In this document: piece after piece, positions 1 to 64,000 of the stretch
How the letters are laid out: each line of letters begins with the position of its first letter
How positions within the stretch are numbered: the first letter of the stretch is position 1
Virus record (IMG/VR): IMGVR_UViG_3300029922_000031
Coordinates: 1 to 64,000 of that record
Source: a virus
Strand: one strand, 5' to 3'
DNA: 64,000 nucleotides
Position numbers and translations under genes: made by a program
The notes under the pieces: model-generated
Told to the model about the DNA's origin: nothing
What the model saw: the letters and a program-made list of their open reading frames with translations, nothing else
Database searches by the model: none

Positions 1-580
1 CTCTCTGGCTGCGGTCTCTTCCCCGAGCCGAAGTCCTGAATCTTCGTACTTGGCTCTGAATCTTCGTTCTAATTGGGGATTCAATTAGAAGCTCGCTGAG
101 CGTTGGGAAATTTCAGATGCTTCATGCTAGCTCTGTCTCTGTGGATGCAGCTTGTTGACGTTCTCTGTTGATCTGTTCGTCATTGGGGACTGTGTTCTGT
201 GCTGCTGTCGAGATTGAGCTTGAAATGATGGATTTGGCCGATCTGTTGGCCGATGTTCCGATAACATTCGTCTTATGAAGTCCATGGCTTCTGATAAGAC
301 GAATCTTGATCTCGGTTGATGTTAACCGGGAAATAAATATTTCTGGATTTGGACTCTGTTCTGAAACCAAATACAACAAAATCTCTGGCTCATTCGCTGT
401 GATTGCGCGAATACAGGTGAACCGGGGCTCTATTGGCTTTGTGGGTTAGAGCCTGATCGCTGTTCGGTTTATCCGAAGTTTCAACTACGAGGGGTTGCGA
501 GTCTGATCAACCGGCGGCTCAACCATATTCGCATCTTCGGCAAGCTCGTCTCGAAACGTTCCGGCCCAGTAGGGCCGGAG
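1..580 (+). ncRNA. Candidate large structured non-coding RNA (possibly truncated by window start)
   Basis: Lower GC, no convincing ORF, consecutive hairpins at 67-90, 234-253, 266-304, 310-331, 426-453, 463-477, 496-533 and 560-579; imperfect pairs are G-U on the + strand. Confidence 0.35.
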
Positions 581-584
581 GCGG

Positions 585-826
585 TCATGACCAATCCCCT
601 ATGAGAACGTTCACTACTCCAATGTAGTCGTCGAGGGCGCAGCCCCAACCTTCTCTCCACTCTCTGTGTTCGGAAGAGCCATCGGGGAAGGGGTTGGTGT
701 CGAGGCCGTATTTCGCCTCATCGAAGACGCCTTGTAGGCTCCAGTTTTGGTGGCCGGCGAGCCAGGTGTCGTAACCATCTTGCCAGTGACTCTCGCCGGC
801 CGATCCTGTAGGGCGAAGGCTGTCAT
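585..826 (-). pseudogene. Rmf/CrpP-fold-like small protein, 1-bp frameshift (error or pseudogene)
   Basis: AAGGA RBS + ATG at 826; span 242 nt; adding one base at 811-813 gives MTAFAPTGSAGESHWQDGY...NPFPDGSSEHREWREGW. Confidence 0.5.
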
Positions 827-839
827 TTGGCGGCTTCCT

Positions 840-1100
840 TCATTGTCGCTTGGCGCAATAGGCTTCGATCGCTTCGCGGGTGCCGGGGTTTTCTTTGGCG
901 AGCCTGATCCGCATTCGGTCGAACCAGAAGTTGTCGGCGATGTTGTGTCGGAGGCGTTTGATCGTCGCCTCGAGATTGGCTTTGTAGGTGTAAATTGAGA
1001 TTCTGTCGGTCGGGTCAACGACGGTCAGGTCGAAGGACTGCCTGCCCTCCTTGTCGGGCTGACTGTAGATCGTGGGTGTGATTTGCCAGCGATTGGTCAT
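840..1100 (-). CDS. Hypothetical protein
   Basis: ATG (MTNRWQ) overlapping upstream stop, GGAG RBS. Confidence 0.65.
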   Translation of the reverse strand: MTNRWQITPTIYSQPDKEGRQSFDLTVVDPTDRISIYTYKANLEATIKRLRHNIADNFWFDRMRIRLAKENPGTREAIEAYCAKRQ

Positions 1101-1338
1101 ATCGGTCTCCCAGCGATGCCACAGTAGCCAAGGTCGAGCGAACCTCGGGGAATCGTACCTTCCGTCCGGCTCTCTTTCTGCCGATCTGCCCATCGCCAGG
1201 CCATCTTGCAGTCGGACGCCTGGCAGCGCTGGTTGGTGTAGATCGGCCCTTGCCATCCCGCACGTCGATCTCGTTGACGCAATAGGTCATGAGCGGGCAG
1301 ACCTGCTTTCGCGCCTCGGCTTCGGTGAGATAGGTCAT
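1097..1338 (-). pseudogene. Cys-rich phage protein, 1-bp frameshift
   Basis: MTYLTEAEARKQVCP in one frame, CQASDCKMAWRW...GYCGIAGRP in the next; span 242 nt; shift near 1247-1249. Confidence 0.65.
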
Positions 1339-1790
1339 TGCGGCCAATCCGTAGCAAAGTCGGTGATTTCGTGGGTCTCGGCGACGTGGTCAAACGCGCC
1401 GTAAAACTGTGAATAGCTGAGCGCCGGCCGCTCGCCCTCGTTTCTGCTGAAACTAAGCGACGATGGGATCATGTAGTCGCGCGCGCCGAAGCTGGCGAGC
1501 AGGCTGATGTAAAGGTTGGCGTTCGGCGGCATCCACCAAACCGCGTCGCTGATCGTCTTGTAGAGCGATCGCCATGAGGTGTGAGCGGTTGCGCGCGGGC
1601 CAATGTCGCTCACGGCGATGCTGGACGTCACCAGCACCTTTTGGAGCTGGATCTTGGTCGAGGTCATGTGAAACTCGACCGCGTCCCAGATGCGAGACTT
1701 GCCGCTCAGATTGAGGACGCGCCCGTTGGCTTGGGCGTAGCTGTCGAAACTTCCGACCAGGTGCCCGCGCTGATAGACGCAATAGGTCAC
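1335..1790 (-). CDS. Hypothetical protein
   Basis: 151-aa ORF with 4-nt overlaps on both sides. Confidence 0.65.
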   Translation of the reverse strand: MTYCVYQRGHLVGSFDSYAQANGRVLNLSGKSRIWDAVEFHMTSTKIQLQKVLVTSSIAVSDIGPRATAHTSWRSLYKTISDAVWWMPPNANLYISLLASFGARDYMIPSSLSFSRNEGERPALSYSQFYGAFDHVAETHEITDFATDWPQ

Positions 1791-1990
1791 AGCGTCGGCT
1801 CCAGCTTACCGTCGGCCCATTTGTAGTTGACCGGCTCCTCAGACTCGACGGCGCGAGTCTCCGTGACCAGCAGCCATCTTCGTTTGAGCGCTTTCACGTT
1901 GCCGATCGCCTCGGCTTCGGTGGCGAAGCGCAGTCCGTTGCCGAACCAACTGCCATCTTCGATTGTCTTAACCTCGGGCTTCCAAGACAT
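1787..1990 (-). CDS. Small phage protein
   Basis: AGGAGG RBS; MSWKPEVKT...GNGLRFATEAEA. Confidence 0.75.
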   Translation of the reverse strand: MSWKPEVKTIEDGSWFGNGLRFATEAEAIGNVKALKRRWLLVTETRAVESEEPVNYKWADGKLEPTL

Positions 1991-2420
1991 CTGTTCCTCC
2001 TTTGTAGTTTGGCGCTAGGCGCGTGATTTCTTCGGGTGTGGCGAGCCGCGGGGCGTTGAACTCCCACTCCTCGCTGTCTTCGGTTATCCAGCCGTCACCG
2101 AGGATCCATTTGCCGCGAACGTTCTCGATCAGGTAGATGCCGGGCGTCATGATCAGAGCGTCCGTAGCCAGGAATCGCGGGCCGACGGTCTCGTCGATGA
2201 ACCAATCGAAGCCGACGCCTTCATTAATCCAGAAGACGGCGCTGCCATCGTCGTAGGCGAGAACCTCGATCTCATGCTCAAGCTGACGGTGCGCGTCGTA
2301 GTCGATGGATAGAATTTCGGCCAGAATCCAGCCGGGCTTGGCGATCGACGGCGGCTCGTAGTCTTCGATCTCCGCGGGTGTCGTGATCTCGTCGGTGAGG
2401 TCATGCAGGAGGTCAGACAT
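1968..2420 (-). CDS. Hypothetical acidic protein
   Basis: 150-aa ORF, coupled in operon. Confidence 0.7.
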   Translation of the reverse strand: MSDLLHDLTDEITTPAEIEDYEPPSIAKPGWILAEILSIDYDAHRQLEHEIEVLAYDDGSAVFWINEGVGFDWFIDETVGPRFLATDALIMTPGIYLIENVRGKWILGDGWITEDSEEWEFNAPRLATPEEITRLAPNYKGGTDVLEARG

Positions 2421-2610
2421 TGACTGCCACCTGCTCCTGTCGCACCCAGCGGGCGTGCTTATTCTTGGAGACGAGAAAGCCCGCCGCGCCGGCGAGGCAG
2501 ATGGTGTTCTCCTCCGCGGCGATGATCTCCCAGTCCTCTGCGCCTAGCGCGCCGACGATCTGGAGCTCGCGCTGCGTCACAGGTCGCACGGAGCATTTTT
2601 GATTGAGCAT
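2413..2610 (-). CDS. Hypothetical protein
   Basis: AAGGACAGCGAC-ATG start (MLNQK). Confidence 0.65.
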   Translation of the reverse strand: MLNQKCSVRPVTQRELQIVGALGAEDWEIIAAEENTICLAGAAGFLVSKNKHARWVRQEQVAVNV

Positions 2611-2752
2611 GTCGCTGTCCTTGTGTCTGCGTTGATCGCAATTACATAGTCGCATCAGCGACTTAGGCGTACAATTGGCAGTTGATGGCAATCAAGACTG
2701 ATTGGACAACACCTCGAAAACGTGGATCATCAGACTGCCGCTATGGAAGCGG

Positions 2753-2965
2753 TCATGTCACCTCCTTGCAGACTGCCCGGCATTTGGCGTGGACGGTCTG
2801 ATCGTCATCGCCGAATTGCATGACCGGCTCGTCTGAGCCCAGCGGATCACCACAGGATGCGCAGAGAGCGCCCGCCAGCAGCTTTCGCAGGTGCAGGGCC
2901 TCCCAACGCCACCCGCGTTCTTCATCGGCGCTCTGGAGCGCCTGCATTGTTTCCTCGAAGCTCAC
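2753..2965 (-). CDS. Small Zn-finger-like protein
   Basis: CASC...HAKC; AGGAG RBS. Confidence 0.65.
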   Translation of the reverse strand: MSFEETMQALQSADEERGWRWEALHLRKLLAGALCASCGDPLGSDEPVMQFGDDDQTVHAKCRAVCKEVT

Positions 2966-2975
2966 GGGTCTCTCC

Positions 2976-3350
2976 TCAATATTCGCTGGGAAGCATGATG
3001 GTCATCTGCTCGCCGCGGACGCACCAGAGCTTGAAGTTCTTGCCCGGCTCGATCGGGAAGTCCGAATACTCGATGGACTCTCGGTAGACGACGTTGTCGT
3101 TGCCATCCTCGCACTGGAGGATCCAGGTGTCGCCGCTGGTGCTGCGCGCGAGGATCCAGACCTGAAACTCCTCGCCGGCGACCGCCAGGGTGAACTGGTT
3201 GGTGGCGATCTTGTCGATCAGCCAGTAAGCGCCGGCGCCCTCGGCGAGGGCCTGCACGCCTTCCGTGTAAACGACGCCGCGCACCAGGCTGTGCTGATAG
3301 AACTCGGAACTGCCGGTGAATCCGGTCAGGTCACTCAATTTGAAGGTCAT
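2976..3350 (-). CDS. DUF6876-like protein
   Basis: FTGSSEFYQH...YTEGVQALAEGAGAYWLIDKIA. Confidence 0.75.
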   Translation of the reverse strand: MTFKLSDLTGFTGSSEFYQHSLVRGVVYTEGVQALAEGAGAYWLIDKIATNQFTLAVAGEEFQVWILARSTSGDTWILQCEDGNDNVVYRESIEYSDFPIEPGKNFKLWCVRGEQMTIMLPSEY

Positions 3351-3763
3351 GACGGCTCCCTAAGAAAACATGGGGAAATTGAGTCGCCGGGCAGTAGCGC
3401 GTAGCCGCGGCGAGTGAGGAAATTGACGATGCGAGCCTGGTTCTCGTTGCTCGTGCCAAGCACGTTTTCCACGAAGATTTGACGGCGAGTGTGTGCCTCG
3501 AGGAAGTCGAGGACGGCGGTGAAGATGCCGCGACCTTGATGCGCCTGCTCCACGTCGATGACGGCGACGTCCAGCGTTTCGCGCAGCGTGTCGCGCGCGA
3601 GGTTGAAGCGGCGCGATCGCCGCAGGTAGAGGCTCAAAGGGCCGGCATGGAACCAGGCGTTGCGAGGCGCTTTGCCGCCGGCAATGAATACGCCAGCCTG
3701 ACGCCGCAGACTAAAGAGCGTCGTGGCGACAGAGCGATCTTCGATGACGAGGCTCGCGCTCAT
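3347..3763 (-). CDS. GNAT-like acetyltransferase
   Basis: LDVAVIDVEQAHQGRGIFT (acetyl-CoA motif A). Confidence 0.65.
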   Translation of the reverse strand: MSASLVIEDRSVATTLFSLRRQAGVFIAGGKAPRNAWFHAGPLSLYLRRSRRFNLARDTLRETLDVAVIDVEQAHQGRGIFTAVLDFLEAHTRRQIFVENVLGTSNENQARIVNFLTRRGYALLPGDSISPCFLREPS

Positions 3764-3765
3764 GA

Positions 3766-3975
3766 TCAGCGCGCCGGCGGATAGAGCGACATGGTCCAAT
3801 TCAGTCGAAAGTCGTGAACGTCCGGCAGAGCATCGGCCCGTGTCGTTGATTCCACAGGGAAGATCGCGATGACGTCGGAACTGCCGTGAGACGTTGCTAT
3901 GGCGAGCCCCTCTTCCCATTCGTCACCCTTTTCGCGCTTGAAATCGCAGTAGCAGGCGGCCAGTTCCATCTTCAT
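3766..3975 (-). CDS. Hypothetical protein
   Basis: AGGAG RBS, first gene after an intergenic gap. Confidence 0.65.
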   Translation of the reverse strand: MKMELAACYCDFKREKGDEWEEGLAIATSHGSSDVIAIFPVESTTRADALPDVHDFRLNWTMSLYPPAR

Positions 3976-4057
3976 TGATCGCTCCTGTGCGCTTTTGTGT
4001 CGCTTCGCACGACTAAAAGCATAATGCGCGCAGAGACTTAGGCACGCAATTGGGAGA

Positions 4058-4350
4058 TCACGGTTTGAAGTCGCAATAGTCGCCGACGTGCCAGACGAAC
4101 GCTTGGACGTCCTCGACGTAGCCGTTCTTCACCAGCCACGGCAGGAAGTTGTAGGCGTCGGGCTCGTCGAAGCCCCATTCATCCATCGGCACGAACTCAG
4201 CCACGAATTTTGCAGCGACCTCGGCCTTGGAGAACGCCTTGATCACGCGCGTCGAACCTTCCACTGCTTGTCGGAGTAGAAGCCGCGCTCGATGATGAGG
4301 AGGTCGCCGGCCTGGAACTGCTGATCGGCGACGGGCTCGAGTTTGGTCAT
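4058..4350 (-). pseudogene. Phage protein, 1-bp frameshift
   Basis: MTKLEP...LLIIERGFYSDKQW joins EGSTRVIKAF... if TGGAA is TGGGAA (4261-4262); span 293 nt. Confidence 0.6.
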
Positions 4351-4868
4351 TTGCCCGAAACCTCAAGAATGCGGTAGCGCCTGGTGAAGGGATGATCGAC
4401 GAGGGGTTGGTCGATCTCGTTAGGCCAGTCGGCCCGTCCCCAATGCGCGCCGCCGCCATAGTCGACGGTCGGGTAGCTGATGTCGGCGACGGACATGAAT
4501 CGAGGGCCGTCGACGTCAGCGTTGAGGTCGACGATTCGATCCTCGTCGTCCCATTCGTAGTCTACGCCGCTCTCTGCTCGGCCGAACTCTTCCTCGAGGT
4601 CGTTCATGATGTCGTCGATCATGTCGGCGACGTCGACGGAGCCGTCCGGCGCGTCATAGTCCGAGTGAACCATCCAGGTGCTGCACCCGCGGATGATCCA
4701 ATAGGCTGGGCGCGAGTTGATCGTGCCGACGTAGAACAGCGCGCGTCCGTCGCCGTAGACCTTTGACAGAACGTGCGGCGTGAAGGTGATGGCGTCCGCC
4801 GGCACCCACAGGTGCGCGGTGATCGGGAGCTGGAGCGCCTGTAGGCGGAGGGAGATTGGGTCGGTCAT
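4347..4868 (-). CDS. Hypothetical protein
   Basis: MTDPISL start with ATGA overlap and GGGAG RBS. Confidence 0.7.
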   Translation of the reverse strand: MTDPISLRLQALQLPITAHLWVPADAITFTPHVLSKVYGDGRALFYVGTINSRPAYWIIRGCSTWMVHSDYDAPDGSVDVADMIDDIMNDLEEEFGRAESGVDYEWDDEDRIVDLNADVDGPRFMSVADISYPTVDYGGGAHWGRADWPNEIDQPLVDHPFTRRYRILEVSGK

Positions 4869-5221
4869 GCTCCCTCGCGATCTTCGGGGATGATTGCCGT
4901 CGCGATCCACTGACCGTCTTTGGTCGGGCCGGCGACGACGGTGTTGGCGAAGACGACGGTGATCGGCACCTTCTCGCCGGTCTCGAGGAGCACGGTTTGA
5001 TCGTCGGCTTCGAGGTCGATAGACACGACGCCGACGACGTTCTTCACCTCGACGCCTTCGAGAAACCTGACATCCTTGTCGCAGTCGCTGCACCAAGCGT
5101 TGTCGTAGGTCGACTCGGTCTCCCAGCGCTGCCCCTCGACGTCCCACGTCGAAAAGTAGTCGCACTTGACGGCGGCCGCGCCGCAGTTTGGGCAGACGTA
5201 TTGCAGAAGCTTCTCGGTCAC
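4865..5221 (-). CDS. Zn-ribbon protein
   Basis: GTG after GGAGG; CPNC...CSDC. Confidence 0.7.
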   Translation of the reverse strand: MTEKLLQYVCPNCGAAAVKCDYFSTWDVEGQRWETESTYDNAWCSDCDKDVRFLEGVEVKNVVGVVSIDLEADDQTVLLETGEKVPITVVFANTVVAGPTKDGQWIATAIIPEDREGA

Positions 5222-5550
5222 GACGCACCTCCGATCGTGTCGATCCAGCAGACCTTTTTGCCGCCGAAGCGACCGTCGAGCGACGTGTCGCCCCATTCGT
5301 AGAGTTCGTCCATCAGACTGTCGAAGTGGTCTGCGATGGCGTCCTCGTCCGTGGTGAGATCGTCGAAAGCCTCAATCAGACCCATCCTCTCCAGCTCAAC
5401 CAGACGTTCGCCGACGAACGGCTCCAAGGCTTTGAGGCGATCGGCGACAATTTGAGCCATCTCTTGAATTGCGATCCGGCCGTTTTGGGCCAAATCCCAC
5501 TCGGGCTGTAGCTTCAGCCTGCGCTGCCAGTTGCTCATTTGCTGGGCCAT
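5218..5550 (-). CDS. Hypothetical protein
   Basis: 110-aa ORF, coupled. Confidence 0.7.
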   Translation of the reverse strand: MAQQMSNWQRRLKLQPEWDLAQNGRIAIQEMAQIVADRLKALEPFVGERLVELERMGLIEAFDDLTTDEDAIADHFDSLMDELYEWGDTSLDGRFGGKKVCWIDTIGGAS

Positions 5551-5825
5551 CCCATGAACGGGCCTTTGATCGCTGCGATCGAGGAAATATCGACGAAGGT
5601 GGTCATGGCTTCGCCCTCCGCGTTCTCCTCGTTCGGCGACTCGATGCCGAGTGTGTCCGATCGCCCCGACTCTGGCAGAGCCACTGCGCCGAAGATCTCC
5701 ACGCCGGAGATGAGGAAAACGCGAACGAAGTAGCCCGCGCCCTCTGGGCTCTTTTTGAAGCCGCTGATCGGGGACATACTTTTGTCGAAGTGCTTGATGG
5801 CTTGCTGGAGTTGCGTGAGGTTCAC
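5535..5825 (-). CDS. Hypothetical protein
   Basis: AAGGAG RBS + GTG. Confidence 0.65.
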   Translation of the reverse strand: MNLTQLQQAIKHFDKSMSPISGFKKSPEGAGYFVRVFLISGVEIFGAVALPESGRSDTLGIESPNEENAEGEAMTTFVDISSIAAIKGPFMGWPSK

Positions 5826-5991
5826 TGCGATTTCTCCTTGATGTTCAGAGTCTTGCGATAGGCGAGCACGATCTGTCCGAGCCAGATTGTTCTTCGATCA
5901 TTCAAGAATACGTTGATCGACGCGGGTTAGAATTGGCAATCAATCAAAGTTGACTGGCACTTGCAGGTAAGCGAAAGCTAGGCGTATAGGC

Positions 5992-6381
5992 TCAGTTTTC
6001 TTTGGTTACGACGTGCATTACCCAATAACACTGTGGATCGCCGTATGGTCTGGCGCAATACCAGTTGCCGAGCGTCGGGTCGGGGGCATCTGCGGCAAGA
6101 ATCTTATGCTCGATAGCGATCCGCGTGCCTTTGTCGATGAAGCGGCAGAAGCCGATGTTGACGCGCGGTTGCAGGTAGACGACCGCCGCCGCCTGGTCGG
6201 TGTCGGCTAACTCAATCAGTCGCCAGGTTTCCTCGGCGGCGATGCAGCCGACGACAGTGTCCGCGGCGATCGTGTCGGGTGACAGGCCCGAATATTTTTC
6301 CTGACTCTGAACGTGGATGACACCGATCCCAAGCAAACCGAGGGCCATGGTGACTAACAGCAGCGGGTGTTTGTGACTCAT
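5992..6381 (-). CDS. Putative secreted/periplasmic Cys-containing protein
   Basis: N-terminal signal peptide MSHKHPLLLVTMALGLLGIGVIHVQS; 4 Cys; own GCTATA promoter at 6412. Confidence 0.7.
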   Translation of the reverse strand: MSHKHPLLLVTMALGLLGIGVIHVQSQEKYSGLSPDTIAADTVVGCIAAEETWRLIELADTDQAAAVVYLQPRVNIGFCRFIDKGTRIAIEHKILAADAPDPTLGNWYCARPYGDPQCYWVMHVVTKEN

Positions 6382-6447
6382 TTTGACCTCAGTTTCTCTC
6401 GTCGCGATCTCTATAGCGCGCTTTAAGAGCTAGTCATGCGGGATTTC

Positions 6448-6663
6448 TCAGCCGAGAGCGGCGGGTTCTCTTGATTCTCTCACCCGCATCGCCAAGGTGA
6501 GCGCCGCCATTCGATCATCTTTCATGGCTTTAATGGCCGCCTCGCGCAGCGGCAAGTCCGGATGTTCGGTGATCCAGGTCGCGTAGTTGCCCAGATTCGC
6601 GGCGCGGTCGTAGAGGGCGGTCTGGATGATCTCGCGCTCAGCTTGGGTGATTTCGAGGATCAT
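6448..6663 (-). CDS. Hypothetical protein
   Basis: 71-aa ORF, ATGA overlap. Confidence 0.65.
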   Translation of the reverse strand: MILEITQAEREIIQTALYDRAANLGNYATWITEHPDLPLREAAIKAMKDDRMAALTLAMRVRESREPAALG

Positions 6664-6851
6664 CGGCGCAACCTTTCGCCGAGTTTAAACAAGGCAGATC
6701 GCTCGATGTCGATGGCTTCGACGGCGCGGTCGCGCAGCGTCAGCTTTGAATCGCCGGCGATCCACTTCCGGTATTCAGAGAGGGCATCGGTGCGGGCGTA
6801 GATGGCGCGCATGAGCAGGTCATGCTCGGCGTCGGTGAAGGTGACGTTCAT
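6660..6851 (-). CDS. Hypothetical protein
   Basis: 63-aa ORF, ATGA overlap. Confidence 0.65.
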   Translation of the reverse strand: MNVTFTDAEHDLLMRAIYARTDALSEYRKWIAGDSKLTLRDRAVEAIDIERSALFKLGERLRR

Positions 6852-7281
6852 TTGCTCAGCCTTTCGCAGAGCGCGTCGATCTGCTCGCCGGAGAGCGGTT
6901 CATGCTTGCCGCCGTTGGTGAAAATGGCCTGAATTATGTAACGGAAAATGGCCTGAATCATGTAACGTTCGTTGAACGATAGCGTATATGGGTCGACGCA
7001 CTGCCAAAGCCGCAAGGCGGCAATGACGCCGTCGCGCTCGATTTCGGTCAACTCGATGGTGAACTGCGGCATCATCTTCTCCCCGGTCATTGGATTGAGC
7101 CCGTGCGCGTCGCGCCATAAGCGCTGAAACTCACAGGCGGCGTCTTCCAGCATGAACCCGTGCAGCTTGCCGTCGGGCTCCTGCGCGAACCATTTGGCCG
7201 GCGTTCGCGGTGCCCCTTCGGGCCAATCCATGTCGCCCCGCGCAAAGACCTGCACGTCAAGCTGCCAGTTTCGGGCTTCAC
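6848..7281 (-). pseudogene. Hypothetical protein, 1-bp frameshift just after the start (may be two genes)
   Basis: GGAGAGG + GTG at 7281; MKPE joins NWQLDVQV if GAAAC is GAAAAC (7269-7271); span 434 nt. Confidence 0.5.
6920..6967. repeat. 24-bp in-frame tandem duplication
   Basis: gaaaatggcctgaat(t/c)atgtaacg x2, encoding RY(M/I)IQAIF x2. Confidence 0.9.
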
Positions 7282-7649
7282 GAGTCCTCTCCGATCTTGT
7301 TGAGCTTGTCGAAGGTCCACTCGTCGCCGGCCTCGTCGATGAAGATGATCTGGCCGTTTTCGCGGTGCGGCACCTGGGAATCCCAGTCGACCTCGCCGCC
7401 TTCGCTGGCGTATTCGGGCTCTCCGTCGTCGTCGATCCCGCTGATCCCAACGACCGTGTAGACGATCTCAAGGACGTCGGTGATCTCGCGCCCAGTGGGC
7501 GACACGTATTTGCTCACGATTCGATCTCCTTCTTCTTCAAATTGCTCTGGGAAAGGGCGCTTGAATGGTCCCCTACCCTTCCGAGCGGGAATCACGCGCT
7601 GACGATACTTGGCCGAGCCAAGATCGCGTGCAATCGGGTTGCGGGTCAT
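7278..7649 (-). CDS. ArfA-like basic N-terminal peptide joined to an acidic domain with its own start (GTG 7517)
   Basis: NPIARDLGSAKYRQRVIPARKGRGPFKR resembles the ArfA core; internal AAGGAG+GTG at 7517. Confidence 0.55.
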   Translation of the reverse strand: MTRNPIARDLGSAKYRQRVIPARKGRGPFKRPFPEQFEEEGDRIVSKYVSPTGREITDVLEIVYTVVGISGIDDDGEPEYASEGGEVDWDSQVPHRENGQIIFIDEAGDEWTFDKLNKIGEDS

Positions 7650-7702
7650 CGTAGTCGCTGCTCCTCGTGCGATCTCTATATAGCTAAGATCGCACGAGTT
7701 GC

Positions 7703-7927
7703 TTAGGGTGTCTGCTGGCGATTAGCGGCAGTCTTCGCTTGAATCTTGTTGAAGACGTCGACGGCGCCTTTGATGGACTTCGCCAGCGTGACGCGATCCG
7801 TCACCGACAGTTCGCTCCAGACGGGAACGGTGTGATCGGTGCGGTTTGGATTGCGGGTCATCGACTCCCGCATCATTAGCGTGAGGAAGGTCTGGCAGGC
7901 GAGTTCGAGCGGCTGATCGATGATCAC
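7703..7927 (-). CDS. Hypothetical protein
   Basis: 74-aa ORF, GTGA overlap. Confidence 0.65.
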   Translation of the reverse strand: MIIDQPLELACQTFLTLMMRESMTRNPNRTDHTVPVWSELSVTDRVTLAKSIKGAVDVFNKIQAKTAANRQQTP

Positions 7928-8457
7928 GCTGCGCCCGCCGTCTCGTAATAGGCGTCGAGAATGCCGATCGCGCGGTTCTGCAAGCCCAAGTGAGCCTTTT
8001 GAAGCACCTTCATCAGCGCTTCCTTCTCAGCCATGTAGATCTTGGCAAACTCGGGGTCGAAGGCTGCGATAGTGGACGAGTTGTCGATCAGGTCCGCGAC
8101 CTTGATCGACTGAACGCGGTGGTCGGCGCAAGACAGGCGCACGCGGTCGATCGCCTTGCGACGCGCCCGGTTGAGGCCCCTGCCCGCCGGCGTGTCGGTC
8201 AGCATGACGACCATGTGTTCGATCTCAGGCGAGAAACAGACGCCGATCTCGCACGAGGCGACGCCGGGGCAGTCTTCGAGTACATCGTGCATCCACGCCG
8301 CGCAGAGAGTCGCCTGGTCCGTGATCCCGACCGATCTCAGAATAGCGACCACCGACTGCGGGTGGGTGATATACGGCAAATTCGTGTATTTGCGTCGCTG
8401 ATTGTTCGCGCCGTGCGCCTCTGTCGCGAAAATTCTAGCCTTTTCAATGAGGGACAT
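7924..8457 (-). CDS. RelA/SpoT-type HD hydrolase (small alarmone hydrolase/Mesh1-like)
   Basis: FATEAH..QRRKYTNLPYITHP...AAWMHDVLED...IKVADLIDN. Confidence 0.85.
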   Translation of the reverse strand: MSLIEKARIFATEAHGANNQRRKYTNLPYITHPQSVVAILRSVGITDQATLCAAWMHDVLEDCPGVASCEIGVCFSPEIEHMVVMLTDTPAGRGLNRARRKAIDRVRLSCADHRVQSIKVADLIDNSSTIAAFDPEFAKIYMAEKEALMKVLQKAHLGLQNRAIGILDAYYETAGAA

Positions 8458-8738
8458 CAGCTTGCGCTCTGTTGAGGAGTGGGACGAAGGAGCTCTCGGC
8501 CGAGCGACGTGATCATGCCGAACTGATCAATCAGCTTGGCCTCGTAGAGCAGCGGCAGGCCATCGATTCGGACCTTGGTGCCATCCTTCGATCGAAAAAT
8601 GCGACCGCCAACCTCCTCCATGAAGCCGACGTCCTTGCCCGGCTCGAAGGTGACGATCATCCGACCGGCGGCCAGGTGCTCCAGCAGCTCGATGGCGCCG
8701 CTCTCCTGCATGATCTCGTAGGCGAGGAGGTTGCTCAT
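8457..8738 (-). CDS. Hypothetical protein
   Basis: 93-aa ORF coupled to rtcB and the HD gene. Confidence 0.7.
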   Translation of the reverse strand: MSNLLAYEIMQESGAIELLEHLAAGRMIVTFEPGKDVGFMEEVGGRIFRSKDGTKVRIDGLPLLYEAKLIDQFGMITSLGRELLRPTPQQSAS

Positions 8739-10141
8739 GCGCGCGCCGCTCGCTTGGCGTCCCGCTTGATCCTCCAGGGCGCGTTGGCGGTGTTGTCGCC
8801 AGCCATGATGTTGCCGATCGGCTCGATGGTGTCGACGACCTCGGCGAGGCCAAACTCCTTGATCTGCCGGCGCGTCTCGTCGGCGTTCTTGTAGGCGGAG
8901 GGAAGCTCGGAGACGTCGGGAACGCCGCAGAAATAGCGCACGTCGATGCCGGGCGCCTCTTCGGCGATCATGTCCTCGACTGTCCGATGGGCGTTCTGGC
9001 CCATGAAGGCAGTACGGCTGAGATTGCGCCCTGCCCCGTGCGGCGCGAAGCCGAGACCGTTGATGGCGTCGAGCCCTTTCGTGATCAGGATCGGCTCGGC
9101 CATGTTGAGCGGAATGAGCGTGAAGCCGCTGGCGTCATAGGCGAAGTCCTTGAACGCAGGCGTCGCGCCTTTGGCGTGGTAGAACATGCCGTCCGATTTG
9201 CGGAAGACAAAATTGTGCTCGTTCCAGAAGCGATGCCAAATGGCATTCGGGTTCGGCCGAACGACGTCGTGAATCGCAAAGTGGCTGCGCTTCGTCCACT
9301 CCCGGATGATCTGCAACGCCTCCCAATAGTCCTGCCCATCCTGCGTTTCCGAGGGAATCCAGGCGTTGTGGGGCGCCGTCTCCGGCGACAGCTTGCGGCG
9401 GTACTCCTCCGCCACCTTCATGCCGGCCTTGTAGAGCATGGCGCCGGGGCCGCGCGATCCGTGGTGAGTGACAAGGGCGACTCTGCCGGTGCTGGCTTGC
9501 CGGCCCACGTAGAAGAAGTGGTTGCCGTCGCCCTGAGTGGCATTGTGTTCGATCGCCATACTGATCAATGGCTTAAGGAAGCGATTACCCTCAAAGCGAT
9601 TGAGAATGTCCCCGTCAACTGGAAACTGGAGACCGCGAGCACGACCGCCGGGGCCGAAGTGGCTAAGCTTCATCCCGTCGTCGAGCAGCCTGGTCGGATC
9701 CGTGTCCTGGTCGAACACGCTGATCGCCATCGAGCAGCAGATGTCCGCGGAGTGCATTCCCGGATGAATCGCCTCCTTGGTAACGACGACACCGCCAACG
9801 GGGATCGTGCCGAGTTGATGGCTTGCCGGGCAAGCGTCAGGCATGATGGCGCCGGCGAGGACGGTTGGCAGGCGCATGAGTTCATCCATGTGCTGACCGA
9901 CCTTGACCAGGTTCTCCCGCTCCAGATCGTTAGTTGGACGGAGGTTGGCGTACCAACCGGCTCGATTCTCGTGACTGCGCAGCGGCAGTGTGACCGCTGG
10001 TGGACCGCCGGCGTAGCGATCAAGACAGGCTCGAGCCTCGGCTTCGGTCATTTCGATGTCGCCGAACTCGTAGATCGCCTCTTTCCACCAGCTCGCGCCC
10101 TTGTAGCCGAGATTCTTGATCGTCTGCCCGGTGATCCTCAT
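8735..10141 (-). CDS. rtcB: RtcB-family RNA ligase
   Basis: MPDACP, IPVGGV, ADICCSM, GDGNHF, HHGSRG, HNF, HAKGATPA, HGAGR, ELPSAYK motifs. Confidence 0.93.
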   Translation of the reverse strand: MRITGQTIKNLGYKGASWWKEAIYEFGDIEMTEAEARACLDRYAGGPPAVTLPLRSHENRAGWYANLRPTNDLERENLVKVGQHMDELMRLPTVLAGAIMPDACPASHQLGTIPVGGVVVTKEAIHPGMHSADICCSMAISVFDQDTDPTRLLDDGMKLSHFGPGGRARGLQFPVDGDILNRFEGNRFLKPLISMAIEHNATQGDGNHFFYVGRQASTGRVALVTHHGSRGPGAMLYKAGMKVAEEYRRKLSPETAPHNAWIPSETQDGQDYWEALQIIREWTKRSHFAIHDVVRPNPNAIWHRFWNEHNFVFRKSDGMFYHAKGATPAFKDFAYDASGFTLIPLNMAEPILITKGLDAINGLGFAPHGAGRNLSRTAFMGQNAHRTVEDMIAEEAPGIDVRYFCGVPDVSELPSAYKNADETRRQIKEFGLAEVVDTIEPIGNIMAGDNTANAPWRIKRDAKRAARA

Positions 10142-10353
10142 TTGGTCTCCTCGCCGACGAGCTGATAGCGGCTGTTGCGGGTCTCGATCCCACCAAAACC
10201 GTCGGTTGCGACGACGAAGCTGGTGTGAAACCCTCGCTCGCCCGCGTAATACGGGTGATCGAGTGACTTGCCGTAGATCATATAACCGAGGCCGCCGTCG
10301 CACTCCACCTTTCGCCAGTTGACGATTCGGCCCAGAAAGGGTTTGTCATTCAT
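10138..10353 (-). CDS. Small phage protein
   Basis: HP...HTSFVV...IETRNSRYQL pattern common in phage proteins. Confidence 0.7.
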   Translation of the reverse strand: MNDKPFLGRIVNWRKVECDGGLGYMIYGKSLDHPYYAGERGFHTSFVVATDGFGGIETRNSRYQLVGEETK

Positions 10354-10376
10354 AGTGTGCCTCGCTTGTGTGCTGA

Positions 10377-10426
10377 TGATCTATAATGACGCGCGAATAG
10401 TTGATCTATAATGACGCGCGAATAGT
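10377..10426. repeat. 25-bp perfect tandem duplication
   Basis: tgatctataatgacgcgcgaatagt x2. Confidence 0.95.
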
Positions 10427-11331
10427 TGGTTGTCGGGTGGCGACCACTGGCATTCGCCTGGCAAGGTCTTGCGGTATTGAACCCACCCTGCCCCTAGATT
10501 CCCGCCGAGCTCCGGATTCGCCCATCTCGGCTCACACATCTCGTCGACTTGCCAGGGCTCGTCCGCCTTCGCCTGGTGTTCGCAGGGCGAAGCGTGGAGC
10601 GGCACGCTGGCGACGAGCTTGTCGTGGAGAGCGATGGCGCGTTCGAGCGTCATGTCGAAGCCCTCGATCGTTTTGTAGCTTGTCGAGGCGCACCGGGCGA
10701 CGGAGAGCTTGATGGCGTTGCTCAAGGCTTCCCCGTTGAGATCGTAGACCGGCTCGTCCAGCGAGTTCACCGGCTCGACAAACGGCAGATGCCACTGCCC
10801 CGGCTGAAGGGTCTGAACGTAGGCGCCGTCGATTGCTTTGCGGACCTCGCGCGCCAGCATCGCGATGTGAGGCTCGGCCGCCGGATGATCCCGCAAGGCG
10901 AGAAAATTCGACCACTGCGTCCCCGTCACGACGACGGTAATGTGAGCGTAGGGCTCGTAGACGCGGTTGACGATCTGCTTGTGGGCGCCGACGCCAGCCA
11001 GGCGCTTCGCGTGGATCAGAGCAGCATTCATCGCCTGCTCCCAAATTACCTTCGCGTCGCGGATTTCGCGCTCGGACATTTCCTCCGTCGCCTGCATCCC
11101 CTTCTGGTTCTTGCCCCAGAACAGCGGAACGAAGGGATCATCGACGACGGCCTTAATCAGCTTGTCGACGGGGATAGCGCGCGACGACGAGGCGTTGCGG
11201 CCGAAGACCCGGTGGGTCATGAATTCGCTGTGGATGCACCGCGGATAGCGCAGAAGAAGGGTATCGACGCGCTTGCTCAGGTCGTTAGCGTGGCGCGAGG
11301 CGAGAATGCTGGTCGCGGTGATCGTTGTCAT
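10381..11331 (-). CDS. thyX: Flavin-dependent thymidylate synthase
   Basis: IHSEFMTHRVFGRNASSSRAIP, HKQIVNR, NFLALRDHP, HASPCEHQA. Confidence 0.9.
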   Translation of the reverse strand: MTTITATSILASRHANDLSKRVDTLLLRYPRCIHSEFMTHRVFGRNASSSRAIPVDKLIKAVVDDPFVPLFWGKNQKGMQATEEMSEREIRDAKVIWEQAMNAALIHAKRLAGVGAHKQIVNRVYEPYAHITVVVTGTQWSNFLALRDHPAAEPHIAMLAREVRKAIDGAYVQTLQPGQWHLPFVEPVNSLDEPVYDLNGEALSNAIKLSVARCASTSYKTIEGFDMTLERAIALHDKLVASVPLHASPCEHQAKADEPWQVDEMCEPRWANPELGGNLGAGWVQYRKTLPGECQWSPPDNQLFARHYRSTIRASL

Positions 11332-11406
11332 ATTGATGCTATCTCCAGAAGTAGCGAAGGGGCAAAGTCGCCCCTTCGTAGTGCTCGGACTTCGCGAAGT
11401 TGGAGC

Positions 11407-11853
11407 TTACGCCGTCAGGACGTCGTCCCCGGTCTTGCTTGCGCCGCCGGTAGCTTCCAGCATCGCCTTTCGGGCTTCCCTGCCCGCCTTCAGCGCTTTG
11501 CCGGCCGCAATCCGGGTCTGCGCAGCGACGATGGCAGCCTGAAGCTCCTTCTCGGCGTCGTTGGACGAGAGGGATTCGATGCCGTCGATACCGAGCTCCA
11601 GGTCGCTCGCCCAGATGTCGAACATCTGAACGAGGAAGCGTTCGGCCTTGTTGAGCTTCTTGGTGGTCTCGGCGTGGTCCAGGATCTCCTGGTCGTAGGC
11701 GGCCGACAGGTCGGCGTATTCGAGGTTATGGGCCTCGAGTTCCGTCTCGAGTGCAAGGATGCGATCGCCGACGGTCTCTTCGGCGGGCGCGGCGTCGTCC
11801 GTGATCGGCACGAGCGAGGCGGTTTCTTCGGTCTGAAAAGTGGTATCGGTCAT
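11407..11853 (-). CDS. Coiled-coil hypothetical protein
   Basis: 148-aa ORF, AAGGA RBS. Confidence 0.75.
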   Translation of the reverse strand: MTDTTFQTEETASLVPITDDAAPAEETVGDRILALETELEAHNLEYADLSAAYDQEILDHAETTKKLNKAERFLVQMFDIWASDLELGIDGIESLSSNDAEKELQAAIVAAQTRIAAGKALKAGREARKAMLEATGGASKTGDDVLTA

Positions 11854-11904
11854 GTTGTTTCCTTGTTGCAGTCAGTGCTGATTGACGACGGTAGGCAAAT
11901 AAAA

Positions 11905-12309
11905 TCACTTGTTGCGTTTCACGATAAAGCGAACCGTAGAAGCGCTCCATTCTAGCGAGCGAAAAGGCTTGACCCTCCCACGATTATTAAGCTCTGCGGC
12001 CATCGCCTCGTAGCTCAACTCACCCTTCTCTACTAGGATCGCACGAATCTCGGCTATCACTAGACGATGCCGAGCCTTCATGCGAGTCTGCGAGACCTCC
12101 GCGGCGATCTTGCGAACCTCCGCCAGAGGCTTGTAGCTCTGCCCGCGCGCAATCTTTACTCGGTCGAGAGCGAACTTTGCGGCGCGACGCAGGTCGACAA
12201 GCTGCTGGTAGAGATCCGCTTTACGAAGATCAAGATCGAGAACTCGCTGGGCGACCTTACGGAGCCTGTCGATTTCCCTTTCGAGATCAATGGTTTCGGT
12301 CTCAGCCAC
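11905..12309 (-). CDS. Protein with C-terminal recombinase-type HTH
   Basis: LSYEAMAAELNNRG...WSASTVRFIV. Confidence 0.6.
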   Translation of the reverse strand: MAETETIDLEREIDRLRKVAQRVLDLDLRKADLYQQLVDLRRAAKFALDRVKIARGQSYKPLAEVRKIAAEVSQTRMKARHRLVIAEIRAILVEKGELSYEAMAAELNNRGRVKPFRSLEWSASTVRFIVKRNK

Positions 12310-12373
12310 CCTGCCCTCTTTCTGAGTCAACGCTCGCTGACTTTCTCTGTTATAGCGCTCACGACGCGGGACG

Positions 12374-12670
12374 CTAGTGCATTGACGCGATATTGAGAAT
12401 CTTGTCCCCCACGATCTTGGGATCGTTCGCCATCGTGACCAAAAGGTGCATGATCGCGGGAATTTGCAGCGCGACGGACAGCGCCTGAAGAATCTGGCCT
12501 TGCTCGACCTGGCGGGGTGTCAGGGCCGCCGGGTCAATTTCGCCGGTCGAGAACACGGAGAAACCCCCTTCTCTCTTCAGGACGATGCCAGCGTCGCCGG
12601 CTTCGATCGGGCGGCTCAGAATGTTCTCGACTTCCAACAAGGCTTCCATCTGTGCGTATTCCTTTTGCAT
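12374..12670 (-). CDS. Hypothetical protein
   Basis: 98-aa ORF downstream of promoter 12705; start could be 12649. Confidence 0.65.
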   Translation of the reverse strand: MQKEYAQMEALLEVENILSRPIEAGDAGIVLKREGGFSVFSTGEIDPAALTPRQVEQGQILQALSVALQIPAIMHLLVTMANDPKIVGDKILNIASMH

Positions 12671-12743
12671 GAAATTTCAATGAAATTGACGACTACGTTA
12701 TTGATATAGCGTGCCTATCTTGATTAGAACGAGGAAAATGCGC

Positions 12744-12932
12744 TCAGTGAACGACGACCTGAGCCGAGCCGGTCGGGTGGCCCTTCGCCAGTTTGCGCGC
12801 GAAAGCGACCGCCTCTTTCTTGGTGAATAGCTTGGCGCTGACGATAGCGCCAAAGACGTGATCCGTGAAGCGGTGGAGAACTCGCCAGAAACCGTCTGTG
12901 TTTTTGTAGACCTCGTAGATGTGGTACGCCAT
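12744..12932 (-). CDS. Small DUF2188-like protein
   Basis: W..V...SAKLFTKKEAVAFARKLAK...QVVVH. Confidence 0.55.
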   Translation of the reverse strand: MAYHIYEVYKNTDGFWRVLHRFTDHVFGAIVSAKLFTKKEAVAFARKLAKGHPTGSAQVVVH

Positions 12933-13004
12933 AGCGAAGCTCCAAAGTACGAGTGATCGAGCGCGCGGACTTCGCGAAGCGGCGAAGGACGAACGTACGG
13001 ACGT

Positions 13005-13316
13005 TCAGTCTTCCAGAAGCTCGAACAGCCGATTGCCGCGAAGGACGATCTTCCGGACTATCGAGGGTGGCGACAAGCCGAAGTCCGAGGGGTCGAGCGT
13101 CCGAAGTTCGAGAATATCGTGCATGGCGATAGATCGAATTAGCGAAGCGCTGACGCGCGTCAATTCTGCGTGCTGCAATGTAACGTCGCGCTCGATCCCG
13201 TCGCTCAGCGACGTGCTAATTGAATCCCCGCGAGCGTTCGCGCGTTCGACAGTCTGATCGTTCGAAAGTTCGAGCTTCGGGAAGATCGATAGTCCGGACT
13301 TCGCGACGTCGGACAT
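13005..13316 (-). CDS. Hypothetical protein
   Basis: TAATG overlap with upstream gene. Confidence 0.6.
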   Translation of the reverse strand: MSDVAKSGLSIFPKLELSNDQTVERANARGDSISTSLSDGIERDVTLQHAELTRVSASLIRSIAMHDILELRTLDPSDFGLSPPSIVRKIVLRGNRLFELLED

Positions 13317-13732
13317 TAGAACATGCCCCACTGGTGCGAGCGAAACGCGGAAGGGGAGGGGGCCGCTTCGGGCTCCGGATCCTCGGCGATCTCGGTCTGG
13401 GCGACGGCTTCGTCGATGAGGATCTCCTCGCCAGAAAGCTCCATGCGCCTGAAAATGATGGCGAGATTTACGTGCAGGCGATGCCTCATCATCAAGTCGT
13501 AGGCGTAGTTCGCCTGTTTCTCGGTCAGAATGCTTGAGGCGCTGACCCGGAGACGATTCGCCATATCACGTAAGACCTCGAAATCCTTACGCTTTCCCGA
13601 GACGGGATCGGCGAAGAAAGCCTCGGCGTTCAACAGCCGAAGGGCGTAGCTAATGTTGGCGATACGGGTAGGCGACTGATCCTGAAGGACTCTGAAAACG
13701 TCGGAGTCGCGCCATAACCTTGCAGCGGCCAT
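13316..13732 (-). CDS. Hypothetical protein ending HQWGMF
   Basis: 138-aa ORF; C-terminal WGxF motif. Confidence 0.7.
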   Translation of the reverse strand: MAAARLWRDSDVFRVLQDQSPTRIANISYALRLLNAEAFFADPVSGKRKDFEVLRDMANRLRVSASSILTEKQANYAYDLMMRHRLHVNLAIIFRRMELSGEEILIDEAVAQTEIAEDPEPEAAPSPSAFRSHQWGMF

Positions 13733-13808
13733 AATTCGCCCTTTCGGAAAGTAGTAAATTCGCGAAAGGGCGACTTAGCCCTTTCGCTATGTTCGGACTT
13801 CGCGAAGC

Positions 13809-14540
13809 TCAGAGCGCCGCGAGCTTGTCGGCGAGGACGGAGTTCGGACGAATGGTGAGCGTGTTGCCGCTGCGATCGGCGATGCCGAGCACGTCGAACA
13901 AGTGCATGATCTGGCCAGCCTGCGAGCGAGCCGTGCCCAGAGCCTTGCCGGAGCCGCCCTTCGTGGTGCTGGCGGTGATCGCCGCCATCAGGTCCGTCGA
14001 CTTGACGGTGCCGGCGGCTTTGAGCGTCTTGAAGCAATCCATGACGTAGACGCTCGGACGCTTGCCGGCGGCGAGGGCCATCAGGATGTTGTCGAACTTC
14101 TCGGCGATCTTGACCTGCGTCGGGCGCAGGGTGAGAACGGCCGCCTTGTTCGCGTCGAGGTCCGCCGGAGCTTCGTCGGTCAGGATGAATGCCTCGTTGG
14201 GCAGGGCGTTGATGTCGCGCGCGGCGCGCGGTGTGCCGGGGACCTTCGGAGTCCGGGGCGTCTTGGCGGCCTTCGTCGGGGCAGGGGCCTCGTCCGCAGC
14301 GACGATCGGCTCGCCGGCGGGCTGCTCCTCGTAGACCTCGGAGCGCGCGATCGCGGCTTCGAGCTGGCGCTCTTGCTCGGGGTCCAGCTCGGTGATCTCC
14401 TCGACCGGCGTCTCGATCTCCTCGACAGCGGAGGCTTCGACGATGGTCGGGTCGAGCTCCATGTCGCCGAGGATGCTCTCGATGCTTTCGAGTTCGGCGA
14501 CGTTGATGGGCGCGTTCATGCTCGTTCCGATGTTGCTCAT
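13809..14540 (-). CDS. Protein with acidic N-terminus and probable winged-helix C-terminus
   Basis: 243-aa ORF, AGGAG RBS, strong codon bias. Confidence 0.75.
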   Translation of the reverse strand: MSNIGTSMNAPINVAELESIESILGDMELDPTIVEASAVEEIETPVEEITELDPEQERQLEAAIARSEVYEEQPAGEPIVAADEAPAPTKAAKTPRTPKVPGTPRAARDINALPNEAFILTDEAPADLDANKAAVLTLRPTQVKIAEKFDNILMALAAGKRPSVYVMDCFKTLKAAGTVKSTDLMAAITASTTKGGSGKALGTARSQAGQIMHLFDVLGIADRSGNTLTIRPNSVLADKLAAL

Positions 14541-14658
14541 AGTGTAGCTCCTGTGTTTCGAATGTCTGTTGCGAGCTTAGCTTTGCGTTTGCTCGATAAT
14601 GAGAGAATAGCGCAAGCCCTGATGGGTGTCGGTAGGCAACGAAAGGAGAAGGTTGGGT

Positions 14659-14925
14659 TTAGATCGTTGCTTTGCGCGTTCGGTCTTCATTGATATGGCC
14701 TACGAGGCCCAGCAGAAGAATGCCAGCAGTCGATAATACGAAGGCCAGCATCCCCATGACTAACAGGCCAAGGCCGCTCAGCACGACGAGGATGGGCAGA
14801 ATCACGTTGGCGACGAAGCGCGTGGGTGCCCAGCCGACCGCGACCTTGAGCGCTACGGCGACGGAATTGAACCAACTGGCGTTACGCTCATAGGTCACGC
14901 GGGGCAGGGTGATCTTTATGTTCAC
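14659..14925 (-). CDS. Small membrane protein
   Basis: Long hydrophobic stretch; GTGA overlap. Confidence 0.65.
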   Translation of the reverse strand: MNIKITLPRVTYERNASWFNSVAVALKVAVGWAPTRFVANVILPILVVLSGLGLLVMGMLAFVLSTAGILLLGLVGHINEDRTRKATI

Positions 14926-15467
14926 ACAGTCTCCTTGGGTAGTTCGAACCACTTCCAGTCACACCCGCGGAAGAAGCACTCGACCATTACCTCAACATCG
15001 TAGCTGGCGGCGTGGGCCTTCGCAGGGTCGTAGGGAACGTCGCAGGCGAAGCACAGCTCGCCAAGGTTGGGTAGCTTGCCGTTGGGCGTCGCCCATCTCC
15101 CCGAGAGCATCGTGTCGAAGCTCGGCGTGGTGATCAGCGGGAAGCCGCAGCGCTTGAGCTCCTGATTGAGGTAGGGCACGTCGAAGCCGTCGCCGTTGTG
15201 GGCGACGATTAGATCCGCATCGCCAAGAAAGGTGATCAAGTGCGGCGCGATGGCGTGGAACGTCGGCTTACCGATCAGATCCGAGGCGCTGATGCCATGA
15301 ACGCGCTGTGCGTCGGCAGCGATCGAGCGCTCAGGGTTGATCCGGTATTCCAGCACGCGCTCGCGCTTGTGAGTGTCAAAGTCCCACAATCCAGCGTATA
15401 CCTCAATGATTCTGTGGTCAGGCGTAAAGAGCCCGGTCGTTTCAGTGTCTAGGCCGACGATCTTCAT
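14922..15467 (-). CDS. dnaQ: DEDDh 3'-5' exonuclease (DNA pol III epsilon-like)
   Basis: LDTETTG, VAHNGDGFD, HAASYDV. Confidence 0.9.
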   Translation of the reverse strand: MKIVGLDTETTGLFTPDHRIIEVYAGLWDFDTHKRERVLEYRINPERSIAADAQRVHGISASDLIGKPTFHAIAPHLITFLGDADLIVAHNGDGFDVPYLNQELKRCGFPLITTPSFDTMLSGRWATPNGKLPNLGELCFACDVPYDPAKAHAASYDVEVMVECFFRGCDWKWFELPKETV

Positions 15468-15805
15468 TTCTCGATCGCCGCCTTGTTGACGATGCGCAGG
15501 TTCGACATACCAGCAATAGAGTGCCAGATTCGCGAGTCGAGGGTAGCGTCGGCGAGGCGAACGCCGATATAGCCACCGTCAATGCCAATCACGAGCCATT
15601 CGGTTGAGCCCGTTCCCCAAGTGATCGTCTGACCGATCTTAGGCTTGAAGAGCGCCGGCCGATGCTCGACGATCTCGTGGACGCCAATATCGAACAGCGC
15701 CCCACCAGAGAGCCGCAGCGTAATGCCAGTGTCCCTCATTTTTGTGACCACGCCGGCGATCAGCACGGTGTCGCCGACCTGAATGTTCTCGATTTCGAAG
15801 ATCAT
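15464..15805 (-). CDS. Hypothetical protein
   Basis: AGGAG RBS, ATGA overlaps. Confidence 0.7.
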   Translation of the reverse strand: MIFEIENIQVGDTVLIAGVVTKMRDTGITLRLSGGALFDIGVHEIVEHRPALFKPKIGQTITWGTGSTEWLVIGIDGGYIGVRLADATLDSRIWHSIAGMSNLRIVNKAAIEK

Positions 15806-16173
15806 TGCTGCTCCTCTGCCCAACGCGAGCGCTCGCCCCTATGGGCATCGTGGCCACGAAAGACCGTGTATTCGCCGTCGTGGTTTCGGGCGTGGTAGTG
15901 TGAGTCTGGATATTGCGACGCCTTGTACATCGCCTGCTTGTGCGTTGTGCCGAGCCAGCCGAACCACTTGTTGATCCAGGCGATCACCAGTTGGAAGCGG
16001 ATGCTGTCCGCGTAGTCGCGCGCAGTCAGCATGTTCACCTGGCATCTGGGGCAGGGGTAGCCGATCAGATTTGGCCCGAAGGGTAGGGGCTGCGGTAGAT
16101 CGTAGCCGCAGGCGTCGCAGTGCAGCTTGCCGCGCTGGTCGTCGAGGATGTGAATGAGCTTGCGGTCGCCCAT
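15802..16173 (-). CDS. Zn-ribbon protein
   Basis: CDAC...CPRC. Confidence 0.7.
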   Translation of the reverse strand: MGDRKLIHILDDQRGKLHCDACGYDLPQPLPFGPNLIGYPCPRCQVNMLTARDYADSIRFQLVIAWINKWFGWLGTTHKQAMYKASQYPDSHYHARNHDGEYTVFRGHDAHRGERSRWAEEQQ

Positions 16174-16175
16174 CG

Positions 16176-16991
16176 TCAGACCTCCCACTCGAATGGGACG
16201 CAATCGAGGCGGTAGTTGACGGCGTTTTTAGCGGCTTTATCCGCCTCGGCTCGCGTCGGCCAGGAGGCCGCCGTGCCAGTGCGGTAGACGTTGATCCAGC
16301 CGATCTTTTTGACCTTCGGCTTGGCCTTGACGCCGGGCGCGGGCCGCAGACCTGGCAGCTTGTTCCGCTTCCAAACGGCGTCTCCTCGCTCCAAATCGAC
16401 CCACAGCTTCTCGGCCGACACGCCCAACACCTTGTAACTGTGCGTTCCGTCTCCCCAGGTGATCGTCTGGCCGACCTTCGGCTCGAAAGGCTCGGCTTTC
16501 GGGGCAGTCGCGGCGAACTCGATGGTCCCGCAAACCATACCCATCGAGCTTGAGGCGCTGTCTCTGTTCATCCCGCTGAATGAGGTTGTTCCGCCGCCGC
16601 TACCGGCAGCGGTGGCGAGGCCGGCGATCGAGCGCTCGGCTCCGCCGAACGTTACGTCTTTGGGCTTCGCAGCCCTCTCCAGTCGATCGAGCCGGTCGGT
16701 CGTATTGGAGTTTCGAGCGAGCGCGCCATTCTGAGCTCGTTCGAAGTCGGCGCGATGATTCTTGAGCGCGTCTTCCAGCCTGACGAAGCGATCGATCAGC
16801 GCGTTGTACCGATTCTGAACTCTCGTAAAGCCAGTCTTGAGCGTATCTTCCAGTTGGCAGGTGCGCTTTTCGAGCGTCTCGTACCGATCTTGAACGAGGC
16901 GCAGCACCGCGACGGTTTCGGGATGCTGAACGTCGAACACGGCGACGGGCGCCGGCTTCGCTTTGGTTTTACGCTTCACGGGGGCCTTCAT
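16176..16991 (-). CDS. Hypothetical mosaic protein (coiled coil + small beta domain)
   Basis: 271-aa ORF, AAGGAG RBS. Confidence 0.7.
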   Translation of the reverse strand: MKAPVKRKTKAKPAPVAVFDVQHPETVAVLRLVQDRYETLEKRTCQLEDTLKTGFTRVQNRYNALIDRFVRLEDALKNHRADFERAQNGALARNSNTTDRLDRLERAAKPKDVTFGGAERSIAGLATAAGSGGGTTSFSGMNRDSASSSMGMVCGTIEFAATAPKAEPFEPKVGQTITWGDGTHSYKVLGVSAEKLWVDLERGDAVWKRNKLPGLRPAPGVKAKPKVKKIGWINVYRTGTAASWPTRAEADKAAKNAVNYRLDCVPFEWEV

Positions 16992-17197
16992 CGCAGTAGC
17001 TCCTTCGAGATAGTGTTGATGACGTCGAGGCAGTCCCAGGGAACTAGACCGGAGACCGTGTCGTATAGAGAGTCGACGATTAGGCGTAGAGTTGTCTCAT
17101 CGTACTTGCCGTCGACTACGCATTCATGGACGCGACTTTCGAGGACGGTCAGAACCTTGCGGCTCAACTCATCCGAGTGCGATGCCCATTCGCTCAT
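16988..17197 (-). CDS. Hypothetical protein
   Basis: 69-aa ORF, ATGA overlap. Confidence 0.65.
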   Translation of the reverse strand: MSEWASHSDELSRKVLTVLESRVHECVVDGKYDETTLRLIVDSLYDTVSGLVPWDCLDVINTISKELLR

Positions 17198-17210
17198 GGC
17201 CGTCTCAGCC

Positions 17211-17306
17211 TCACCGTTTTGAAAAAGTGAACCGTGCAGCGGCGATCGCGATCGCCCCCAAGAGGGAGATGACCCCTGCTACCTGCCAGGCTGAAACGTC
17301 GTGCAT
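17211..17306 (-). CDS. 31-aa single-pass membrane peptide (not in ORF track)
   Basis: MHDVSAWQVAGVISLLGAIAIAAARFTFSKR; AGGGG RBS; first ORF after promoter 17345. Confidence 0.55.
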   Translation of the reverse strand: MHDVSAWQVAGVISLLGAIAIAAARFTFSKR

Positions 17307-17394
17307 GTCGTCGACCCCTGAAAATGTGAAGCTCTGCAATCGTTTATAGCGATTGCAGAGCGGGTTGCAACAGGCAGCATTGACTTATCTTAGG

Positions 17395-17673
17395 TCAACG
17401 CAACACTCGTGTCTGAAACAGGTCCGCGCGCTTCGGGAACTCCGTCTGATATTTTCGCGCGTAATAGGCCGTGAAATCATTGTTGATTTTGTAGGGCTCG
17501 GCGCCGGCGGTCACGACGCTCTGCTCCCATCGAATACGCTCGATGATCATCTTCGCCGCCGTGCGGCGTAGACCGGCCGCCCACACGCTGAACGCATATC
17601 GCTTGAACAGTTTCCAGATGGCGGGATTCGCCCGGTCGTAGTCGTCGAAGCGGGCTTTGATCGCGGTGCTCAT
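17395..17673 (-). CDS. Phage protein
   Basis: NPAIW..F...IERIRWE...YKINNDFTAYYAR pattern. Confidence 0.75.
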   Translation of the reverse strand: MSTAIKARFDDYDRANPAIWKLFKRYAFSVWAAGLRRTAAKMIIERIRWEQSVVTAGAEPYKINNDFTAYYARKYQTEFPKRADLFQTRVLR

Positions 17674-17675
17674 GT

Positions 17676-17993
17676 TCAGCGCCTCGCAATCGAGCGCGAG
17701 CGGGCAGGGGTGCTGCGCGAGCGACCGGGGTTCTTCCTCGGACCGCCCGGCGGCTTGGCGTCCGGCGCGTCGTTCTTCACCTGCCCGAGATCGACCTTGA
17801 GCGCCTTGACGAGGACAAGCTGCTGCTCGTCGACCGTGACGGGGTCGATCAAACCGCCGTCTTTCAGCTTGGTCGAATCGAGAACATACCGCTTGCAGCC
17901 GTTGATCCACTGGATGCGGCCGCTCGCGACGCCGATGAAGCCCGAGATCAGATCCTTGAGTTCGTCGCCGAGATTGAATTTGAAAATGCTCAC
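17676..17993 (-). CDS. Hypothetical protein
   Basis: AAGGAG + GTG; FNLGDELKDLISGFIGV. Confidence 0.7.
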   Translation of the reverse strand: MSIFKFNLGDELKDLISGFIGVASGRIQWINGCKRYVLDSTKLKDGGLIDPVTVDEQQLVLVKALKVDLGQVKNDAPDAKPPGGPRKNPGRSRSTPARSRSIARR

Positions 17994-18016
17994 TTTGCTC
18001 TCCTTTGGGTGGTCAG

Positions 18017-18613
18017 TCAGTGTTGATTGGCGCGCCGGGCCATGAGTTCGTCGAAGCGCTTGAGAAACCTCCACTTCGCTTGCCGAGGCGACCAGTTTCG
18101 CATGAAGATGTGCGGCGGAACCTCCTTTTCGTCGTGCATGGCGCCCTTGTTCTTGTTGGCTAGATTATCCCGCATCTCCATGTTGACCATGACCTCGTCG
18201 GCGTGCTTGACCGCCGGCGACCAGGGCCACCGAAGCTGGAAGCGCTCGGCGATCACCTTCTCGTTCTTCCGCTCCAGCTCCAGGTAGATCGGCATGAGCT
18301 CAGGCAGATATTTCATCGGCCGAATCCAGTCTTGGATGTAGGCTTCGGCGGCGTCGTGCATCAGCTTTTCGAGGGCGTCTTCCTCTTCGTCGACATAGGA
18401 GGCGCCCCAGGAATGCTCGGCGACCGAGTCAAAGTCGATGCAGGCGCCGGCATAGCGGCACTGCATACTCAGGTGGTGGGCGATGTCCTCGATTTTGACG
18501 TCCTCGACCCTCGGATCGCAGGGAAAGTAGAACTTGCCGCTGAACGTGTGCATGTGAAGACCGCGGCGGCCTTCGTGGCCCGGTAGGCCCGAGTAGGCGA
18601 ATTCAATGCCCAT
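18017..18613 (-). CDS. HD-domain phosphohydrolase (YfdR/YfbR-like deoxynucleotidase)
   Basis: EDIAHHLS..CRYAG...SVAEHS...LMHDAAEAY.QD...VKHAD. Confidence 0.85.
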   Translation of the reverse strand: MGIEFAYSGLPGHEGRRGLHMHTFSGKFYFPCDPRVEDVKIEDIAHHLSMQCRYAGACIDFDSVAEHSWGASYVDEEEDALEKLMHDAAEAYIQDWIRPMKYLPELMPIYLELERKNEKVIAERFQLRWPWSPAVKHADEVMVNMEMRDNLANKNKGAMHDEKEVPPHIFMRNWSPRQAKWRFLKRFDELMARRANQH

Positions 18614-18625
18614 TGGTCCGTTCTC

Positions 18626-19231
18626 CTAGTGGTGTCGCGCTTGAACGCGCAGCTTTTCCATACCCATGGTCGACTCGTTGATCGCCGCGAGCGCGTAGTC
18701 TAAACGCTCGCTCGCGCTTGTCGTGTGGATGTGAAAGACGTCGGTGTTGCCCAGCCGGGCAGAGGCGCCTCGAACGAGGAGCTGGTGCTCGAGCTGGTAG
18801 GCGAGATTGACGGGCGGCCGCTTGAGGTCGGCGTCGTAGCCGGGCAAGCGATCGACGATGATGATGCCCATAAAGGTGTTGGCGGCGGCGTTGATCGCCC
18901 GCTCGACGAACGCATCGACGCGAGCGCCTAGCTCAGCCGACGTGTTGTGCATCGTCACCTCGGCCAGCATGTAGCCGATGTAATCGAGCGGGGTCCGGTC
19001 GCTGATGAACGGCCGGGCGTGAGCCTGGCTGATCTCCCAGAACCGATTGAGCAGGTGGTCTTGGGCGAGGAAGCGGCTCTCCATGTCGAGAACGCCGACC
19101 CCGCTGATACCGATCTCGGCGAGGAGCTCGGACGTCTTGGTCTCGAAGAACGGGATGCCCGCAGCATCGGCGATCGCTTTCGCGAGCGTCGTCTTGCCCG
19201 AGTTATGGCAACCTGACAGCCCGAAGCTCAC
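18626..19231 (-). CDS. P-loop nucleotide kinase (AAA_28/NadR-like)
   Basis: GCHNSGKTT, ISDRTPLD. Confidence 0.75.
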   Translation of the reverse strand: MSFGLSGCHNSGKTTLAKAIADAAGIPFFETKTSELLAEIGISGVGVLDMESRFLAQDHLLNRFWEISQAHARPFISDRTPLDYIGYMLAEVTMHNTSAELGARVDAFVERAINAAANTFMGIIIVDRLPGYDADLKRPPVNLAYQLEHQLLVRGASARLGNTDVFHIHTTSASERLDYALAAINESTMGMEKLRVQARHH

Positions 19232-19794
19232 GAGCGGATGCCGCTTGAGCCGAAACCGCCGGCGCCGCGCACCGTGTCGTTGAGTTGGGTGACTTCCTGG
19301 AACGGCAGGCGGATGGCCGGGGTGATGACCATCTGGGCGATGCGATCGCCGCGATAAACGAAGAAGTCCTCTTTGCCGTGGTTGATCAGAATGACGCCAA
19401 CCTCGCCGCGGTAGTCCGCATCGATCGTGCCGGGCGCGTTCAGGACCGTGACGCCGTTCTTGAGCGCCAGGCCGGAGCGCGGCCGAATCTCGATCTGGAG
19501 GCCGGGCGGGATTTCGAAGGCGAGGCCGGTCTTGATCAGCTCGCGGCCGCCCGGCCGGATCAGCGTGACCGCCCAAGCGAAGTCGGCGTAGAGATCGGCG
19601 CCGGCGGCGAACTGCGTCTCATAGGTCGGCAGCTTCGCCTCGGGATGGAGCTTCTTGATCCGCAGGGGCGGGATCATCGCCTGCAAGTGCTGCTGTTGCG
19701 CCCGCATCTGCTGCTCGGCCTTGAGCTGGGCAGCGACGTCAGACGGGAGATCGTCAACGCCAAGCAGCTTGAAACCCTTTGGAAATCCGTTCAT
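19228..19794 (-). CDS. dut: Trimeric dUTPase
   Basis: AGADL, PRSGLA, GTIDADYRGE, RIAQ, RGAGGFGSSG. Confidence 0.95.
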   Translation of the reverse strand: MNGFPKGFKLLGVDDLPSDVAAQLKAEQQMRAQQQHLQAMIPPLRIKKLHPEAKLPTYETQFAAGADLYADFAWAVTLIRPGGRELIKTGLAFEIPPGLQIEIRPRSGLALKNGVTVLNAPGTIDADYRGEVGVILINHGKEDFFVYRGDRIAQMVITPAIRLPFQEVTQLNDTVRGAGGFGSSGIRS

Positions 19795-19855
19795 GTGTCC
19801 CTCGTCTAACAGTCAGCGTTGACTGACAACTATATAGCGCGAAAAGCACGGCGCG

Positions 19856-20071
19856 TTAGATCGTTTCGCTCTCCGTGGGCTCGCCCTTGTGACAGTCCCA
19901 GGTCGTCTCGGTGTTGACCATGACTTTGAAGGTCTTCCCGCAATGCGGGCATTCCTCCTCGTCATAGCTCGAATCGTAATAGAACGATTCGTCCGCGGTG
20001 ATCTGGCACTCGCAATAGGGGCACTGCGGGCCTTCGGAGGAGAATGTCTCCTTGTCGCTCAGGCGGGTCAT
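19856..20071 (-). CDS. Zn-ribbon protein
   Basis: CPYC...CPHC. Confidence 0.7.
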   Translation of the reverse strand: MTRLSDKETFSSEGPQCPYCECQITADESFYYDSSYDEEECPHCGKTFKVMVNTETTWDCHKGEPTESETI

Positions 20072-20418
20072 GCGACCTCCTCAGGAAGCAGCGATTTCAG
20101 GAACTTGATCTCCTTGCGCTCGGCGCGTTGGAAATTCTTCCGACCCTCGTCGGCCGAGCGGTAGCCATACCTATCGCACCAGTCGGTATGCGCCTTGGAA
20201 AGTTCCTCATACGGAGATCCAACGCAGCCCTCCTCGCCCGTCTTCAACTTGACGGGACAATTGCCGCACCGCAGCTTGTCGATGAATAAGCCGCAAAGAG
20301 CGCACTCATCCGAACCGAGACGTACATCGTAGGGCTCCGCAGCTCTGAGATTGGTCTTATGGTGAGCGATCGAGGCGAGGAGGGCGGCGATCGTGCGTTT
20401 GGCGAGCGGGCGGGCCAT
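20068..20418 (-). CDS. Cys-rich phage protein
   Basis: CALC...CGNCP...C..SPY. Confidence 0.7.
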   Translation of the reverse strand: MARPLAKRTIAALLASIAHHKTNLRAAEPYDVRLGSDECALCGLFIDKLRCGNCPVKLKTGEEGCVGSPYEELSKAHTDWCDRYGYRSADEGRKNFQRAERKEIKFLKSLLPEEVA

Positions 20419-20999
20419 CAGGCAGCCGCCTTCAGGCCGAGAGCCGTGTTGATGACGCTGATCTGAATCATCGGGACGCCCGCGCGCGGCTTCAGGTGCG
20501 AGTAGAACGCCTTGCCCTCGGGCCACATACCGGCGAGCGTGCGAAGCGTGACGGAGCGATCGAGAAGCGCCTGAATCTGAGCCTGCGCGACCTTGCGCTC
20601 CGATTTGAGCACTTCCTGCGCCGCCGTGAGATCGCGATAACGATCGACGAGCCGCCTGCCGTCGATGATGCCGATGCAGGTCTGTTCGGCGTCGCTCTTG
20701 ACGTGCAGGGCGATGTCGGTGAGCTGGAGCGAGACGACTTGCCCGCCAATCTGAACGATCAGGCGCCTGCACCAGTCGCGCCTGGCGCCCTTGCCGACGA
20801 TCGTGAGCCAACCCTTCGGGATGGCTGCGAGCTGATCGCGGAGCGTCTTCGAATAGATGGTGTCGTAGCAGGCGACTGCCAGTGCGTCCTCGCGTGTCGC
20901 GAGATCCTTTGTGCGCTTAGCGAAGCCGAACTCCATCGCCTTCTGCAAGATGCCCGCTTTGTCATCCTTGTTCAGACGCAGATTGGCTAATTCACTCAT
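20418..20999 (-). CDS. Nmad5-like protein
   Basis: RLNK..K..IL N-terminus and T..TL...WPE C-terminal motif. Confidence 0.6.
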   Translation of the reverse strand: MSELANLRLNKDDKAGILQKAMEFGFAKRTKDLATREDALAVACYDTIYSKTLRDQLAAIPKGWLTIVGKGARRDWCRRLIVQIGGQVVSLQLTDIALHVKSDAEQTCIGIIDGRRLVDRYRDLTAAQEVLKSERKVAQAQIQALLDRSVTLRTLAGMWPEGKAFYSHLKPRAGVPMIQISVINTALGLKAAA

Positions 21000-21053
21000 G
21001 TCGCTGTCTCCTTCGCTAAGTCATTGCTGACTGTCAGCGATAGATATAGCAGC

Positions 21054-21695
21054 TTACGAGAGGGTCGCGACTGGCAACGAAGCGGGTTTCGAGAGCGGGC
21101 GGTATTGCGGATAACCCGAAAAACCCTGATACCACACTACCCATTGTACTTCCATCGTCGGCCGACCGAGACATAGGAAGTCCGGGCGCCACAGCAGCGG
21201 GTAAATTCGCGCCGGCCGGAACTCGTCAAATAGAGCCTTGCGGACCTTGGCATGGAAATAGGTCGATTTGAGCACCAGCGCGATCTTGCGCTGGTTGAGA
21301 GTCATCAGGTGGCGGATGATGTCCGCTGCGTCGCGGCCGTCGCCGAGCTGGAAAGGCGGGTTCGAAATCGTGCTGTGCGAAACCTGGCGCTTGACCGAGA
21401 ACAGATCGCGCTTCACGCCGTAGCCGCGCGGGTTGATGTCGGATGCGACCACCTTATAGCCCGCGGCTTCAATTAGCCGGCCCATGGCGCCATCGCCGCA
21501 GCAGGGCTCCCAGATCACGCCCTCGAATTTCTCGACCTCCAGTAGCGCCTGTGTGACTTCTGAGGGCGTGGCGTACCAGTCATCCGCTTGGCGACCCTTC
21601 TTCGGGTTGCCGCCGGCCATCATCGAGCCGAGTCCGACCTTCGGCGGGACGATGCCCGCCGGAGGGTCGGAGTAGTCGACGACGGCGTCGCTCAT
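21054..21695 (-). CDS. Amino-DNA methyltransferase (N6-adenine/N4-cytosine type)
   Basis: DDWYATP, WEPCCGDG, SNPPF. Confidence 0.8.
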   Translation of the reverse strand: MSDAVVDYSDPPAGIVPPKVGLGSMMAGGNPKKGRQADDWYATPSEVTQALLEVEKFEGVIWEPCCGDGAMGRLIEAAGYKVVASDINPRGYGVKRDLFSVKRQVSHSTISNPPFQLGDGRDAADIIRHLMTLNQRKIALVLKSTYFHAKVRKALFDEFRPARIYPLLWRPDFLCLGRPTMEVQWVVWYQGFSGYPQYRPLSKPASLPVATLS

Positions 21696-24004
21696 GCGGT
21701 GGCCTCCATGACTTCGCGGATGCTCTGCGCGGCAAAATCGACGGGGCAACCACCCGCGCCGCAGTCGACATGCTCGAAGCCGACGTCCTCGGTGACTGCC
21801 CCCTTGATTGCCGTCCGGATCATTTCATACTGAGCCTTGTTCACAGGCTCTTCCGGCTGGTATTCGTAGGCGGAGGCGTCGCCCTGCGGCATGACGGAGC
21901 AGCATTTGACGCTGAACTGGCCCTCGATCAGCGTGTCGAGGAAGCGGTCGAACGTCAGTTCCTCGGGCTTGTATTTGAGGGTGTAGGAGACCTGGTTGCC
22001 GGTGTCCTCGGTCAGCGGCGTGACGCCGTCCTCTTGAACGCCCCGGATCCAGTATTTCTCCATCAGTCGAAGAAACTGGTATTGCTCCTCCGGCGTCGCT
22101 TCGGCCGCAGTCGTCACCCAATCGCCACCGTCGAGATCGCAGATGATCGGGCGGGTCGGGAAGCCGACGATCGTCGTGCCCTCATAGGTCTTGAGGTGCT
22201 TGATCGGGTAGCCCTTCGCCTGATATTCCGCGACCAACGGATCGTCGTGGCGGAACTGCACCCAACGCAGATATTCCCGCATTGAAGGCAGATGCGCGCC
22301 TTCGGTTAATCCGAAAAGCTTCGAAGTTGTTCCAGCCGGCTTCATTGTCGTGTTGGTGTGGGGAACGGTCACGCCGAGCTGGCCGGAATACCAGGTCGCC
22401 TCGTCGCAGACGGCCCGCTTGAAGCGCGAGAGCATCTGCCACATCTCCTTCGACTTTTCCTCATCGATGATGTCCTTCCAGGCGAATTTGAAGCGGTTGT
22501 AGGCCCACTCGTGGAAGCCGGTCATGCCGACGCCGATGCGGTTGGTCCGCTTGACCTCGCTCTTGTAGATCGAGGTCATCGTGTTGACGCGGATCAGCGC
22601 CCGCGTCGCGGTTCGGAAGGCGTCCTCGGCGTCGTCGTCGTTGGCCGCGAAGAAGGGGACTACGTCGGCAATGACGCAGTAGCCGCCAAACAGCAGGAGC
22701 GCGATCTCGCCGCACGGATTGGTGATCATATTGTAGCGGATGCTGAAGTTCATCCGCCAAAGTGTCTTCATGAGATCGACGCCGCCCTCCGAGAGTTGAA
22801 GCTTCTCGTTGCCGGGAACCTCGTAGCCGTCGTTCTCGCCCATGCCTTTGTCGTTGCGACGCAGCTTGTCCTGATTGATTAGGCCAGGCTCGCCGGTGCC
22901 GTCATTGTAGGCGGCTTCGGCCAAAGCAACGAGCACCTCGTAGGCATGCCAGTCGAGCTTTGAGAAGTCGCCAGCCTTGATCATGCGATTGATCGCGGTC
23001 TTGGTGAACTTGCGATTGACGAACTTCACCTTGAGCGTTTCCCGGACCTTCTTCACGCCGGAGCGGAAGTCCTCATCGATCGTGACCGAGTTGTTCGAGC
23101 TCCACAGAAAGCCGCCGCGCTTCAACTCGATGAAGTCGAATATGGTCGCGTCGCGCCAGGATTTCGTCGACATACGGGCGGCGCGACGGGCGCCGCCGAC
23201 CAGCACGCATTCGGCCGCATAGTGATCGGCGTAGATCGCCGCCCGCCACGGGGCCATTCCAGCGTCGCGAAGCTTGGCGATCGAGGCGATCGCGCTCATG
23301 AGCGGGCCGGGGCCGGACGCCGGCCGGTTCTGCATTCCCTTGATGGGCGCGTTGCGCGGCCGCACCTTCGAGAAGTCGATGATAAGGACGGAATCGCGCA
23401 GTCGCTTAAAGGCCATCACCTCGATCTTTTCGACGGCCTGCGCCCAGCCCTCGCGACTGTCAGGGACGACGAACCGGACAATGTCGCGGCCTTCGTAGAG
23501 GTGCTCGGCGTCCTTAGGCGTCAGGAAGCCCTTGACCTCGCCGCTCTCGACGTCCTTGTGTCCCCAATCGATGACCGGGACGACGATTGGCATGTGATTG
23601 AAGTCTGCGACGATCAGTTCGTCGTCATAGGCGCGGCCGACACCGGAGCCGTTGAGCAGGAGATAGAACAGAAGGAACGTTGTCGCGGCGGTCGAACAGT
23701 TCGAAAAGACCTCGAGATTGCGGCTCGGCTGAGTGTCGTCGCCATGCTGAAGATGGCGGCCGGACATGAGCAGCGACGCCTGGCGCAGGTGATGCTGCAT
23801 CGACGTGAACTCGGCGAAGTAGGCTTCGGCGCCGCCGAACGGCAATTGGAGAAGGGCGTTGCCGTGCGAGACGCGATCGGCGACGTCTTGCCAGGTCTCG
23901 ACGCGGGTCTTACCCGCTTTGGTGATCTTTCGATTGATCGTGCGGTCTGCAACAGCGCTGCCAAGGCCGGGGAAATAGCTACGCGCAGGCGTCAATTCGC
24001 CCAT
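21692..24004 (-). CDS. nrdJ: Class II (AdoCbl-dependent) ribonucleotide reductase, monomeric type
   Basis: FSNC, VPDSREGW, GGARRAA, TNPCGEI, KPAGTTS, C-terminal CGAGGCP; no beta-subunit gene nearby. Confidence 0.88.
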   Translation of the reverse strand: MGELTPARSYFPGLGSAVADRTINRKITKAGKTRVETWQDVADRVSHGNALLQLPFGGAEAYFAEFTSMQHHLRQASLLMSGRHLQHGDDTQPSRNLEVFSNCSTAATTFLLFYLLLNGSGVGRAYDDELIVADFNHMPIVVPVIDWGHKDVESGEVKGFLTPKDAEHLYEGRDIVRFVVPDSREGWAQAVEKIEVMAFKRLRDSVLIIDFSKVRPRNAPIKGMQNRPASGPGPLMSAIASIAKLRDAGMAPWRAAIYADHYAAECVLVGGARRAARMSTKSWRDATIFDFIELKRGGFLWSSNNSVTIDEDFRSGVKKVRETLKVKFVNRKFTKTAINRMIKAGDFSKLDWHAYEVLVALAEAAYNDGTGEPGLINQDKLRRNDKGMGENDGYEVPGNEKLQLSEGGVDLMKTLWRMNFSIRYNMITNPCGEIALLLFGGYCVIADVVPFFAANDDDAEDAFRTATRALIRVNTMTSIYKSEVKRTNRIGVGMTGFHEWAYNRFKFAWKDIIDEEKSKEMWQMLSRFKRAVCDEATWYSGQLGVTVPHTNTTMKPAGTTSKLFGLTEGAHLPSMREYLRWVQFRHDDPLVAEYQAKGYPIKHLKTYEGTTIVGFPTRPIICDLDGGDWVTTAAEATPEEQYQFLRLMEKYWIRGVQEDGVTPLTEDTGNQVSYTLKYKPEELTFDRFLDTLIEGQFSVKCCSVMPQGDASAYEYQPEEPVNKAQYEMIRTAIKGAVTEDVGFEHVDCGAGGCPVDFAAQSIREVMEATA

Positions 24005-24092
24005 AATCAGGTGCTCCAAAAGGTTGGGAGATGCGGAAACGAAAGAGTAAATCAAAACTGATTGAAGAAACAGCCTTGAAGAAAATCGATGT

Positions 24093-24659
24093 TTATGCCG
24101 CGCGCGTTCTCCGCATCGCCATCAGTTGAAGGAACTGATCTGTCGCGATCCCAGCGTGCGCAATTGCCACAGCGTCAGCCAGATGCTCGTTCGAATTGAG
24201 GACCTGTTTCTTGCCGCCCTTCGCGCGCAACCACGGCGCATCGGGGAACTTTTCGGTCGCCCAGATGATCATTTCCTCCTTCGAAGCGGTCTTTGTGCCG
24301 ACAGTGGCCATTTTTGTCTCGAATGGCTGCACCTGAATGAGCGGCTTAGGGCAAGAGGCCAGCAGCCCGATGGAAATGCCGAAAGAGAGGGCGGCGCGCG
24401 CACTCTGGGCGCCGCTCGGGATTTCGGCGAACGCCAGCGAGCAATCGCCGACGAAGGCGTGAAAAAGCTTGATGATCTCGCGCGAGCGCCGCAGATCGTC
24501 GGAGTTCTGCCGCACCGACTTGTTGACCATGCGCTCTGTATCGATCAGCTCCAGATCGAGGACGCCGAGCGTCATGGTGTCGAGATCGAGTTCCAATTTC
24601 GCCATGCCAAAATGACGAAGCGATGGGTCTAAGGCCGCGACCCTCATAATGCTGGACAT
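24093..24659 (-). CDS. RuvC-like Holliday junction resolvase
   Basis: ALDPSLRHFG, FAEIP, EHLADAVAI. Confidence 0.8.
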   Translation of the reverse strand: MSSIMRVAALDPSLRHFGMAKLELDLDTMTLGVLDLELIDTERMVNKSVRQNSDDLRRSREIIKLFHAFVGDCSLAFAEIPSGAQSARAALSFGISIGLLASCPKPLIQVQPFETKMATVGTKTASKEEMIIWATEKFPDAPWLRAKGGKKQVLNSNEHLADAVAIAHAGIATDQFLQLMAMRRTRAA

Positions 24660-24723
24660 GATTTTCCTAAAAGTGACAAGGATGGAAGTTTGCGTCGAAA
24701 TTCCCCGGCGCCAGGTTTGGGTT

Positions 24724-25311
24724 TTAGAAAGCGCCCCAGTTAGGGTTGCCGCCGTAGACCTTCTCTTTTTCTTCGGCCGCGGCCATGTCGGTCTGCTTCT
24801 TCGCCTTGGTGATGGCCTTCGCGTGCTGCCAGACGAATGCGCCCATAACATTCTTGAGGCGCTCGCCGGGCATATCCAAACCCGTTATGGCGGCGAGCTC
24901 GGGGTTGCCGAGACTGATCTCGGCGCAGAGCGACTGCTCGATGGACGGGAACGCCACGCAGAGCGAACTCTCGTCGAACTCCACCTGCTTGAACGGCTGA
25001 GCGTCGACCGGCCTGAAACTGAAAATGTAGCGTTTGTCGCGGGCGCCTTTGCGGACATTCTTGAAGGTGTATTCGCCCGAAGGGACCGACGCGGTCTTGT
25101 AGGTGCCATTCTCCATCAGAATGGGCTGCTTCAACGGCATGTCGAGGGTGTAGACGACCTCGGGCGACATTCCCGCGTTGATGATATTGACCAATTTGTC
25201 GCGAGCGTGATCGAACGGTGTCTGCTCGGTCACGACGCCGTCAGCGTTCTCGGTGGCGATAGGCTCGCCGCTATCCCACCCCTTCTTCGGAATTCTCTTT
25301 CTTCGTGCCAT
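24724..25311 (-). CDS. Hypothetical protein ending NPNWGAF
   Basis: 195-aa ORF after promoter/operator 25327-25365. Confidence 0.75.
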   Translation of the reverse strand: MARRKRIPKKGWDSGEPIATENADGVVTEQTPFDHARDKLVNIINAGMSPEVVYTLDMPLKQPILMENGTYKTASVPSGEYTFKNVRKGARDKRYIFSFRPVDAQPFKQVEFDESSLCVAFPSIEQSLCAEISLGNPELAAITGLDMPGERLKNVMGAFVWQHAKAITKAKKQTDMAAAEEKEKVYGGNPNWGAF

Positions 25312-25355
25312 TGTCGCCTCTGTCGAAAGTCAGTGTTGATCTATCTATAGCGCGA

Positions 25356-25547
25356 TTATGCGCGGTTTGCACTAGGCGGTGTGATCTTCTCTTCCGGCAC
25401 CTTTTCCCAGCCAAACTCATGCATGTTCCAGAACCACTCGCGAGCCTCTTCTTCGATCTCCTCGTCGGTGGCGTCGTCTTCGACCTCGATCACGTCGTGG
25501 CGATCACCACCCACCATCCCATTGCCGCACCAGACTGCGATTTTCAT
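25356..25547 (-). CDS. Small acidic phage protein
   Basis: DVIEVEDDATDEEIEEEAREW. Confidence 0.7.
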   Translation of the reverse strand: MKIAVWCGNGMVGGDRHDVIEVEDDATDEEIEEEAREWFWNMHEFGWEKVPEEKITPPSANRA

Positions 25548-25604
25548 GTCGTAATCCTTCCTGAGTAAATCTCGCGCTTCAACTGGCGAAGAAGCTGGCG
25601 CGCC

Positions 25605-27539
25605 TCACGCTACGCTCGCTTCGATGCGGGATACTTCACCCTCTTTAATTACCGTGATTACATTGGAAATCCAATCACGCAAGGGCGTGTGGCTGATCAC
25701 GAACACGGTGCCGCGCTCTTTGGCCTTCTCCTCCAGAATCGCCATCAGTCGCTCGATGCCGGCCGAGTCGAGGGCGTTGTCGATTTCGTCGCCGATGAAG
25801 AGGTTGATCTGCTTCGTGGCGCGGCTCGAGACCAGGTCTTGCAGCGCCAGCGCCGCGGCGATCATCACCTTGCGCTTCTCGCCGCCCGATAGGAGTCCGA
25901 ACGAGCTGCCACCCTTCGAGTTGTCGACCTCGATGGCGAATTTCTCCCGAAGTTCGCCCTTGGAATTCCGGACCAGCGTGGTCCATGTCCCGCGGATGTT
26001 GCCGTCGGACAGAGTGCCGAGGTACTTCGCCGTCTGATCGTTCAGATAGGGCGTCACCTCATCGAGGATCTGGCCGCGGACGCCGGCGGGTGAGAACACT
26101 TTGGCCGCGTTTTCGGCGATCGTCAGGTGGGTCGTGTGGGCAGCGATCGTCTCGTTCACCAGGTCGAGACTCTTAAGCTTGTCTTCGATCTCCTTGGAGA
26201 GCTTGTCGATGCGTCCGACATGCGGGTTAACCTCCGCCCCAAGATCCTTGACCGCCTTGTCGGCGAGCCGAATCTCTCGGAGAATGCGCGCGAGAACCTC
26301 AGTCTGAGCGAGAATGGCGTTGCGCTCGTCGTTTAGAAGCTTGCTGAGCGCGATCGACGACGTCGTGTCTGTCATCGACGCTCGAAACGCTTCCAAGCTC
26401 TCAGTGAGCGTCTTACGCGCTGCTAGCGCTGTAACAGCTTCGTCTCTGATGCTCGAAAATTCAGTCGCGATCACTCTGAGCTTGGATTCGTAGGTGCTCT
26501 TGAGCGGTACGAGTTCGAGAGCGGTCAATGGGCGGCCGCACTCGTCGCAGGGGCAGCCGATCTTGTGGTCGACGCCGGCGATCGCCGTCTTGGCCCGGTC
26601 GTGCTGCTCCTTGAGCGCCTTGAGCTTGGCGTTCTTCACATCGAGGCTGCTGGTCAGCCGCCCGAGAGAGCTTTCAAGCTTGCGCTCCTCGGCCTGCTCG
26701 CCGCCGACCGCAGCGAGCGCGACCTCGAGACCCTTGATCTTCGACTCGATCGTCGGCAGGTCCGCGGAGTTGATTGCCTTGCGTAGACGCTCGGCCTCCT
26801 CTTCCTTGGTCGCGACCAAGGCGCGCGCCGCGACAAGTTTGTTGGCTTGATTGAGCGTCCAGGTGTCACGATCGGCCACAAGATCGGCCAAAAGGCCCTC
26901 GGACTGGCCGATTTGCTCATTGAGACTTTGCTTTCGGCGCACGCTTTCGTCGGCCAGATTTTTTGCTGCGCCAAGCCGCGCGCGCGCCTCCGCATAGGCG
27001 GCCTCGAGGATGGTGACGCCGGCGGCTTCTTCGACCAGCGCCTTAAGGTTGCGGTCGGTCATGCCGGGCAGATCGGGCATGGTGTCCTGGCCAGCGTAGA
27101 TCGAGGCTCGGAACACCTCGTAGGAGCAGCCAAGAATCTTCTCGATTTCGACCTGCGTCAGCTTGTCGGTGCCCTTGCTGAGATCGACACCGGGAGCGGT
27201 ATTTGATCTCCACAGTTGGACGGCGTTCTTGCCCTTCGAATGCTTTCGGAAGCGATTGATCATGTATTTATCTCCGTCATCCTCAAGAATGACTGAGACC
27301 ATGCATTCTTTGCCCGCCTTCTGATTGACGATCGTATCGCCGCTCTCGCCGCGCGCGGTCGTTCCAAACAGCGCCCAGCACAGGGCGTCGGCGATCGACG
27401 ACTTGCCAGCGCCATTGGAGTTGGCGCTGGTGTCATCGCGGTTTTCTCCCTCGACGAGCACCAGGCCGCGGTCGGCAAGGCTGATCTCGGCCTCGCCAAT
27501 TGCCATGAAGTTCTGAATAGCCAGATTGAGAATCTTCAC
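25605..27539 (-). CDS. SbcC/Rad50-like SMC ATPase
   Basis: NGAGKSS, coiled coil with CDEC hook, LSGGEK, IGDE. Confidence 0.92.
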   Translation of the reverse strand: MKILNLAIQNFMAIGEAEISLADRGLVLVEGENRDDTSANSNGAGKSSIADALCWALFGTTARGESGDTIVNQKAGKECMVSVILEDDGDKYMINRFRKHSKGKNAVQLWRSNTAPGVDLSKGTDKLTQVEIEKILGCSYEVFRASIYAGQDTMPDLPGMTDRNLKALVEEAAGVTILEAAYAEARARLGAAKNLADESVRRKQSLNEQIGQSEGLLADLVADRDTWTLNQANKLVAARALVATKEEEAERLRKAINSADLPTIESKIKGLEVALAAVGGEQAEERKLESSLGRLTSSLDVKNAKLKALKEQHDRAKTAIAGVDHKIGCPCDECGRPLTALELVPLKSTYESKLRVIATEFSSIRDEAVTALAARKTLTESLEAFRASMTDTTSSIALSKLLNDERNAILAQTEVLARILREIRLADKAVKDLGAEVNPHVGRIDKLSKEIEDKLKSLDLVNETIAAHTTHLTIAENAAKVFSPAGVRGQILDEVTPYLNDQTAKYLGTLSDGNIRGTWTTLVRNSKGELREKFAIEVDNSKGGSSFGLLSGGEKRKVMIAAALALQDLVSSRATKQINLFIGDEIDNALDSAGIERLMAILEEKAKERGTVFVISHTPLRDWISNVITVIKEGEVSRIEASVA

Positions 27540-27955
27540 GCCGCAGAGCCTTTCAGGAGTTCGTTGATGACGCCCGCGTAGCCAGCCTCCGGCGTCGAAA
27601 CAACCACGGTCTCACGCTCAGGAAGAACCTTCTCGTCAGCGCTCGTGACGCGCGAGACGTAGGCGGACTGCTCGCGCTTGCGAAGGTCAGCGCCGTCGGC
27701 TTCCCACCACTTGATCGGGGTCAGATTGGCGGGTGCGTTGTGTTCGCCGATTTCGATCTTCGGCTTACGGCCGAGTTCGCTCTTTTGCTTCTCGACGGTG
27801 ACGTCGATGCCTGCATGCTTGGCTTGCAGGGCGCCGATCGCCTTCCACGAGAGATCGTAGTAGGTTTCGATGATGTCCTGAATGCGATCGCCCGCGGTGG
27901 TCTTGATCGGCACGGAGCGCACCAGCGTCACCGTGTAAAGATCATGAGCCGACAT
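27536..27955 (-). CDS. Hypothetical protein
   Basis: 139-aa ORF, GAGG RBS. Confidence 0.7.
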   Translation of the reverse strand: MSAHDLYTVTLVRSVPIKTTAGDRIQDIIETYYDLSWKAIGALQAKHAGIDVTVEKQKSELGRKPKIEIGEHNAPANLTPIKWWEADGADLRKREQSAYVSRVTSADEKVLPERETVVVSTPEAGYAGVINELLKGSAA

Positions 27956-28016
27956 AATAAACCTCGCTGCTTGATGATGTTCTATAGTAGCGCAATGCTA
28001 TTGCGTTGTCGGGTGG

Positions 28017-29066
28017 TTACGATGCGACGGTCGTTACTGCCGTCATGATCTCTCGACAGGCGTCGATGACTGCGGGGTCGCCGATCGTGTCGTTGATGTA
28101 TTTAGCGATCGATGCCTCAAGACTTGTGATCTTGGCCGGGGCCGAGCCGGTGCGGGCGGAGATGACCTCGCGCGCAACCTGGAACGAGACGCCGGCCGCG
28201 CCCATAGCCCGCAGCTCCTCGCCCATCTGCTTGATCTGCTCGTTGGTCATTTTCAGACCACGAATACGGACGTAGTTACCGTCCACGATCAGCGGAATTT
28301 CCTCGGGGTCGGTGTTCTCGTCGATGTCCACGAAGCTCGGCGCGCGCGAGGCGTTCCAGCGAACGCTCTCGTCGTCGACGATCAGGAAGCCAGCCTTGGC
28401 GGCGACGTCGCTCCAGGTCTGCGGAACAAGAGCGCCGATGGAATAGATGCCATTTTCCAGATACTTATGGTGATGATAATGACCGGACATCACCCGCTTG
28501 AAACCCCACTTCGCGATCTCCTCGATCGACAGTCCGTGATCAGGCACATCGATCAGAACACCGTTGATCCCCGTGTGAAGGATCAGATCGAAGTCTCCGG
28601 TGCTGGTGAGAGAGCTGGCAATGGCGTCGACTGCCGCACGCACTCCATCGGCGCTTGAAATCCACGGCACAAAGACGATGCCCTGACGAACACAGATCTC
28701 TGTAATGACCGTGAAACCCTCGAGTGCTCCAAGCGTCTGAATGGCGTTCCCTAGCTCCGTCGTCTCCTTGCCTTTAAGATCATGGTTCCCGACGATCGCC
28801 TCGATGGAGACACCGCGCGCCAGGATTCGACAGAAAGCCTCGTGAACGGGGTTGAAGACCTCCGGATCGATGCTTCCTCGAACGTGAAAAGTATCACCCG
28901 CAATGATCATCCGAGTTCCGCCGGCTTTCAGCAGCGTGTCCGCGGCTCGTTCTAGCTCGTCGATGGCAATCCGCAGACGCGAGTTGATGCCATCCGCGCT
29001 CGGCTTGGCAAACTGACTCCAACCGTGAAAGTGCATATCGGAGACGACACAGCGAGGATTAAGCAT
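28017..29066 (-). CDS. SbcD/Mre11-like metallophosphoesterase nuclease
   Basis: SDMH, AGDTFH, GNHD, SGHYH. Confidence 0.9.
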   Translation of the reverse strand: MLNPRCVVSDMHFHGWSQFAKPSADGINSRLRIAIDELERAADTLLKAGGTRMIIAGDTFHVRGSIDPEVFNPVHEAFCRILARGVSIEAIVGNHDLKGKETTELGNAIQTLGALEGFTVITEICVRQGIVFVPWISSADGVRAAVDAIASSLTSTGDFDLILHTGINGVLIDVPDHGLSIEEIAKWGFKRVMSGHYHHHKYLENGIYSIGALVPQTWSDVAAKAGFLIVDDESVRWNASRAPSFVDIDENTDPEEIPLIVDGNYVRIRGLKMTNEQIKQMGEELRAMGAAGVSFQVAREVISARTGSAPAKITSLEASIAKYINDTIGDPAVIDACREIMTAVTTVAS

Positions 29067-29586
29067 GAGCCCATCTCTTTCTAGTTGCGATGCCTGAGAT
29101 TGTTTGCTGACTGATACCATATAGTCGGGCTATTTCATGCTGCGGAATACTACCGCACAGTGATCGAATTTCTTTCACTTGGGCGATTGTAACCCGAGCG
29201 TTCCCGTTGCGCTCGCCGCGATTATCTGTGCCATGTCTGTTGCGATCGAGTTGATTTTGCGAGCGCGTACCGTATTCTAGATTGTCGGCGCGGCGATTGA
29301 GACGATCACCATCTTGATGACGAACCTCCTGACCGGGAGGTGTTGGGCCGATAAACGCACGCGCCACAATAATGTGAACGCCAATACGCTTGCGTTGTCC
29401 ATTCTTACTAAGATCAAGCATCGGATAGCCGTGAGTACCCGGCGAGTCGCGTAAGACGATTCCGCGTAACGAAAAGAGCCTGCCGTCCTTGGTTCGCACA
29501 ACGCGATCTAAGCTCTTGACGCGACCGAGGCTCGAGACCTGATAGCGGCCCTCGTAACCCGCAACGTCGCGCCACTCCTCGATCAT
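29059..29586 (-). CDS. Free-standing NUMOD4-HNH homing endonuclease
   Basis: EEWRDVAGYEGRYQVSSLGRVKS; VH...VRHQDGDRLNRRADNLEY. Confidence 0.9.
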   Translation of the reverse strand: MIEEWRDVAGYEGRYQVSSLGRVKSLDRVVRTKDGRLFSLRGIVLRDSPGTHGYPMLDLSKNGQRKRIGVHIIVARAFIGPTPPGQEVRHQDGDRLNRRADNLEYGTRSQNQLDRNRHGTDNRGERNGNARVTIAQVKEIRSLCGSIPQHEIARLYGISQQTISGIATRKRWAHA

Positions 29587-29978
29587 CGGATTGGCCTCGT
29601 CGAGAAGATGGCATCGGGCTTCTTCGCCGCCTTGATGCGAATGGCGTCCTGATTGTTCCAGACGCGGTCGCTCTCGCGATTGATCATCTGAATCGCATCA
29701 AGCCCGTGAACGTCAGCCAGTGACAGAAGCGTCACGCCGACGCCGCCGATCTCCTGAAAGATTTCGCCGGGCTTCTGTCCCCAAACGTGTCTGCCCATCT
29801 CGACGTATTCTTCGAACGTCAGGCCGCAGGCTTGCTGCGTCTCAGCCGACTCCTCGGAGAAGCGCAGAAGCCGCTCCTTCGTATCGCCCATTGAGGCTCG
29901 GCCGAAGACCGTGCGCCCAATGAAGACGACCTTGCGCTGAACATCATCCAGCAGAATCGAAGGAGGCTGGTCGATCAT
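29583..29978 (-). CDS. MazG-like all-alpha NTP pyrophosphohydrolase
   Basis: ERLLRFSEESAE...QEIGGVGVTL. Confidence 0.6.
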   Translation of the reverse strand: MIDQPPSILLDDVQRKVVFIGRTVFGRASMGDTKERLLRFSEESAETQQACGLTFEEYVEMGRHVWGQKPGEIFQEIGGVGVTLLSLADVHGLDAIQMINRESDRVWNNQDAIRIKAAKKPDAIFSTRPIR

Positions 29979-30059
29979 TGTTGGGGCTCCACGTCGCTCG
30001 CTGCCGTCTGTCAGAATTGACTTATCATTTATAGCAGCGAAAGAGCGGGTCTTAAGCGG

Positions 30060-30452
30060 TTATCGTCGCTTCACGATCTTGCCAGGCCGCCGCGCGAACG
30101 AGTGCAGCCCGACACAGCGCTGAATGCCGCCGCGGCCGGGGACGCTCATGATTCTGACCGTCGTGTGGTTCAGAAAGACGGCGATCGGCGCTAGGAAGCG
30201 GTCGCCGGTCTCTCTAACCAGCACGCCGACGTAGCCGACGCCTCGGGACTGCATCTGAATGATGACGTCGTTCTCGACTGCCCAGCAGGCCACGTTCTTG
30301 CGGATAGCCTCGGCAATGTTTCGCTCTTTTGCCCTGTAAATGTCGCCTACGCGACGGGCGGCCAGGTAGACAAGCCGCCCGCCCGAGACCTCATAGATCG
30401 ACCCGAGCGTTCGCCGGCCTTTCTTGATCGGCAGGGCTTTGAGCTTGATCAT
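30060..30452 (-). CDS. Hypothetical basic protein
   Basis: MIKLK start, 130 aa. Confidence 0.65.
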   Translation of the reverse strand: MIKLKALPIKKGRRTLGSIYEVSGGRLVYLAARRVGDIYRAKERNIAEAIRKNVACWAVENDVIIQMQSRGVGYVGVLVRETGDRFLAPIAVFLNHTTVRIMSVPGRGGIQRCVGLHSFARRPGKIVKRR

Positions 30453-30867
30453 TGAACAGCCAAATGCCTTGGCCCCCACGGGCGAAGATGGGTTGGTCGT
30501 AGGGCGCCAAATCCTCGAGCAGCCACGCGAACCGACCGGGGGTCCAGTAGCCGAAAGTTCTCTCCGTCTCGGTCACAGCCGCCATCGATTCCGCAGTCAT
30601 GATCTCGGACGATCGCAAAAGCGCCGTGCCGAGAATACAGCCGCGAGGCAGCTCCGTCAGCGCCGACAAACCCGTCTGCGAATAGGCGTGCTGAAACTCC
30701 TGCCCCATAAGCGCGACAATCTGCTCTTGCTTGATCTGCTTCGTCGCCGCAATCCCAATCCGAGTCCCAATAACGGAGGTGGGCGCCTGCCACGTTCTCG
30801 TCTCGAACTTCTTGAAGCCCTGAATGAGAAGCGTAGCCCACGGTTGCCAAACGCTGATAACCTTCAT
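30391..30867 (-). CDS. ASCH-domain protein
   Basis: ISVWQPWATLLIQGFKKFETRTW...GGQGIW. Confidence 0.88.
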   Translation of the reverse strand: MKVISVWQPWATLLIQGFKKFETRTWQAPTSVIGTRIGIAATKQIKQEQIVALMGQEFQHAYSQTGLSALTELPRGCILGTALLRSSEIMTAESMAAVTETERTFGYWTPGRFAWLLEDLAPYDQPIFARGGQGIWLFNDQAQSPADQERPANARVDL

Positions 30868-30934
30868 CGCGCACCCTCACTGTCCGCTCCCTCGCTGCAA
30901 AACTCAGAGGGGCTGATCCCTCTATAGCGCTCGT

Positions 30935-31354
30935 TTAGAGGCTGTTCACAAAGACCAATGGAAGAAGAACCTCCCGCCAGAAGATCACAGCCAGGAAGAT
31001 GCCGTACTCGATGCCCACCAGCGCTGCGAATGCGGCGAGCTTGTCGCTCCAATGATGGCGCTTTACCGCGCTCTCGGCTCTGCGAGCCCGCTCCAGATAG
31101 ACGTTGTTCGCCGTTTGAAGATCGCTGCACTGACGCAAGGACGCATGGAGCAGCATCTTGAACGTGAGGTTGTCGAACTTGGCGTTGCCCCAAGCGGTCA
31201 CGCTGTCCTGTATGCGAATGCGAGCCGCCGTCAGCTCCTCCTTCAGAGCGACGACTTTGGTTTGATGCTCTTGACCAAGGAGTCGCTCGCTCTCCAGCCA
31301 GGTGATCTTAGCGATCAGTTGGTCGCGAGTGAAGTCGTCGAGGTTCTCGCTCAC
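30935..31354 (-). CDS. Coiled-coil protein with C-terminal TM helix
   Basis: GTGA overlap with recA. Confidence 0.65.
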   Translation of the reverse strand: MSENLDDFTRDQLIAKITWLESERLLGQEHQTKVVALKEELTAARIRIQDSVTAWGNAKFDNLTFKMLLHASLRQCSDLQTANNVYLERARRAESAVKRHHWSDKLAAFAALVGIEYGIFLAVIFWREVLLPLVFVNSL

Positions 31355-32415
31355 GCTACGGCCTCGTCATCTTCGACGACCGCGACGACCGGCGGCTCAT
31401 AAGCCTTCGGCAGAAGGGCAATCAGTTCGTTCCAGGCGCCGGCCTTCTCGAGCTTCTCGGCGAGCGCTGCGGCGTAGTGCTTTACGCCGCCCCAAACGAT
31501 GTAGGCGCCTGCCGTTTCGAGCAGTTTCTCGCGGTTGAGGAAGTCGATCAGCGAGCGATAGTAGGCGAACTTGCCGGTGCCGTCGGGCTGGAACTCGAAG
31601 CGCCAGGTGGCGCCGAGGAACGGCCGCGCGACCTTGTTCTTGATGATCTGCGCGGTGATCTGGGCGCCGAGAACGTCCTTGTCCTTCCTGATCTGCGCCG
31701 AGCCGAGCATGACGCGCTGCGAGGCGTAGAACTTCGGCGCGTCGCCGCCGGGCGTGGTGCGCGGGTCGCCGTAGAGGACGCCGAGCTTGGTGCGAACCTG
31801 ATTGAGGAAGATCGCGCAGATGTTGAGCTCCTCGATATGCTGCGCGAATGCAGGCATTGCCGCCGACGTGGCGCGGGCGAGGGCGGTGTTGTCGTGCATC
31901 GAGCGCTGCTCGGCGGTCTTCTCGACGCCGGTCTTGGCGTCAAAGAGCGCCGTCTGCGGCACCATTGAGGCGAGCGAGTCGAAGCACCAGGCGATCGGCG
32001 CGTGCGGCGAGATCAGCTTCTTCTCGCGAATGTGCTGCGCGGCCAGAACGCAGAGGGCGATCGACGCTTCGAACGTGCGCGGCTTCTTGAACACGAAGCG
32101 GCCAGGCTTGATGTCCAGACCAAGCTTCGGAGCGAGAATGGTCGAGAAGCTCCGCTCGTGGTCGTTGAAGCCGGCGATGCCGCCCTGCTTCTGCGCGTTC
32201 GCCATGATCGCAGTCGCGATCGCTGTCTTGCCAGCCGAGGGTGGGCCGGCGATCTCGATCATGCGGCCGACGGCAGCGCCGCCATCCCAGCGGGAGGCGA
32301 GGGCGTAGTCGAGCTCCGGGTAGCCCGTCGAGAGGAACTGCGTGACGGTCGAGGGATCATCGTTATGGCCGATGATACCGTCGAGTGACTTGGCAATGTC
32401 AGATGCAGAGGTCAA
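31351..32415 (-). CDS. recA: RecA/UvsX-family recombinase
   Basis: GPPSAGKT, FDSLASM, LNQVR.K.GV.YGDP.TTPGG.A.KFYAS. Confidence 0.93.
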   Translation of the reverse strand: MTSASDIAKSLDGIIGHNDDPSTVTQFLSTGYPELDYALASRWDGGAAVGRMIEIAGPPSAGKTAIATAIMANAQKQGGIAGFNDHERSFSTILAPKLGLDIKPGRFVFKKPRTFEASIALCVLAAQHIREKKLISPHAPIAWCFDSLASMVPQTALFDAKTGVEKTAEQRSMHDNTALARATSAAMPAFAQHIEELNICAIFLNQVRTKLGVLYGDPRTTPGGDAPKFYASQRVMLGSAQIRKDKDVLGAQITAQIIKNKVARPFLGATWRFEFQPDGTGKFAYYRSLIDFLNREKLLETAGAYIVWGGVKHYAAALAEKLEKAGAWNELIALLPKAYEPPVVAVVEDDEAVA

Positions 32416-32427
32416 TGAATTGATTCC

Positions 32428-32907
32428 TTATTTGTCCAGAAGAGTGATGCCGGTCTCAGGGTCGAGCTCGGCACCCTTGAGAAGAGGCGACTCGAGCGCG
32501 GCATGAGTGAGCTTGCCGGCCTGCTCGGTGTTCGGGGAGTTCGCTGAGATGCGGCCGGTGGGCTTCTTCCACTCGGGGCGGGGAGGGGCCACAGGAAGCG
32601 CCGCCGGCGCGGCCGGCTGAGTCTGCGGGACGATCGGGGCCGCGTAGTGAACTGCCGGCGCAGCGGCCAATGGAGCGTCCCAGGAGAACTCGCCGGCGGA
32701 GATGATTACGCGGTCCTTGCGCGCCTGCTCCTCGACCTTGGCCAGCGTCGCCCGGAGGAAGCCAAACACCTTCTCGAACTGGTCAGCACCGATCGTGCTG
32801 CCTTCCTTCTCCAGGAGCTTGAGCAGTTCGCCGAGTGATTTCCCGATTGTCTGAACCTGCGCCACGATGGCGCCGGCGCCGACGACCTTTCTCACGCCGC
32901 GGGGCAT
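32428..32907 (-). CDS. Hypothetical protein
   Basis: GGAGG RBS, TGATG overlap. Confidence 0.7.
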   Translation of the reverse strand: MPRGVRKVVGAGAIVAQVQTIGKSLGELLKLLEKEGSTIGADQFEKVFGFLRATLAKVEEQARKDRVIISAGEFSWDAPLAAAPAVHYAAPIVPQTQPAAPAALPVAPPRPEWKKPTGRISANSPNTEQAGKLTHAALESPLLKGAELDPETGITLLDK

Positions 32908-33140
32908 CAGAACACCTCCTCAATGAACTCGATCGCTCCTAAGCCCGCCTTCGGATATGACTTGACAAACTCCACCTCGCGATCGTCCTTCATCTGAACG
33001 ATTCGCAGGAAGTTGACGTCGCCGGTGCTGACGACGTGGAGGTGCCACTCCACCACATCGTTAGCGATCATCCTGCCGCCCAGCATAAGTTGGTAAACGA
33101 ACAGACTCGGCAGCTTTTTCTTCCAGAATTTCCAATTCAC
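32907..33140 (-). CDS. Hypothetical protein
   Basis: AAGGAG + GTG. Confidence 0.6.
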   Translation of the reverse strand: MNWKFWKKKLPSLFVYQLMLGGRMIANDVVEWHLHVVSTGDVNFLRIVQMKDDREVEFVKSYPKAGLGAIEFIEEVF

Positions 33141-34120
33141 GACGTCACTCCTTCGAAGGGTTCGATCCAATTGTCAAAGTCAGTCAGTATTGACTGAAAC
33201 ATCCAAGCCGAACAAAACTCACGAAAGCCTTCCTTGTCCAGCTTTGGTGAGGAGAGTGTCAGTCCATTGGGCTTCGGCGCAAGCCTACTGTCCAAGTTCA
33301 TCAGCATATCGTTACGTCTAAATATATCGTTCTTTTCGACGGACAGCGCGAAATCTTTGAGCTTCTTCGGAAGACTGTCCACATCCAGCGATTTGTCGAG
33401 AACCATATTGAAGAAGTTGGCGACCGAGCCGTACTTGCGAACCAGCTCGATCGCGCCCTTCTCACCGATGCCGCCGACGCCGGGGACTCCATCCGACGTG
33501 TCGCCCATCAGACACTTGACGTCAGCCCACTGGTCGGGCCGGCTGATGCCGACCCACTCGCCGGCGCGCTCGAAGCCCAAGCCGACACTGGCGGTGTTCT
33601 TGTTGTTCTCGCTGAAGGTCTTGAAGCCGATGCGCCGGTCGTTGATCACGTCCATCCATGTGACGCTCGGCCGCACGAGTTGTAGCCAGTCTTTGTCGCC
33701 CGACAGCATGAGAATACGGCGATCGCCGGCGTAGCGCTTAACCAGCATCGCCGCCAGGTCGTCCGCCTCGAGGTTCAAGGCGTGCATTCGCCTGACGCCG
33801 AGCAGGCCGAGCGCCTGGATCAGGAGCTTCTTCTGCGACTTGAAGCCCTTTCGGATCTCCGCGATCTTGAGCTCCTGCTTTGTCTCCGGCTCTTTGTTCC
33901 GTGACGCCTTGTATTCGGGGAAGCGCTCGTAGCGCCAGGATATGCCGTCGGCCAGGCTGATCGGGTTCAGCATGGGGAACGTCGCCAGAATCGAGCGTAG
34001 CCGGCGGATGAAGCCGAATACGACGTGCGTCTCCTGTTCGCCGATCGACAGGCGCTGGGTCGCGGCAGCCGCATGACCCCAGTTGCTTTCATCAATCAGC
34101 ATGAAGCCTTTGCTGCTCAT
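33137..34120 (-). CDS. 5'-3' exonuclease/flap endonuclease (T4 RNase H/PolI-N-like)
   Basis: YKASR, EADDLA, SGDKDWLQL, MGDTSDGVPGVGGIGEK. Confidence 0.92.
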   Translation of the reverse strand: MSSKGFMLIDESNWGHAAAATQRLSIGEQETHVVFGFIRRLRSILATFPMLNPISLADGISWRYERFPEYKASRNKEPETKQELKIAEIRKGFKSQKKLLIQALGLLGVRRMHALNLEADDLAAMLVKRYAGDRRILMLSGDKDWLQLVRPSVTWMDVINDRRIGFKTFSENNKNTASVGLGFERAGEWVGISRPDQWADVKCLMGDTSDGVPGVGGIGEKGAIELVRKYGSVANFFNMVLDKSLDVDSLPKKLKDFALSVEKNDIFRRNDMLMNLDSRLAPKPNGLTLSSPKLDKEGFREFCSAWMFQSILTDFDNWIEPFEGVTS

Positions 34121-34356
34121 TTCAGGAGCTCCCGCGCTTCGCGGATCATCTCCCAGAGAGTCAGTGTCTCGCTGCACAGAAACTCGTCGTCGGTGCAGGC
34201 GAGTACATCGCCTTCGACGTCGTCGTCGCCCGTATTCATCTCGACCTGAGCAGCCTTGACGCGAGCGGCCATCGCCGGATCGTCATCGCCGGGCACGACC
34301 ATGCGCGCCATCTGTTCGACGAAGGCTTGAAGCCTCATTTGAAACGGATTGATCAT
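34117..34356 (-). CDS. Hypothetical protein
   Basis: AAGGACAGCGAC-ATG just after the tRNA. Confidence 0.7.
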   Translation of the reverse strand: MINPFQMRLQAFVEQMARMVVPGDDDPAMAARVKAAQVEMNTGDDDVEGDVLACTDDEFLCSETLTLWEMIREARELLK

Positions 34357-34372
34357 GTCGCTGTCCTTGAAT

Positions 34373-34448
34373 TGGCTCCCAGGGCAGGGCTCGAACCTGC
34401 GACCGCTCGATTAACAGTCGAGCGCTCTACCAACTAAGCTACCTGGAA
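34373..34448 (-). tRNA. tRNA-Asn (GTT)
   Basis: TTCCAGG/CCTGGGA acceptor, D arm, CTCGA-CTGTTAA-TCGAG anticodon arm, GGTTCGAG T loop, encoded CCA. Confidence 0.95.
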
Positions 34449-34549
34449 TAGATCGCTGAAAGAAATTGGGTGGGCGCTACGTGAGACTGTGGATCTCTCG
34501 CGCGCGCCCACCCTATCGACCGTCGGCAGCGACGACGACGGCCTGTTCC

Positions 34550-35626
34550 TTAGATCGCGTCGAGCTCCGCGAGGATCGAATTGACCTCGCTCGGATCGAG
34601 ATCGGTCGACTCTTCCATCGCCGTGCCCGGCGCCGAAGGTGCGGGCTTCTCGACGGCCGCAGTTTTCTCGACGGCCGCAGTCTTGGCCTTCGCCGCCTTC
34701 GCCTTCGCGGCGGCCGCAGTCTTGGCGGCGTCAGCAGCGTCGGCGGCGGCAACCAGTCGGCGCATCTTGTCCATTTCGGACTCGACCGCCACGACGGGCT
34801 CGGCTTCGGTTTCGGTAGCGACGATCTCCTCGGCGATCTTCTCGATCTCCGGATCGACCACCGCTTCGGCGACACGCGCCGACGGACTGGTCAGCAACGC
34901 CGCCGATCTCGGCCCAGCGATCGCAATGCCCGACGTCGAAATGCCGGTCATGTTGACGATGGACGTGATCGCCTTCGTCTCTTCTCCGCGGAAGAACTCG
35001 CGTTCAACCAGGGCGAACAGGTCGACGGCCTTGTCGATCGACGCCTTCGAAACAGGCTTCGCGCTGGGGTGAGGCATGACGGTATATTTGGTGTCGAAGC
35101 CCTTGCCAGTGCGCTCGATGGTGAAGTCGAAGCCCTTCTCGTAGTCGAGAATGTTGCCACTCTCGGCCTCGTATTCGTCGATCATGGAGAGGATCGTACC
35201 GAAAGTGGTCGGCGTCACCTCGAACGGAACCGGATCCTCGGAAGCATCCGGGCCGGAGCGAATGACGGCGTTCAACAGAACGGCCTTCTTCGCCTTCCAT
35301 TCCGTCATCAGCTTGATGTCGTCGTCGGAGACGGCACCCTTGATAGCGCGTTCGACAGCGGCGGCGACAGGACTCGGGGTGCCGTAGACGATGTCGGAGT
35401 TGCCGACGACTGCGACGGGCTTGCCGCCCATCTCGGTCTTGATCCAGTGGACGCCGTACTCGAGCCAGAACTGGCCGGGGACCGCAAGCGGACCCATCGC
35501 CTGGACTGGCAGAATGCGAAGACGGGTCTTGCCCTCCTTCGCCTTCTTGATCTCGTTGGTTCCACGAGAATATTTGTTCTTCGCGCCTTTGATCAGCGCG
35601 AGCATAGCGGGAGACATGGTAGCCAT
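34550..35626 (-). CDS. Single-stranded DNA-binding protein (T4 gp32-like)
   Basis: RLRILP...HW...G.DF.IER.GKG.DTKY.V; Ala-rich linker and acidic tail. Confidence 0.75.
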   Translation of the reverse strand: MATMSPAMLALIKGAKNKYSRGTNEIKKAKEGKTRLRILPVQAMGPLAVPGQFWLEYGVHWIKTEMGGKPVAVVGNSDIVYGTPSPVAAAVERAIKGAVSDDDIKLMTEWKAKKAVLLNAVIRSGPDASEDPVPFEVTPTTFGTILSMIDEYEAESGNILDYEKGFDFTIERTGKGFDTKYTVMPHPSAKPVSKASIDKAVDLFALVEREFFRGEETKAITSIVNMTGISTSGIAIAGPRSAALLTSPSARVAEAVVDPEIEKIAEEIVATETEAEPVVAVESEMDKMRRLVAAADAADAAKTAAAAKAKAAKAKTAAVEKTAAVEKPAPSAPGTAMEESTDLDPSEVNSILAELDAI

Positions 35627-35852
35627 TGTGCTTGGTTCTTTCGTGCTTTTAGAGACTTTGGGTTCTTGCCTCTTCGCGAAGTCGCGAATTAGCTAACTCT
35701 ATTATAGCGAGAAACGAGCGGTCTGACGTGGGAAAAGTAAGTCAGAATTGATGGGTCGCGGTCGGCGGGCTCTATGCGGTTAAATGCCGCGATCTTGCCT
35801 GTTCATGTCGACCCGATCTATGCCAAGCGAGCCGACCGCGAAACTTGGTAGG

Positions 35853-36101
35853 TCAGTCGCGAGGCGGCCAAACCCAATAGCGGGACGACCCGCCGAGCGA
35901 GTCATTCTTGTGAGCGACGGAGCCGGCGTAGAAATCATCGCCGAAGGGCACGAAGACCTTCAGATTGGCGTAGGGGCCGTCAGGGAACACCTGCGCGACC
36001 AGCGCTGCGTAGGGGCCTTTACCCGCACCGTTGTTGGCGTCGTCGAACTTGGCGTCGTCGTAGTAGTGGACGATGCGGCCGACGGTTGCTTTCTGAGTCA
36101 T
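35853..36101 (-). CDS. Small phage protein
   Basis: TVGRIVHY...PYAALV...W.WPPR. Confidence 0.75.
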   Translation of the reverse strand: MTQKATVGRIVHYYDDAKFDDANNGAGKGPYAALVAQVFPDGPYANLKVFVPFGDDFYAGSVAHKNDSLGGSSRYWVWPPRD

Positions 36102-36110
36102 GTTGTTTCC

Positions 36111-36620
36111 TTAGCTGCTCGCACCGGCGAGTCTCGCGGCCACCCGCGAGCCCATCGCCTGCACGCCTTCCTGCGCGACGGACTTGGCCCTCAAGGACAA
36201 CTCGCCCCGCATTTCTTCCCGCTCGGTCGACCCGTGCTGGATCAGCATGTCCTTGCGCTGCCGGAAGGCGTCGACCGCCGTACGGGCAACCGCCTCGACC
36301 TGCTTCGCCTCGTTCAGCGCCAGGCGCAGACTGATGACGACTGGATCACAGTCGACTTCCTTGTCGAGCGTCGCGACGGCGACCTTCTCGCCGGCCGCCG
36401 CGTAGCTGTCCCGCAGCTTGCGGTAAATCTTCGACTTGCCGAGATCCAGGAGAAGCTCGAAGTCATCGACCTGCTTCGCCGCCTGCGACGCCAGCACGCC
36501 GTAGTGAACGTACAGAGAGGCTTGCTGCATCATCGCCGTGCTGAGATCGGCGAGTGAGTAGGCCAGGTCCTTCTTGACCTGGTCCTTGTCGATGAAGTTG
36601 GTGATCTTGCGCGTCGACAT
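36111..36620 (-). CDS. UvsY-like recombination mediator
   Basis: Helical protein with DAFRQRKDML near SSB/RecA. Confidence 0.55.
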   Translation of the reverse strand: MSTRKITNFIDKDQVKKDLAYSLADLSTAMMQQASLYVHYGVLASQAAKQVDDFELLLDLGKSKIYRKLRDSYAAAGEKVAVATLDKEVDCDPVVISLRLALNEAKQVEAVARTAVDAFRQRKDMLIQHGSTEREEMRGELSLRAKSVAQEGVQAMGSRVAARLAGASS

Positions 36621-36681
36621 TTGCTTCTCTGTAAGTCAGCGTTGATCTATGTATAGCACGAAATAAGCGGTTTGCACGCGG

Positions 36682-36837
36682 TCAGTCGTCTTCCTCGTGA
36701 TCGTCCGTGAGAATCTCGACGTTCTTGGACTGACACTGAGGACAGCCGTCGAACTCAAGCTCGCTGAGATCCGCGACGCCACCCTTGCCGCAGTCCACAC
36801 AGCGGAAAGCAACCCATTCGTCATCACCCATAGCCAT
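36682..36837 (-). CDS. 51-aa acidic Zn-ribbon protein (not in ORF track)
   Basis: MAMGDDEWVAFRCVDCG...GCPQCQSKNV...; GGAG RBS. Confidence 0.7.
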   Translation of the reverse strand: MAMGDDEWVAFRCVDCGKGGVADLSELEFDGCPQCQSKNVEILTDDHEEDD

Positions 36838-36848
36838 AATTCACTCCA

Positions 36849-39800
36849 TCAGATCAGTGATTGAACCGCGTCGAAGACCTTGATCAGGCTGTCGAATTTC
36901 TCGGGCGCATGGTAGATTTCACCCGGATTAAAGCCGACCACCAGGTTAGCGTCGTAAGTTGCGCTGTAGTGAATCGAGCCGGCGTCGTCCGAAGCCTTGC
37001 CCTTGAAGTCGGGCAGAAAGGTTCGCACGGTTGTCCCGCCCATCAGGACGATGATTGGCGGCTTGATGATGTCCAGTTCCTTGTCGAGAAAGGGGCGATA
37101 GGTCTTGAGCTCCTCGGCCGAGACCTGCTTGCCCTCCTTTGGACGCTTGATCAGCGCCGTCCAATAGCCCTGGTCGACCCGTAGGCCGACTTCATCCATC
37201 GCAGCCTGCGTCTGCTCGACCGCGTAGGGGCGCCGGCTAGGCGAGGACATGAACATCATATTGGCCTCTTCCTCGGCAGCCGAGGGCGCGTCGAAGATGA
37301 TGGCGAACTCGGCGTCCTCGGAAGCATAGGCTCGGACGGGCACGCCGTCCTTCACCACTGCCGAGAGCATGACGTTGTAGAGCTTCTCCAGGCGCCGGCG
37401 ATCGGGCTCCTCCAGGGCCATTTCCCGGTGGATGGGTACGATGCTCGTCACCAGGCCGGGGATTAGCTCGCGCTGGTCCTTGATCCTGGTCGGGCTATCG
37501 ATCGGGACGTGGGTCGGTTCGATCGCCGCGAAGCAGCCGATCCTATTAAGAAGTTCGATCTTAGCGACGTTGACCAGGCGTCTATTAACGCGCGCCGATA
37601 AGTCGGCCATGCTGTCGAACTTGCGATAGCCTGCCGTGCCGTCGCCTCTAGCCTCGACGATCGCCGCGGCCGCGTTCTCGGAAAGCCCTTTGACGCGCGT
37701 GAAAGGGATCATGAGCTTGAAGTCCGTGATGATTTCGAACCGCTCGGTGGCAAGGTTGATCTCGGGCATGTCGATCGTCACGCCATGTGAGGCGGCGTCG
37801 GCGAGTAGGGCAGGGAGCTTCTCGTCCTTCACCAGCGAGAGCGTCGCGGCGAAATACTCGACCGGATAGTAGGTCTTCAGCCACATCGCCTGGTAGGAGA
37901 TCAGCGTGTATTCGACCGAGTGAGACTTGTTGAAGCCGTAGCCGGCGAAGCCTTCGATCTTGTCGAACAGATGACCCGCCCATTCGACGTCGCAGCCGAC
38001 TGTCTTGACGCACCCGTCGACGAACTTGCCGCGCTCCTTCTTCATCTCCTCGGGCAGCTTTTTGCCCATAATCTTGCGCAGCTTGTCGGCGTCCGGCGCC
38101 GAATAGCCGGCGATCACACGCGACGCCTGCATGACCTCTTCCTGATAGACGAAGACGCCATAGGTCTCTTTTAGAACTGCCTCGAGCAGCGGGTGGTCGT
38201 ATTCGACCGTCTCGATGCCCTGCTTGCGCTTCCAATAGGAGTCCATCATCCCCGACTCCATCGGGCCTGGCCGGTAGAGCGCGGTGGCGGCCGTGATGTC
38301 CTCGAAAGTGATCGTGCCGTCCTTGCCGAGCTCCTTGAGCAGGCGCCTCATGCCGCCCGACTCGAACTGGAACACGCCGGTCGTCTTGCCGATCGCGAAG
38401 TTGCCGAGCACCTTCTCGTCGTCGAGCGGGATCGACATAAGGTTGACCTTCGCCGAGTGCCGCTTGCGGATGTATTGGGTCGTCAGGTCGATAATGTCGA
38501 GGGTTTCGAGGCCCAGAAGATCCATCTTGATCAAGCCCTGGTCCTCGACGATGCGCTTGTCCCAACAGACCACTTTCTCAGCGCCCGATCGGCGCTCGAC
38601 GACCGCGCGCTCGACAATGTCGCAGCCGCCGACGATGACGCCGGCAGCGTGCTGGCCGAGGTTGCGCATGACGCCTTCAAGCTTGAGGCAGACGCCCCAG
38701 ATGGGCGGGAACTTGTCGCGGAAGGCGCCGATCTCAGCGACTTGCTCAGCCGCTTCGGTCAGAGGGACGTGCGCACCGTGCTTCTTTGGGGTCAGCTTCG
38801 AGCAGCCGAACTCCCTCTCCTCGAGCCCGAACGCCTTCGCGACGTCCCGGATGGCCGAAGCCGGCCCGAGGGTGGAGAAGTTTGAGACGCCAGCGACGCG
38901 CGCTGTGCCGTATTTGTTGACCAGATACTCGACGACCTCATGCCGGCGGGCCGACATGAAGTCCAAATCGGCGTCAGGCAGATCGAGACGATCGGGGTTG
39001 ATGAAGCGTTCGAACAGGAGGCCAAAGCGAATCGGGTCGCATTCGGTGATGCCCATGAGGTAAGCGACGAGCGAGCCGCCGACGGAGCCGCGGCCAGGTC
39101 CGACGAGAATGCCTTGCGACTTGGCGTAGTTGACGACGTCCTCGACAAGCAGAAAGTAGCCGGAAAAGCTCAGCGACTTGAGGATCTGAAGTTCGTAGAC
39201 CAGCCGAGGTCGATAGACCGCCTCCAGCTCCGCCTTCTCGGGCTTGTGACCGAAGACCGAGGCGCTGAAACGCTTGGCCCAGCCGAGCTTGCACTTTGCG
39301 ACGACCGCAGCGAACTCATCCGGCGCCATCTTCGGCAGCGAAGGCTTCTGCTTCTTCCACTCGTAGTGAACCAGATCGACGAGCTTCTCGGTGTTCATCA
39401 GCCCGTCTCTAAACGCGAGCGCCGTCTCCTTGGGGTCCATTCCGCGGGCGTTCAGCCGCTTGCAGCCCTCGACCACTTGCGACGCCAGCGCCGCATTCGC
39501 CATCGGATGAAGATCGCGAAACGCCGGCGACTTGTTCCACATCGACGATAGCGGCGTGTTCGAACAGATCGCGCCCATCACCTCGGTCGCATCCGCTTCA
39601 TTCTCGTCGTAGCAGACGGGGCGTGTGACAAGCGGTAGGAAGCCATACGTGCGTGCCGCTTCGATCGCCTTCTTGTTGAGGGTGTCGAACAGCGGCGTGT
39701 TGACCGGCGTGAGCGTGACGAAGACATTAGAAGCACTGAGAGCGTCGCGAATTTTTGAGAGTATCAACGTAGCATCGCGATGCCCCAACACGCTGTAGAC

Positions 39801-40241
39801 GTCGCTAGAAGCGATTGCGACGTCGTCCGCGCTCAAGTCTGCGAGCGCTGCGAACAGATCGCTAAAGCCCAGTTTCGCGTTGTTATAGAAATGGGCCTCG
39901 TCGTTGGCGAGCGACAGCAGCCGAAACAGCGCCAGCAAGCCCTTCTCCGATAGGACGTAATAGGTCAGGAAGAACTCCGGCGGCGCCTTCGCCTTGCCCT
40001 CTTTGCGAGGCGGCTTGCGCCAGGTGAAATCGTCGACCAGCCGCAGCCGGCAGCCTACGATCGGCTTGACGCCTTTCTTTTTGCAACGATTGGTGAAGTC
40101 GATCATCGAGGTAACGTTCATGGTCTCGGTGAGAGCGACGGCCTTGGCCTCAGCCTTCACCGCGGCATCGACCAGCCGCTCCACCGATAGAATGGATTCT
40201 CCGAGAGAGAAGTTCGATCGAGCGGCTAAAATCGCGTGCAT
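36849..40241 (-). CDS. dnaE: DNA polymerase III alpha (family C) with C-terminal UDG-like domain
   Basis: GPGRGSVGGS, LLFERFINPDR, PDADLDF, GLIKMDLLGL, FAGYGFNKSH. Confidence 0.95.
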   Translation of the reverse strand: MHAILAARSNFSLGESILSVERLVDAAVKAEAKAVALTETMNVTSMIDFTNRCKKKGVKPIVGCRLRLVDDFTWRKPPRKEGKAKAPPEFFLTYYVLSEKGLLALFRLLSLANDEAHFYNNAKLGFSDLFAALADLSADDVAIASSDVYSVLGHRDATLILSKIRDALSASNVFVTLTPVNTPLFDTLNKKAIEAARTYGFLPLVTRPVCYDENEADATEVMGAICSNTPLSSMWNKSPAFRDLHPMANAALASQVVEGCKRLNARGMDPKETALAFRDGLMNTEKLVDLVHYEWKKQKPSLPKMAPDEFAAVVAKCKLGWAKRFSASVFGHKPEKAELEAVYRPRLVYELQILKSLSFSGYFLLVEDVVNYAKSQGILVGPGRGSVGGSLVAYLMGITECDPIRFGLLFERFINPDRLDLPDADLDFMSARRHEVVEYLVNKYGTARVAGVSNFSTLGPASAIRDVAKAFGLEEREFGCSKLTPKKHGAHVPLTEAAEQVAEIGAFRDKFPPIWGVCLKLEGVMRNLGQHAAGVIVGGCDIVERAVVERRSGAEKVVCWDKRIVEDQGLIKMDLLGLETLDIIDLTTQYIRKRHSAKVNLMSIPLDDEKVLGNFAIGKTTGVFQFESGGMRRLLKELGKDGTITFEDITAATALYRPGPMESGMMDSYWKRKQGIETVEYDHPLLEAVLKETYGVFVYQEEVMQASRVIAGYSAPDADKLRKIMGKKLPEEMKKERGKFVDGCVKTVGCDVEWAGHLFDKIEGFAGYGFNKSHSVEYTLISYQAMWLKTYYPVEYFAATLSLVKDEKLPALLADAASHGVTIDMPEINLATERFEIITDFKLMIPFTRVKGLSENAAAAIVEARGDGTAGYRKFDSMADLSARVNRRLVNVAKIELLNRIGCFAAIEPTHVPIDSPTRIKDQRELIPGLVTSIVPIHREMALEEPDRRRLEKLYNVMLSAVVKDGVPVRAYASEDAEFAIIFDAPSAAEEEANMMFMSSPSRRPYAVEQTQAAMDEVGLRVDQGYWTALIKRPKEGKQVSAEELKTYRPFLDKELDIIKPPIIVLMGGTTVRTFLPDFKGKASDDAGSIHYSATYDANLVVGFNPGEIYHAPEKFDSLIKVFDAVQSLI

Positions 40242-40243
40242 TA

Positions 40244-40495
40244 TCAACCCTCTAGCATCCGCCAATGTGTGATCTGGACGCGATCAAACTGACCATTCGT
40301 CTTGATGAAGCCTTCGTAAGCTTCGAGCTCCGTCTGAAGACGAATGTTCAGCGCGCCGGTGAAGATCACCCGACCGCTGTCTTTGATCTCGCCCTTGATG
40401 AAGTCGAACCAGACAGCCAACTTCGACGTGTAGACGGTCGGCGCGGGCGTCATCGCAACCTGCTCGTCGGCAACGTCTTTATCGATCTCATTCAT
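40244..40495 (-). CDS. Hypothetical protein
   Basis: 83-aa ORF, AGGAG RBS. Confidence 0.7.
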   Translation of the reverse strand: MNEIDKDVADEQVAMTPAPTVYTSKLAVWFDFIKGEIKDSGRVIFTGALNIRLQTELEAYEGFIKTNGQFDRVQITHWRMLEG

Positions 40496-40498
40496 CTT

Positions 40499-41032
40499 CT
40501 AGTCTCTCCTGATTGAGAATCGGCCGTCGATCTCCAAGGTCGCTCCGATGGCGGTGAACACCTGCAAAGCGTGATTCGCGTGAGCGATGGCCGTCTCACG
40601 TCCCCAATCCAGTTTCGTCGTGTAGGCGAGAATCAGATCGTCTTTCGTCATCCCGTCGTTGCCTTCAAGCAGCACGTCGCATGCGATCCGCAGCCAGACA
40701 CGCTTCGTCTTGTCGACGATGGGGTTGACGCCTTTGAGCAGCGCCGACTTGAAGTCCGAGCAGACCGCCTCAACGCGATCGACCGTTTTCATCGCCTTCT
40801 TTGAGATCAGCACGCCGCCGACCTCAAGCCGGGGAGGGGGCAGGGGCGCTGCGACGGCCGGAGCTGGGGCCGCAATGCCAAAGTGGGCGTGCAGAACGGC
40901 AAGGCGCACTGCCGCCTTCGGCCGACATTCAGTGATGAAGGCGCATGTCGAACAGACCGCGTGCGTGCCGTTGAAGATCAGCGGCGAGCCGAAACAGCCA
41001 GGCGCGAGGCCCGGATCCATGACATCGGTCAT
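40499..41032 (-). CDS. Cys-motif protein with probable winged helix
   Basis: PGCFG...CSTC...C. Confidence 0.7.
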   Translation of the reverse strand: MTDVMDPGLAPGCFGSPLIFNGTHAVCSTCAFITECRPKAAVRLAVLHAHFGIAAPAPAVAAPLPPPRLEVGGVLISKKAMKTVDRVEAVCSDFKSALLKGVNPIVDKTKRVWLRIACDVLLEGNDGMTKDDLILAYTTKLDWGRETAIAHANHALQVFTAIGATLEIDGRFSIRRD

Positions 41033-41035
41033 TAC

Positions 41036-41671
41036 TTACCTGTATCTCTTGGCGGCGAGAGCCAGCTCACGATAGACCGCAGCGCGATCTGTCTTGGAAA
41101 GTCCCATGAAATCAAAGACCATTGCCGCGGTTACACGCCCAACAGCGAAGACGGCAATGTCGCGGCCGCGGCCTGACTGCGCGCGGGCCTGACTGTGCTG
41201 AACCGCGTCGAGAAGGAATTGCGGTGGCTTGTCGATCAGGTCGACGAACAACCGCGCCCGCGGCGAAAGCCGATTCATCACGAAGTCGCGGGTGTCGGCG
41301 CGTTCGAACGCCTCGATGCCGGATAGGCCAGCATCATCCTCGATCGCCTCGTGCAACCCGCCCGAATCTTCGGCGGGCTCGTCACCCGGCATTATGTCGA
41401 GCGAAGTGCATTGACCGTTGTCGATCTGATCCTGCACCCATCGGTTGATGTGGTGATGCATTCCTCGGCTCAGAAACGCCAGGAAGGGGACGCCGTATTC
41501 CTCGCTCCAGGCGTCCCGAGCCTTGCACCAGGCGATGCAGAGCTCCTGATAGATGTCCTGCGCCGTTAGGCTGGCGGCGCCGGCCGCGTGAGCGCGTCGT
41601 AAAACGCGCCACGCGAAGCTCTTGATGGCCTTGTCGTGCTGCGGCGTGAAGGCAAGCTGGGTGTTCATCAC
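41036..41671 (-). CDS. Sigma70-family-like factor
   Basis: Region 2-like QDIYQELCIAWCKARDAWSEEYGVPFLAFL; SLD region 3; RLSPRAR and MGLS region 4-like. Confidence 0.65.
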   Translation of the reverse strand: MMNTQLAFTPQHDKAIKSFAWRVLRRAHAAGAASLTAQDIYQELCIAWCKARDAWSEEYGVPFLAFLSRGMHHHINRWVQDQIDNGQCTSLDIMPGDEPAEDSGGLHEAIEDDAGLSGIEAFERADTRDFVMNRLSPRARLFVDLIDKPPQFLLDAVQHSQARAQSGRGRDIAVFAVGRVTAAMVFDFMGLSKTDRAAVYRELALAAKRYR

Positions 41672-42828
41672 ACGCCGCCAAAGACACGTTGAGCGAAGCC
41701 GTCGGCGGTCTCTTTATCGACGCGCGAGAGACGCGCAGCCCAGGCGGCGATCAGACCCGCCCGCCAGGCGCCACCCTTCATCACCGCGAAGCGCGCGGCG
41801 TTGATCAGCTCGCGCGGCGAGATCGTCGAGCCCAACCGGGCGGCCTTGAACGCCTCGCGAATGCTGTTGGCGAACTCGACGAGCTTGTCGGCGTCCTTTT
41901 TGTCGATGTTCGCCTGACCGGCGATCACCATCGACTCGACCTTCGGCTCCATGTAACCGATCTCGATCGTGACGCCGAAGCGCGAGAAGTTCGCGCCGTC
42001 CTGCATCTGGGTGCCCTGATAGAGACCCGTCTCGTCGCCGCAACCGTTCGTGTTGCCGGTCGCGACGAAGCGGAAGTTTGGGTGCGGCCGGATCACGCGC
42101 TGCGCCGGCGGAGCCTCTTTGATGTAGAGAGCCTTGCCTTCGAGAACCGGCTGATAGACCGAGAGAACGGGCGCGGTGCCGCGGTCATACTCGTCGGCGC
42201 AGTAGACGAAGCCTTCGAGCATCGCGACGGCCAGCGGACCGAGTTCGAACTTGGTCTCGCCTTCCTTGACGACATATTGCCCGATGATATGCGATTCCTC
42301 GGTGTTGACGGTGTGCTGGACGCGCATGAAGGGGCGCTTCGTGCGCGCCGCGATCTGCTCGAGAAGCGTGGTCTTGCCGGTGCCGTGATAGCCCCAGACG
42401 TAGAGCGGGGCCTTAAGCTCCTGTGCAATCAGGATTGACTTAAGGTTCTCGATGTCAAAAACGTAGTTCTGGTCCACGTCGGGCACGAGCTGTTCGGCTT
42501 CCGGCGTCAGCTCGGACATGACCGGGATCATGATCGGCTGGCCGCGCGCGTTCATCGCCGCCTTGACCTCGCCGAGAGCGAAGATTTCGTGCATCGGCTG
42601 ACGATCGCCGCCGACGACTTTGGCCTGCTCCTTCTGAGCCTGCTTGACGCGGATCATGCTCTTGGCGGCCTCGGAAAGGATGGGCTCGCCGGGGTATTCG
42701 CGCTGGTAGCGGGCAATGTCCCAGCCAGGATGATTCTCGCGAAGGTAAACTTGGATGGAGTGGCACAGTGCTCCGTCGAGCTTGCACTCGATTTTGCCGC
42801 CACCGATAGCGGGCGTCGTCTCCGTCAT
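41668..42828 (-). CDS. cobS: CobS-like MoxR AAA+ ATPase
   Basis: GYHGTGKT, ADEYD, FVATGNT.G.GD..GLY.GT, SPRELI. Confidence 0.88.
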   Translation of the reverse strand: MTETTPAIGGGKIECKLDGALCHSIQVYLRENHPGWDIARYQREYPGEPILSEAAKSMIRVKQAQKEQAKVVGGDRQPMHEIFALGEVKAAMNARGQPIMIPVMSELTPEAEQLVPDVDQNYVFDIENLKSILIAQELKAPLYVWGYHGTGKTTLLEQIAARTKRPFMRVQHTVNTEESHIIGQYVVKEGETKFELGPLAVAMLEGFVYCADEYDRGTAPVLSVYQPVLEGKALYIKEAPPAQRVIRPHPNFRFVATGNTNGCGDETGLYQGTQMQDGANFSRFGVTIEIGYMEPKVESMVIAGQANIDKKDADKLVEFANSIREAFKAARLGSTISPRELINAARFAVMKGGAWRAGLIAAWAARLSRVDKETADGFAQRVFGGV

Positions 42829-42915
42829 GATCGTCTCCTTTGTCGCTGCGTCGCTGCAAACGATGCGCTGTTATCGCGCATCGTGTCTTGGTTCACAAGT
42901 CAATTCTGACTGGCG

Positions 42916-45294
42916 TCAAGCGGCAAGTAGAATCCGCTTGAGCTCCTTCATAATCGTCGAGGGGAGCTCCTCGATCCGCTTAAGAACAACATGCTTCGGG
43001 TAATAGTGCCGAACCGAGTCATCCATGATCCCGATACCGATCACCTCGATGCCGCGCTTTGTCGACTCCTCGATGACCTGATGGAGATGCGAATTTAGCG
43101 CAGCCTCTGGCCTTTCACCGCTACGATAGGTGTAGTGGGCGGCGGCCGAGGGCGACCCGTCGGACAGAACGATCAGCACCTTGCGCTTCTCCTTGCGCCT
43201 CATAAGACGAGTCGCCGCGACCTCGATGCACTCGCCATCGACGTTGTTGCGCAGGAAGTTCTGATGCTCGGCGGCGACCGCGAACCGCTGCTTGACCGCC
43301 GGCGTCAGACGCTCGTTGAAGTCCTTGTAGATTGGCATGTAGATCGGCTCGATGCGGCCGTATTGCTTGCCGATGCGAGCCTCCTCGGCCGTGATCAGAT
43401 CGTCCAGCGTGCGGTTCGCGGGAAGCGTCGTGAAGCCGAGCACCTCATGCGCGATCTTCACCCGTTCCAGCGTCTGCGAGAGGGCGTAGGCCGCCTGCAT
43501 CGCCGTCGTCATCTTCTTCCCGCCCATCGAGCCGGAGTTGTCGACCACCAGTCCGACCGCTGTGTCCTTCGACGTGTTCTCGTGGAGACGGCGGAAGACC
43601 CGATCGTCGCCGACGAGCAACTTGTGCAGGCTCGCCGCGTGCAGCCGACCCGACCGGAAGCCGGGCAGCTTGAGCACGTTCGAGCGGGACGCCATGAGCC
43701 GCTCAATGTCCTTTTGCATCGGCCCAATCATGTGCCGCGTCGAGCTGTCAAAAGACTCAAACTCCTCGTCCGTGACTTTACCCGTGATGACCGAGACGTC
43801 GTCGTAGTCCTTGGTGAAGACGCGATATTCGGCGCCGCGCGTCATCCGGGTCGCAAGATCGGTGATCTCGCCGACGATCGCGTCCTTGAATTTGTCGCCG
43901 TCGACCTCGATCTCCATGTCGGAGAACGCCGACGAACCCATGCCTGGATCCTTGCTTTCGCCGGACTCCTCTAGTTCGTCGCTGGGCTCTCCGCCGGCGG
44001 AACCTTCTCCAGCTTCTCCGCCGGACCCTTCGTCGCCTGCGTCGCTGTCGTCAGACTCAGACCCAGCGCCTGCGCTGCCATCGTCAGACTCCTCATCCTC
44101 TCCGCCGTCACTGGCAGACGTTCCGACTTCGCCGTCGTCGCCGTCTTCATCCCGCTCTCGATCGGCGGGCTCTCCGTGATCGTTGTCCCGTTCTCCATCG
44201 TCACCGTCGGCGTCATCCTCTGACTCCTCGGGGTCGACAGCTCCGTCACCGTCTCCGTCGCTCCCATCAGCATCACCAGCACCTTCGCTGGGGAGTTCCG
44301 AATCATCGCTCTCTGACTCACTCGAGCCAGAAGTCTCTTCATCCTCGGATTCATCTTCGCCTTTCTCGCCCTCGCCGGGCTTCTCGGTCTCTTTCGGTCC
44401 GTCAGCTTCCTCGCCGGCATCCTCCTCGGACGACTCGCCCTTGTCTTCGCTGGGCTTCTCGTCATCGCCAGTCGATGCTGACTTATCCTTTTCGGCAGAC
44501 TTTTCGCCGCCGGCACCCTCGTCTTCCTCGTCCTCGGGCTTGTCCTTGTTCGCGCCCTTGCCGTCGCTCTTGGTCTTCTCGGTCGAGTCCGACTTGGACG
44601 GCTCGGTCGGGGAGCCAGGCGGCGGAGCGGGCGGGGCAGGGGGCGGCGGCGGGCAGAGAACGCTGTGATAGACCTCTGCGATCGCGAAGGCGTCGCGGGT
44701 GTTCTTCATGCCCGTCATGCGAGCGCGAATGTCTTTCGGCAGCCCGTCGAGCAGCGACTTGACAAGCGGATGCTCCCAGTAGCCCTTGCCCGTCATCCAG
44801 TCATTGAACACCTTCTGGCCGCAAAGCGCGCGCGCCATCACGACGATGATCGCCTCGAACTCCTTCTTCGGATCGCCCTTGGCTTCCGCGATGTGCGGCT
44901 CGGTGATCTTCTTGAGGAAGAACTCGTGCAGTCGGCCGAGATTGTAGTGCGAGCCGGGGAACTTGTCGGCCATCCGCTTCTCGATCAGCGGATCTTCGAG
45001 CATGTTCCACAGGCCGTGCAGCTTCGCGCTCGCCCTGCGCTCCTTCATCTTGTAGGTGAACTCGGTGAAGAGGATGTGCGCAACCTCGTGGTCGATGAAG
45101 CCCTGGATCGCCATGAGCAACTCGGCCGTCGCAGTGTCGGGGATTTGCGGGATGTTGACCCGGATCGGCTTCCCGGCCTTGTCGTTCTCCACATACGCAG
45201 AAGCGCCTCGCTGAGTGACGACCAGCCCCTTGCCTGCAAGGAGCTGGGTCACTTTGACGATGACCTCGCGCATTAGCGCAATATCTTGATTCAT
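42916..45294 (-). CDS. cobT: CobT-like protein: HExxH N-domain, acidic linker, vWA domain
   Basis: DHEVAH; about 240-aa D/E/S/G linker; DNSGSM MIDAS; VLSDGSP. Confidence 0.85.
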   Translation of the reverse strand: MNQDIALMREVIVKVTQLLAGKGLVVTQRGASAYVENDKAGKPIRVNIPQIPDTATAELLMAIQGFIDHEVAHILFTEFTYKMKERRASAKLHGLWNMLEDPLIEKRMADKFPGSHYNLGRLHEFFLKKITEPHIAEAKGDPKKEFEAIIVVMARALCGQKVFNDWMTGKGYWEHPLVKSLLDGLPKDIRARMTGMKNTRDAFAIAEVYHSVLCPPPPPAPPAPPPGSPTEPSKSDSTEKTKSDGKGANKDKPEDEEDEGAGGEKSAEKDKSASTGDDEKPSEDKGESSEEDAGEEADGPKETEKPGEGEKGEDESEDEETSGSSESESDDSELPSEGAGDADGSDGDGDGAVDPEESEDDADGDDGERDNDHGEPADRERDEDGDDGEVGTSASDGGEDEESDDGSAGAGSESDDSDAGDEGSGGEAGEGSAGGEPSDELEESGESKDPGMGSSAFSDMEIEVDGDKFKDAIVGEITDLATRMTRGAEYRVFTKDYDDVSVITGKVTDEEFESFDSSTRHMIGPMQKDIERLMASRSNVLKLPGFRSGRLHAASLHKLLVGDDRVFRRLHENTSKDTAVGLVVDNSGSMGGKKMTTAMQAAYALSQTLERVKIAHEVLGFTTLPANRTLDDLITAEEARIGKQYGRIEPIYMPIYKDFNERLTPAVKQRFAVAAEHQNFLRNNVDGECIEVAATRLMRRKEKRKVLIVLSDGSPSAAAHYTYRSGERPEAALNSHLHQVIEESTKRGIEVIGIGIMDDSVRHYYPKHVVLKRIEELPSTIMKELKRILLAA

Positions 45295-45394
45295 CGCTGC
45301 TGTCCTCTTAAGACTGAAATCGTGTTCTAACGATACAGTCAGAGAGAGTGGGTCACAATTGGCAATGTAAGGGAGGGTAGAGAAAGCGGATGAC

Positions 45395-45619
45395 TTATCT
45401 GAGTAGCATCAAGGACGGGCCGAGCGGGTTCAGAACGATGTAGATGTTGCCGAAGATCGGATGAGTTCCGAAAATCGCGTGATTAGGGCGAGTTGTAAAA
45501 TCGCTTCGGTCGGTGAGTTGCTCGGCGTATGTCAGCGCGACGTCATACGCAATTTCGCTGATCTGATCGATAACGCGGGCTGCCGCCAGCGGCTCTGATT
45601 TGACTGTGGCTAGATTCAC
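45395..45619 (-). CDS. Hypothetical protein
   Basis: GGGGA RBS + GTG. Confidence 0.55.
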   Translation of the reverse strand: MNLATVKSEPLAAARVIDQISEIAYDVALTYAEQLTDRSDFTTRPNHAIFGTHPIFGNIYIVLNPLGPSLMLLR

Positions 45620-45913
45620 TGTTCGTTATCCCCATCATATTTGGGCCGCCTAAGCTTCACTGTTTGCTCGTGAAATCTAAAGCAGCTTTGAATTACATTT
45701 CGACGTTTGTCGTTAAAACATATAGCGCTTTCCCGGTGGGTCGTCTAAAAAAATCAATCGACGTTGACTGTTTCCGGCTGCGTCACCGCTGCAAACTCCG
45801 TTACATAGGGAGGTGTATCAATCAAGGACAAACTCGTGTGACTTTTTAGCGTCTCTGAAAATGTAACGCTAAAGCGGTGCGGCGCTCTCGCTGCACACGC
45901 TCACGTTACGAAG

Positions 45914-46357
45914 TCACTTTTTCAGCATGTTCTTCGGCAACATGTTCAGAAACACAGCCATCGCGGCCATTGTTTCCACCGTCTGCTTCGGGTCGAGATT
46001 GCCGGTCGCCGCGCGCCACGGCTTCAGAAGAATCTCCTCCTCATTCGGCGTCGCGATGCGACCAAACACCGTCTCGATCGCTTCGCCCAGATTCGGCCAA
46101 TATTGCTGAAGCGCCAGACGAAATAGGTGGGTAGGGTCGACGTGCAGCGCCTTGGCGAGCGCTGGAATTTTGTCAAGCGGGACTTTCGCTTCACCACGCT
46201 TGAACATGGAGATAATATTCGGCTTGTCGTAGCCGGCTTCGAGGGCAATTTCACGTTGAGTCTTCACGCCCTTAAGAGCATCGATCTGTTTATCCAAGTA
46301 TTTCGCAACCATCGTGCCCGCGAATGGCATTCCGGCTTTCACTTCTGAGACGGACAT
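45914..46357 (-). CDS. XRE-type HTH regulator, candidate immunity repressor
   Basis: KTQREIALEAGYDKPNIISMFKRGEAKVPLDKIPALAKAL; divergent from repC. Confidence 0.8.
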   Translation of the reverse strand: MSVSEVKAGMPFAGTMVAKYLDKQIDALKGVKTQREIALEAGYDKPNIISMFKRGEAKVPLDKIPALAKALHVDPTHLFRLALQQYWPNLGEAIETVFGRIATPNEEEILLKPWRAATGNLDPKQTVETMAAMAVFLNMLPKNMLKK

Positions 46358-46723
46358 TGTCTATTCTCCCTCTTATACGCTTATAATACGCTTCGTAGTC
46401 GTTCTTTAGCCAGTGACGCTCGAAAACATTCATCATTGAATGATACCGGGCTCAATGAATGATATAGCGCGTCGCGTCAGCAGTTCGTGGGAACTGCTCG
46501 GGTTCGCTTGGAATATCAATCACCATTTACTGAGAGTCAATCGTCGCTTATGGCAGTTTGCGATGCCCACGAGAATCTCAGGTCGTTTTGTTCCATAATC
46601 TATATTATGCGAATCAGAAATGTTAATTACTTGGCGGGCGAATCCGCCTTCTCCGAATCGCACGACTCAGACAGAGTACCCTTGTTTATCAACGGGGTGA
46701 TTCTGCCCATGAGCTAATCGGAC

Positions 46724-46812
46724 AAAGCAAAAGCCCCGCCAGGGTTGCCGCCCTGGCAGGGCTTTGGGTCTCCAAGATGGGTCCGCGCTAAAGGGACCGA
46801 CCAAATCGCAAT
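46724..46812 (-). ncRNA. Counter-transcribed antisense RNA (ctRNA) of repC
   Basis: Promoter TTGACA-17-CTAGAA; 15-bp stem 46730-46765 whose one imperfect pair is U-G on the minus strand, followed by U-rich tract. Confidence 0.75.
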
Positions 46813-46817
46813 TCCCC

Positions 46818-46846
46818 TTCTAGCGCGCGGCTGATTCGGTTGTCAA
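46818..46846 (-). promoter_or_regulatory. ctRNA promoter with GANTC in spacer
   Basis: -35 TTGACA (46846-46841), -10 CTAGAA (46823-46818), GANTC at 46833. Confidence 0.75.
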
Positions 46847-46893
46847 CAGTCTTCTGGCTGGTGAGCGCCCGAGCTTTGTCCAAAGGAGGACAA

Positions 46894-48045
46894 ATGCTTC
46901 AGACCGGCATTCGCCGCTTGAGCCCTGGCGCTCTAGCGGTCAGGGAGATTCGCGCTCAAAAGACCGAAGGTGTCAACCGCAGGGCGCTGCTCGCCGCGGC
47001 GCGCGACGCCAGCCAGGCTCTCGACCTTCGCAGCTCCGTGCGGCAGGTTCTTGGTGAGCTTGCCGCCTGCTATGGCGAACAGGAGCTCCAGCGCGGGCTC
47101 ATGGTCTGGCCCTCGAACGAGTATCTCTGCCGCAAGACGGGCTTGGCCGAGCGCACGATCCGTAAGTGCATTCGAGCCTTGATCGACGCCGAGCTGATCG
47201 AGCCGGTCGACAGCGCCAATCGCAAGCGCTTCGCCGTGCGCGGGCCTGGCGGGATCATTCGCGACGCCTACGGCTTCAATCTTGAGCCTATCTACGCCCG
47301 GCGCGCTGAGTTCGCCGGCGTGATCCTCGAGCACCAGCTTGCAGCCGCTCGTCGATCGGCGTTGTTCGACGAACTGACCATCCAGCGCAAGGGCGCCGAG
47401 GAAGCCCTGAGAGCGCTCAGGGCGAGCTTCCCCGCGGTCGAGTGCCACGAGCACGAAACGGCGATGATCGCGCTCCTGGCCACCCTGCCCCGCCGCTCAG
47501 GTAGGAGTGCGCCGGATGCTGCCGTGGCGGCGTGGTTGAATCTGAGAACCGCCTTGGAGAACCTGTTCTTCGAAGCCTCTCGAAATCAAAAAGAGTCCGG
47601 CAGAGCCGGCGATCCGTGCCGTCACAAAGAGCCAGACAAAAATTTCTCTATCGAGCTTTGCCAGAGGCAGCCGGAAGGCTGCGACCCGGTTCGTCAAAAC
47701 GAACAGCCAGCATTGGATCTGATCGTTGAAGCCTGCCCAGCGGCTGCGGCCTATTCCCGGCCTATCTCAAATGAAGATGACCTGATCCGGATCGGCCGGG
47801 AACTTCGGGGTTCGCTTGGAGCGTCAGCCGAGGCGTGGGTCGAAGCGACGGAAGGGATTGGATTACGGCGCGCGGCCGCGCTGGTGCTCTATGTTCTCCA
47901 GCTCGCCGACGATGATCAGAACTCGGGCGAGCAGAAGATCAGAAAGCCCGGCGGGCTGTTCCGTCACCTGGCGCGCAAGCTCGCCGAGGATCAGATGGAC
48001 TTTAACGCCGAGCTGATGGCTTTGCGCCGGCGACACCTGGCGTAG
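46894..48045 (+). CDS. repC: RepC-family plasmid replication initiator
   Basis: AAGGAGG RBS; VWPSNEYL...GLAERTIR...DSANRKRF...AYGFNL; IRKPGG. Confidence 0.9.
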   Translation: MLQTGIRRLSPGALAVREIRAQKTEGVNRRALLAAARDASQALDLRSSVRQVLGELAACYGEQELQRGLMVWPSNEYLCRKTGLAERTIRKCIRALIDAELIEPVDSANRKRFAVRGPGGIIRDAYGFNLEPIYARRAEFAGVILEHQLAAARRSALFDELTIQRKGAEEALRALRASFPAVECHEHETAMIALLATLPRRSGRSAPDAAVAAWLNLRTALENLFFEASRNQKESGRAGDPCRHKEPDKNFSIELCQRQPEGCDPVRQNEQPALDLIVEACPAAAAYSRPISNEDDLIRIGRELRGSLGASAEAWVEATEGIGLRRAAALVLYVLQLADDDQNSGEQKIRKPGGLFRHLARKLAEDQMDFNAELMALRRRHLA

Positions 48046-48179
48046 GCGAAAGAATTTTACACAGCAGATAGAGAGACGTGCAGCCGAGAACCAGAAAGAC
48101 CGAAACAGTGCTGAGCGCCAAGGCGACGCATGCCAGTGTGTCTGCGACGTCGGGTGCGTAGTGCATTGATAAGCCTAAG

Positions 48180-48209
48180 AAAAAAGGGCGACCCTTTCGA
48201 GCCGCCCTT
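48180..48209 (-). terminator. Intrinsic terminator after ligase (convergent with repC)
   Basis: aagggcg...cgccctt stem followed by a T run on the minus strand. Confidence 0.6.
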
Positions 48210-48278
48210 GGGACAGAGAGGGCTGCGAACAGCCACCCATTAGTCTACAGACGGGTATGGATAAGTCAACGCTGACGG

Positions 48279-49808
48279 CTACTCCGCGGCAACGGCGAGC
48301 GCCGGGTCTTTGTCGTCGCGGAATCGGATGAAGCGCGGGTGGCGCAGCGAGCCATCAGGGGTGACTTCATGGAACTCGACCTCGATCAGCCGGCCGATGA
48401 TCTCGCAGCCTAGCGCCTGATATTCGAATGGCTGAATGTCGTCGTGACCCAGCAACCGCACCTGGTCGGCCTTGTATAGCCGCCAGAACTCCTCACGCTG
48501 CGCGTCAGAGAAACCGCCACCGACGCGAACGCTGACGCCCTTGCGATCGACGATCAGCCCGCCGAGCTTGCCGACGTACTTGCCCTCGCCCTCGAAGGCG
48601 TCGATCACCCGAAGATCCTCAGTCTCCTCATTTTTCATCTTGAGCCAGGAGCGCGACCGCTTCTTCTGATAGGTGCCGTCGAGCGGCTTGACGATGGCTC
48701 CTTCGAGCATCTTGTAGCCGCCAGTGACAGGATCGGGCGTGACCGCGAGCAGCTCCTTCTCGAGCTCCTCGTCGCCGCGCGCCAGATAGGAGGCGAGTGT
48801 CGTCGTCCGATATTCCTCGAAGATCGAATCGATCTCCTCGTGCGAGTGAGCCAGCCGACGCGGCACCAAGCGAATCCAGTTGCCGGCCGGGGCGAACTGA
48901 ACCAGCCAGATCAGGAAGGCACGGCGCAGGTCGTGCTTCATATTGAACTCGCCGAGGTTCCGAGCGGTCATGAACGCAAACGGCACGGCGTCGAAGACGT
49001 GATAGATCATCTCCGTCGCTTCGACGCTCTTGCGACGCACGGCGCCGGAGCTCTCGCCGAACAGGCCACTGAGCGCCTCGCCCTCCAGAGCAATCGACGC
49101 GCCGGCGTCGCCGCCCAGTATCGCGTAATACAATTTTGCCAGCGGATGAGGGGGCGCTAGTGGCGGGGGCACTGCGTCGGCAGCGTGCTTCGCCGTCCAG
49201 TGAGCCTTCTTGACCATCTCCGCGACGTGGACGCCTAGACCGTCGAGCGCCGGGAAGTGATTGCCGACGCGGCTGAAGAACTTGCCAGTGCCATCTTTCA
49301 CCAGACAGGGCGCCCGCAGGCCGTCGAGCTTGGGCTCCATCGCCACCGGGAAGGTCTTGATGCGCTTCGGCTCGTATTTGTGGCTCAGCATGACCTCGAA
49401 GGTCGGAATCAGGCCGGGCTTCAACTTGTTGACCGTCTTGGCCGTGACGCCGCAGCGGAGATCCTTCGACAAAATCCGCCAGAGCAGCTCCGAGCTGGTT
49501 GCATCCAGCATGTTCATGAGATCCAGAACGTTCTCCTGCGCCAGGTTGCCGGTCATGATGCGAGCCGCGAGACCGCGAATCGTCGCCCAGACCAGGACGT
49601 TGCTCGCGTCGAAGCGCTTCGTGCCAATCGACTCGACGTGCGGCGGCGTGATGCCGAACGTAATGAACGGATCGCAGGCGTATTTGAGAACCTCGATCAT
49701 GAAGGGATCGCCGATCGTGCCGTTCAGGATTCGCTCCTTCTCGACGCGCGATGAGGTCTTGTCGATGGCCCAGAACGTCTCCATCACGTCGTAAGCAGTC
49801 ATTCCCAT
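48279..49808 (-). CDS. ATP-dependent DNA ligase
   Basis: EPKLDGLR, LEGE, VFDA, EGAIVK, WLKMK, LRHPRF. Confidence 0.93.
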   Translation of the reverse strand: MGMTAYDVMETFWAIDKTSSRVEKERILNGTIGDPFMIEVLKYACDPFITFGITPPHVESIGTKRFDASNVLVWATIRGLAARIMTGNLAQENVLDLMNMLDATSSELLWRILSKDLRCGVTAKTVNKLKPGLIPTFEVMLSHKYEPKRIKTFPVAMEPKLDGLRAPCLVKDGTGKFFSRVGNHFPALDGLGVHVAEMVKKAHWTAKHAADAVPPPLAPPHPLAKLYYAILGGDAGASIALEGEALSGLFGESSGAVRRKSVEATEMIYHVFDAVPFAFMTARNLGEFNMKHDLRRAFLIWLVQFAPAGNWIRLVPRRLAHSHEEIDSIFEEYRTTTLASYLARGDEELEKELLAVTPDPVTGGYKMLEGAIVKPLDGTYQKKRSRSWLKMKNEETEDLRVIDAFEGEGKYVGKLGGLIVDRKGVSVRVGGGFSDAQREEFWRLYKADQVRLLGHDDIQPFEYQALGCEIIGRLIEVEFHEVTPDGSLRHPRFIRFRDDKDPALAVAAE

Positions 49809-49824
49809 CAGATGTTTCCTTTCG

Positions 49825-50427
49825 TTATGTAGAAGCTTTGATGGCCGCATTAAGCGCGGCAGTCAGATCACCCGTTGCGGCCGCGCTCGGCGTTTCTGCG
49901 GCGGGCTCCGCCGGAGGCGGTGACGAAAAGATGCCGCGTGAAATCTTCTTGCCTTGCTTGGCTTCCGGCGGGTACTCGGGAATTTCGCGATAGCCAATGT
50001 CTTCGAGAGTAGCGATCTCGAGACCCTTGAATTTATCGAAGCCCTTGAGCCCGTTGCAGGCGCGAATGCGATCGAGATGTTGCGGCAGAATACCGGGGTA
50101 GTTCGTTATCGTCGTCTCCGGGACGACGATGGGCGCGATCGCTCGCAGCACCTTATCGGAAAGACGGCCGAGCTTCGGCGTAGTCGAGAAATAGGGATCG
50201 ACGCCGGCGTCCGGGTCGAGCTCCTTAAACACAGCGCCCATCGGGCACTTGGAGGCGGACATGCACGCCTGACAGCCCTTGCGAACCTCTGGCCCCTGCC
50301 CTCGCCAGACCATATCGCGAAGCTTGTTACACTCGCGCATTTCGACCTCGGCCCCGAAGATCGGGCAGACGAAGCGAAAGCGATTCTCGGCGCTGAGCGA
50401 CTTGCAGGGCGTCATTGATATCGTCAT
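49825..50427 (-). CDS. Cys-rich phage protein
   Basis: CP...C...GCQACM..SKCP. Confidence 0.75.
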   Translation of the reverse strand: MTISMTPCKSLSAENRFRFVCPIFGAEVEMRECNKLRDMVWRGQGPEVRKGCQACMSASKCPMGAVFKELDPDAGVDPYFSTTPKLGRLSDKVLRAIAPIVVPETTITNYPGILPQHLDRIRACNGLKGFDKFKGLEIATLEDIGYREIPEYPPEAKQGKKISRGIFSSPPPAEPAAETPSAAATGDLTAALNAAIKAST

Positions 50428-51122
50428 CAGAAAGCTCCATAGTTCGGGTTTGCTTCAGTCCGCTTCTGCGGCGGCGCAAGAACTGAAAGTATATGATCGT
50501 ATTGCGCGGACACTGACCCACAATTGATCAAGTCAATGTCTGCGATCTTGAATTTCTGTTGCGTGCTTATATTAACAAAGATCAAGCATTGATCAAATGG
50601 GCGTCGATAGTATTCAAACTTACCATCGTGAAAAGCACCGCCGAGCATGTCGTCTATGCTGAGATAGCTTGCGTGCGCCGCTGGCTCTTTGACTTTGGGA
50701 GCAACTGGCGGCGTGTGACTCCGCGGCTCGACTGAACTTGAGATTATCTCGAACGCGCGTTGCGCGACCTTGTCGTAAAGCCCGGCCATCATTGCCGCAG
50801 AGCATCGCTCCTGCTCCTCTTTATTGATCGACCCGACGATCTTGCGACCTACGAAAGCGCCATCGCGATCCGTTATCTCCGCCCACAATTGAGTGGCGTC
50901 GGTCGCGTAATCCTGAAACGTCGTGAGATTGCAGTCGCCGCCGGTGGGCGAATGCGCGGTACACTTTGGCGGACCCGCGACGACATGGGCGGGCATGACA
51001 GAGCCCGTCCCATAGATCTCCTTCACGAACGGTTTGACGTCGATCCCGAAGCCATTTTCGGAGAGCAACTGCAACGTTCTGGAGAGAAGCTCGCTGCCAG
51101 TGTCGAGCGTCGCAAGCGCCAT
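50427..51122 (-). CDS. Hypothetical protein ending NPNYGAF
   Basis: TGATG-coupled on both sides. Confidence 0.7.
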   Translation of the reverse strand: MALATLDTGSELLSRTLQLLSENGFGIDVKPFVKEIYGTGSVMPAHVVAGPPKCTAHSPTGGDCNLTTFQDYATDATQLWAEITDRDGAFVGRKIVGSINKEEQERCSAAMMAGLYDKVAQRAFEIISSSVEPRSHTPPVAPKVKEPAAHASYLSIDDMLGGAFHDGKFEYYRRPFDQCLIFVNISTQQKFKIADIDLINCGSVSAQYDHILSVLAPPQKRTEANPNYGAF

Positions 51123-51670
51123 CAGAACGAGCCCCAATTGGGGTTGCGCGCCAGATGATCAATCACCGGCTCGGGCTTCTTTGGCGTCTCGGCGGACCTT
51201 GTTCTCGTGCCGATTGGGCGATCATCGACGACGGGCGACAGCTCGAATTTCATGTTGAAGAGGTGCTCGAGCGGGCTCTGGCTAGACTCGGAGCTTTCAC
51301 CCTCGGTCAGTTTGTCCATGAACGCACCGATCTCGTGTTCCAGATCAGACCTAGTGGCGCAGACTCGCTCGATTCCGTAGCTGAGCGATGAGGATCTGAT
51401 CCCGCCGCCGGTGGCATCCGAGTAGTCTCGACTCTGTTTTTCCGAAATCTTCGTGTTGCCTTCATCGAAGGCGTAGCCTACGCTTACCTTCTTCGTGCAG
51501 GTGATGATGGGCTTGCGCGCGCCGATTTTGCCCCACTTGAATAGTAGAAGCGCCGGCGCGATCGGCTGCTTGTACTTCGAGATCACAATGACCTCGTAGT
51601 CCTTGGTGCCGCCGATGTGCTTCAGATAGGTCCGCGTGACCAGGATCGGGAACGGGAACTTGTCGCTCAT
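51122..51670 (-). CDS. WGR-domain-like protein ending NPNWGSF
   Basis: YL...GGTKDYEV...KWGKIG...KISEKQSRDY. Confidence 0.65.
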   Translation of the reverse strand: MSDKFPFPILVTRTYLKHIGGTKDYEVIVISKYKQPIAPALLLFKWGKIGARKPIITCTKKVSVGYAFDEGNTKISEKQSRDYSDATGGGIRSSSLSYGIERVCATRSDLEHEIGAFMDKLTEGESSESSQSPLEHLFNMKFELSPVVDDRPIGTRTRSAETPKKPEPVIDHLARNPNWGSF

Positions 51671-51740
51671 AAGGTGTCGCCGCCTCGCTGCTTCGTCAGT
51701 CATTATTGACTATAGCGACTACGAAGCGGGACGCTCGCGG

Positions 51741-52817
51741 CTATGCGTAGGGATTTCGAATCCGAAATTTTACGTCTAAGAGCGTCGAATATGACTCGGC
51801 CTTCCGGAAGCTCTCGCGCACGACGACGCCCGGCACCTCATTTGGATCCATGTCTTTGGGCAGCCGGGCGATGCGAACCCGCAGACCGAGACGCTGGAGC
51901 ATCTTTGCGGCGTCGAGGGCAGCGATTAGGGCGGCAGACTCGCCGTCCCACATCAGGGTTACTTCCTCGAGCCCGGCCGCCTTGAGCCGCAGGAAGCGAC
52001 CGAGCTGATCGTTGCCCGATGGATCGCCGTAGGAGAGGTGCTTGCCGAACGACCCGACGCACACGACACTGCGAAGATCGACCTCTTCGTCGAAGGCCAT
52101 TTTGGTGGCGATCACGTCGAAGGCGCCCTCTCCCATGCAGACGCGCTTCACACCGACGGCGTTCTGACCGTTGAAGAGATAGCGGCCGGTGCCGGGCAGG
52201 CCCTTGGGGAAGAGGTACTTGCTCTCCGAGTTGCCGGTGATGTCGCGGCCCTGGAAGGTGACGAACTCGCCGTCGAGATCGTAGACGGGGATGATAACCC
52301 GCATGTCGAACTTCTGGCCGCCTTTGGAGCCGTCTTCCTTCTTGAAGTTCCACCAGCCGGTCTCACAGAAGCGCAGATGGAAATGCTTGGCCATTTCGAC
52401 CGTGCAGCCGCGCTCCTCGAGATAGAGCAGGTTCTGACCGTCAGACGTCGGCAGCTCGAACGAGTTCGGGAATTCCGCCTTCTCGTTCTCGACCGCCGCG
52501 GTCGTTAGGCGGCGCGGGCGCCAGCCCTGCTCACGTAGCGCGGTGCGCGCGTGTTCGAATGTCTCCCGCCAGGAGCCGCCGAGGTGTTCGTGAATGAATT
52601 TGAGCTTGTTGAAGCCCTCGCCGCAGGAGAAGCAGTTGCCAATGCCGGTGTCGGCATTCAAATATATTTTCCAACGGCGCTTTCCACACGTTGGGCATTC
52701 GTGCAGTTGAAGCTGGCGGCCGCTGCGCCCGTGAACTGACTTAAAGGCGATGCCTTCGTTCTCGAGATAGGTCTCCAGATCGAGAACCTCCGTGATCTCG
52801 TCAGCGTCGTCTTTCAC
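51741..52817 (-). CDS. DnaG-type primase (Zn finger + TOPRIM)
   Basis: CPTC...CFSC; IIPV; GEGAFD; WDGE; DPNE. Confidence 0.88.
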   Translation of the reverse strand: MKDDADEITEVLDLETYLENEGIAFKSVHGRSGRQLQLHECPTCGKRRWKIYLNADTGIGNCFSCGEGFNKLKFIHEHLGGSWRETFEHARTALREQGWRPRRLTTAAVENEKAEFPNSFELPTSDGQNLLYLEERGCTVEMAKHFHLRFCETGWWNFKKEDGSKGGQKFDMRVIIPVYDLDGEFVTFQGRDITGNSESKYLFPKGLPGTGRYLFNGQNAVGVKRVCMGEGAFDVIATKMAFDEEVDLRSVVCVGSFGKHLSYGDPSGNDQLGRFLRLKAAGLEEVTLMWDGESAALIAALDAAKMLQRLGLRVRIARLPKDMDPNEVPGVVVRESFRKAESYSTLLDVKFRIRNPYA

Positions 52818-53017
52818 TGGTGAAACTCGAGGAAAGCCAGGCGCTTCTGCCGATCCAGCTTACGCTCAACGGCGTCGAGATAGTCGTCGACCTCGGGTGA
52901 AACGACGGTGGCGGGGACTGCTCGCATGGACCGGCGCCAATTGCGCGGCTCGAACCGAAGCTCGGTCTCTTTGTCGCCGACCTCGATCGCCAGTTGAATC
53001 GCGTGTGTTGCGATCAA
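52814..53017 (-). CDS. Hypothetical protein
   Basis: AAGGAG + TTG; 4-nt overlaps. Confidence 0.6.
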   Translation of the reverse strand: MIATHAIQLAIEVGDKETELRFEPRNWRRSMRAVPATVVSPEVDDYLDAVERKLDRQKRLAFLEFHQ

Positions 53018-54375
53018 TGGGGCAACTCCTTCCCGATAACTCCTTTGAGAAATTGCATTTTTGATCTGTCAGATTTTATTCTAAGGATGAAGCCGTCCTC
53101 GCTGTTTCGCGCGGCCGCAAAGAACAGGCGACACTCGCCGGCTAGGCGCTCAGGCTCGGTCGAGTTGATGGAGATGACAACGTCGGCGGTGCGAATCTTG
53201 TTCAGATCCTCGGCGACGTCGGTCATCCTGGCGACGGACGCCTTGGCGCCTTCGCGGTTGGTCTGCGTAGCAGTGAGAACGGCGGCGTTGTAGTCGAAGG
53301 CGATCGCGCGCAGATCGATGAAGATCGTCCGGAGATTCTCGCGCTCGACGTCTGAGCGGTTCTCCGGAGCCATGATGTCGCCGTAGTCGGTGATGATCAG
53401 GTCGAAGATGATGCCGCGGGCTCGGTGGCGATCCAGAACGCGCCGAACTTCCGAGCATTTGAGCGAGCCGGAGGCATACTCCTCGATGATATATTGCCCT
53501 GCCCGCTTCTGCGCGGCTTCGACCGCCTCCTGCACCTTGAACGGGTTCGTGCCGACCAGCTTGATCAGCATGTCGGAGACGCTGGCGTCGACGCGATCGG
53601 CGATGATCTTGGCGCCCACCTCGCACGAGAAATAGATGACGTTCTTGCCGCCCAGCGCCGCCTGTTTGCCGAAGTCGCCAAGCGACATCGACTTACCGCC
53701 CTTGGGCGGCCCCATCATCACCGAGAGCTCTTTGCGGCCCCAGCCGTGGTGGTAGAGAAGCTTATCGAACTCCTCAATCCCGGTCGGGATGCCGTCGCGC
53801 ACGCGAACACCAGACAGAAGGTCTTTGCGTTCGGTAGTGCGGTGCTCGATCTCGGCCCAATAGTCGTAGCTGTTGCCCTCCTGCCCGGCGCCGACCATCA
53901 GCGCCTCGGACATGAGCTTCTGAATCTTGCCGTATTCCTTTTTGCTGACCAGCTCGGCCGAGGTGAGAATCGCCTTCTCGACCGCGCGATTGCGGGCGAA
54001 GTCGGAGATCTCCGCGATGACCATTTCGCGGTCGCCGATCGGCGTGACGACCAGCTTCTTGAGCTGAATGACAACCTCCGGCAGAAGGTCGGAGCGAATC
54101 TTCTTGGCTTCGAATGCGCGCTTGACGACGTGCGCGAGCGCCGAGCCGGGCGCCTCCTTGAAGCGAGTGAAGTGGTCCAAGCCGACCGCGACCAACGAAG
54201 CGTTGATTTCGCTGTCGAAATACTCGGGCTTGATCAGACCGTAGGTTCGAACCGCAAACGAAGTGTCGCGCAGAAGCAGCGCGACGATCTTCGATTGGAT
54301 GCTCTCGCCGAAGTCGTAGCCCGGCTCCGAGGGGTCTTCCTCGGGTGCGATAGCTGTCGCCGCGGTCACGGTCAT
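53014..54375 (-). CDS. dnaB: DnaB-family replicative helicase
   Basis: GIPTG, GPPKGGKS, ITDYGDIM, TATQTNR. Confidence 0.92.
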   Translation of the reverse strand: MTVTAATAIAPEEDPSEPGYDFGESIQSKIVALLLRDTSFAVRTYGLIKPEYFDSEINASLVAVGLDHFTRFKEAPGSALAHVVKRAFEAKKIRSDLLPEVVIQLKKLVVTPIGDREMVIAEISDFARNRAVEKAILTSAELVSKKEYGKIQKLMSEALMVGAGQEGNSYDYWAEIEHRTTERKDLLSGVRVRDGIPTGIEEFDKLLYHHGWGRKELSVMMGPPKGGKSMSLGDFGKQAALGGKNVIYFSCEVGAKIIADRVDASVSDMLIKLVGTNPFKVQEAVEAAQKRAGQYIIEEYASGSLKCSEVRRVLDRHRARGIIFDLIITDYGDIMAPENRSDVERENLRTIFIDLRAIAFDYNAAVLTATQTNREGAKASVARMTDVAEDLNKIRTADVVISINSTEPERLAGECRLFFAAARNSEDGFILRIKSDRSKMQFLKGVIGKELPH

Positions 54376-54650
54376 TCCTTCGCGAGCGTGAAGCTCTCCA
54401 GAGTGTGCTTGAAAACAATCAGCGTTGATTGATCTTCGAAGACAAGCTTAAGGGCGTACTTGTCCGCCTCAAGAAGGAGTGCGGTTATCATGCCGCCGTC
54501 GTTGCCAGCGACAGTGATCATCTTGCCCCTCATGGAGGCCAGCTCGTCGTCGTGCGACCAGCTCTTTGGCTTCGGCATCGACGCCTTACGTCTTAAGCGA
54601 TCGGCGGAAAAAGTCTCACGGGCCTTGTAAACCTGCGGGGCGTTGCTCAT
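54372..54650 (-). CDS. Hfq/Sm-like RNA-binding protein
   Basis: Sm1-like DGGMITALLLEADKYALKL and Sm2-like IVFKHTL. Confidence 0.6.
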   Translation of the reverse strand: MSNAPQVYKARETFSADRLRRKASMPKPKSWSHDDELASMRGKMITVAGNDGGMITALLLEADKYALKLVFEDQSTLIVFKHTLESFTLAKE

Positions 54651-54704
54651 CCGTAACTCTCTGTTTCGTGTGATGAATTTATAGCAGACGCAAAGCGGCT
54701 TACG

Positions 54705-55406
54705 TTAGGCCGCCTCGAGAATTCTTTGCGAGACCTCGTGGCCGAACCGGGCCTCGATCTTGGCGATCGGGAGAAGATCACCGTCAAACATGCCCTTGAG
54801 AGACATGAAGGAGTTGCTTCGCTTGGTCGCCTGGTTCATCAGCCACTCGTGGTGGTCGTCCTGCGCCGGCGTGCCGACGTAGTGCTGAACCCGGAAGCTG
54901 TAGTGGTCGCCAACGTGCAGAAAGCCCTGCTGATGATCCTCCCATTTTTTCTGGACGAACTCACAGACCTCGCCGGAGTAGAGCTGGGCGGGCCGCGGCA
55001 GATGCGGGCGCTTCCAGAATCGAAGGCACGCCTCCATCGCGAAGTCGATGTAGAGATCGTAAGGGATTCCCATCGCGTCGGCGTGTTGCCGGCCGCGCCA
55101 GATCGCTGAGATCAGCGCCTGCGGGCATTCGAACAGATCGTCCCTCTTGAGTGGTCGAACGGCTTCGGCGCCTCTGTAGTCGATCGTCTTACGAAAGAAG
55201 CGCCGATAGACCTTCTTGAACTCGTGGGCATAGAGATAGGTCGCCTTGACGGGGTTGAGATAGCGATAGTCGAACCACTTCGAGGTGAAGAGGTCGCACT
55301 CGTAATCGCGCCAGTCCTTTCGGACAAACCGAAACATGGCCTCGTCGCACTCCTCGTCCGACAGCGCCATGCCGATGATTTCTTCATTGCTTGCTGCGTC
55401 GCTCAT
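54705..55406 (-). CDS. Phage protein of unknown function
   Basis: 233 aa; KWFDYR.L.P..AT motif. Confidence 0.75.
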   Translation of the reverse strand: MSDAASNEEIIGMALSDEECDEAMFRFVRKDWRDYECDLFTSKWFDYRYLNPVKATYLYAHEFKKVYRRFFRKTIDYRGAEAVRPLKRDDLFECPQALISAIWRGRQHADAMGIPYDLYIDFAMEACLRFWKRPHLPRPAQLYSGEVCEFVQKKWEDHQQGFLHVGDHYSFRVQHYVGTPAQDDHHEWLMNQATKRSNSFMSLKGMFDGDLLPIAKIEARFGHEVSQRILEAA

Positions 55407-55435
55407 GTCATTGATTATAGCGCGCAGAGCGACGG

Positions 55436-56233
55436 TCAGACGCTGAGAATGCGCTTTAATCCGTCGAACGCCTCGCTCGGCGCGGCGTCGTCGTCTTCAT
55501 AAGCGAGCACAATCGTCTTGCACACCCCTGACCGAACAATATCGTCGGTTGTGAAATGAACATGACCGAATTGATGCTTGTTGGCGAAGCGACGAACGGC
55601 GTCGGCCAGGCCCGAGCTGCCGTCAATGTCCTTCTGCTTCATGTCGCCGTTGATGACGACCTTGCAGTGCTGACCGACGCGGGTCAGGAACATCTTCATC
55701 TGAACCGGCGTGGAGTTCTGCGCCTCGTCGAAAATGACGAACGCGTTTTTGAGGGACGCGCCGCGGAGAAACGCGAGCGGCCGCGCCTCAATGACGCCGG
55801 ACTTCAAGAGATATTCTAGGTGGCCGCTGCCGAGGCACTCTTCGAGAGCGTCGCGAACCGGGCGCAGATATGGCTCAAACTTCTCGTCAAGCTCACCGGG
55901 CAAAAAGCCCATCGACTCGCCGGCCTCGACCATCGGCCGAGTGACGATCAGCTTTTCGATCCGATCTTCCTTCAGCTCTTGCGCGGCGAGCGTCACGGCG
56001 TAAAACGTCTTGCCTGTGCCGGCCGGGCCAGTACCGAAGGTGATGATATTGGATCGAATTGATTGATCGTATAGACGTTGATTGTCCGTGAGCGGCTTAA
56101 GAATAGTGCGGGTTGGTTTGACGAGTTCCCGAAGCTGTTCTTCCTTTACGACGGCCAGAAGATTGTCATTGTTGCGTCGTTTACTTCCGCGTCTCTCGGC
56201 TCTATTGCCGGCGCGCGATCGGGAAGAACCCAT
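55436..56233 (-). CDS. phoH: PhoH-family ATPase
   Basis: GPAGTGKT, TRP.VEAGE.MGFLPG, LRGAS, DEAQN, NGD..Q.D. Confidence 0.95.
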   Translation of the reverse strand: MGSSRSRAGNRAERRGSKRRNNDNLLAVVKEEQLRELVKPTRTILKPLTDNQRLYDQSIRSNIITFGTGPAGTGKTFYAVTLAAQELKEDRIEKLIVTRPMVEAGESMGFLPGELDEKFEPYLRPVRDALEECLGSGHLEYLLKSGVIEARPLAFLRGASLKNAFVIFDEAQNSTPVQMKMFLTRVGQHCKVVINGDMKQKDIDGSSGLADAVRRFANKHQFGHVHFTTDDIVRSGVCKTIVLAYEDDDAAPSEAFDGLKRILSV

Positions 56234-56331
56234 TACAGTGCCTCGTTCGAAAGGTAGGGGTCTCTTTATTCCAAAAGCTTAGAGCATAAATCAGGAATGA
56301 TCTACTCTTGTTTTTGAAAAATTCCTCCCGC

Positions 56332-57420
56332 TTACATTTCGTACCAGCCCTTCCCCCACAGCAGCAGCAGACGCTCAAAGTACGCCTCGTATTTGGCGCC
56401 GATGACGGCGTGCGAATAGCGATCGATGACGTGGTTCTGAATTTTGAGCGGCGTTAGCGATCGAGCTTTGATCGCCGCGTCGCAGAATTCCTTGAACGTG
56501 CGGCAGCGAAAGCCGGTGACGCCGTCGATAACGGTCTCGGTGAACGCGCCCCAGTCGCTGGTGATGACTGGCGTGCCGCAGGCCATCGCTTCGATCGCGA
56601 CGTTGCCGAAGGGCTCGATATAGATCGTAGGAACGAACACGGCCGTCGCCTCACTCATGAGCTTGCCGCGCTCTTCCGGGCCGACGACACCGACGTATTC
56701 GACTTCGGGCGACCAGACGAGACCGGCCTCTTTGGCGCCAGGGCCTGCAATCACGAGTCGCTTGCCGAGCCTCTGGCAGACCTCGATCGCGATCTTGTAG
56801 CCCTTGCGATCGATCAGCCGGCCGACGAAGAGGTAGTAGTCCTTCTTCTTGCGAGTCGCCGCAGATCCCAGAGGAAACATGGCCGGATCGAGATAGCCGG
56901 GAATGACGGCCTCGAACCATTCGCCGTTGGCGTTCTGCGGATTGCCGTGCGTCGCGGCGCCGTAGCAGGTGTGCATCCAGGCGTAGCTCTCCCACACCCG
57001 ATATTTCGAGAACGTCCCGCCGTAGCCAATGCCAAACTCGACGGTCATGAACTCGGGGAAAGCGTCGGCGATCGCCTTGTGCGGGTAGCCGCCGATCACG
57101 CAGATGAAGTCCTTGGGGAGCGCACGCCTACGAATCTCGGTGATCGCGTTGGCGTTAAAGAGACGCCAATGAGCGTCGTTGGGGTCGAAGCTGGCGCTGA
57201 CGTAGTGCTTGTCGCCGACTGCGGCCGCTCGAACGATTTCCGAGATACAGGGGATGTGTTCGGTGCAGGGCGCCTCGTTCTGTTCGCCGGCGTAGAGAAA
57301 GACCTCATGACCGCGCGCCATCATCATCTTGCAGAAGCCGATGACCTTCGCCGTGTAGGCGCAGGTTGAAAACTCGGCGACCGTGTTCGTGTGGGGTAAA
57401 CTGACAACGTGGAAGCGCAT
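56332..57420 (-). CDS. GT-B (GT4-like) glycosyltransferase
   Basis: LFVGRL..RKG; EPFGNVAIEAMACGTPVI (EX7E). Confidence 0.9.
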   Translation of the reverse strand: MRFHVVSLPHTNTVAEFSTCAYTAKVIGFCKMMMARGHEVFLYAGEQNEAPCTEHIPCISEIVRAAAVGDKHYVSASFDPNDAHWRLFNANAITEIRRRALPKDFICVIGGYPHKAIADAFPEFMTVEFGIGYGGTFSKYRVWESYAWMHTCYGAATHGNPQNANGEWFEAVIPGYLDPAMFPLGSAATRKKKDYYLFVGRLIDRKGYKIAIEVCQRLGKRLVIAGPGAKEAGLVWSPEVEYVGVVGPEERGKLMSEATAVFVPTIYIEPFGNVAIEAMACGTPVITSDWGAFTETVIDGVTGFRCRTFKEFCDAAIKARSLTPLKIQNHVIDRYSHAVIGAKYEAYFERLLLLWGKGWYEM

Positions 57421-57486
57421 GTCCCTGCCCTGAATCAATCATCACTGACTGATGTTATAGCGCACAGAGAGCCCCGTGTAGAGCGA

Positions 57487-58044
57487 TCAGTAGTTGGCCA
57501 CAAGCGCGAGCACGGCGGCTGAGCACGCCGGCCAGTGCGAGTCATCGGCATAGGTCGCGTCGGCAGCGGTGATGAGCGCTCGGCACGCGGCGACCGTCGA
57601 GGCGATCCACCCGACGGCAGTCTGATACGTAGTCATGTCGGCGGCACTGAGAAGCCCCGCCGCCGCGTTTCCGATCATGTTCTGCTGAGTAGTTGCGGAA
57701 GCGACGGCGTAGATGCGCCGAGAGCATTCGGCATTGATGGTGTTGGCGAGAACGTTGGGGTCGAACTGCTGTCCATAGACGACCGTCTTGATAGTCTGCG
57801 TGCCATCGAACGTGATGGTCACACCCGTCGGTGTGTACCAGGGCGCGGGTGGTGCATCGACGAGCTGGCGCAGCACCAGCTTGCTGCCATCGGCCAACAC
57901 CTGACCGAGCGCGGCGCAGTGAACGAAGTCGCCGTTCGAGAGCTTGATGACGTCGGGGATGCTGGGGAATTGACCCGCTGTATCGCCGAAGAACTGTAGC
58001 TCTTTGCCCGTGGCGTCGACGAGCGAGTAGCCAATCTGTTGCAT
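57487..58044 (-). CDS. Putative tail-fibre assembly/accessory protein
   Basis: Downstream of fibre genes; AECSRRI...Q.N...W...DD.HWP pattern. Confidence 0.55.
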   Translation of the reverse strand: MQQIGYSLVDATGKELQFFGDTAGQFPSIPDVIKLSNGDFVHCAALGQVLADGSKLVLRQLVDAPPAPWYTPTGVTITFDGTQTIKTVVYGQQFDPNVLANTINAECSRRIYAVASATTQQNMIGNAAAGLLSAADMTTYQTAVGWIASTVAACRALITAADATYADDSHWPACSAAVLALVANY

Positions 58045-58045
58045 G

Positions 58046-59068
58046 TCACATCCCAAGCATTGCTAGGTTGAAGCCGAAAGTCGCGCTAATGTAGAAGGTG
58101 TAGCGGACCATGCCCGCCGCGCCGGTGCCGCCCGATCCCGACGCCCAGTTGCCGCCACCCCCGCCGCTAGGGGCCGCCCCGGCGTTCGACGACGTCCCAG
58201 CGTTGCCGCCTGCACCGCCATCTGGAGGGCCGCCCGCACCACCTGTACCAGTGGGAGACGCTGCACCGGCTGTGCCAGCTCCAGTTGGGCCGCCGCCGCC
58301 GCCACCCCCGCCGCCGGGACTGACCTGGCTGGAGTTTCCACCACCATTGCCTCCATTTTTCCCTGTAGCCCCTGTTGGCCCATAAGTGCCACCCGTACCA
58401 CCGACCGTATTGGTGATGGCGTCTCCGCCCGTACCACCCGTTGCATAGAGGCCATTGGCAATTGAAGTTGGCTGCGAGGTAGCTGAGATATTCAGCCACG
58501 AATTTGTTCCGGTCGCGCCAACGTTGATCGATCCAGCGGTCGTGGCGCCGACAGACCAATGAAGCGTACTTCCTGATGTAAAGGAGAGCAGGAGCAGGCC
58601 GGCATAACCACCACCAGCGCCACCCGATCCCGCCTTATTGTGGCCACCGCCTGCCCCGCCGCCAGCGTAAGCTTCAAGCCCGACGGCATATGTGCTGGCC
58701 GGGGCGCTTGCGCTGCCCGCGCCGGTCGCCGTGACGGTCGTCGAGAACTCGTAGGTGACGTCGCCGCCGATGCCTGGCGCCCAGCAGGGCGTCGGCAGAT
58801 CCCACAAGCTCGGCTGCAACGGCAGCGTGCCAGAGCCAAGCGCCTTGAGGAAGCGCTCCGACTGCGCGCGCGTTCGAAAGAAGCCGATCCACGCAGCGTT
58901 CCCGTCAGGGCGACGCGCGATCAGGTAGCGCTGCGGACGAGCAACGCCGTCGAGCGGGCGGGCCACGCGCTCCGAGCGCGCGATCGCCGTCCCTAGCGTT
59001 TCAAGCGCGCGCGCGGCAAGAAGACCAGGCGGTGGCTTGAAGCTGGGATTGTAGTGAGCCAGCATCAT
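58046..59068 (-). CDS. Glycine-rich virion/fibre-associated protein
   Basis: AGGGAGGG...GGGGG tracts. Confidence 0.7.
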
Positions 59069-61425
59069 TGCAGCGCGTAGATGCTGTAGGTCGACACACC
59101 GTTGATGCGTCGGATGAAGAGGATGAACTTGCTACCGCTCGTCGTCGTCAGCGGGCTGCCGATCGACGAACCAACTGTGTAGCCAGAGAACGTGATCGAG
59201 CCGGCGGATGCCCCATTGGTGACGAGGATGTCGATCTCGCAGTCAGACGCCGGCGCCGCCAATGTGAAGGCGCCGTTGTTCGTCAGATACTGCACGTTGC
59301 CGAGCGCCGGGTTTGGCGTCGTGGTGCCGCTCGAGACGGTGCCAAGGTTGTTTGGCGCGAGCGAGAAGCCGACGCCGATCGTCGCCGTCGCTGAGAAGTT
59401 CGGTCCCGATGCGCCGGTGGCGCCGGTCGGGCCGATTGCACCCGTGGCGCCTGACGCTCCTGATGCTCCGACGCCCGTTGGGCCGGTGGCTCCAACAGCG
59501 CCGGTAGCTCCCGTCACGCCGACGCCGGTCGGTCCGACAGGACCCGTCACACCGATAGGTCCAGTAACGCCTACGGGGCCGGTGGCCCCCGTCACGCCCG
59601 CTCCGGTGGCTCCAACAGGGCCGGTAGCTCCAACAGGGCCGGTGAAGCTCGCGCCAGTGACACCAATCGGACCAGTGACACCGATCGGACCAGTGACACC
59701 AATCGGACCAGTGACACCGATCGGACCAGTGACACCAATCGGACCAGTGACACCGATCGGACCAGTCGCGCCGGTCGCTCCGACTTGGGCGATCAACGTC
59801 CAGTAGGTGCTCCAGCTTGCGCCAATTCCAGGCTCGGTCGTCGAGCCGGAGGTGTTTCCGAGCTTGCAATAATAGCTTGCGCCACCATCCGAGACTGCGT
59901 CGTTGATCGCGTAGACGGTGGCCGTAACCCAAGCGCCACGCCAATTGATCGCAGGACCCGTGACGCCGGTCGGTCCGATCGCGCCGGTGACTCCTACGGG
60001 ACCAGTGACGCCGGCGGGGCCGGTTGCCCCTGTAACGCCCGCGCCGGTCGCCCCAACGGGACCAGTTGCGCCAGTGACACCTGCCCCGGTCGCCCCGACG
60101 GAGCCTGTCACGCCTACGGGACCAGTGACGCCGGCCGGGCCGGTAGAGCCGGTTGGACCAGTGGCGCCCCGCTGCGCGATCAGCGTCCAATAGGTCGTCC
60201 AGGTTCCACCGACACCGGGCTCAGTGCCCGATGCAGACGTGTGCGCCGACGTGCAGATATAGCTCGAGCCGGAATCCGCGACGGCGTCGTAAACGGCGTA
60301 GGCGGTGCTCAGCGCCCAAGCGGAGCGCCAGGTGGTTGAGCCGCCCGCGGGACCGGTTGCTCCGGTCGCTCCGGTTGCTCCACTTACGCCGGAGTCGCCA
60401 ACCTGAGCGAGCAGACTCCACTTCGCCGTCCAAGCCGACCCAAGGCCGGGCTCGTTGAGGGCGGCGCTCGACGTGTGTGCGGTCGTACAAATGTAGCTGG
60501 AGCCGGAATCCGCGACGGCGTCATTGACGACGTACGCCGTTGCGTCGGCCCACGCTTGACGCCAGTTCGTGGAGCCGCCCGCGGGGCCGGTCGACCCAGA
60601 GGGGCCACTGGCGCCGGTCGGACCGGTTGATCCCGTCACACCGGCGGGGCCGGTCGGGCCAGTGGGGCCGGTTGCTCCGGATGCGCCGGGTCCGGTGGGA
60701 CCAGTGAGACCCGTCGTGCCCGTCGCGCCTACGGCGCCTGTAACGCCGACAGGTCCAGTGACACCGACAGGTCCCGTGGGGCCTTCGGCGCCAGTCGGGC
60801 CGATTGCACCCGTGGCGCCTTGCTGCGCCATGAGCGACCAGTAAGTCGTCCAGCTTGCGCCAACGCCGGGTTCAGTCGTCGAACTCGACGTGTTCCCAAG
60901 CTTGCAGTAGTAGCTGGAGCCGCCGTTTGAGACGGCGGCGTTGATCGCGTAGACGGTGTCCGTGAGCCAGTCTGAGCGCCAATCGATGACCGGGCCAGTG
61001 ACGCCGGCGGGACCGGTGACACCCGCGGGGCCGCTCGCTCCCGAAGGACCGGTCGAACCGCTGGCGCCGGAAGCGCCCATGACGCCGGTTGGGCCTGTCG
61101 TACCTTGAGCGCCGGTCGGGCCGACGGAGCCCGTGGGTCCAACAGGTCCTGTGGGACCACTTGCGCCGGAAGCGCCAGTCGAAGCGAGAAGACTCCACTT
61201 CGTCGTCCAGCTTGCGCCGACGCCGGGCTGCGTCGTAGAACCCGAAGTGTGTGCAGCGGTGCAGATGTAACTCGAGCCGTCGAGCGAGACTGCGTCGTTG
61301 AGGAGATAAGCGGTGGCGGTGAGCCAGACATCACGCCAGTTTGTCGAGCCGCCCGCGGGGCCGGTGGGGCCGGTGACGCCGATCGGGCCGGTAGAGCCGA
61401 CAACTTGAAGGATAACGCTCGTCAT
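59065..61425 (-). CDS. Collagen-like (G-X-T) fibre with five CBM5/12-like modules
   Basis: GPT/GVT/GAT triplets interrupted by five W...Y..NDAV..GSSY.C..HTS..PG.G..W...W-type repeats. Confidence 0.85.
59654..59761. repeat. 18-bp tandem repeat x6 (36-bp unit x3)
   Basis: ccagtgacacc(a/g)atcgga with alternating a/g, encoding GPIGVT. Confidence 0.95.
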
Positions 61426-61475
61426 CTGCCCATGGTCCTAGAGAAACCCCAGAGTAAGTCAAAACTGATTGATAT

Positions 61476-63353
61476 TCAAGCTCGCCATTTTCCCTTCTGG
61501 AAAGTCACGAGGCTGCGCTTGTCGTTCGGGTAGTGAATGATGTCGGCCGTAGCCCAGCTCGACGGGCCAAGATTGTAGCCGTGATGCAAATTCATCCCGC
61601 CGGCGCCATAGACGCCGTCGTTAATCGAGGGCGAGTGCTTATCGCCGACAGACATTTTCCGACCCATCTTCGCGTAGCCCATCATGGTCGCGCGGGTGCC
61701 GTTCGACCCACGAAAGCCGTGATGACCGCACTCGATCCCGCCAATCAGGTAGGAATAGCCGTCATAGGCCCACTCGACGTGGTCGACGCTCTTGCCCATC
61801 AGATCGCGCAGGGCGTATTCGAGCAGCGCGAACCGTTCTGGCTCCTTGTAGGCGTCGAGCGCCTTGGCGACTCGATAGCGATTGTTCGCCATCGCCGCCT
61901 CGAGTTTTAGACCGAATGAAAGATTGATGCCGTCATTCCGATAGCGCCCCTCTTTGATGTAGCGATTGAGGGCGAGATCGTGATTCGATTCGACGTTGAC
62001 GATCTTGAGACCGGGTCGTTTGAGCGCGGCGTAGAAGGCGCCGAGGTTCTCGACCTCCGTCTGAACCGACGAGCGGCCGCGCACCGCCAGCTCATAGGCG
62101 GCATGGCCGTCGTCTGCCCTGTGATGGTTGCCGATCTCCTGATCGTGCCCGTCATGAATGAAGATCGTCTCCGGCTTCAGAACGTCGAGGATCGACTGAT
62201 TCCAGATGTGCTTGTTCGTACGAACGTCGAGACCGAAGTTGCCGCGCGCGTTCGCCGGGTCGAGCTTGGCGTGATGCAGGTCGCCGAAGACGATCGCCTT
62301 GACCGTGTGACCGGTCTCGACCAGGCCGTCATGCACGAAGATGTTGAGGTCGTAGAAACTTCCATCCTCGCTGGCGTTGAGCTGCCGGCAGAAGACATCG
62401 CCATCTTCGTCGAACTCGACCAGCGTCGCGCCGATGACATGGTGAAAGATCGACTTTGAGCCGGCTTTCCGGGCGATCACCTTGGGGCGCGTGACGGCGC
62501 CGGAGGTCATGATCTGATAGGCTTGAACGCCCGGATCGGTCGACGGGATGCTTTCGAGCGCGAGCTTGGAATGCGGGAAGACTGCCCAGCGGCTGCGGCT
62601 GTATGTGGCGAGACCGGAGAGCGGCCGATCGGCGGTCGGCAGCGTGTTCATTTCGCCGCAGAAGACGAAGTTATCGCCGATGGCGAGCTGACCGAAGCAC
62701 AGATGCGGCGTCAGTTCATTGGCGTAGGAGCGCGAGATCGGGTTGTTCTCGCTCCACCACTGCGTCTCATAGGTCCATGGGCCGACGATGATCTCGGCGC
62801 CGATCGCCGTGGCGTAGGCTTGAAGATTGATCCAGAACTCGGCGTGAAGCGGCGCGTCGTTCTGAGCGCCGGCGAAGATGAACTTGCGATCGCGGCAGTC
62901 GGCGATCGGCGCGACCCGGAGGGTGTCTGAGATCCAGGTGCGCGGGGTGCCCTCGATCATTTCATAGACGCCAGTATCGCGGTCATAGCGCTCGGAGAGA
63001 TAGCTGTCGACGATGATCGCTTCGGGATTGATGACGGGATAGTCAGAGCGCTGCAACAGCGTTGTGATCTCTGCGTTCAGTCGCGTAGCGCGCGCTTTGG
63101 CATGATCTTGGGCGGTGAGCTCGGGCGCTTCTTCTGTCTTGACCTCGACATCCTTCTCACGCGACCGGGTGACGATCAGCGGCAGGCTCATGCCCGCCTC
63201 GAGGAGCTGACGATGCGTCGCGGCGCGGTTGATCACCGATTTGCGGGAGAGGCCGAGAGCTGCCGCAACATGCGCGATAGTCGGGCAATCATCGAGATCG
63301 TTGTACGCGGCGATGAACTCGTCCATCTTCGGGACAGATTGGAAACCCACCAT
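61476..63353 (-). CDS. T5 A1-like metallophosphoesterase/nuclease with N-terminal HTH
   Basis: AQND, CGEMN.LPTA..PLSG, KAG.K..FHH, FCRQLNA, FGDLH, ESNHD, HHG. Confidence 0.7.
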   Translation of the reverse strand: MVGFQSVPKMDEFIAAYNDLDDCPTIAHVAAALGLSRKSVINRAATHRQLLEAGMSLPLIVTRSREKDVEVKTEEAPELTAQDHAKARATRLNAEITTLLQRSDYPVINPEAIIVDSYLSERYDRDTGVYEMIEGTPRTWISDTLRVAPIADCRDRKFIFAGAQNDAPLHAEFWINLQAYATAIGAEIIVGPWTYETQWWSENNPISRSYANELTPHLCFGQLAIGDNFVFCGEMNTLPTADRPLSGLATYSRSRWAVFPHSKLALESIPSTDPGVQAYQIMTSGAVTRPKVIARKAGSKSIFHHVIGATLVEFDEDGDVFCRQLNASEDGSFYDLNIFVHDGLVETGHTVKAIVFGDLHHAKLDPANARGNFGLDVRTNKHIWNQSILDVLKPETIFIHDGHDQEIGNHHRADDGHAAYELAVRGRSSVQTEVENLGAFYAALKRPGLKIVNVESNHDLALNRYIKEGRYRNDGINLSFGLKLEAAMANNRYRVAKALDAYKEPERFALLEYALRDLMGKSVDHVEWAYDGYSYLIGGIECGHHGFRGSNGTRATMMGYAKMGRKMSVGDKHSPSINDGVYGAGGMNLHHGYNLGPSSWATADIIHYPNDKRSLVTFQKGKWRA

Positions 63354-63434
63354 GAATCAGTTCTCTCTGCTGCGCTGGAACCGCTTGAAAGCGATCCCTT
63401 CTAATATAGCAAGATCAGTCAACGTTGACTGGAA

Positions 63435-63761
63435 TCATTGGAGTTTCGTCCGTTTCATAGCGGCAGTCGCCTTCTCGTAGTAGTTTACGATGTTGCTCAT
63501 CCGCAGCATCCAGCTTGCCACTTGGACGTCGTTCTGGAGGGCGAGCTTCTCGTCGCCCATCGACACGCAGGCCATTGTGCCGCAGAGACCCCAGTGAATG
63601 CGCGAGAGCTTGACCGGCGCCGGGCGAGCCGGCTGCGCGATCGCGATAGGCTCAACGCTTAACTGGACGGGCGGCGCCGGAGGCTGACTCGAGCAGGCTG
63701 TCAACAGCGTCATTGTCGCGATTGATAGCGTCAATCGCCTTGACCATTTCAGGATCGACAT
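63435..63761 (-). CDS. o-spanin (Rz1-like lipoprotein)
   Basis: Lipobox LLTAC followed by Pro-rich segment; overlaps upstream gene. Confidence 0.7.
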   Translation of the reverse strand: MSILKWSRRLTLSIATMTLLTACSSQPPAPPVQLSVEPIAIAQPARPAPVKLSRIHWGLCGTMACVSMGDEKLALQNDVQVASWMLRMSNIVNYYEKATAAMKRTKLQ

Positions 63762-63999
63762 TTGCATCTTCCTTCTTTGCTGGCGTGATTGGCGGCTTCG
63801 GCTCAGTGATGGTTTGGATCTGCGTCTGAACATCAGCCGCTTGGCTAGACGCCGCCGCATCGGAATTCACGAGCCCCACAAGGGCGCCCGCCTGCGATCG
63901 CGCCTGCTGGCGCTGAATCTCCGAGGACTGCGCCTGATACTGCGTGACGACCTCTGCCCTGGCAGCGATCTGCGCCTGTGCAATCAGTCGGTTCTGAGT
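63652..63999 (-). CDS. i-spanin (Rz-like), 5' end outside window
   Basis: Frame open to window edge; Q/A-rich helix; overlaps the lipoprotein gene. Confidence 0.6.
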   Translation of the reverse strand, partial: TQNRLIAQAQIAARAEVVTQYQAQSSEIQRQQARSQAGALVGLVNSDAAASSQAADVQTQIQTITEPKPPITPAKKEDANVDPEMVKAIDAINRDNDAVDSLLESASGAARPVKR

Positions 64000-64000
64000 G

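Follow-up and report, generated by a model that had tools for sequence, protein, structure and literature searches.

A conserved aromatic C-terminal peptide on unrelated proteins of SSU5-type phage-plasmids: a candidate docking motif

A peptide of the approximate form E-x-x-[YL]-x-x-[NH]-P-x-[WFY]-G-x-[FW]-COOH, at times followed by one extra G or A, was found to end small, otherwise unrelated proteins of SSU5-type phage-plasmids. No description of this tag was found in the literature searched. It is rather likely that the tag docks its carriers, by their C-termini, on a shared receptor belonging to the replication/recombination module, and this receptor is probably encoded by the element itself.

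Tagged proteins and distribution of the motif

The window, a stretch of 64,000 nucleotides, belongs to a viral genome of 105,074 bp in which 848 ORFs of at least 40 aa were collected. A sequence-only reading of the window had described four ORFs sharing a C-terminal peptide. Their coordinates and endings proved to be exact, and all four are encoded on the minus strand, as listed here together with the positions of the tags.

13316..13732, minus strand: family C protein, 138 aa, ends SHQWGMF
13319..13339, minus strand: family C tag SHQWGMF, core WGMF
24724..25311, minus strand: family A protein, 195 aa, C-terminus ...KVYGGNPNWGAF, tag NPNWGAF
24727..24747, minus strand: family A tag NPNWGAF, codons AAC CCT AAC TGG GGC GCT TTC, then TAA
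50427..51122, minus strand: protein D (orphan), 231 aa from ATG or 236 aa from TTG at 51137, ends NPNYGAF
50430..50450, minus strand: protein D tag NPNYGAF
51122..51670, minus strand: family B protein, WGR-like, 182 aa or 193 aa with the start at 51703, ends NPNWGSF
51125..51145, minus strand: family B tag NPNWGSF

The motif is enriched at C-termini over background. Among the 848 ORFs, the regular expression [WYF]G.[FWY]$ matched these four and no other, and crude gene sets from six related genomes had 12 matches at C-termini, where the rate of this 4-mer at internal positions predicts 0.16 (Poisson P ~7e-19). Tag carriers amounted to 99 ORFs from 56 sequence families in 20 genomes of SSU5-type phage(-plasmid) elements of alpha-, beta- and gammaproteobacteria, with 1-9 carriers per genome; enterobacterial members were tag-poor (SSU5 2, Xenorhabdus 1).

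A position profile was derived from 42 non-redundant tags, all of which have an aromatic residue at -4 by construction. Gly was present at -3 in 40/42 and Pro at -6 in 30/42, and position -1 was Phe in 38/42 and Trp in the remainder. Tyr or Leu occupied position -10 in 25 of the 42 tags and Asn position -5 in 20, the others having Ala, Leu, Thr, Gln (2) or Arg at -5. The most frequent residues at -2 were Ala (11), Arg (8), Thr (6), Met (4), Ser (3), Leu (3) and Ile (3). One additional Gly or Ala was found at the end of ~10% of the tags, so the terminal carboxylate need not sit on the aromatic residue itself.

All tagged genes in the window are located inside the DNA-metabolism block at 13-52 kb, close to SbcCD/RuvC-like, primase/ligase and epsilon exonuclease genes. 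Capsid loading, offered earlier as an alternative role of the tag, is therefore unlikely, since the tagged genes are confined to that half of the genome which serves DNA metabolism. Family A is one of the two most widespread tagged families, and family B is widespread as well. The family A gene has SbcCD-like genes on one side and a RuvC-like resolvase gene on the other; the family B gene immediately follows the primase gene, and the tag was present in all 13 of the 13 genomes with this family. Orthologues of family C end in SPVWGLF and NPLWGMF. The gene for protein D is flanked by the WGR-like and ligase genes, and in relatives this slot has non-homologous but tagged occupants, namely a 183-aa protein ending in NTQYGAF (L001) and an 88-aa protein ending in HENFGRF (RHEph10). 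Variant tags were observed in equivalent genomic slots of distant relatives, TGWATW and PTWATW in SSU5 and WGAFG, FGGWA and NPQYGIW in nickie.

Conservation of the tail and predicted structures

Orthologues were found to conserve the terminus. The tag was present in every phmmer homologue of the tagged proteins (11 genomes), and an hmmsearch with family A gave 368 cluster representatives, of which 142 of the best 150 carried the tag; these 150 represent one sequence per 50%-identity cluster and are 17-37% identical to the query. Between orthologues the linkers differ in both sequence and length and the bodies diverge, while the tail stays invariant. The linkers had been described as rich in Pro, Glu and Lys. 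Enrichment was confirmed for Glu and Lys, and was also seen for Ala, Arg and Gln; Pro was not enriched overall, with a frequency of 0.042 in linkers vs 0.053 in bodies.

The view that selection acts on the peptide and not on a DNA repeat was upheld, since synonymous codons differ among the tags. The codon strings reported earlier were exact, those of protein D and family B being AAC CCG AAC TAT GGA GCT TTC and AAC CCC AAT TGG GGC TCG TTC, respectively, and Arg at -2 in RHEph10 tags is encoded by AGG, CGC, CGG and AGA. Because the tail codons differ, a recent transfer of tail DNA is also unlikely. The dissimilarity of the protein bodies stood as well: pairwise BLASTP of the four proteins gave alignments confined to the last 7 residues, and hhalign of the family profiles gave alignments confined to the last 9-18 residues. 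As judged from these sequence alignments, the four tagged proteins appear to be without detectable paralogy.

Predicted architectures are unrelated between families: one body is a WGR-like sheet, another has a fold without known match, and others are orphans. The AF2 model of family A (pLDDT 92.7, pTM 0.83) consists of a confident fold, then a long helix and then the tail, and no structural match to it was found (best Foldseek E-value 0.02, best VIA Z 4.4). The tail directly follows the 38-residue helix and is modelled confidently, with a pLDDT of ~83, so in family A it may serve in structure or oligomerisation instead of acting as a free tag. In family A, no coupling of the tail to the body was seen by mutual information, the maximum Z being 3.9 vs 10.6 for body-body pairs. 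The model of family B (AF2 pLDDT 67) has a WGR-like beta-sheet/helix body and a disordered linker; residues 145-182 are mostly below pLDDT 50 and the tail is modelled as disordered. The match of family B to Pfam WGR (PF05406) had an E-value of 0.065 and 13.8 bits, below the cut-off of 22. PARP1/2 WGR domains were the top, weak Foldseek hits of the model (E ~0.05, TM 0.2-0.3), and the family B orthologues in X66 and RHEph10 are annotated as WGR by their depositors.

Co-variation within genomes and alternative explanations

Tags were compared between different sequence families only. Identity at positions -4, -2 and -1 was 0.59 between different families within a genome, against comparison values of 0.43, for orthologues across genomes, and 0.38, and the within-genome value was reached by 0/2000 permutations. 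Tags of unrelated families thus co-vary within a genome, which indirectly supports a single common reader and, to that extent, the earlier idea of a tag system recruiting different cargo to one partner. The lineages have their own tag forms, FGRF in RHEph10, Ancylobacter and Phyllobacterium, WG[ST]W in Magnetospirillum and WGxF in the G000 group. RHEph10 and X66 share a host genus and differ in the preferred residue at -2. Tandem paralogues in Roseospira, Sphingomonas and RHEph10 make up part of the similarity within genomes, and remote paralogy is possible. In five host genomes (22 Mb), 17/17 true matches were located on phage-plasmid contigs of ~110 kb, and the NP-prefixed form of the tag ended no chromosomal ORF. 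The tag is a phage-plasmid motif and not a host motif.

One C-terminal tail on many unrelated clients is the classic pattern of the beta clamp and of the PCNA PIP-box, and the tails of T4 gp43, gp33 and gp55 bind the gp45 clamp (PMC11139829, PMC2988020). Like the beta-clamp motif (QL[SD]LF) and the gp45-binding tails, the tag is short, aromatic-ended and found on unrelated DNA-metabolism proteins apparently served by one hub; the known motifs are often C-terminal, and both they and the tag have two hydrophobic anchors two residues apart and a flexible linker before the motif. The tag could accordingly be a variant clamp-binding motif recruiting its carriers to the host beta sliding clamp (DnaN), borrowed for the phage DnaE, which we consider unlikely. 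The clients are located among replication/repair genes, and the hydrophobic spacing N-[W]-G-x-F parallels Q-L-[SDG]-L-F; the C-terminus of E. coli Pol II is QLGLF. The phage genomes encode DnaE and an epsilon-like exonuclease, yet no beta, gp45-type or PCNA-type clamp was detected (PF02768 unmatched in six genomes, PF09116 and PF00705 in this genome, at E<=1 or E<=0.1), which also sets the element apart from the T4 gp45 and PIP-box systems. A phage clamp that has diverged past sequence detection is possible. Unlike clamp motifs, the tag lacks Gln at position 1, has a near-invariant Gly (-3) at a site variable in clamp motifs, and conserves Pro at -6 and Asn/His at -7. Among the hydrophobic clamp-motif sites 2, 4 and 5, it fits 2 (W/F/Y) and 5 (F/W) and fails at 4, where Leu is commonly replaced by Ala, Arg, Ser, Thr or Gly (position -2 of the tag). 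Where E. coli alpha has its clamp motif, the phage DnaE has a separate, conserved and canonical-looking DQxEL[ILM]PGL, and host proteins are without the tag, the NP-prefixed form being absent from chromosomal ORF ends. The clamp pocket is highly conserved; the tags drift with the phage lineage, even within one host genus.

That the tail is a degron, marking early proteins for timed destruction by Lon, ClpXP/ClpAP, FtsH or a phage protease, was judged quite improbable. An exposed, terminal, aromatic-rich peptide after a flexible linker on unrelated, mostly small early proteins would suit this role, and there are precedents for degrons at the C-terminus and for Lon tags rich in aromatic residues (PMC8138137, and in part general background). 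The tags end in [WFY]-G-x-[FW] with an optional G/A and resemble neither the ssrA/ClpX-type LAA degrons (L-A-A or nonpolar AA) nor HbYX (hydrophobic-Tyr-X). The motif is long and strict as to position (Gly and Pro near-invariant, Tyr/Leu conserved at -10), as would be expected of recognition by a specific pocket more than by a promiscuous protease; such an ending is absent from host chromosomes, and phages sharing a host genus have different tags. Very little probability was given to an ending that has no common reader and is a structural cap or homo-oligomerisation element, spread by recombination and retained for folding. The confident family A tail straight after its helix and the presence of tandem paralogue arrays favour such a cap, against which stand the unrelated predicted architectures of the bodies, the lack of tail-body covariation in family A and the differing codons. 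The co-variation of unrelated families within genomes is also hard to explain by a cap without a shared partner.

Docking and candidate receptors

For docking to a single, phage-encoded receptor we infer the following arrangement. The short linear motif, located at the C-terminus or one residue before it, would be presented on a flexible charged linker or a helix by small, otherwise unrelated proteins from the DNA-replication/recombination half of SSU5-type phage-plasmids. The aromatic anchors at -4 and -1, with a turn set by the near-invariant Gly at -3 and a free carboxylate nearby, would enter one hydrophobic pocket of the receptor, and many different clients would so be gathered at the same machine. 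These clients would comprise family A, encoded next to the SbcCD and RuvC-like genes, the WGR-like family B, encoded next to the primase and ligase genes, and lineage-specific small proteins, the set of which changes between lineages. The specificity of the receptor would drift along with its tags.

A terminal Phe with its carboxylate behind a disordered linker is likewise found in the SSB tail (DDDIPF-COOH) and in T7 gp2.5 and gp4, whose acidic tails end in Phe; these tails have a role in replisome organisation. In SSB one tail is read by many readers, whereas here many tails apparently have one reader. Unlike the SSB tail, the tag has no acidic run and has its Pro at -6 and not at -2, and in sequence the terminal Phe is the sole common feature. 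A possible likeness to the Ku system was also considered. The NHEJ factors XLF, PAXX and APLF, unrelated accessory proteins of DNA repair, have Ku-binding motifs that are read by the vWA domains of Ku70/80; here too terminal motifs are found on unrelated proteins, and the element encodes the vWA protein CobT, with an intact MIDAS, and a MoxR ATPase.

The first candidates for the receptor are the CobS/CobT AAA+/vWA pair and a gp32-like single-stranded-DNA-binding protein. Other replisome proteins (DnaE, DnaB, primase) or family A itself are second candidates, and the host beta clamp is the third.

34550..35626, minus strand: gp32-like single-stranded-DNA-binding protein, 358 aa, long Ala/Lys/Glu-rich tail; candidate receptor
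41668..45294, minus strand: CobS (MoxR-type AAA+, 41668-42828) and CobT (CobT N-domain and vWA, 42916-45294), by Pfam; candidate receptor

No binding partner emerged from any test here. A mirror-tree scan of 29 core proteins was at noise level, with the tail tape-measure protein first. The gp32-like protein, whose C-terminus (...SILAELDAI) is unlike the tag, had the second-highest partial correlation with tag divergence, which is not significant because the tape-measure protein ranks above it.

Pfam assigned AAA_5 and CbbQ_C to CobS, and CobT and CobT_C/VWA to CobT. Reading by this pair, with the MIDAS, the CobT N-domain or the CobS pore gripping the tail and the tagged proteins being remodelled or assembled, is a specific form of the docking-motif explanation, and one to be held with considerable doubt. 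MoxR partners are known to engage the AAA+ pore (bioRxiv 10.64898/2026.10.09.757910; PMC9976466; PMC13036017). In the SSU5-type elements examined, cobS and cobT lie within the replication block and without a CobN partner. CobT was found in 19/20 genomes, a co-occurrence with the tag that is uninformative because the sampled genomes form one supergroup and nine of them were found through CobS; the vWA MIDAS motif DxSGS was intact in 19/19 orthologues. These results permit the earlier suggestion of CobS/CobT as partner, and three others speak against it. Vibrio phage ICP2 has CobS/CobT and no protein with such an ending; the CobN C-termini of four hosts are unrelated to the tag; and no co-evolution signal was seen, the partial correlation with tag divergence being -0.17 each for CobS and CobT in the mirror-tree, a weak test. 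The tag therefore differs from the MoxR/vWA client pairs with which it was compared (CobN-CobT, NorD-NorQ, CbbO-CbbQ) in that it was not found beside CobST outside the phage group, as in ICP2, and that CobN C-termini are not tag-like. There is a small chance that the tag is a client signal of the CobS/CobT machine and that the phage 'cobalamin' genes encode a chaperone or remodeller which assembles or recycles replication/recombination factors and a changing set of small host-takeover proteins. If true, this would account for the 'cobalamin' genes in phages, as the first function for cobST in phages and phage-plasmids, and would provide a portable peptide handle for CobST.

Phage-plasmids of the SSU5 type are widely distributed among alpha-, beta- and gammaproteobacteria, and CobS-bearing contigs of ~100-120 kb were found in 28 bacterial assemblies, enterobacteria among them. 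In their replication/recombination module of ~50 kb, proteins without an assigned function predominate. A conserved and presumably transplantable tail of 7-11 residues, common to dozens of unrelated proteins, would offer an experimental handle on the central organiser of this module, and the tag would serve as a sorting criterion for ORFans, tagged proteins being clients of one machine. The tag may be a short linear motif new to bacteria or phages, and with a possible co-evolving receptor it could be put to use as an orthogonal docking pair.

A shared C-terminal peptide on unrelated proteins

The sequence-only reading described four proteins, unrelated in their bodies, that end in a common peptide. 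All four ORFs were present with the endings described, on the minus strand:

24724-25311, minus strand, family A, ending in NPNWGAF
51122-51670, minus strand, family B (WGR-like), ending in NPNWGSF
13316-13732, minus strand, family C, ending in SHQWGMF
50427-51122, minus strand, protein D, ending in NPNYGAF

With the C-terminal pattern [WYF]G.[FWY], exactly these four were recovered among the 848 ORFs of the whole genome. Judged by how often this four-residue pattern occurs inside proteins, chance would give about 0.03 C-terminal occurrences per genome, and in conservative gene sets from six genomes 12 were observed against 0.16 expected. In line with unrelated bodies, pairwise BLASTP alignment was confined to the last seven residues, and the profiles of families A, B and C, compared with one another, aligned over their final 9-18 residues and nowhere else. 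The codons quoted for the motifs matched the sequence exactly. Synonymous codons differ throughout, in agreement with the proposal that selection acts on the peptide and not on the DNA; different genes of the Rhizobium phage RHEph10 encode the Arg at position -2 (-1 being the last residue) as AGG, CGC, CGG or AGA. Further genuine ORF ends turned up in IMG/VR contigs from this lineage when these were searched with a degenerate DNA pattern for NPNWGxF followed by a stop codon.

Genome relatives and gene order

The viral record, of which the window forms the first 64 kb, is 105,074 bp long with 60% G+C. The replication genes of the window show approximately 68% nucleotide identity to those of Rhizobium phages RHph_X66 (X66), V1VFA-S, B1VFA and RHEph10, and more distant matches to nickie, a phage of Pseudomonas, and to the Salmonella phage SSU5, the type phage-plasmid. 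X66 and the window share a common gene order, and the main gene identities were upheld by Pfam.

Gene order common to X66 and the window (minus strand, falling coordinate)
Block 1: DnaB-like helicase, DnaG-like primase, WGR-like protein, small conserved protein, ATP-dependent ligase
Block 2: CobT, CobS, sigma factor, DnaE, gp32-like SSB
Block 3: 5'-3' exonuclease, RecA-like recombinase, SbcD/SbcC-like nuclease, RuvC-like resolvase
Block 4: ribonucleotide reductase, dUTPase, epsilon-like exonuclease

Phage-type CobS was found in 28 bacterial assemblies (loci L089-L116), many of them on contigs of approximately 96-120 kb. The genera include Faunimonas, Roseospira, Magnetospirillum, Methylocystis, Ancylobacter, Massilia, Paraburkholderia, Sphingomonas, Chitinibacter, Photobacterium, Kluyvera, Buttiauxella, Yersinia, Xenorhabdus and Halomonas, so that the SSU5-type supergroup extends across alpha-, beta- and gammaproteobacteria. 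Some CobS copies look damaged, with an internal TAA in Massilia and a match in two separate pieces in Phyllobacterium. Twenty genomes were surveyed whole, comprising 11 phage or viral records and nine contigs (96-119 kb) from bacterial assemblies carrying this CobS, with Faunimonas, Magnetospirillum, Sphingomonas, Ancylobacter, Phyllobacterium, Roseospira, Massilia, Chitinibacter and Xenorhabdus as hosts; a Yersinia pestis contig was left out of the set.

Extent and conservation of the tag

In the 20 genomes 99 tagged ORFs were found, belonging to 56 sequence families, with one to nine per genome and a median protein length of 165 aa. The motif extends beyond that first seen; the last 12-15 residues of a tagged protein read, for example, ...KVYGGNPNWGAF. 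Among 42 non-redundant tags, Gly occupies position -3 in 40 and Phe position -1 in 38, the remainder having Trp at -1; position -4 is W, F or Y. Further upstream, Pro is found at -6 (30/42), Asn or His at -7 (28/42), Tyr or Leu at -10 (25/42) and Glu at -13 (19/42). The preceding linker had been described as rich in Pro, Glu and Lys. Enrichment of Glu and Lys was borne out in the 37 residues before the tag, where Ala, Arg and Gln are also enriched, but Pro is not. Distant members carry variants in the same genomic slots: in SSU5 the ending is ...TGWATW for the protein following the primase gene and ...PTWATW for that following the SbcC-like gene, and nickie has ...WGAFG, ...FGGWA and ...NPQYGIW. 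The last aromatic residue can therefore be followed by one extra Gly or Ala.

The terminus was kept in all phmmer homologues of the tagged proteins in 11 genomes. The few untagged exceptions in the 20 genomes include one probable chance match and one frameshifted gene with the tag in the next frame. On the Phyllobacterium contig (L146), the protein at 13852-14439, homologous to a family that is tagged in the X66 group, has an untagged end, and an overlapping ORF of 54 aa in another frame, at 14348-14512, ends in NPNFGRF; the tag was probably split off by a frameshift or a sequencing error.

Families A and B are more widespread than any other tagged family. Family A was tagged in every one of the 15 genomes in which it was found by sequence, and SSU5 and nickie have tagged proteins in its position, between the SbcC-like and RuvC-like genes. 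An exhaustive HMMER search gave 368 cluster representatives of family A. Among the best 150 (57-281 bits, matching over most of their length), 127 ended exactly in the tag, 15 had one extra Gly or Ala and eight were variant or truncated. Pairwise identity of the representatives to the query was only 17-37%. Alignments show the tail as invariant and the linkers before it as varying in both length and sequence. Family B, located between primase and ligase, was tagged in all 13 genomes in which it was found. The slot between the WGR-like and ligase genes is occupied by non-homologous proteins of 231, 183 or 88 aa depending on lineage, every one of them tagged.

The model of family A (pLDDT 92.7) shows a beta-rich domain followed by helices, a 38-residue helix and the tail, and no meaningful structural match was obtained in the ESM Atlas, Foldseek or VIA. 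That of family B consists of a four-stranded sheet with helices, followed by about 40 low-confidence residues including the tail; its nearest structural neighbours, although weak, are the WGR domains of PARP1/2, and its Pfam WGR match is sub-threshold. This match was the only result of Pfam and PHROGs searches with the four tagged proteins, leaving family C and protein D unannotated. Protein D had no match in the ESM Atlas, and PDB profile searches gave none for families A and A6. Cluster look-up for family A returned only 'hypothetical protein'. A word-based homologue search with P0004 returned itself alone, no GenBank phage was matched by P0002 in tblastn, and locus searches with the family alignments and the tag as pattern led to already-known genomes or nothing.

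Further features of these genomes were observed. A conserved protein at 24093-24851 (minus strand) has RuvC-like resolvase motifs (LDPSLSNFG, AEIPxGxQS and EHLADA) that go unrecognised by Pfam; the start of its gene and the stop of family A overlap, which suggests translational coupling of the two genes. A conserved 342-aa protein in the structural half (genome 92178-93206; L087:8178-9206, minus strand), without a Pfam match, carries an internal SP[MV]YG[VI][FW] in seven genomes. This copy (SPMYGVF) represents one independent event, within chance by our own estimate, and is probably a coincidence. In alphaproteobacterial elements, Ala-Ala C-termini occur at approximately three- to nine-fold the expectation from internal Ala-Ala (22 vs 2.4 in X66, 17 vs 2.0 in B1VFA, 13 vs 1.9 in the related genome G002 and 6 vs 1.8 in G000); the Pseudomonas phage nickie has none (0 vs 1.6). 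Examples in the window are DnaE (36849-40265), ending in ...SLIAA, and 33137-34177, ending in ...AKAA. The excess may reflect a second class of terminal signal, e.g. a ClpXP-type degron, or a composition effect at gene ends.

Candidate readers of the tag

Variation among the tags gives indirect support for one reader per genome. At positions -4, -2 and -1, tags of different families in the same genome had an identity of 0.59, compared to 0.43 for the same family in different genomes and 0.38 for unrelated pairs, and none of 2000 shuffles of the genome labels reached the observed within-genome identity. The preferred endings were [FY]GRF in RHEph10, Ancylobacter and Phyllobacterium, [FY]G[AGT]F in the X66 group, WGxF in the G000 group, Faunimonas and Sphingomonas, WG[ST]W in Magnetospirillum and [WF]GS[WF] in Massilia. 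Five complete host assemblies (22 Mb) were screened at the DNA level for [NH]-P-x-[WFY]-G-x-[FW]-stop. Seventeen of the 21 matches truly encode the tag, all on the phage-plasmid contig, and the four chromosomal matches are decoys that encode Cys at -4, contain an internal stop or have TGG where the stop codon should be. As true tags were found solely on phage-plasmid contigs, the NP-prefixed motif was not borrowed from host proteins. Furthermore, the residue preferred at -2 differs between RHEph10 and X66, though both infect one genus. Together with the absence of the NP form from these host chromosomes, this favours a reader encoded by the element, short of proof.

Six genomes were searched for a beta-type clamp, and this genome for gp45- and PCNA-type clamps, and none was found. 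Three conserved proteins of 200-250 aa were examined as hidden clamps and none was clamp-like: the first has RuvC-like motifs, another has no assignment, and the third has a conserved C-terminal stretch that, judged from the consensus alone, is likely a DNA-binding region of winged-helix type. Six phage DnaE proteins share DQxEL[ILM]PGL (37452-37478, minus strand, in the window), aligned with the clamp-binding motif of E. coli alpha. In these clamp-less elements, this suggests use of the host beta clamp via a canonical motif unlike the tag. CobS/CobT, DnaE and primase had been named among the candidate readers. CobT was present in 19 of the 20 genomes with its MIDAS motif intact in all 19; the CobST-bearing Vibrio phage ICP2 had no tag-type endings, and mimicry of CobN was rejected, the C-termini of host CobN being unrelated to the tag. 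In a mirror-tree analysis, the tag-profile distance was compared with the distances of 29 core proteins by partial correlation, controlled for mean divergence. Values included +0.37 for the tape measure, +0.34 for the gp32-like SSB, -0.17 for CobS and CobT and -0.25 for DnaB, a spread regarded as noise because a structural protein ranks top. Family A as its own reader gave no signal, the mutual information between tail and body being weak, and an Hfq-like protein was rejected since its BLAST matches were limited to G000, G001, G002 and one close IMG/VR relative (L013/L017). The gp32-family SSB (PF08804; 34550-35626, minus strand) has an Ala/Lys/Glu-rich low-complexity extension of about 140 residues and an acidic-hydrophobic end, ...DLDPSEVNSILAELDAI, which may be a partner-binding tail of its own.

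Full-text literature searches gave nothing on this motif or on shared tails in these phages, the genome papers on Rhizobium phages and SSU5-type phage-plasmids being covered by title and abstract. In its mode of action the tag can be likened to docking tails of the clamp-binding or SSB type, but it lacks features that define each of the known motifs tested. The finding of the sequence-only reading is upheld and strengthened: the tag is a short linear motif at the C-terminus that is conserved, under selection and coherent within genomes, and the many unrelated proteins carrying it belong to the replication/recombination module of a phage-plasmid supergroup that is itself widespread.
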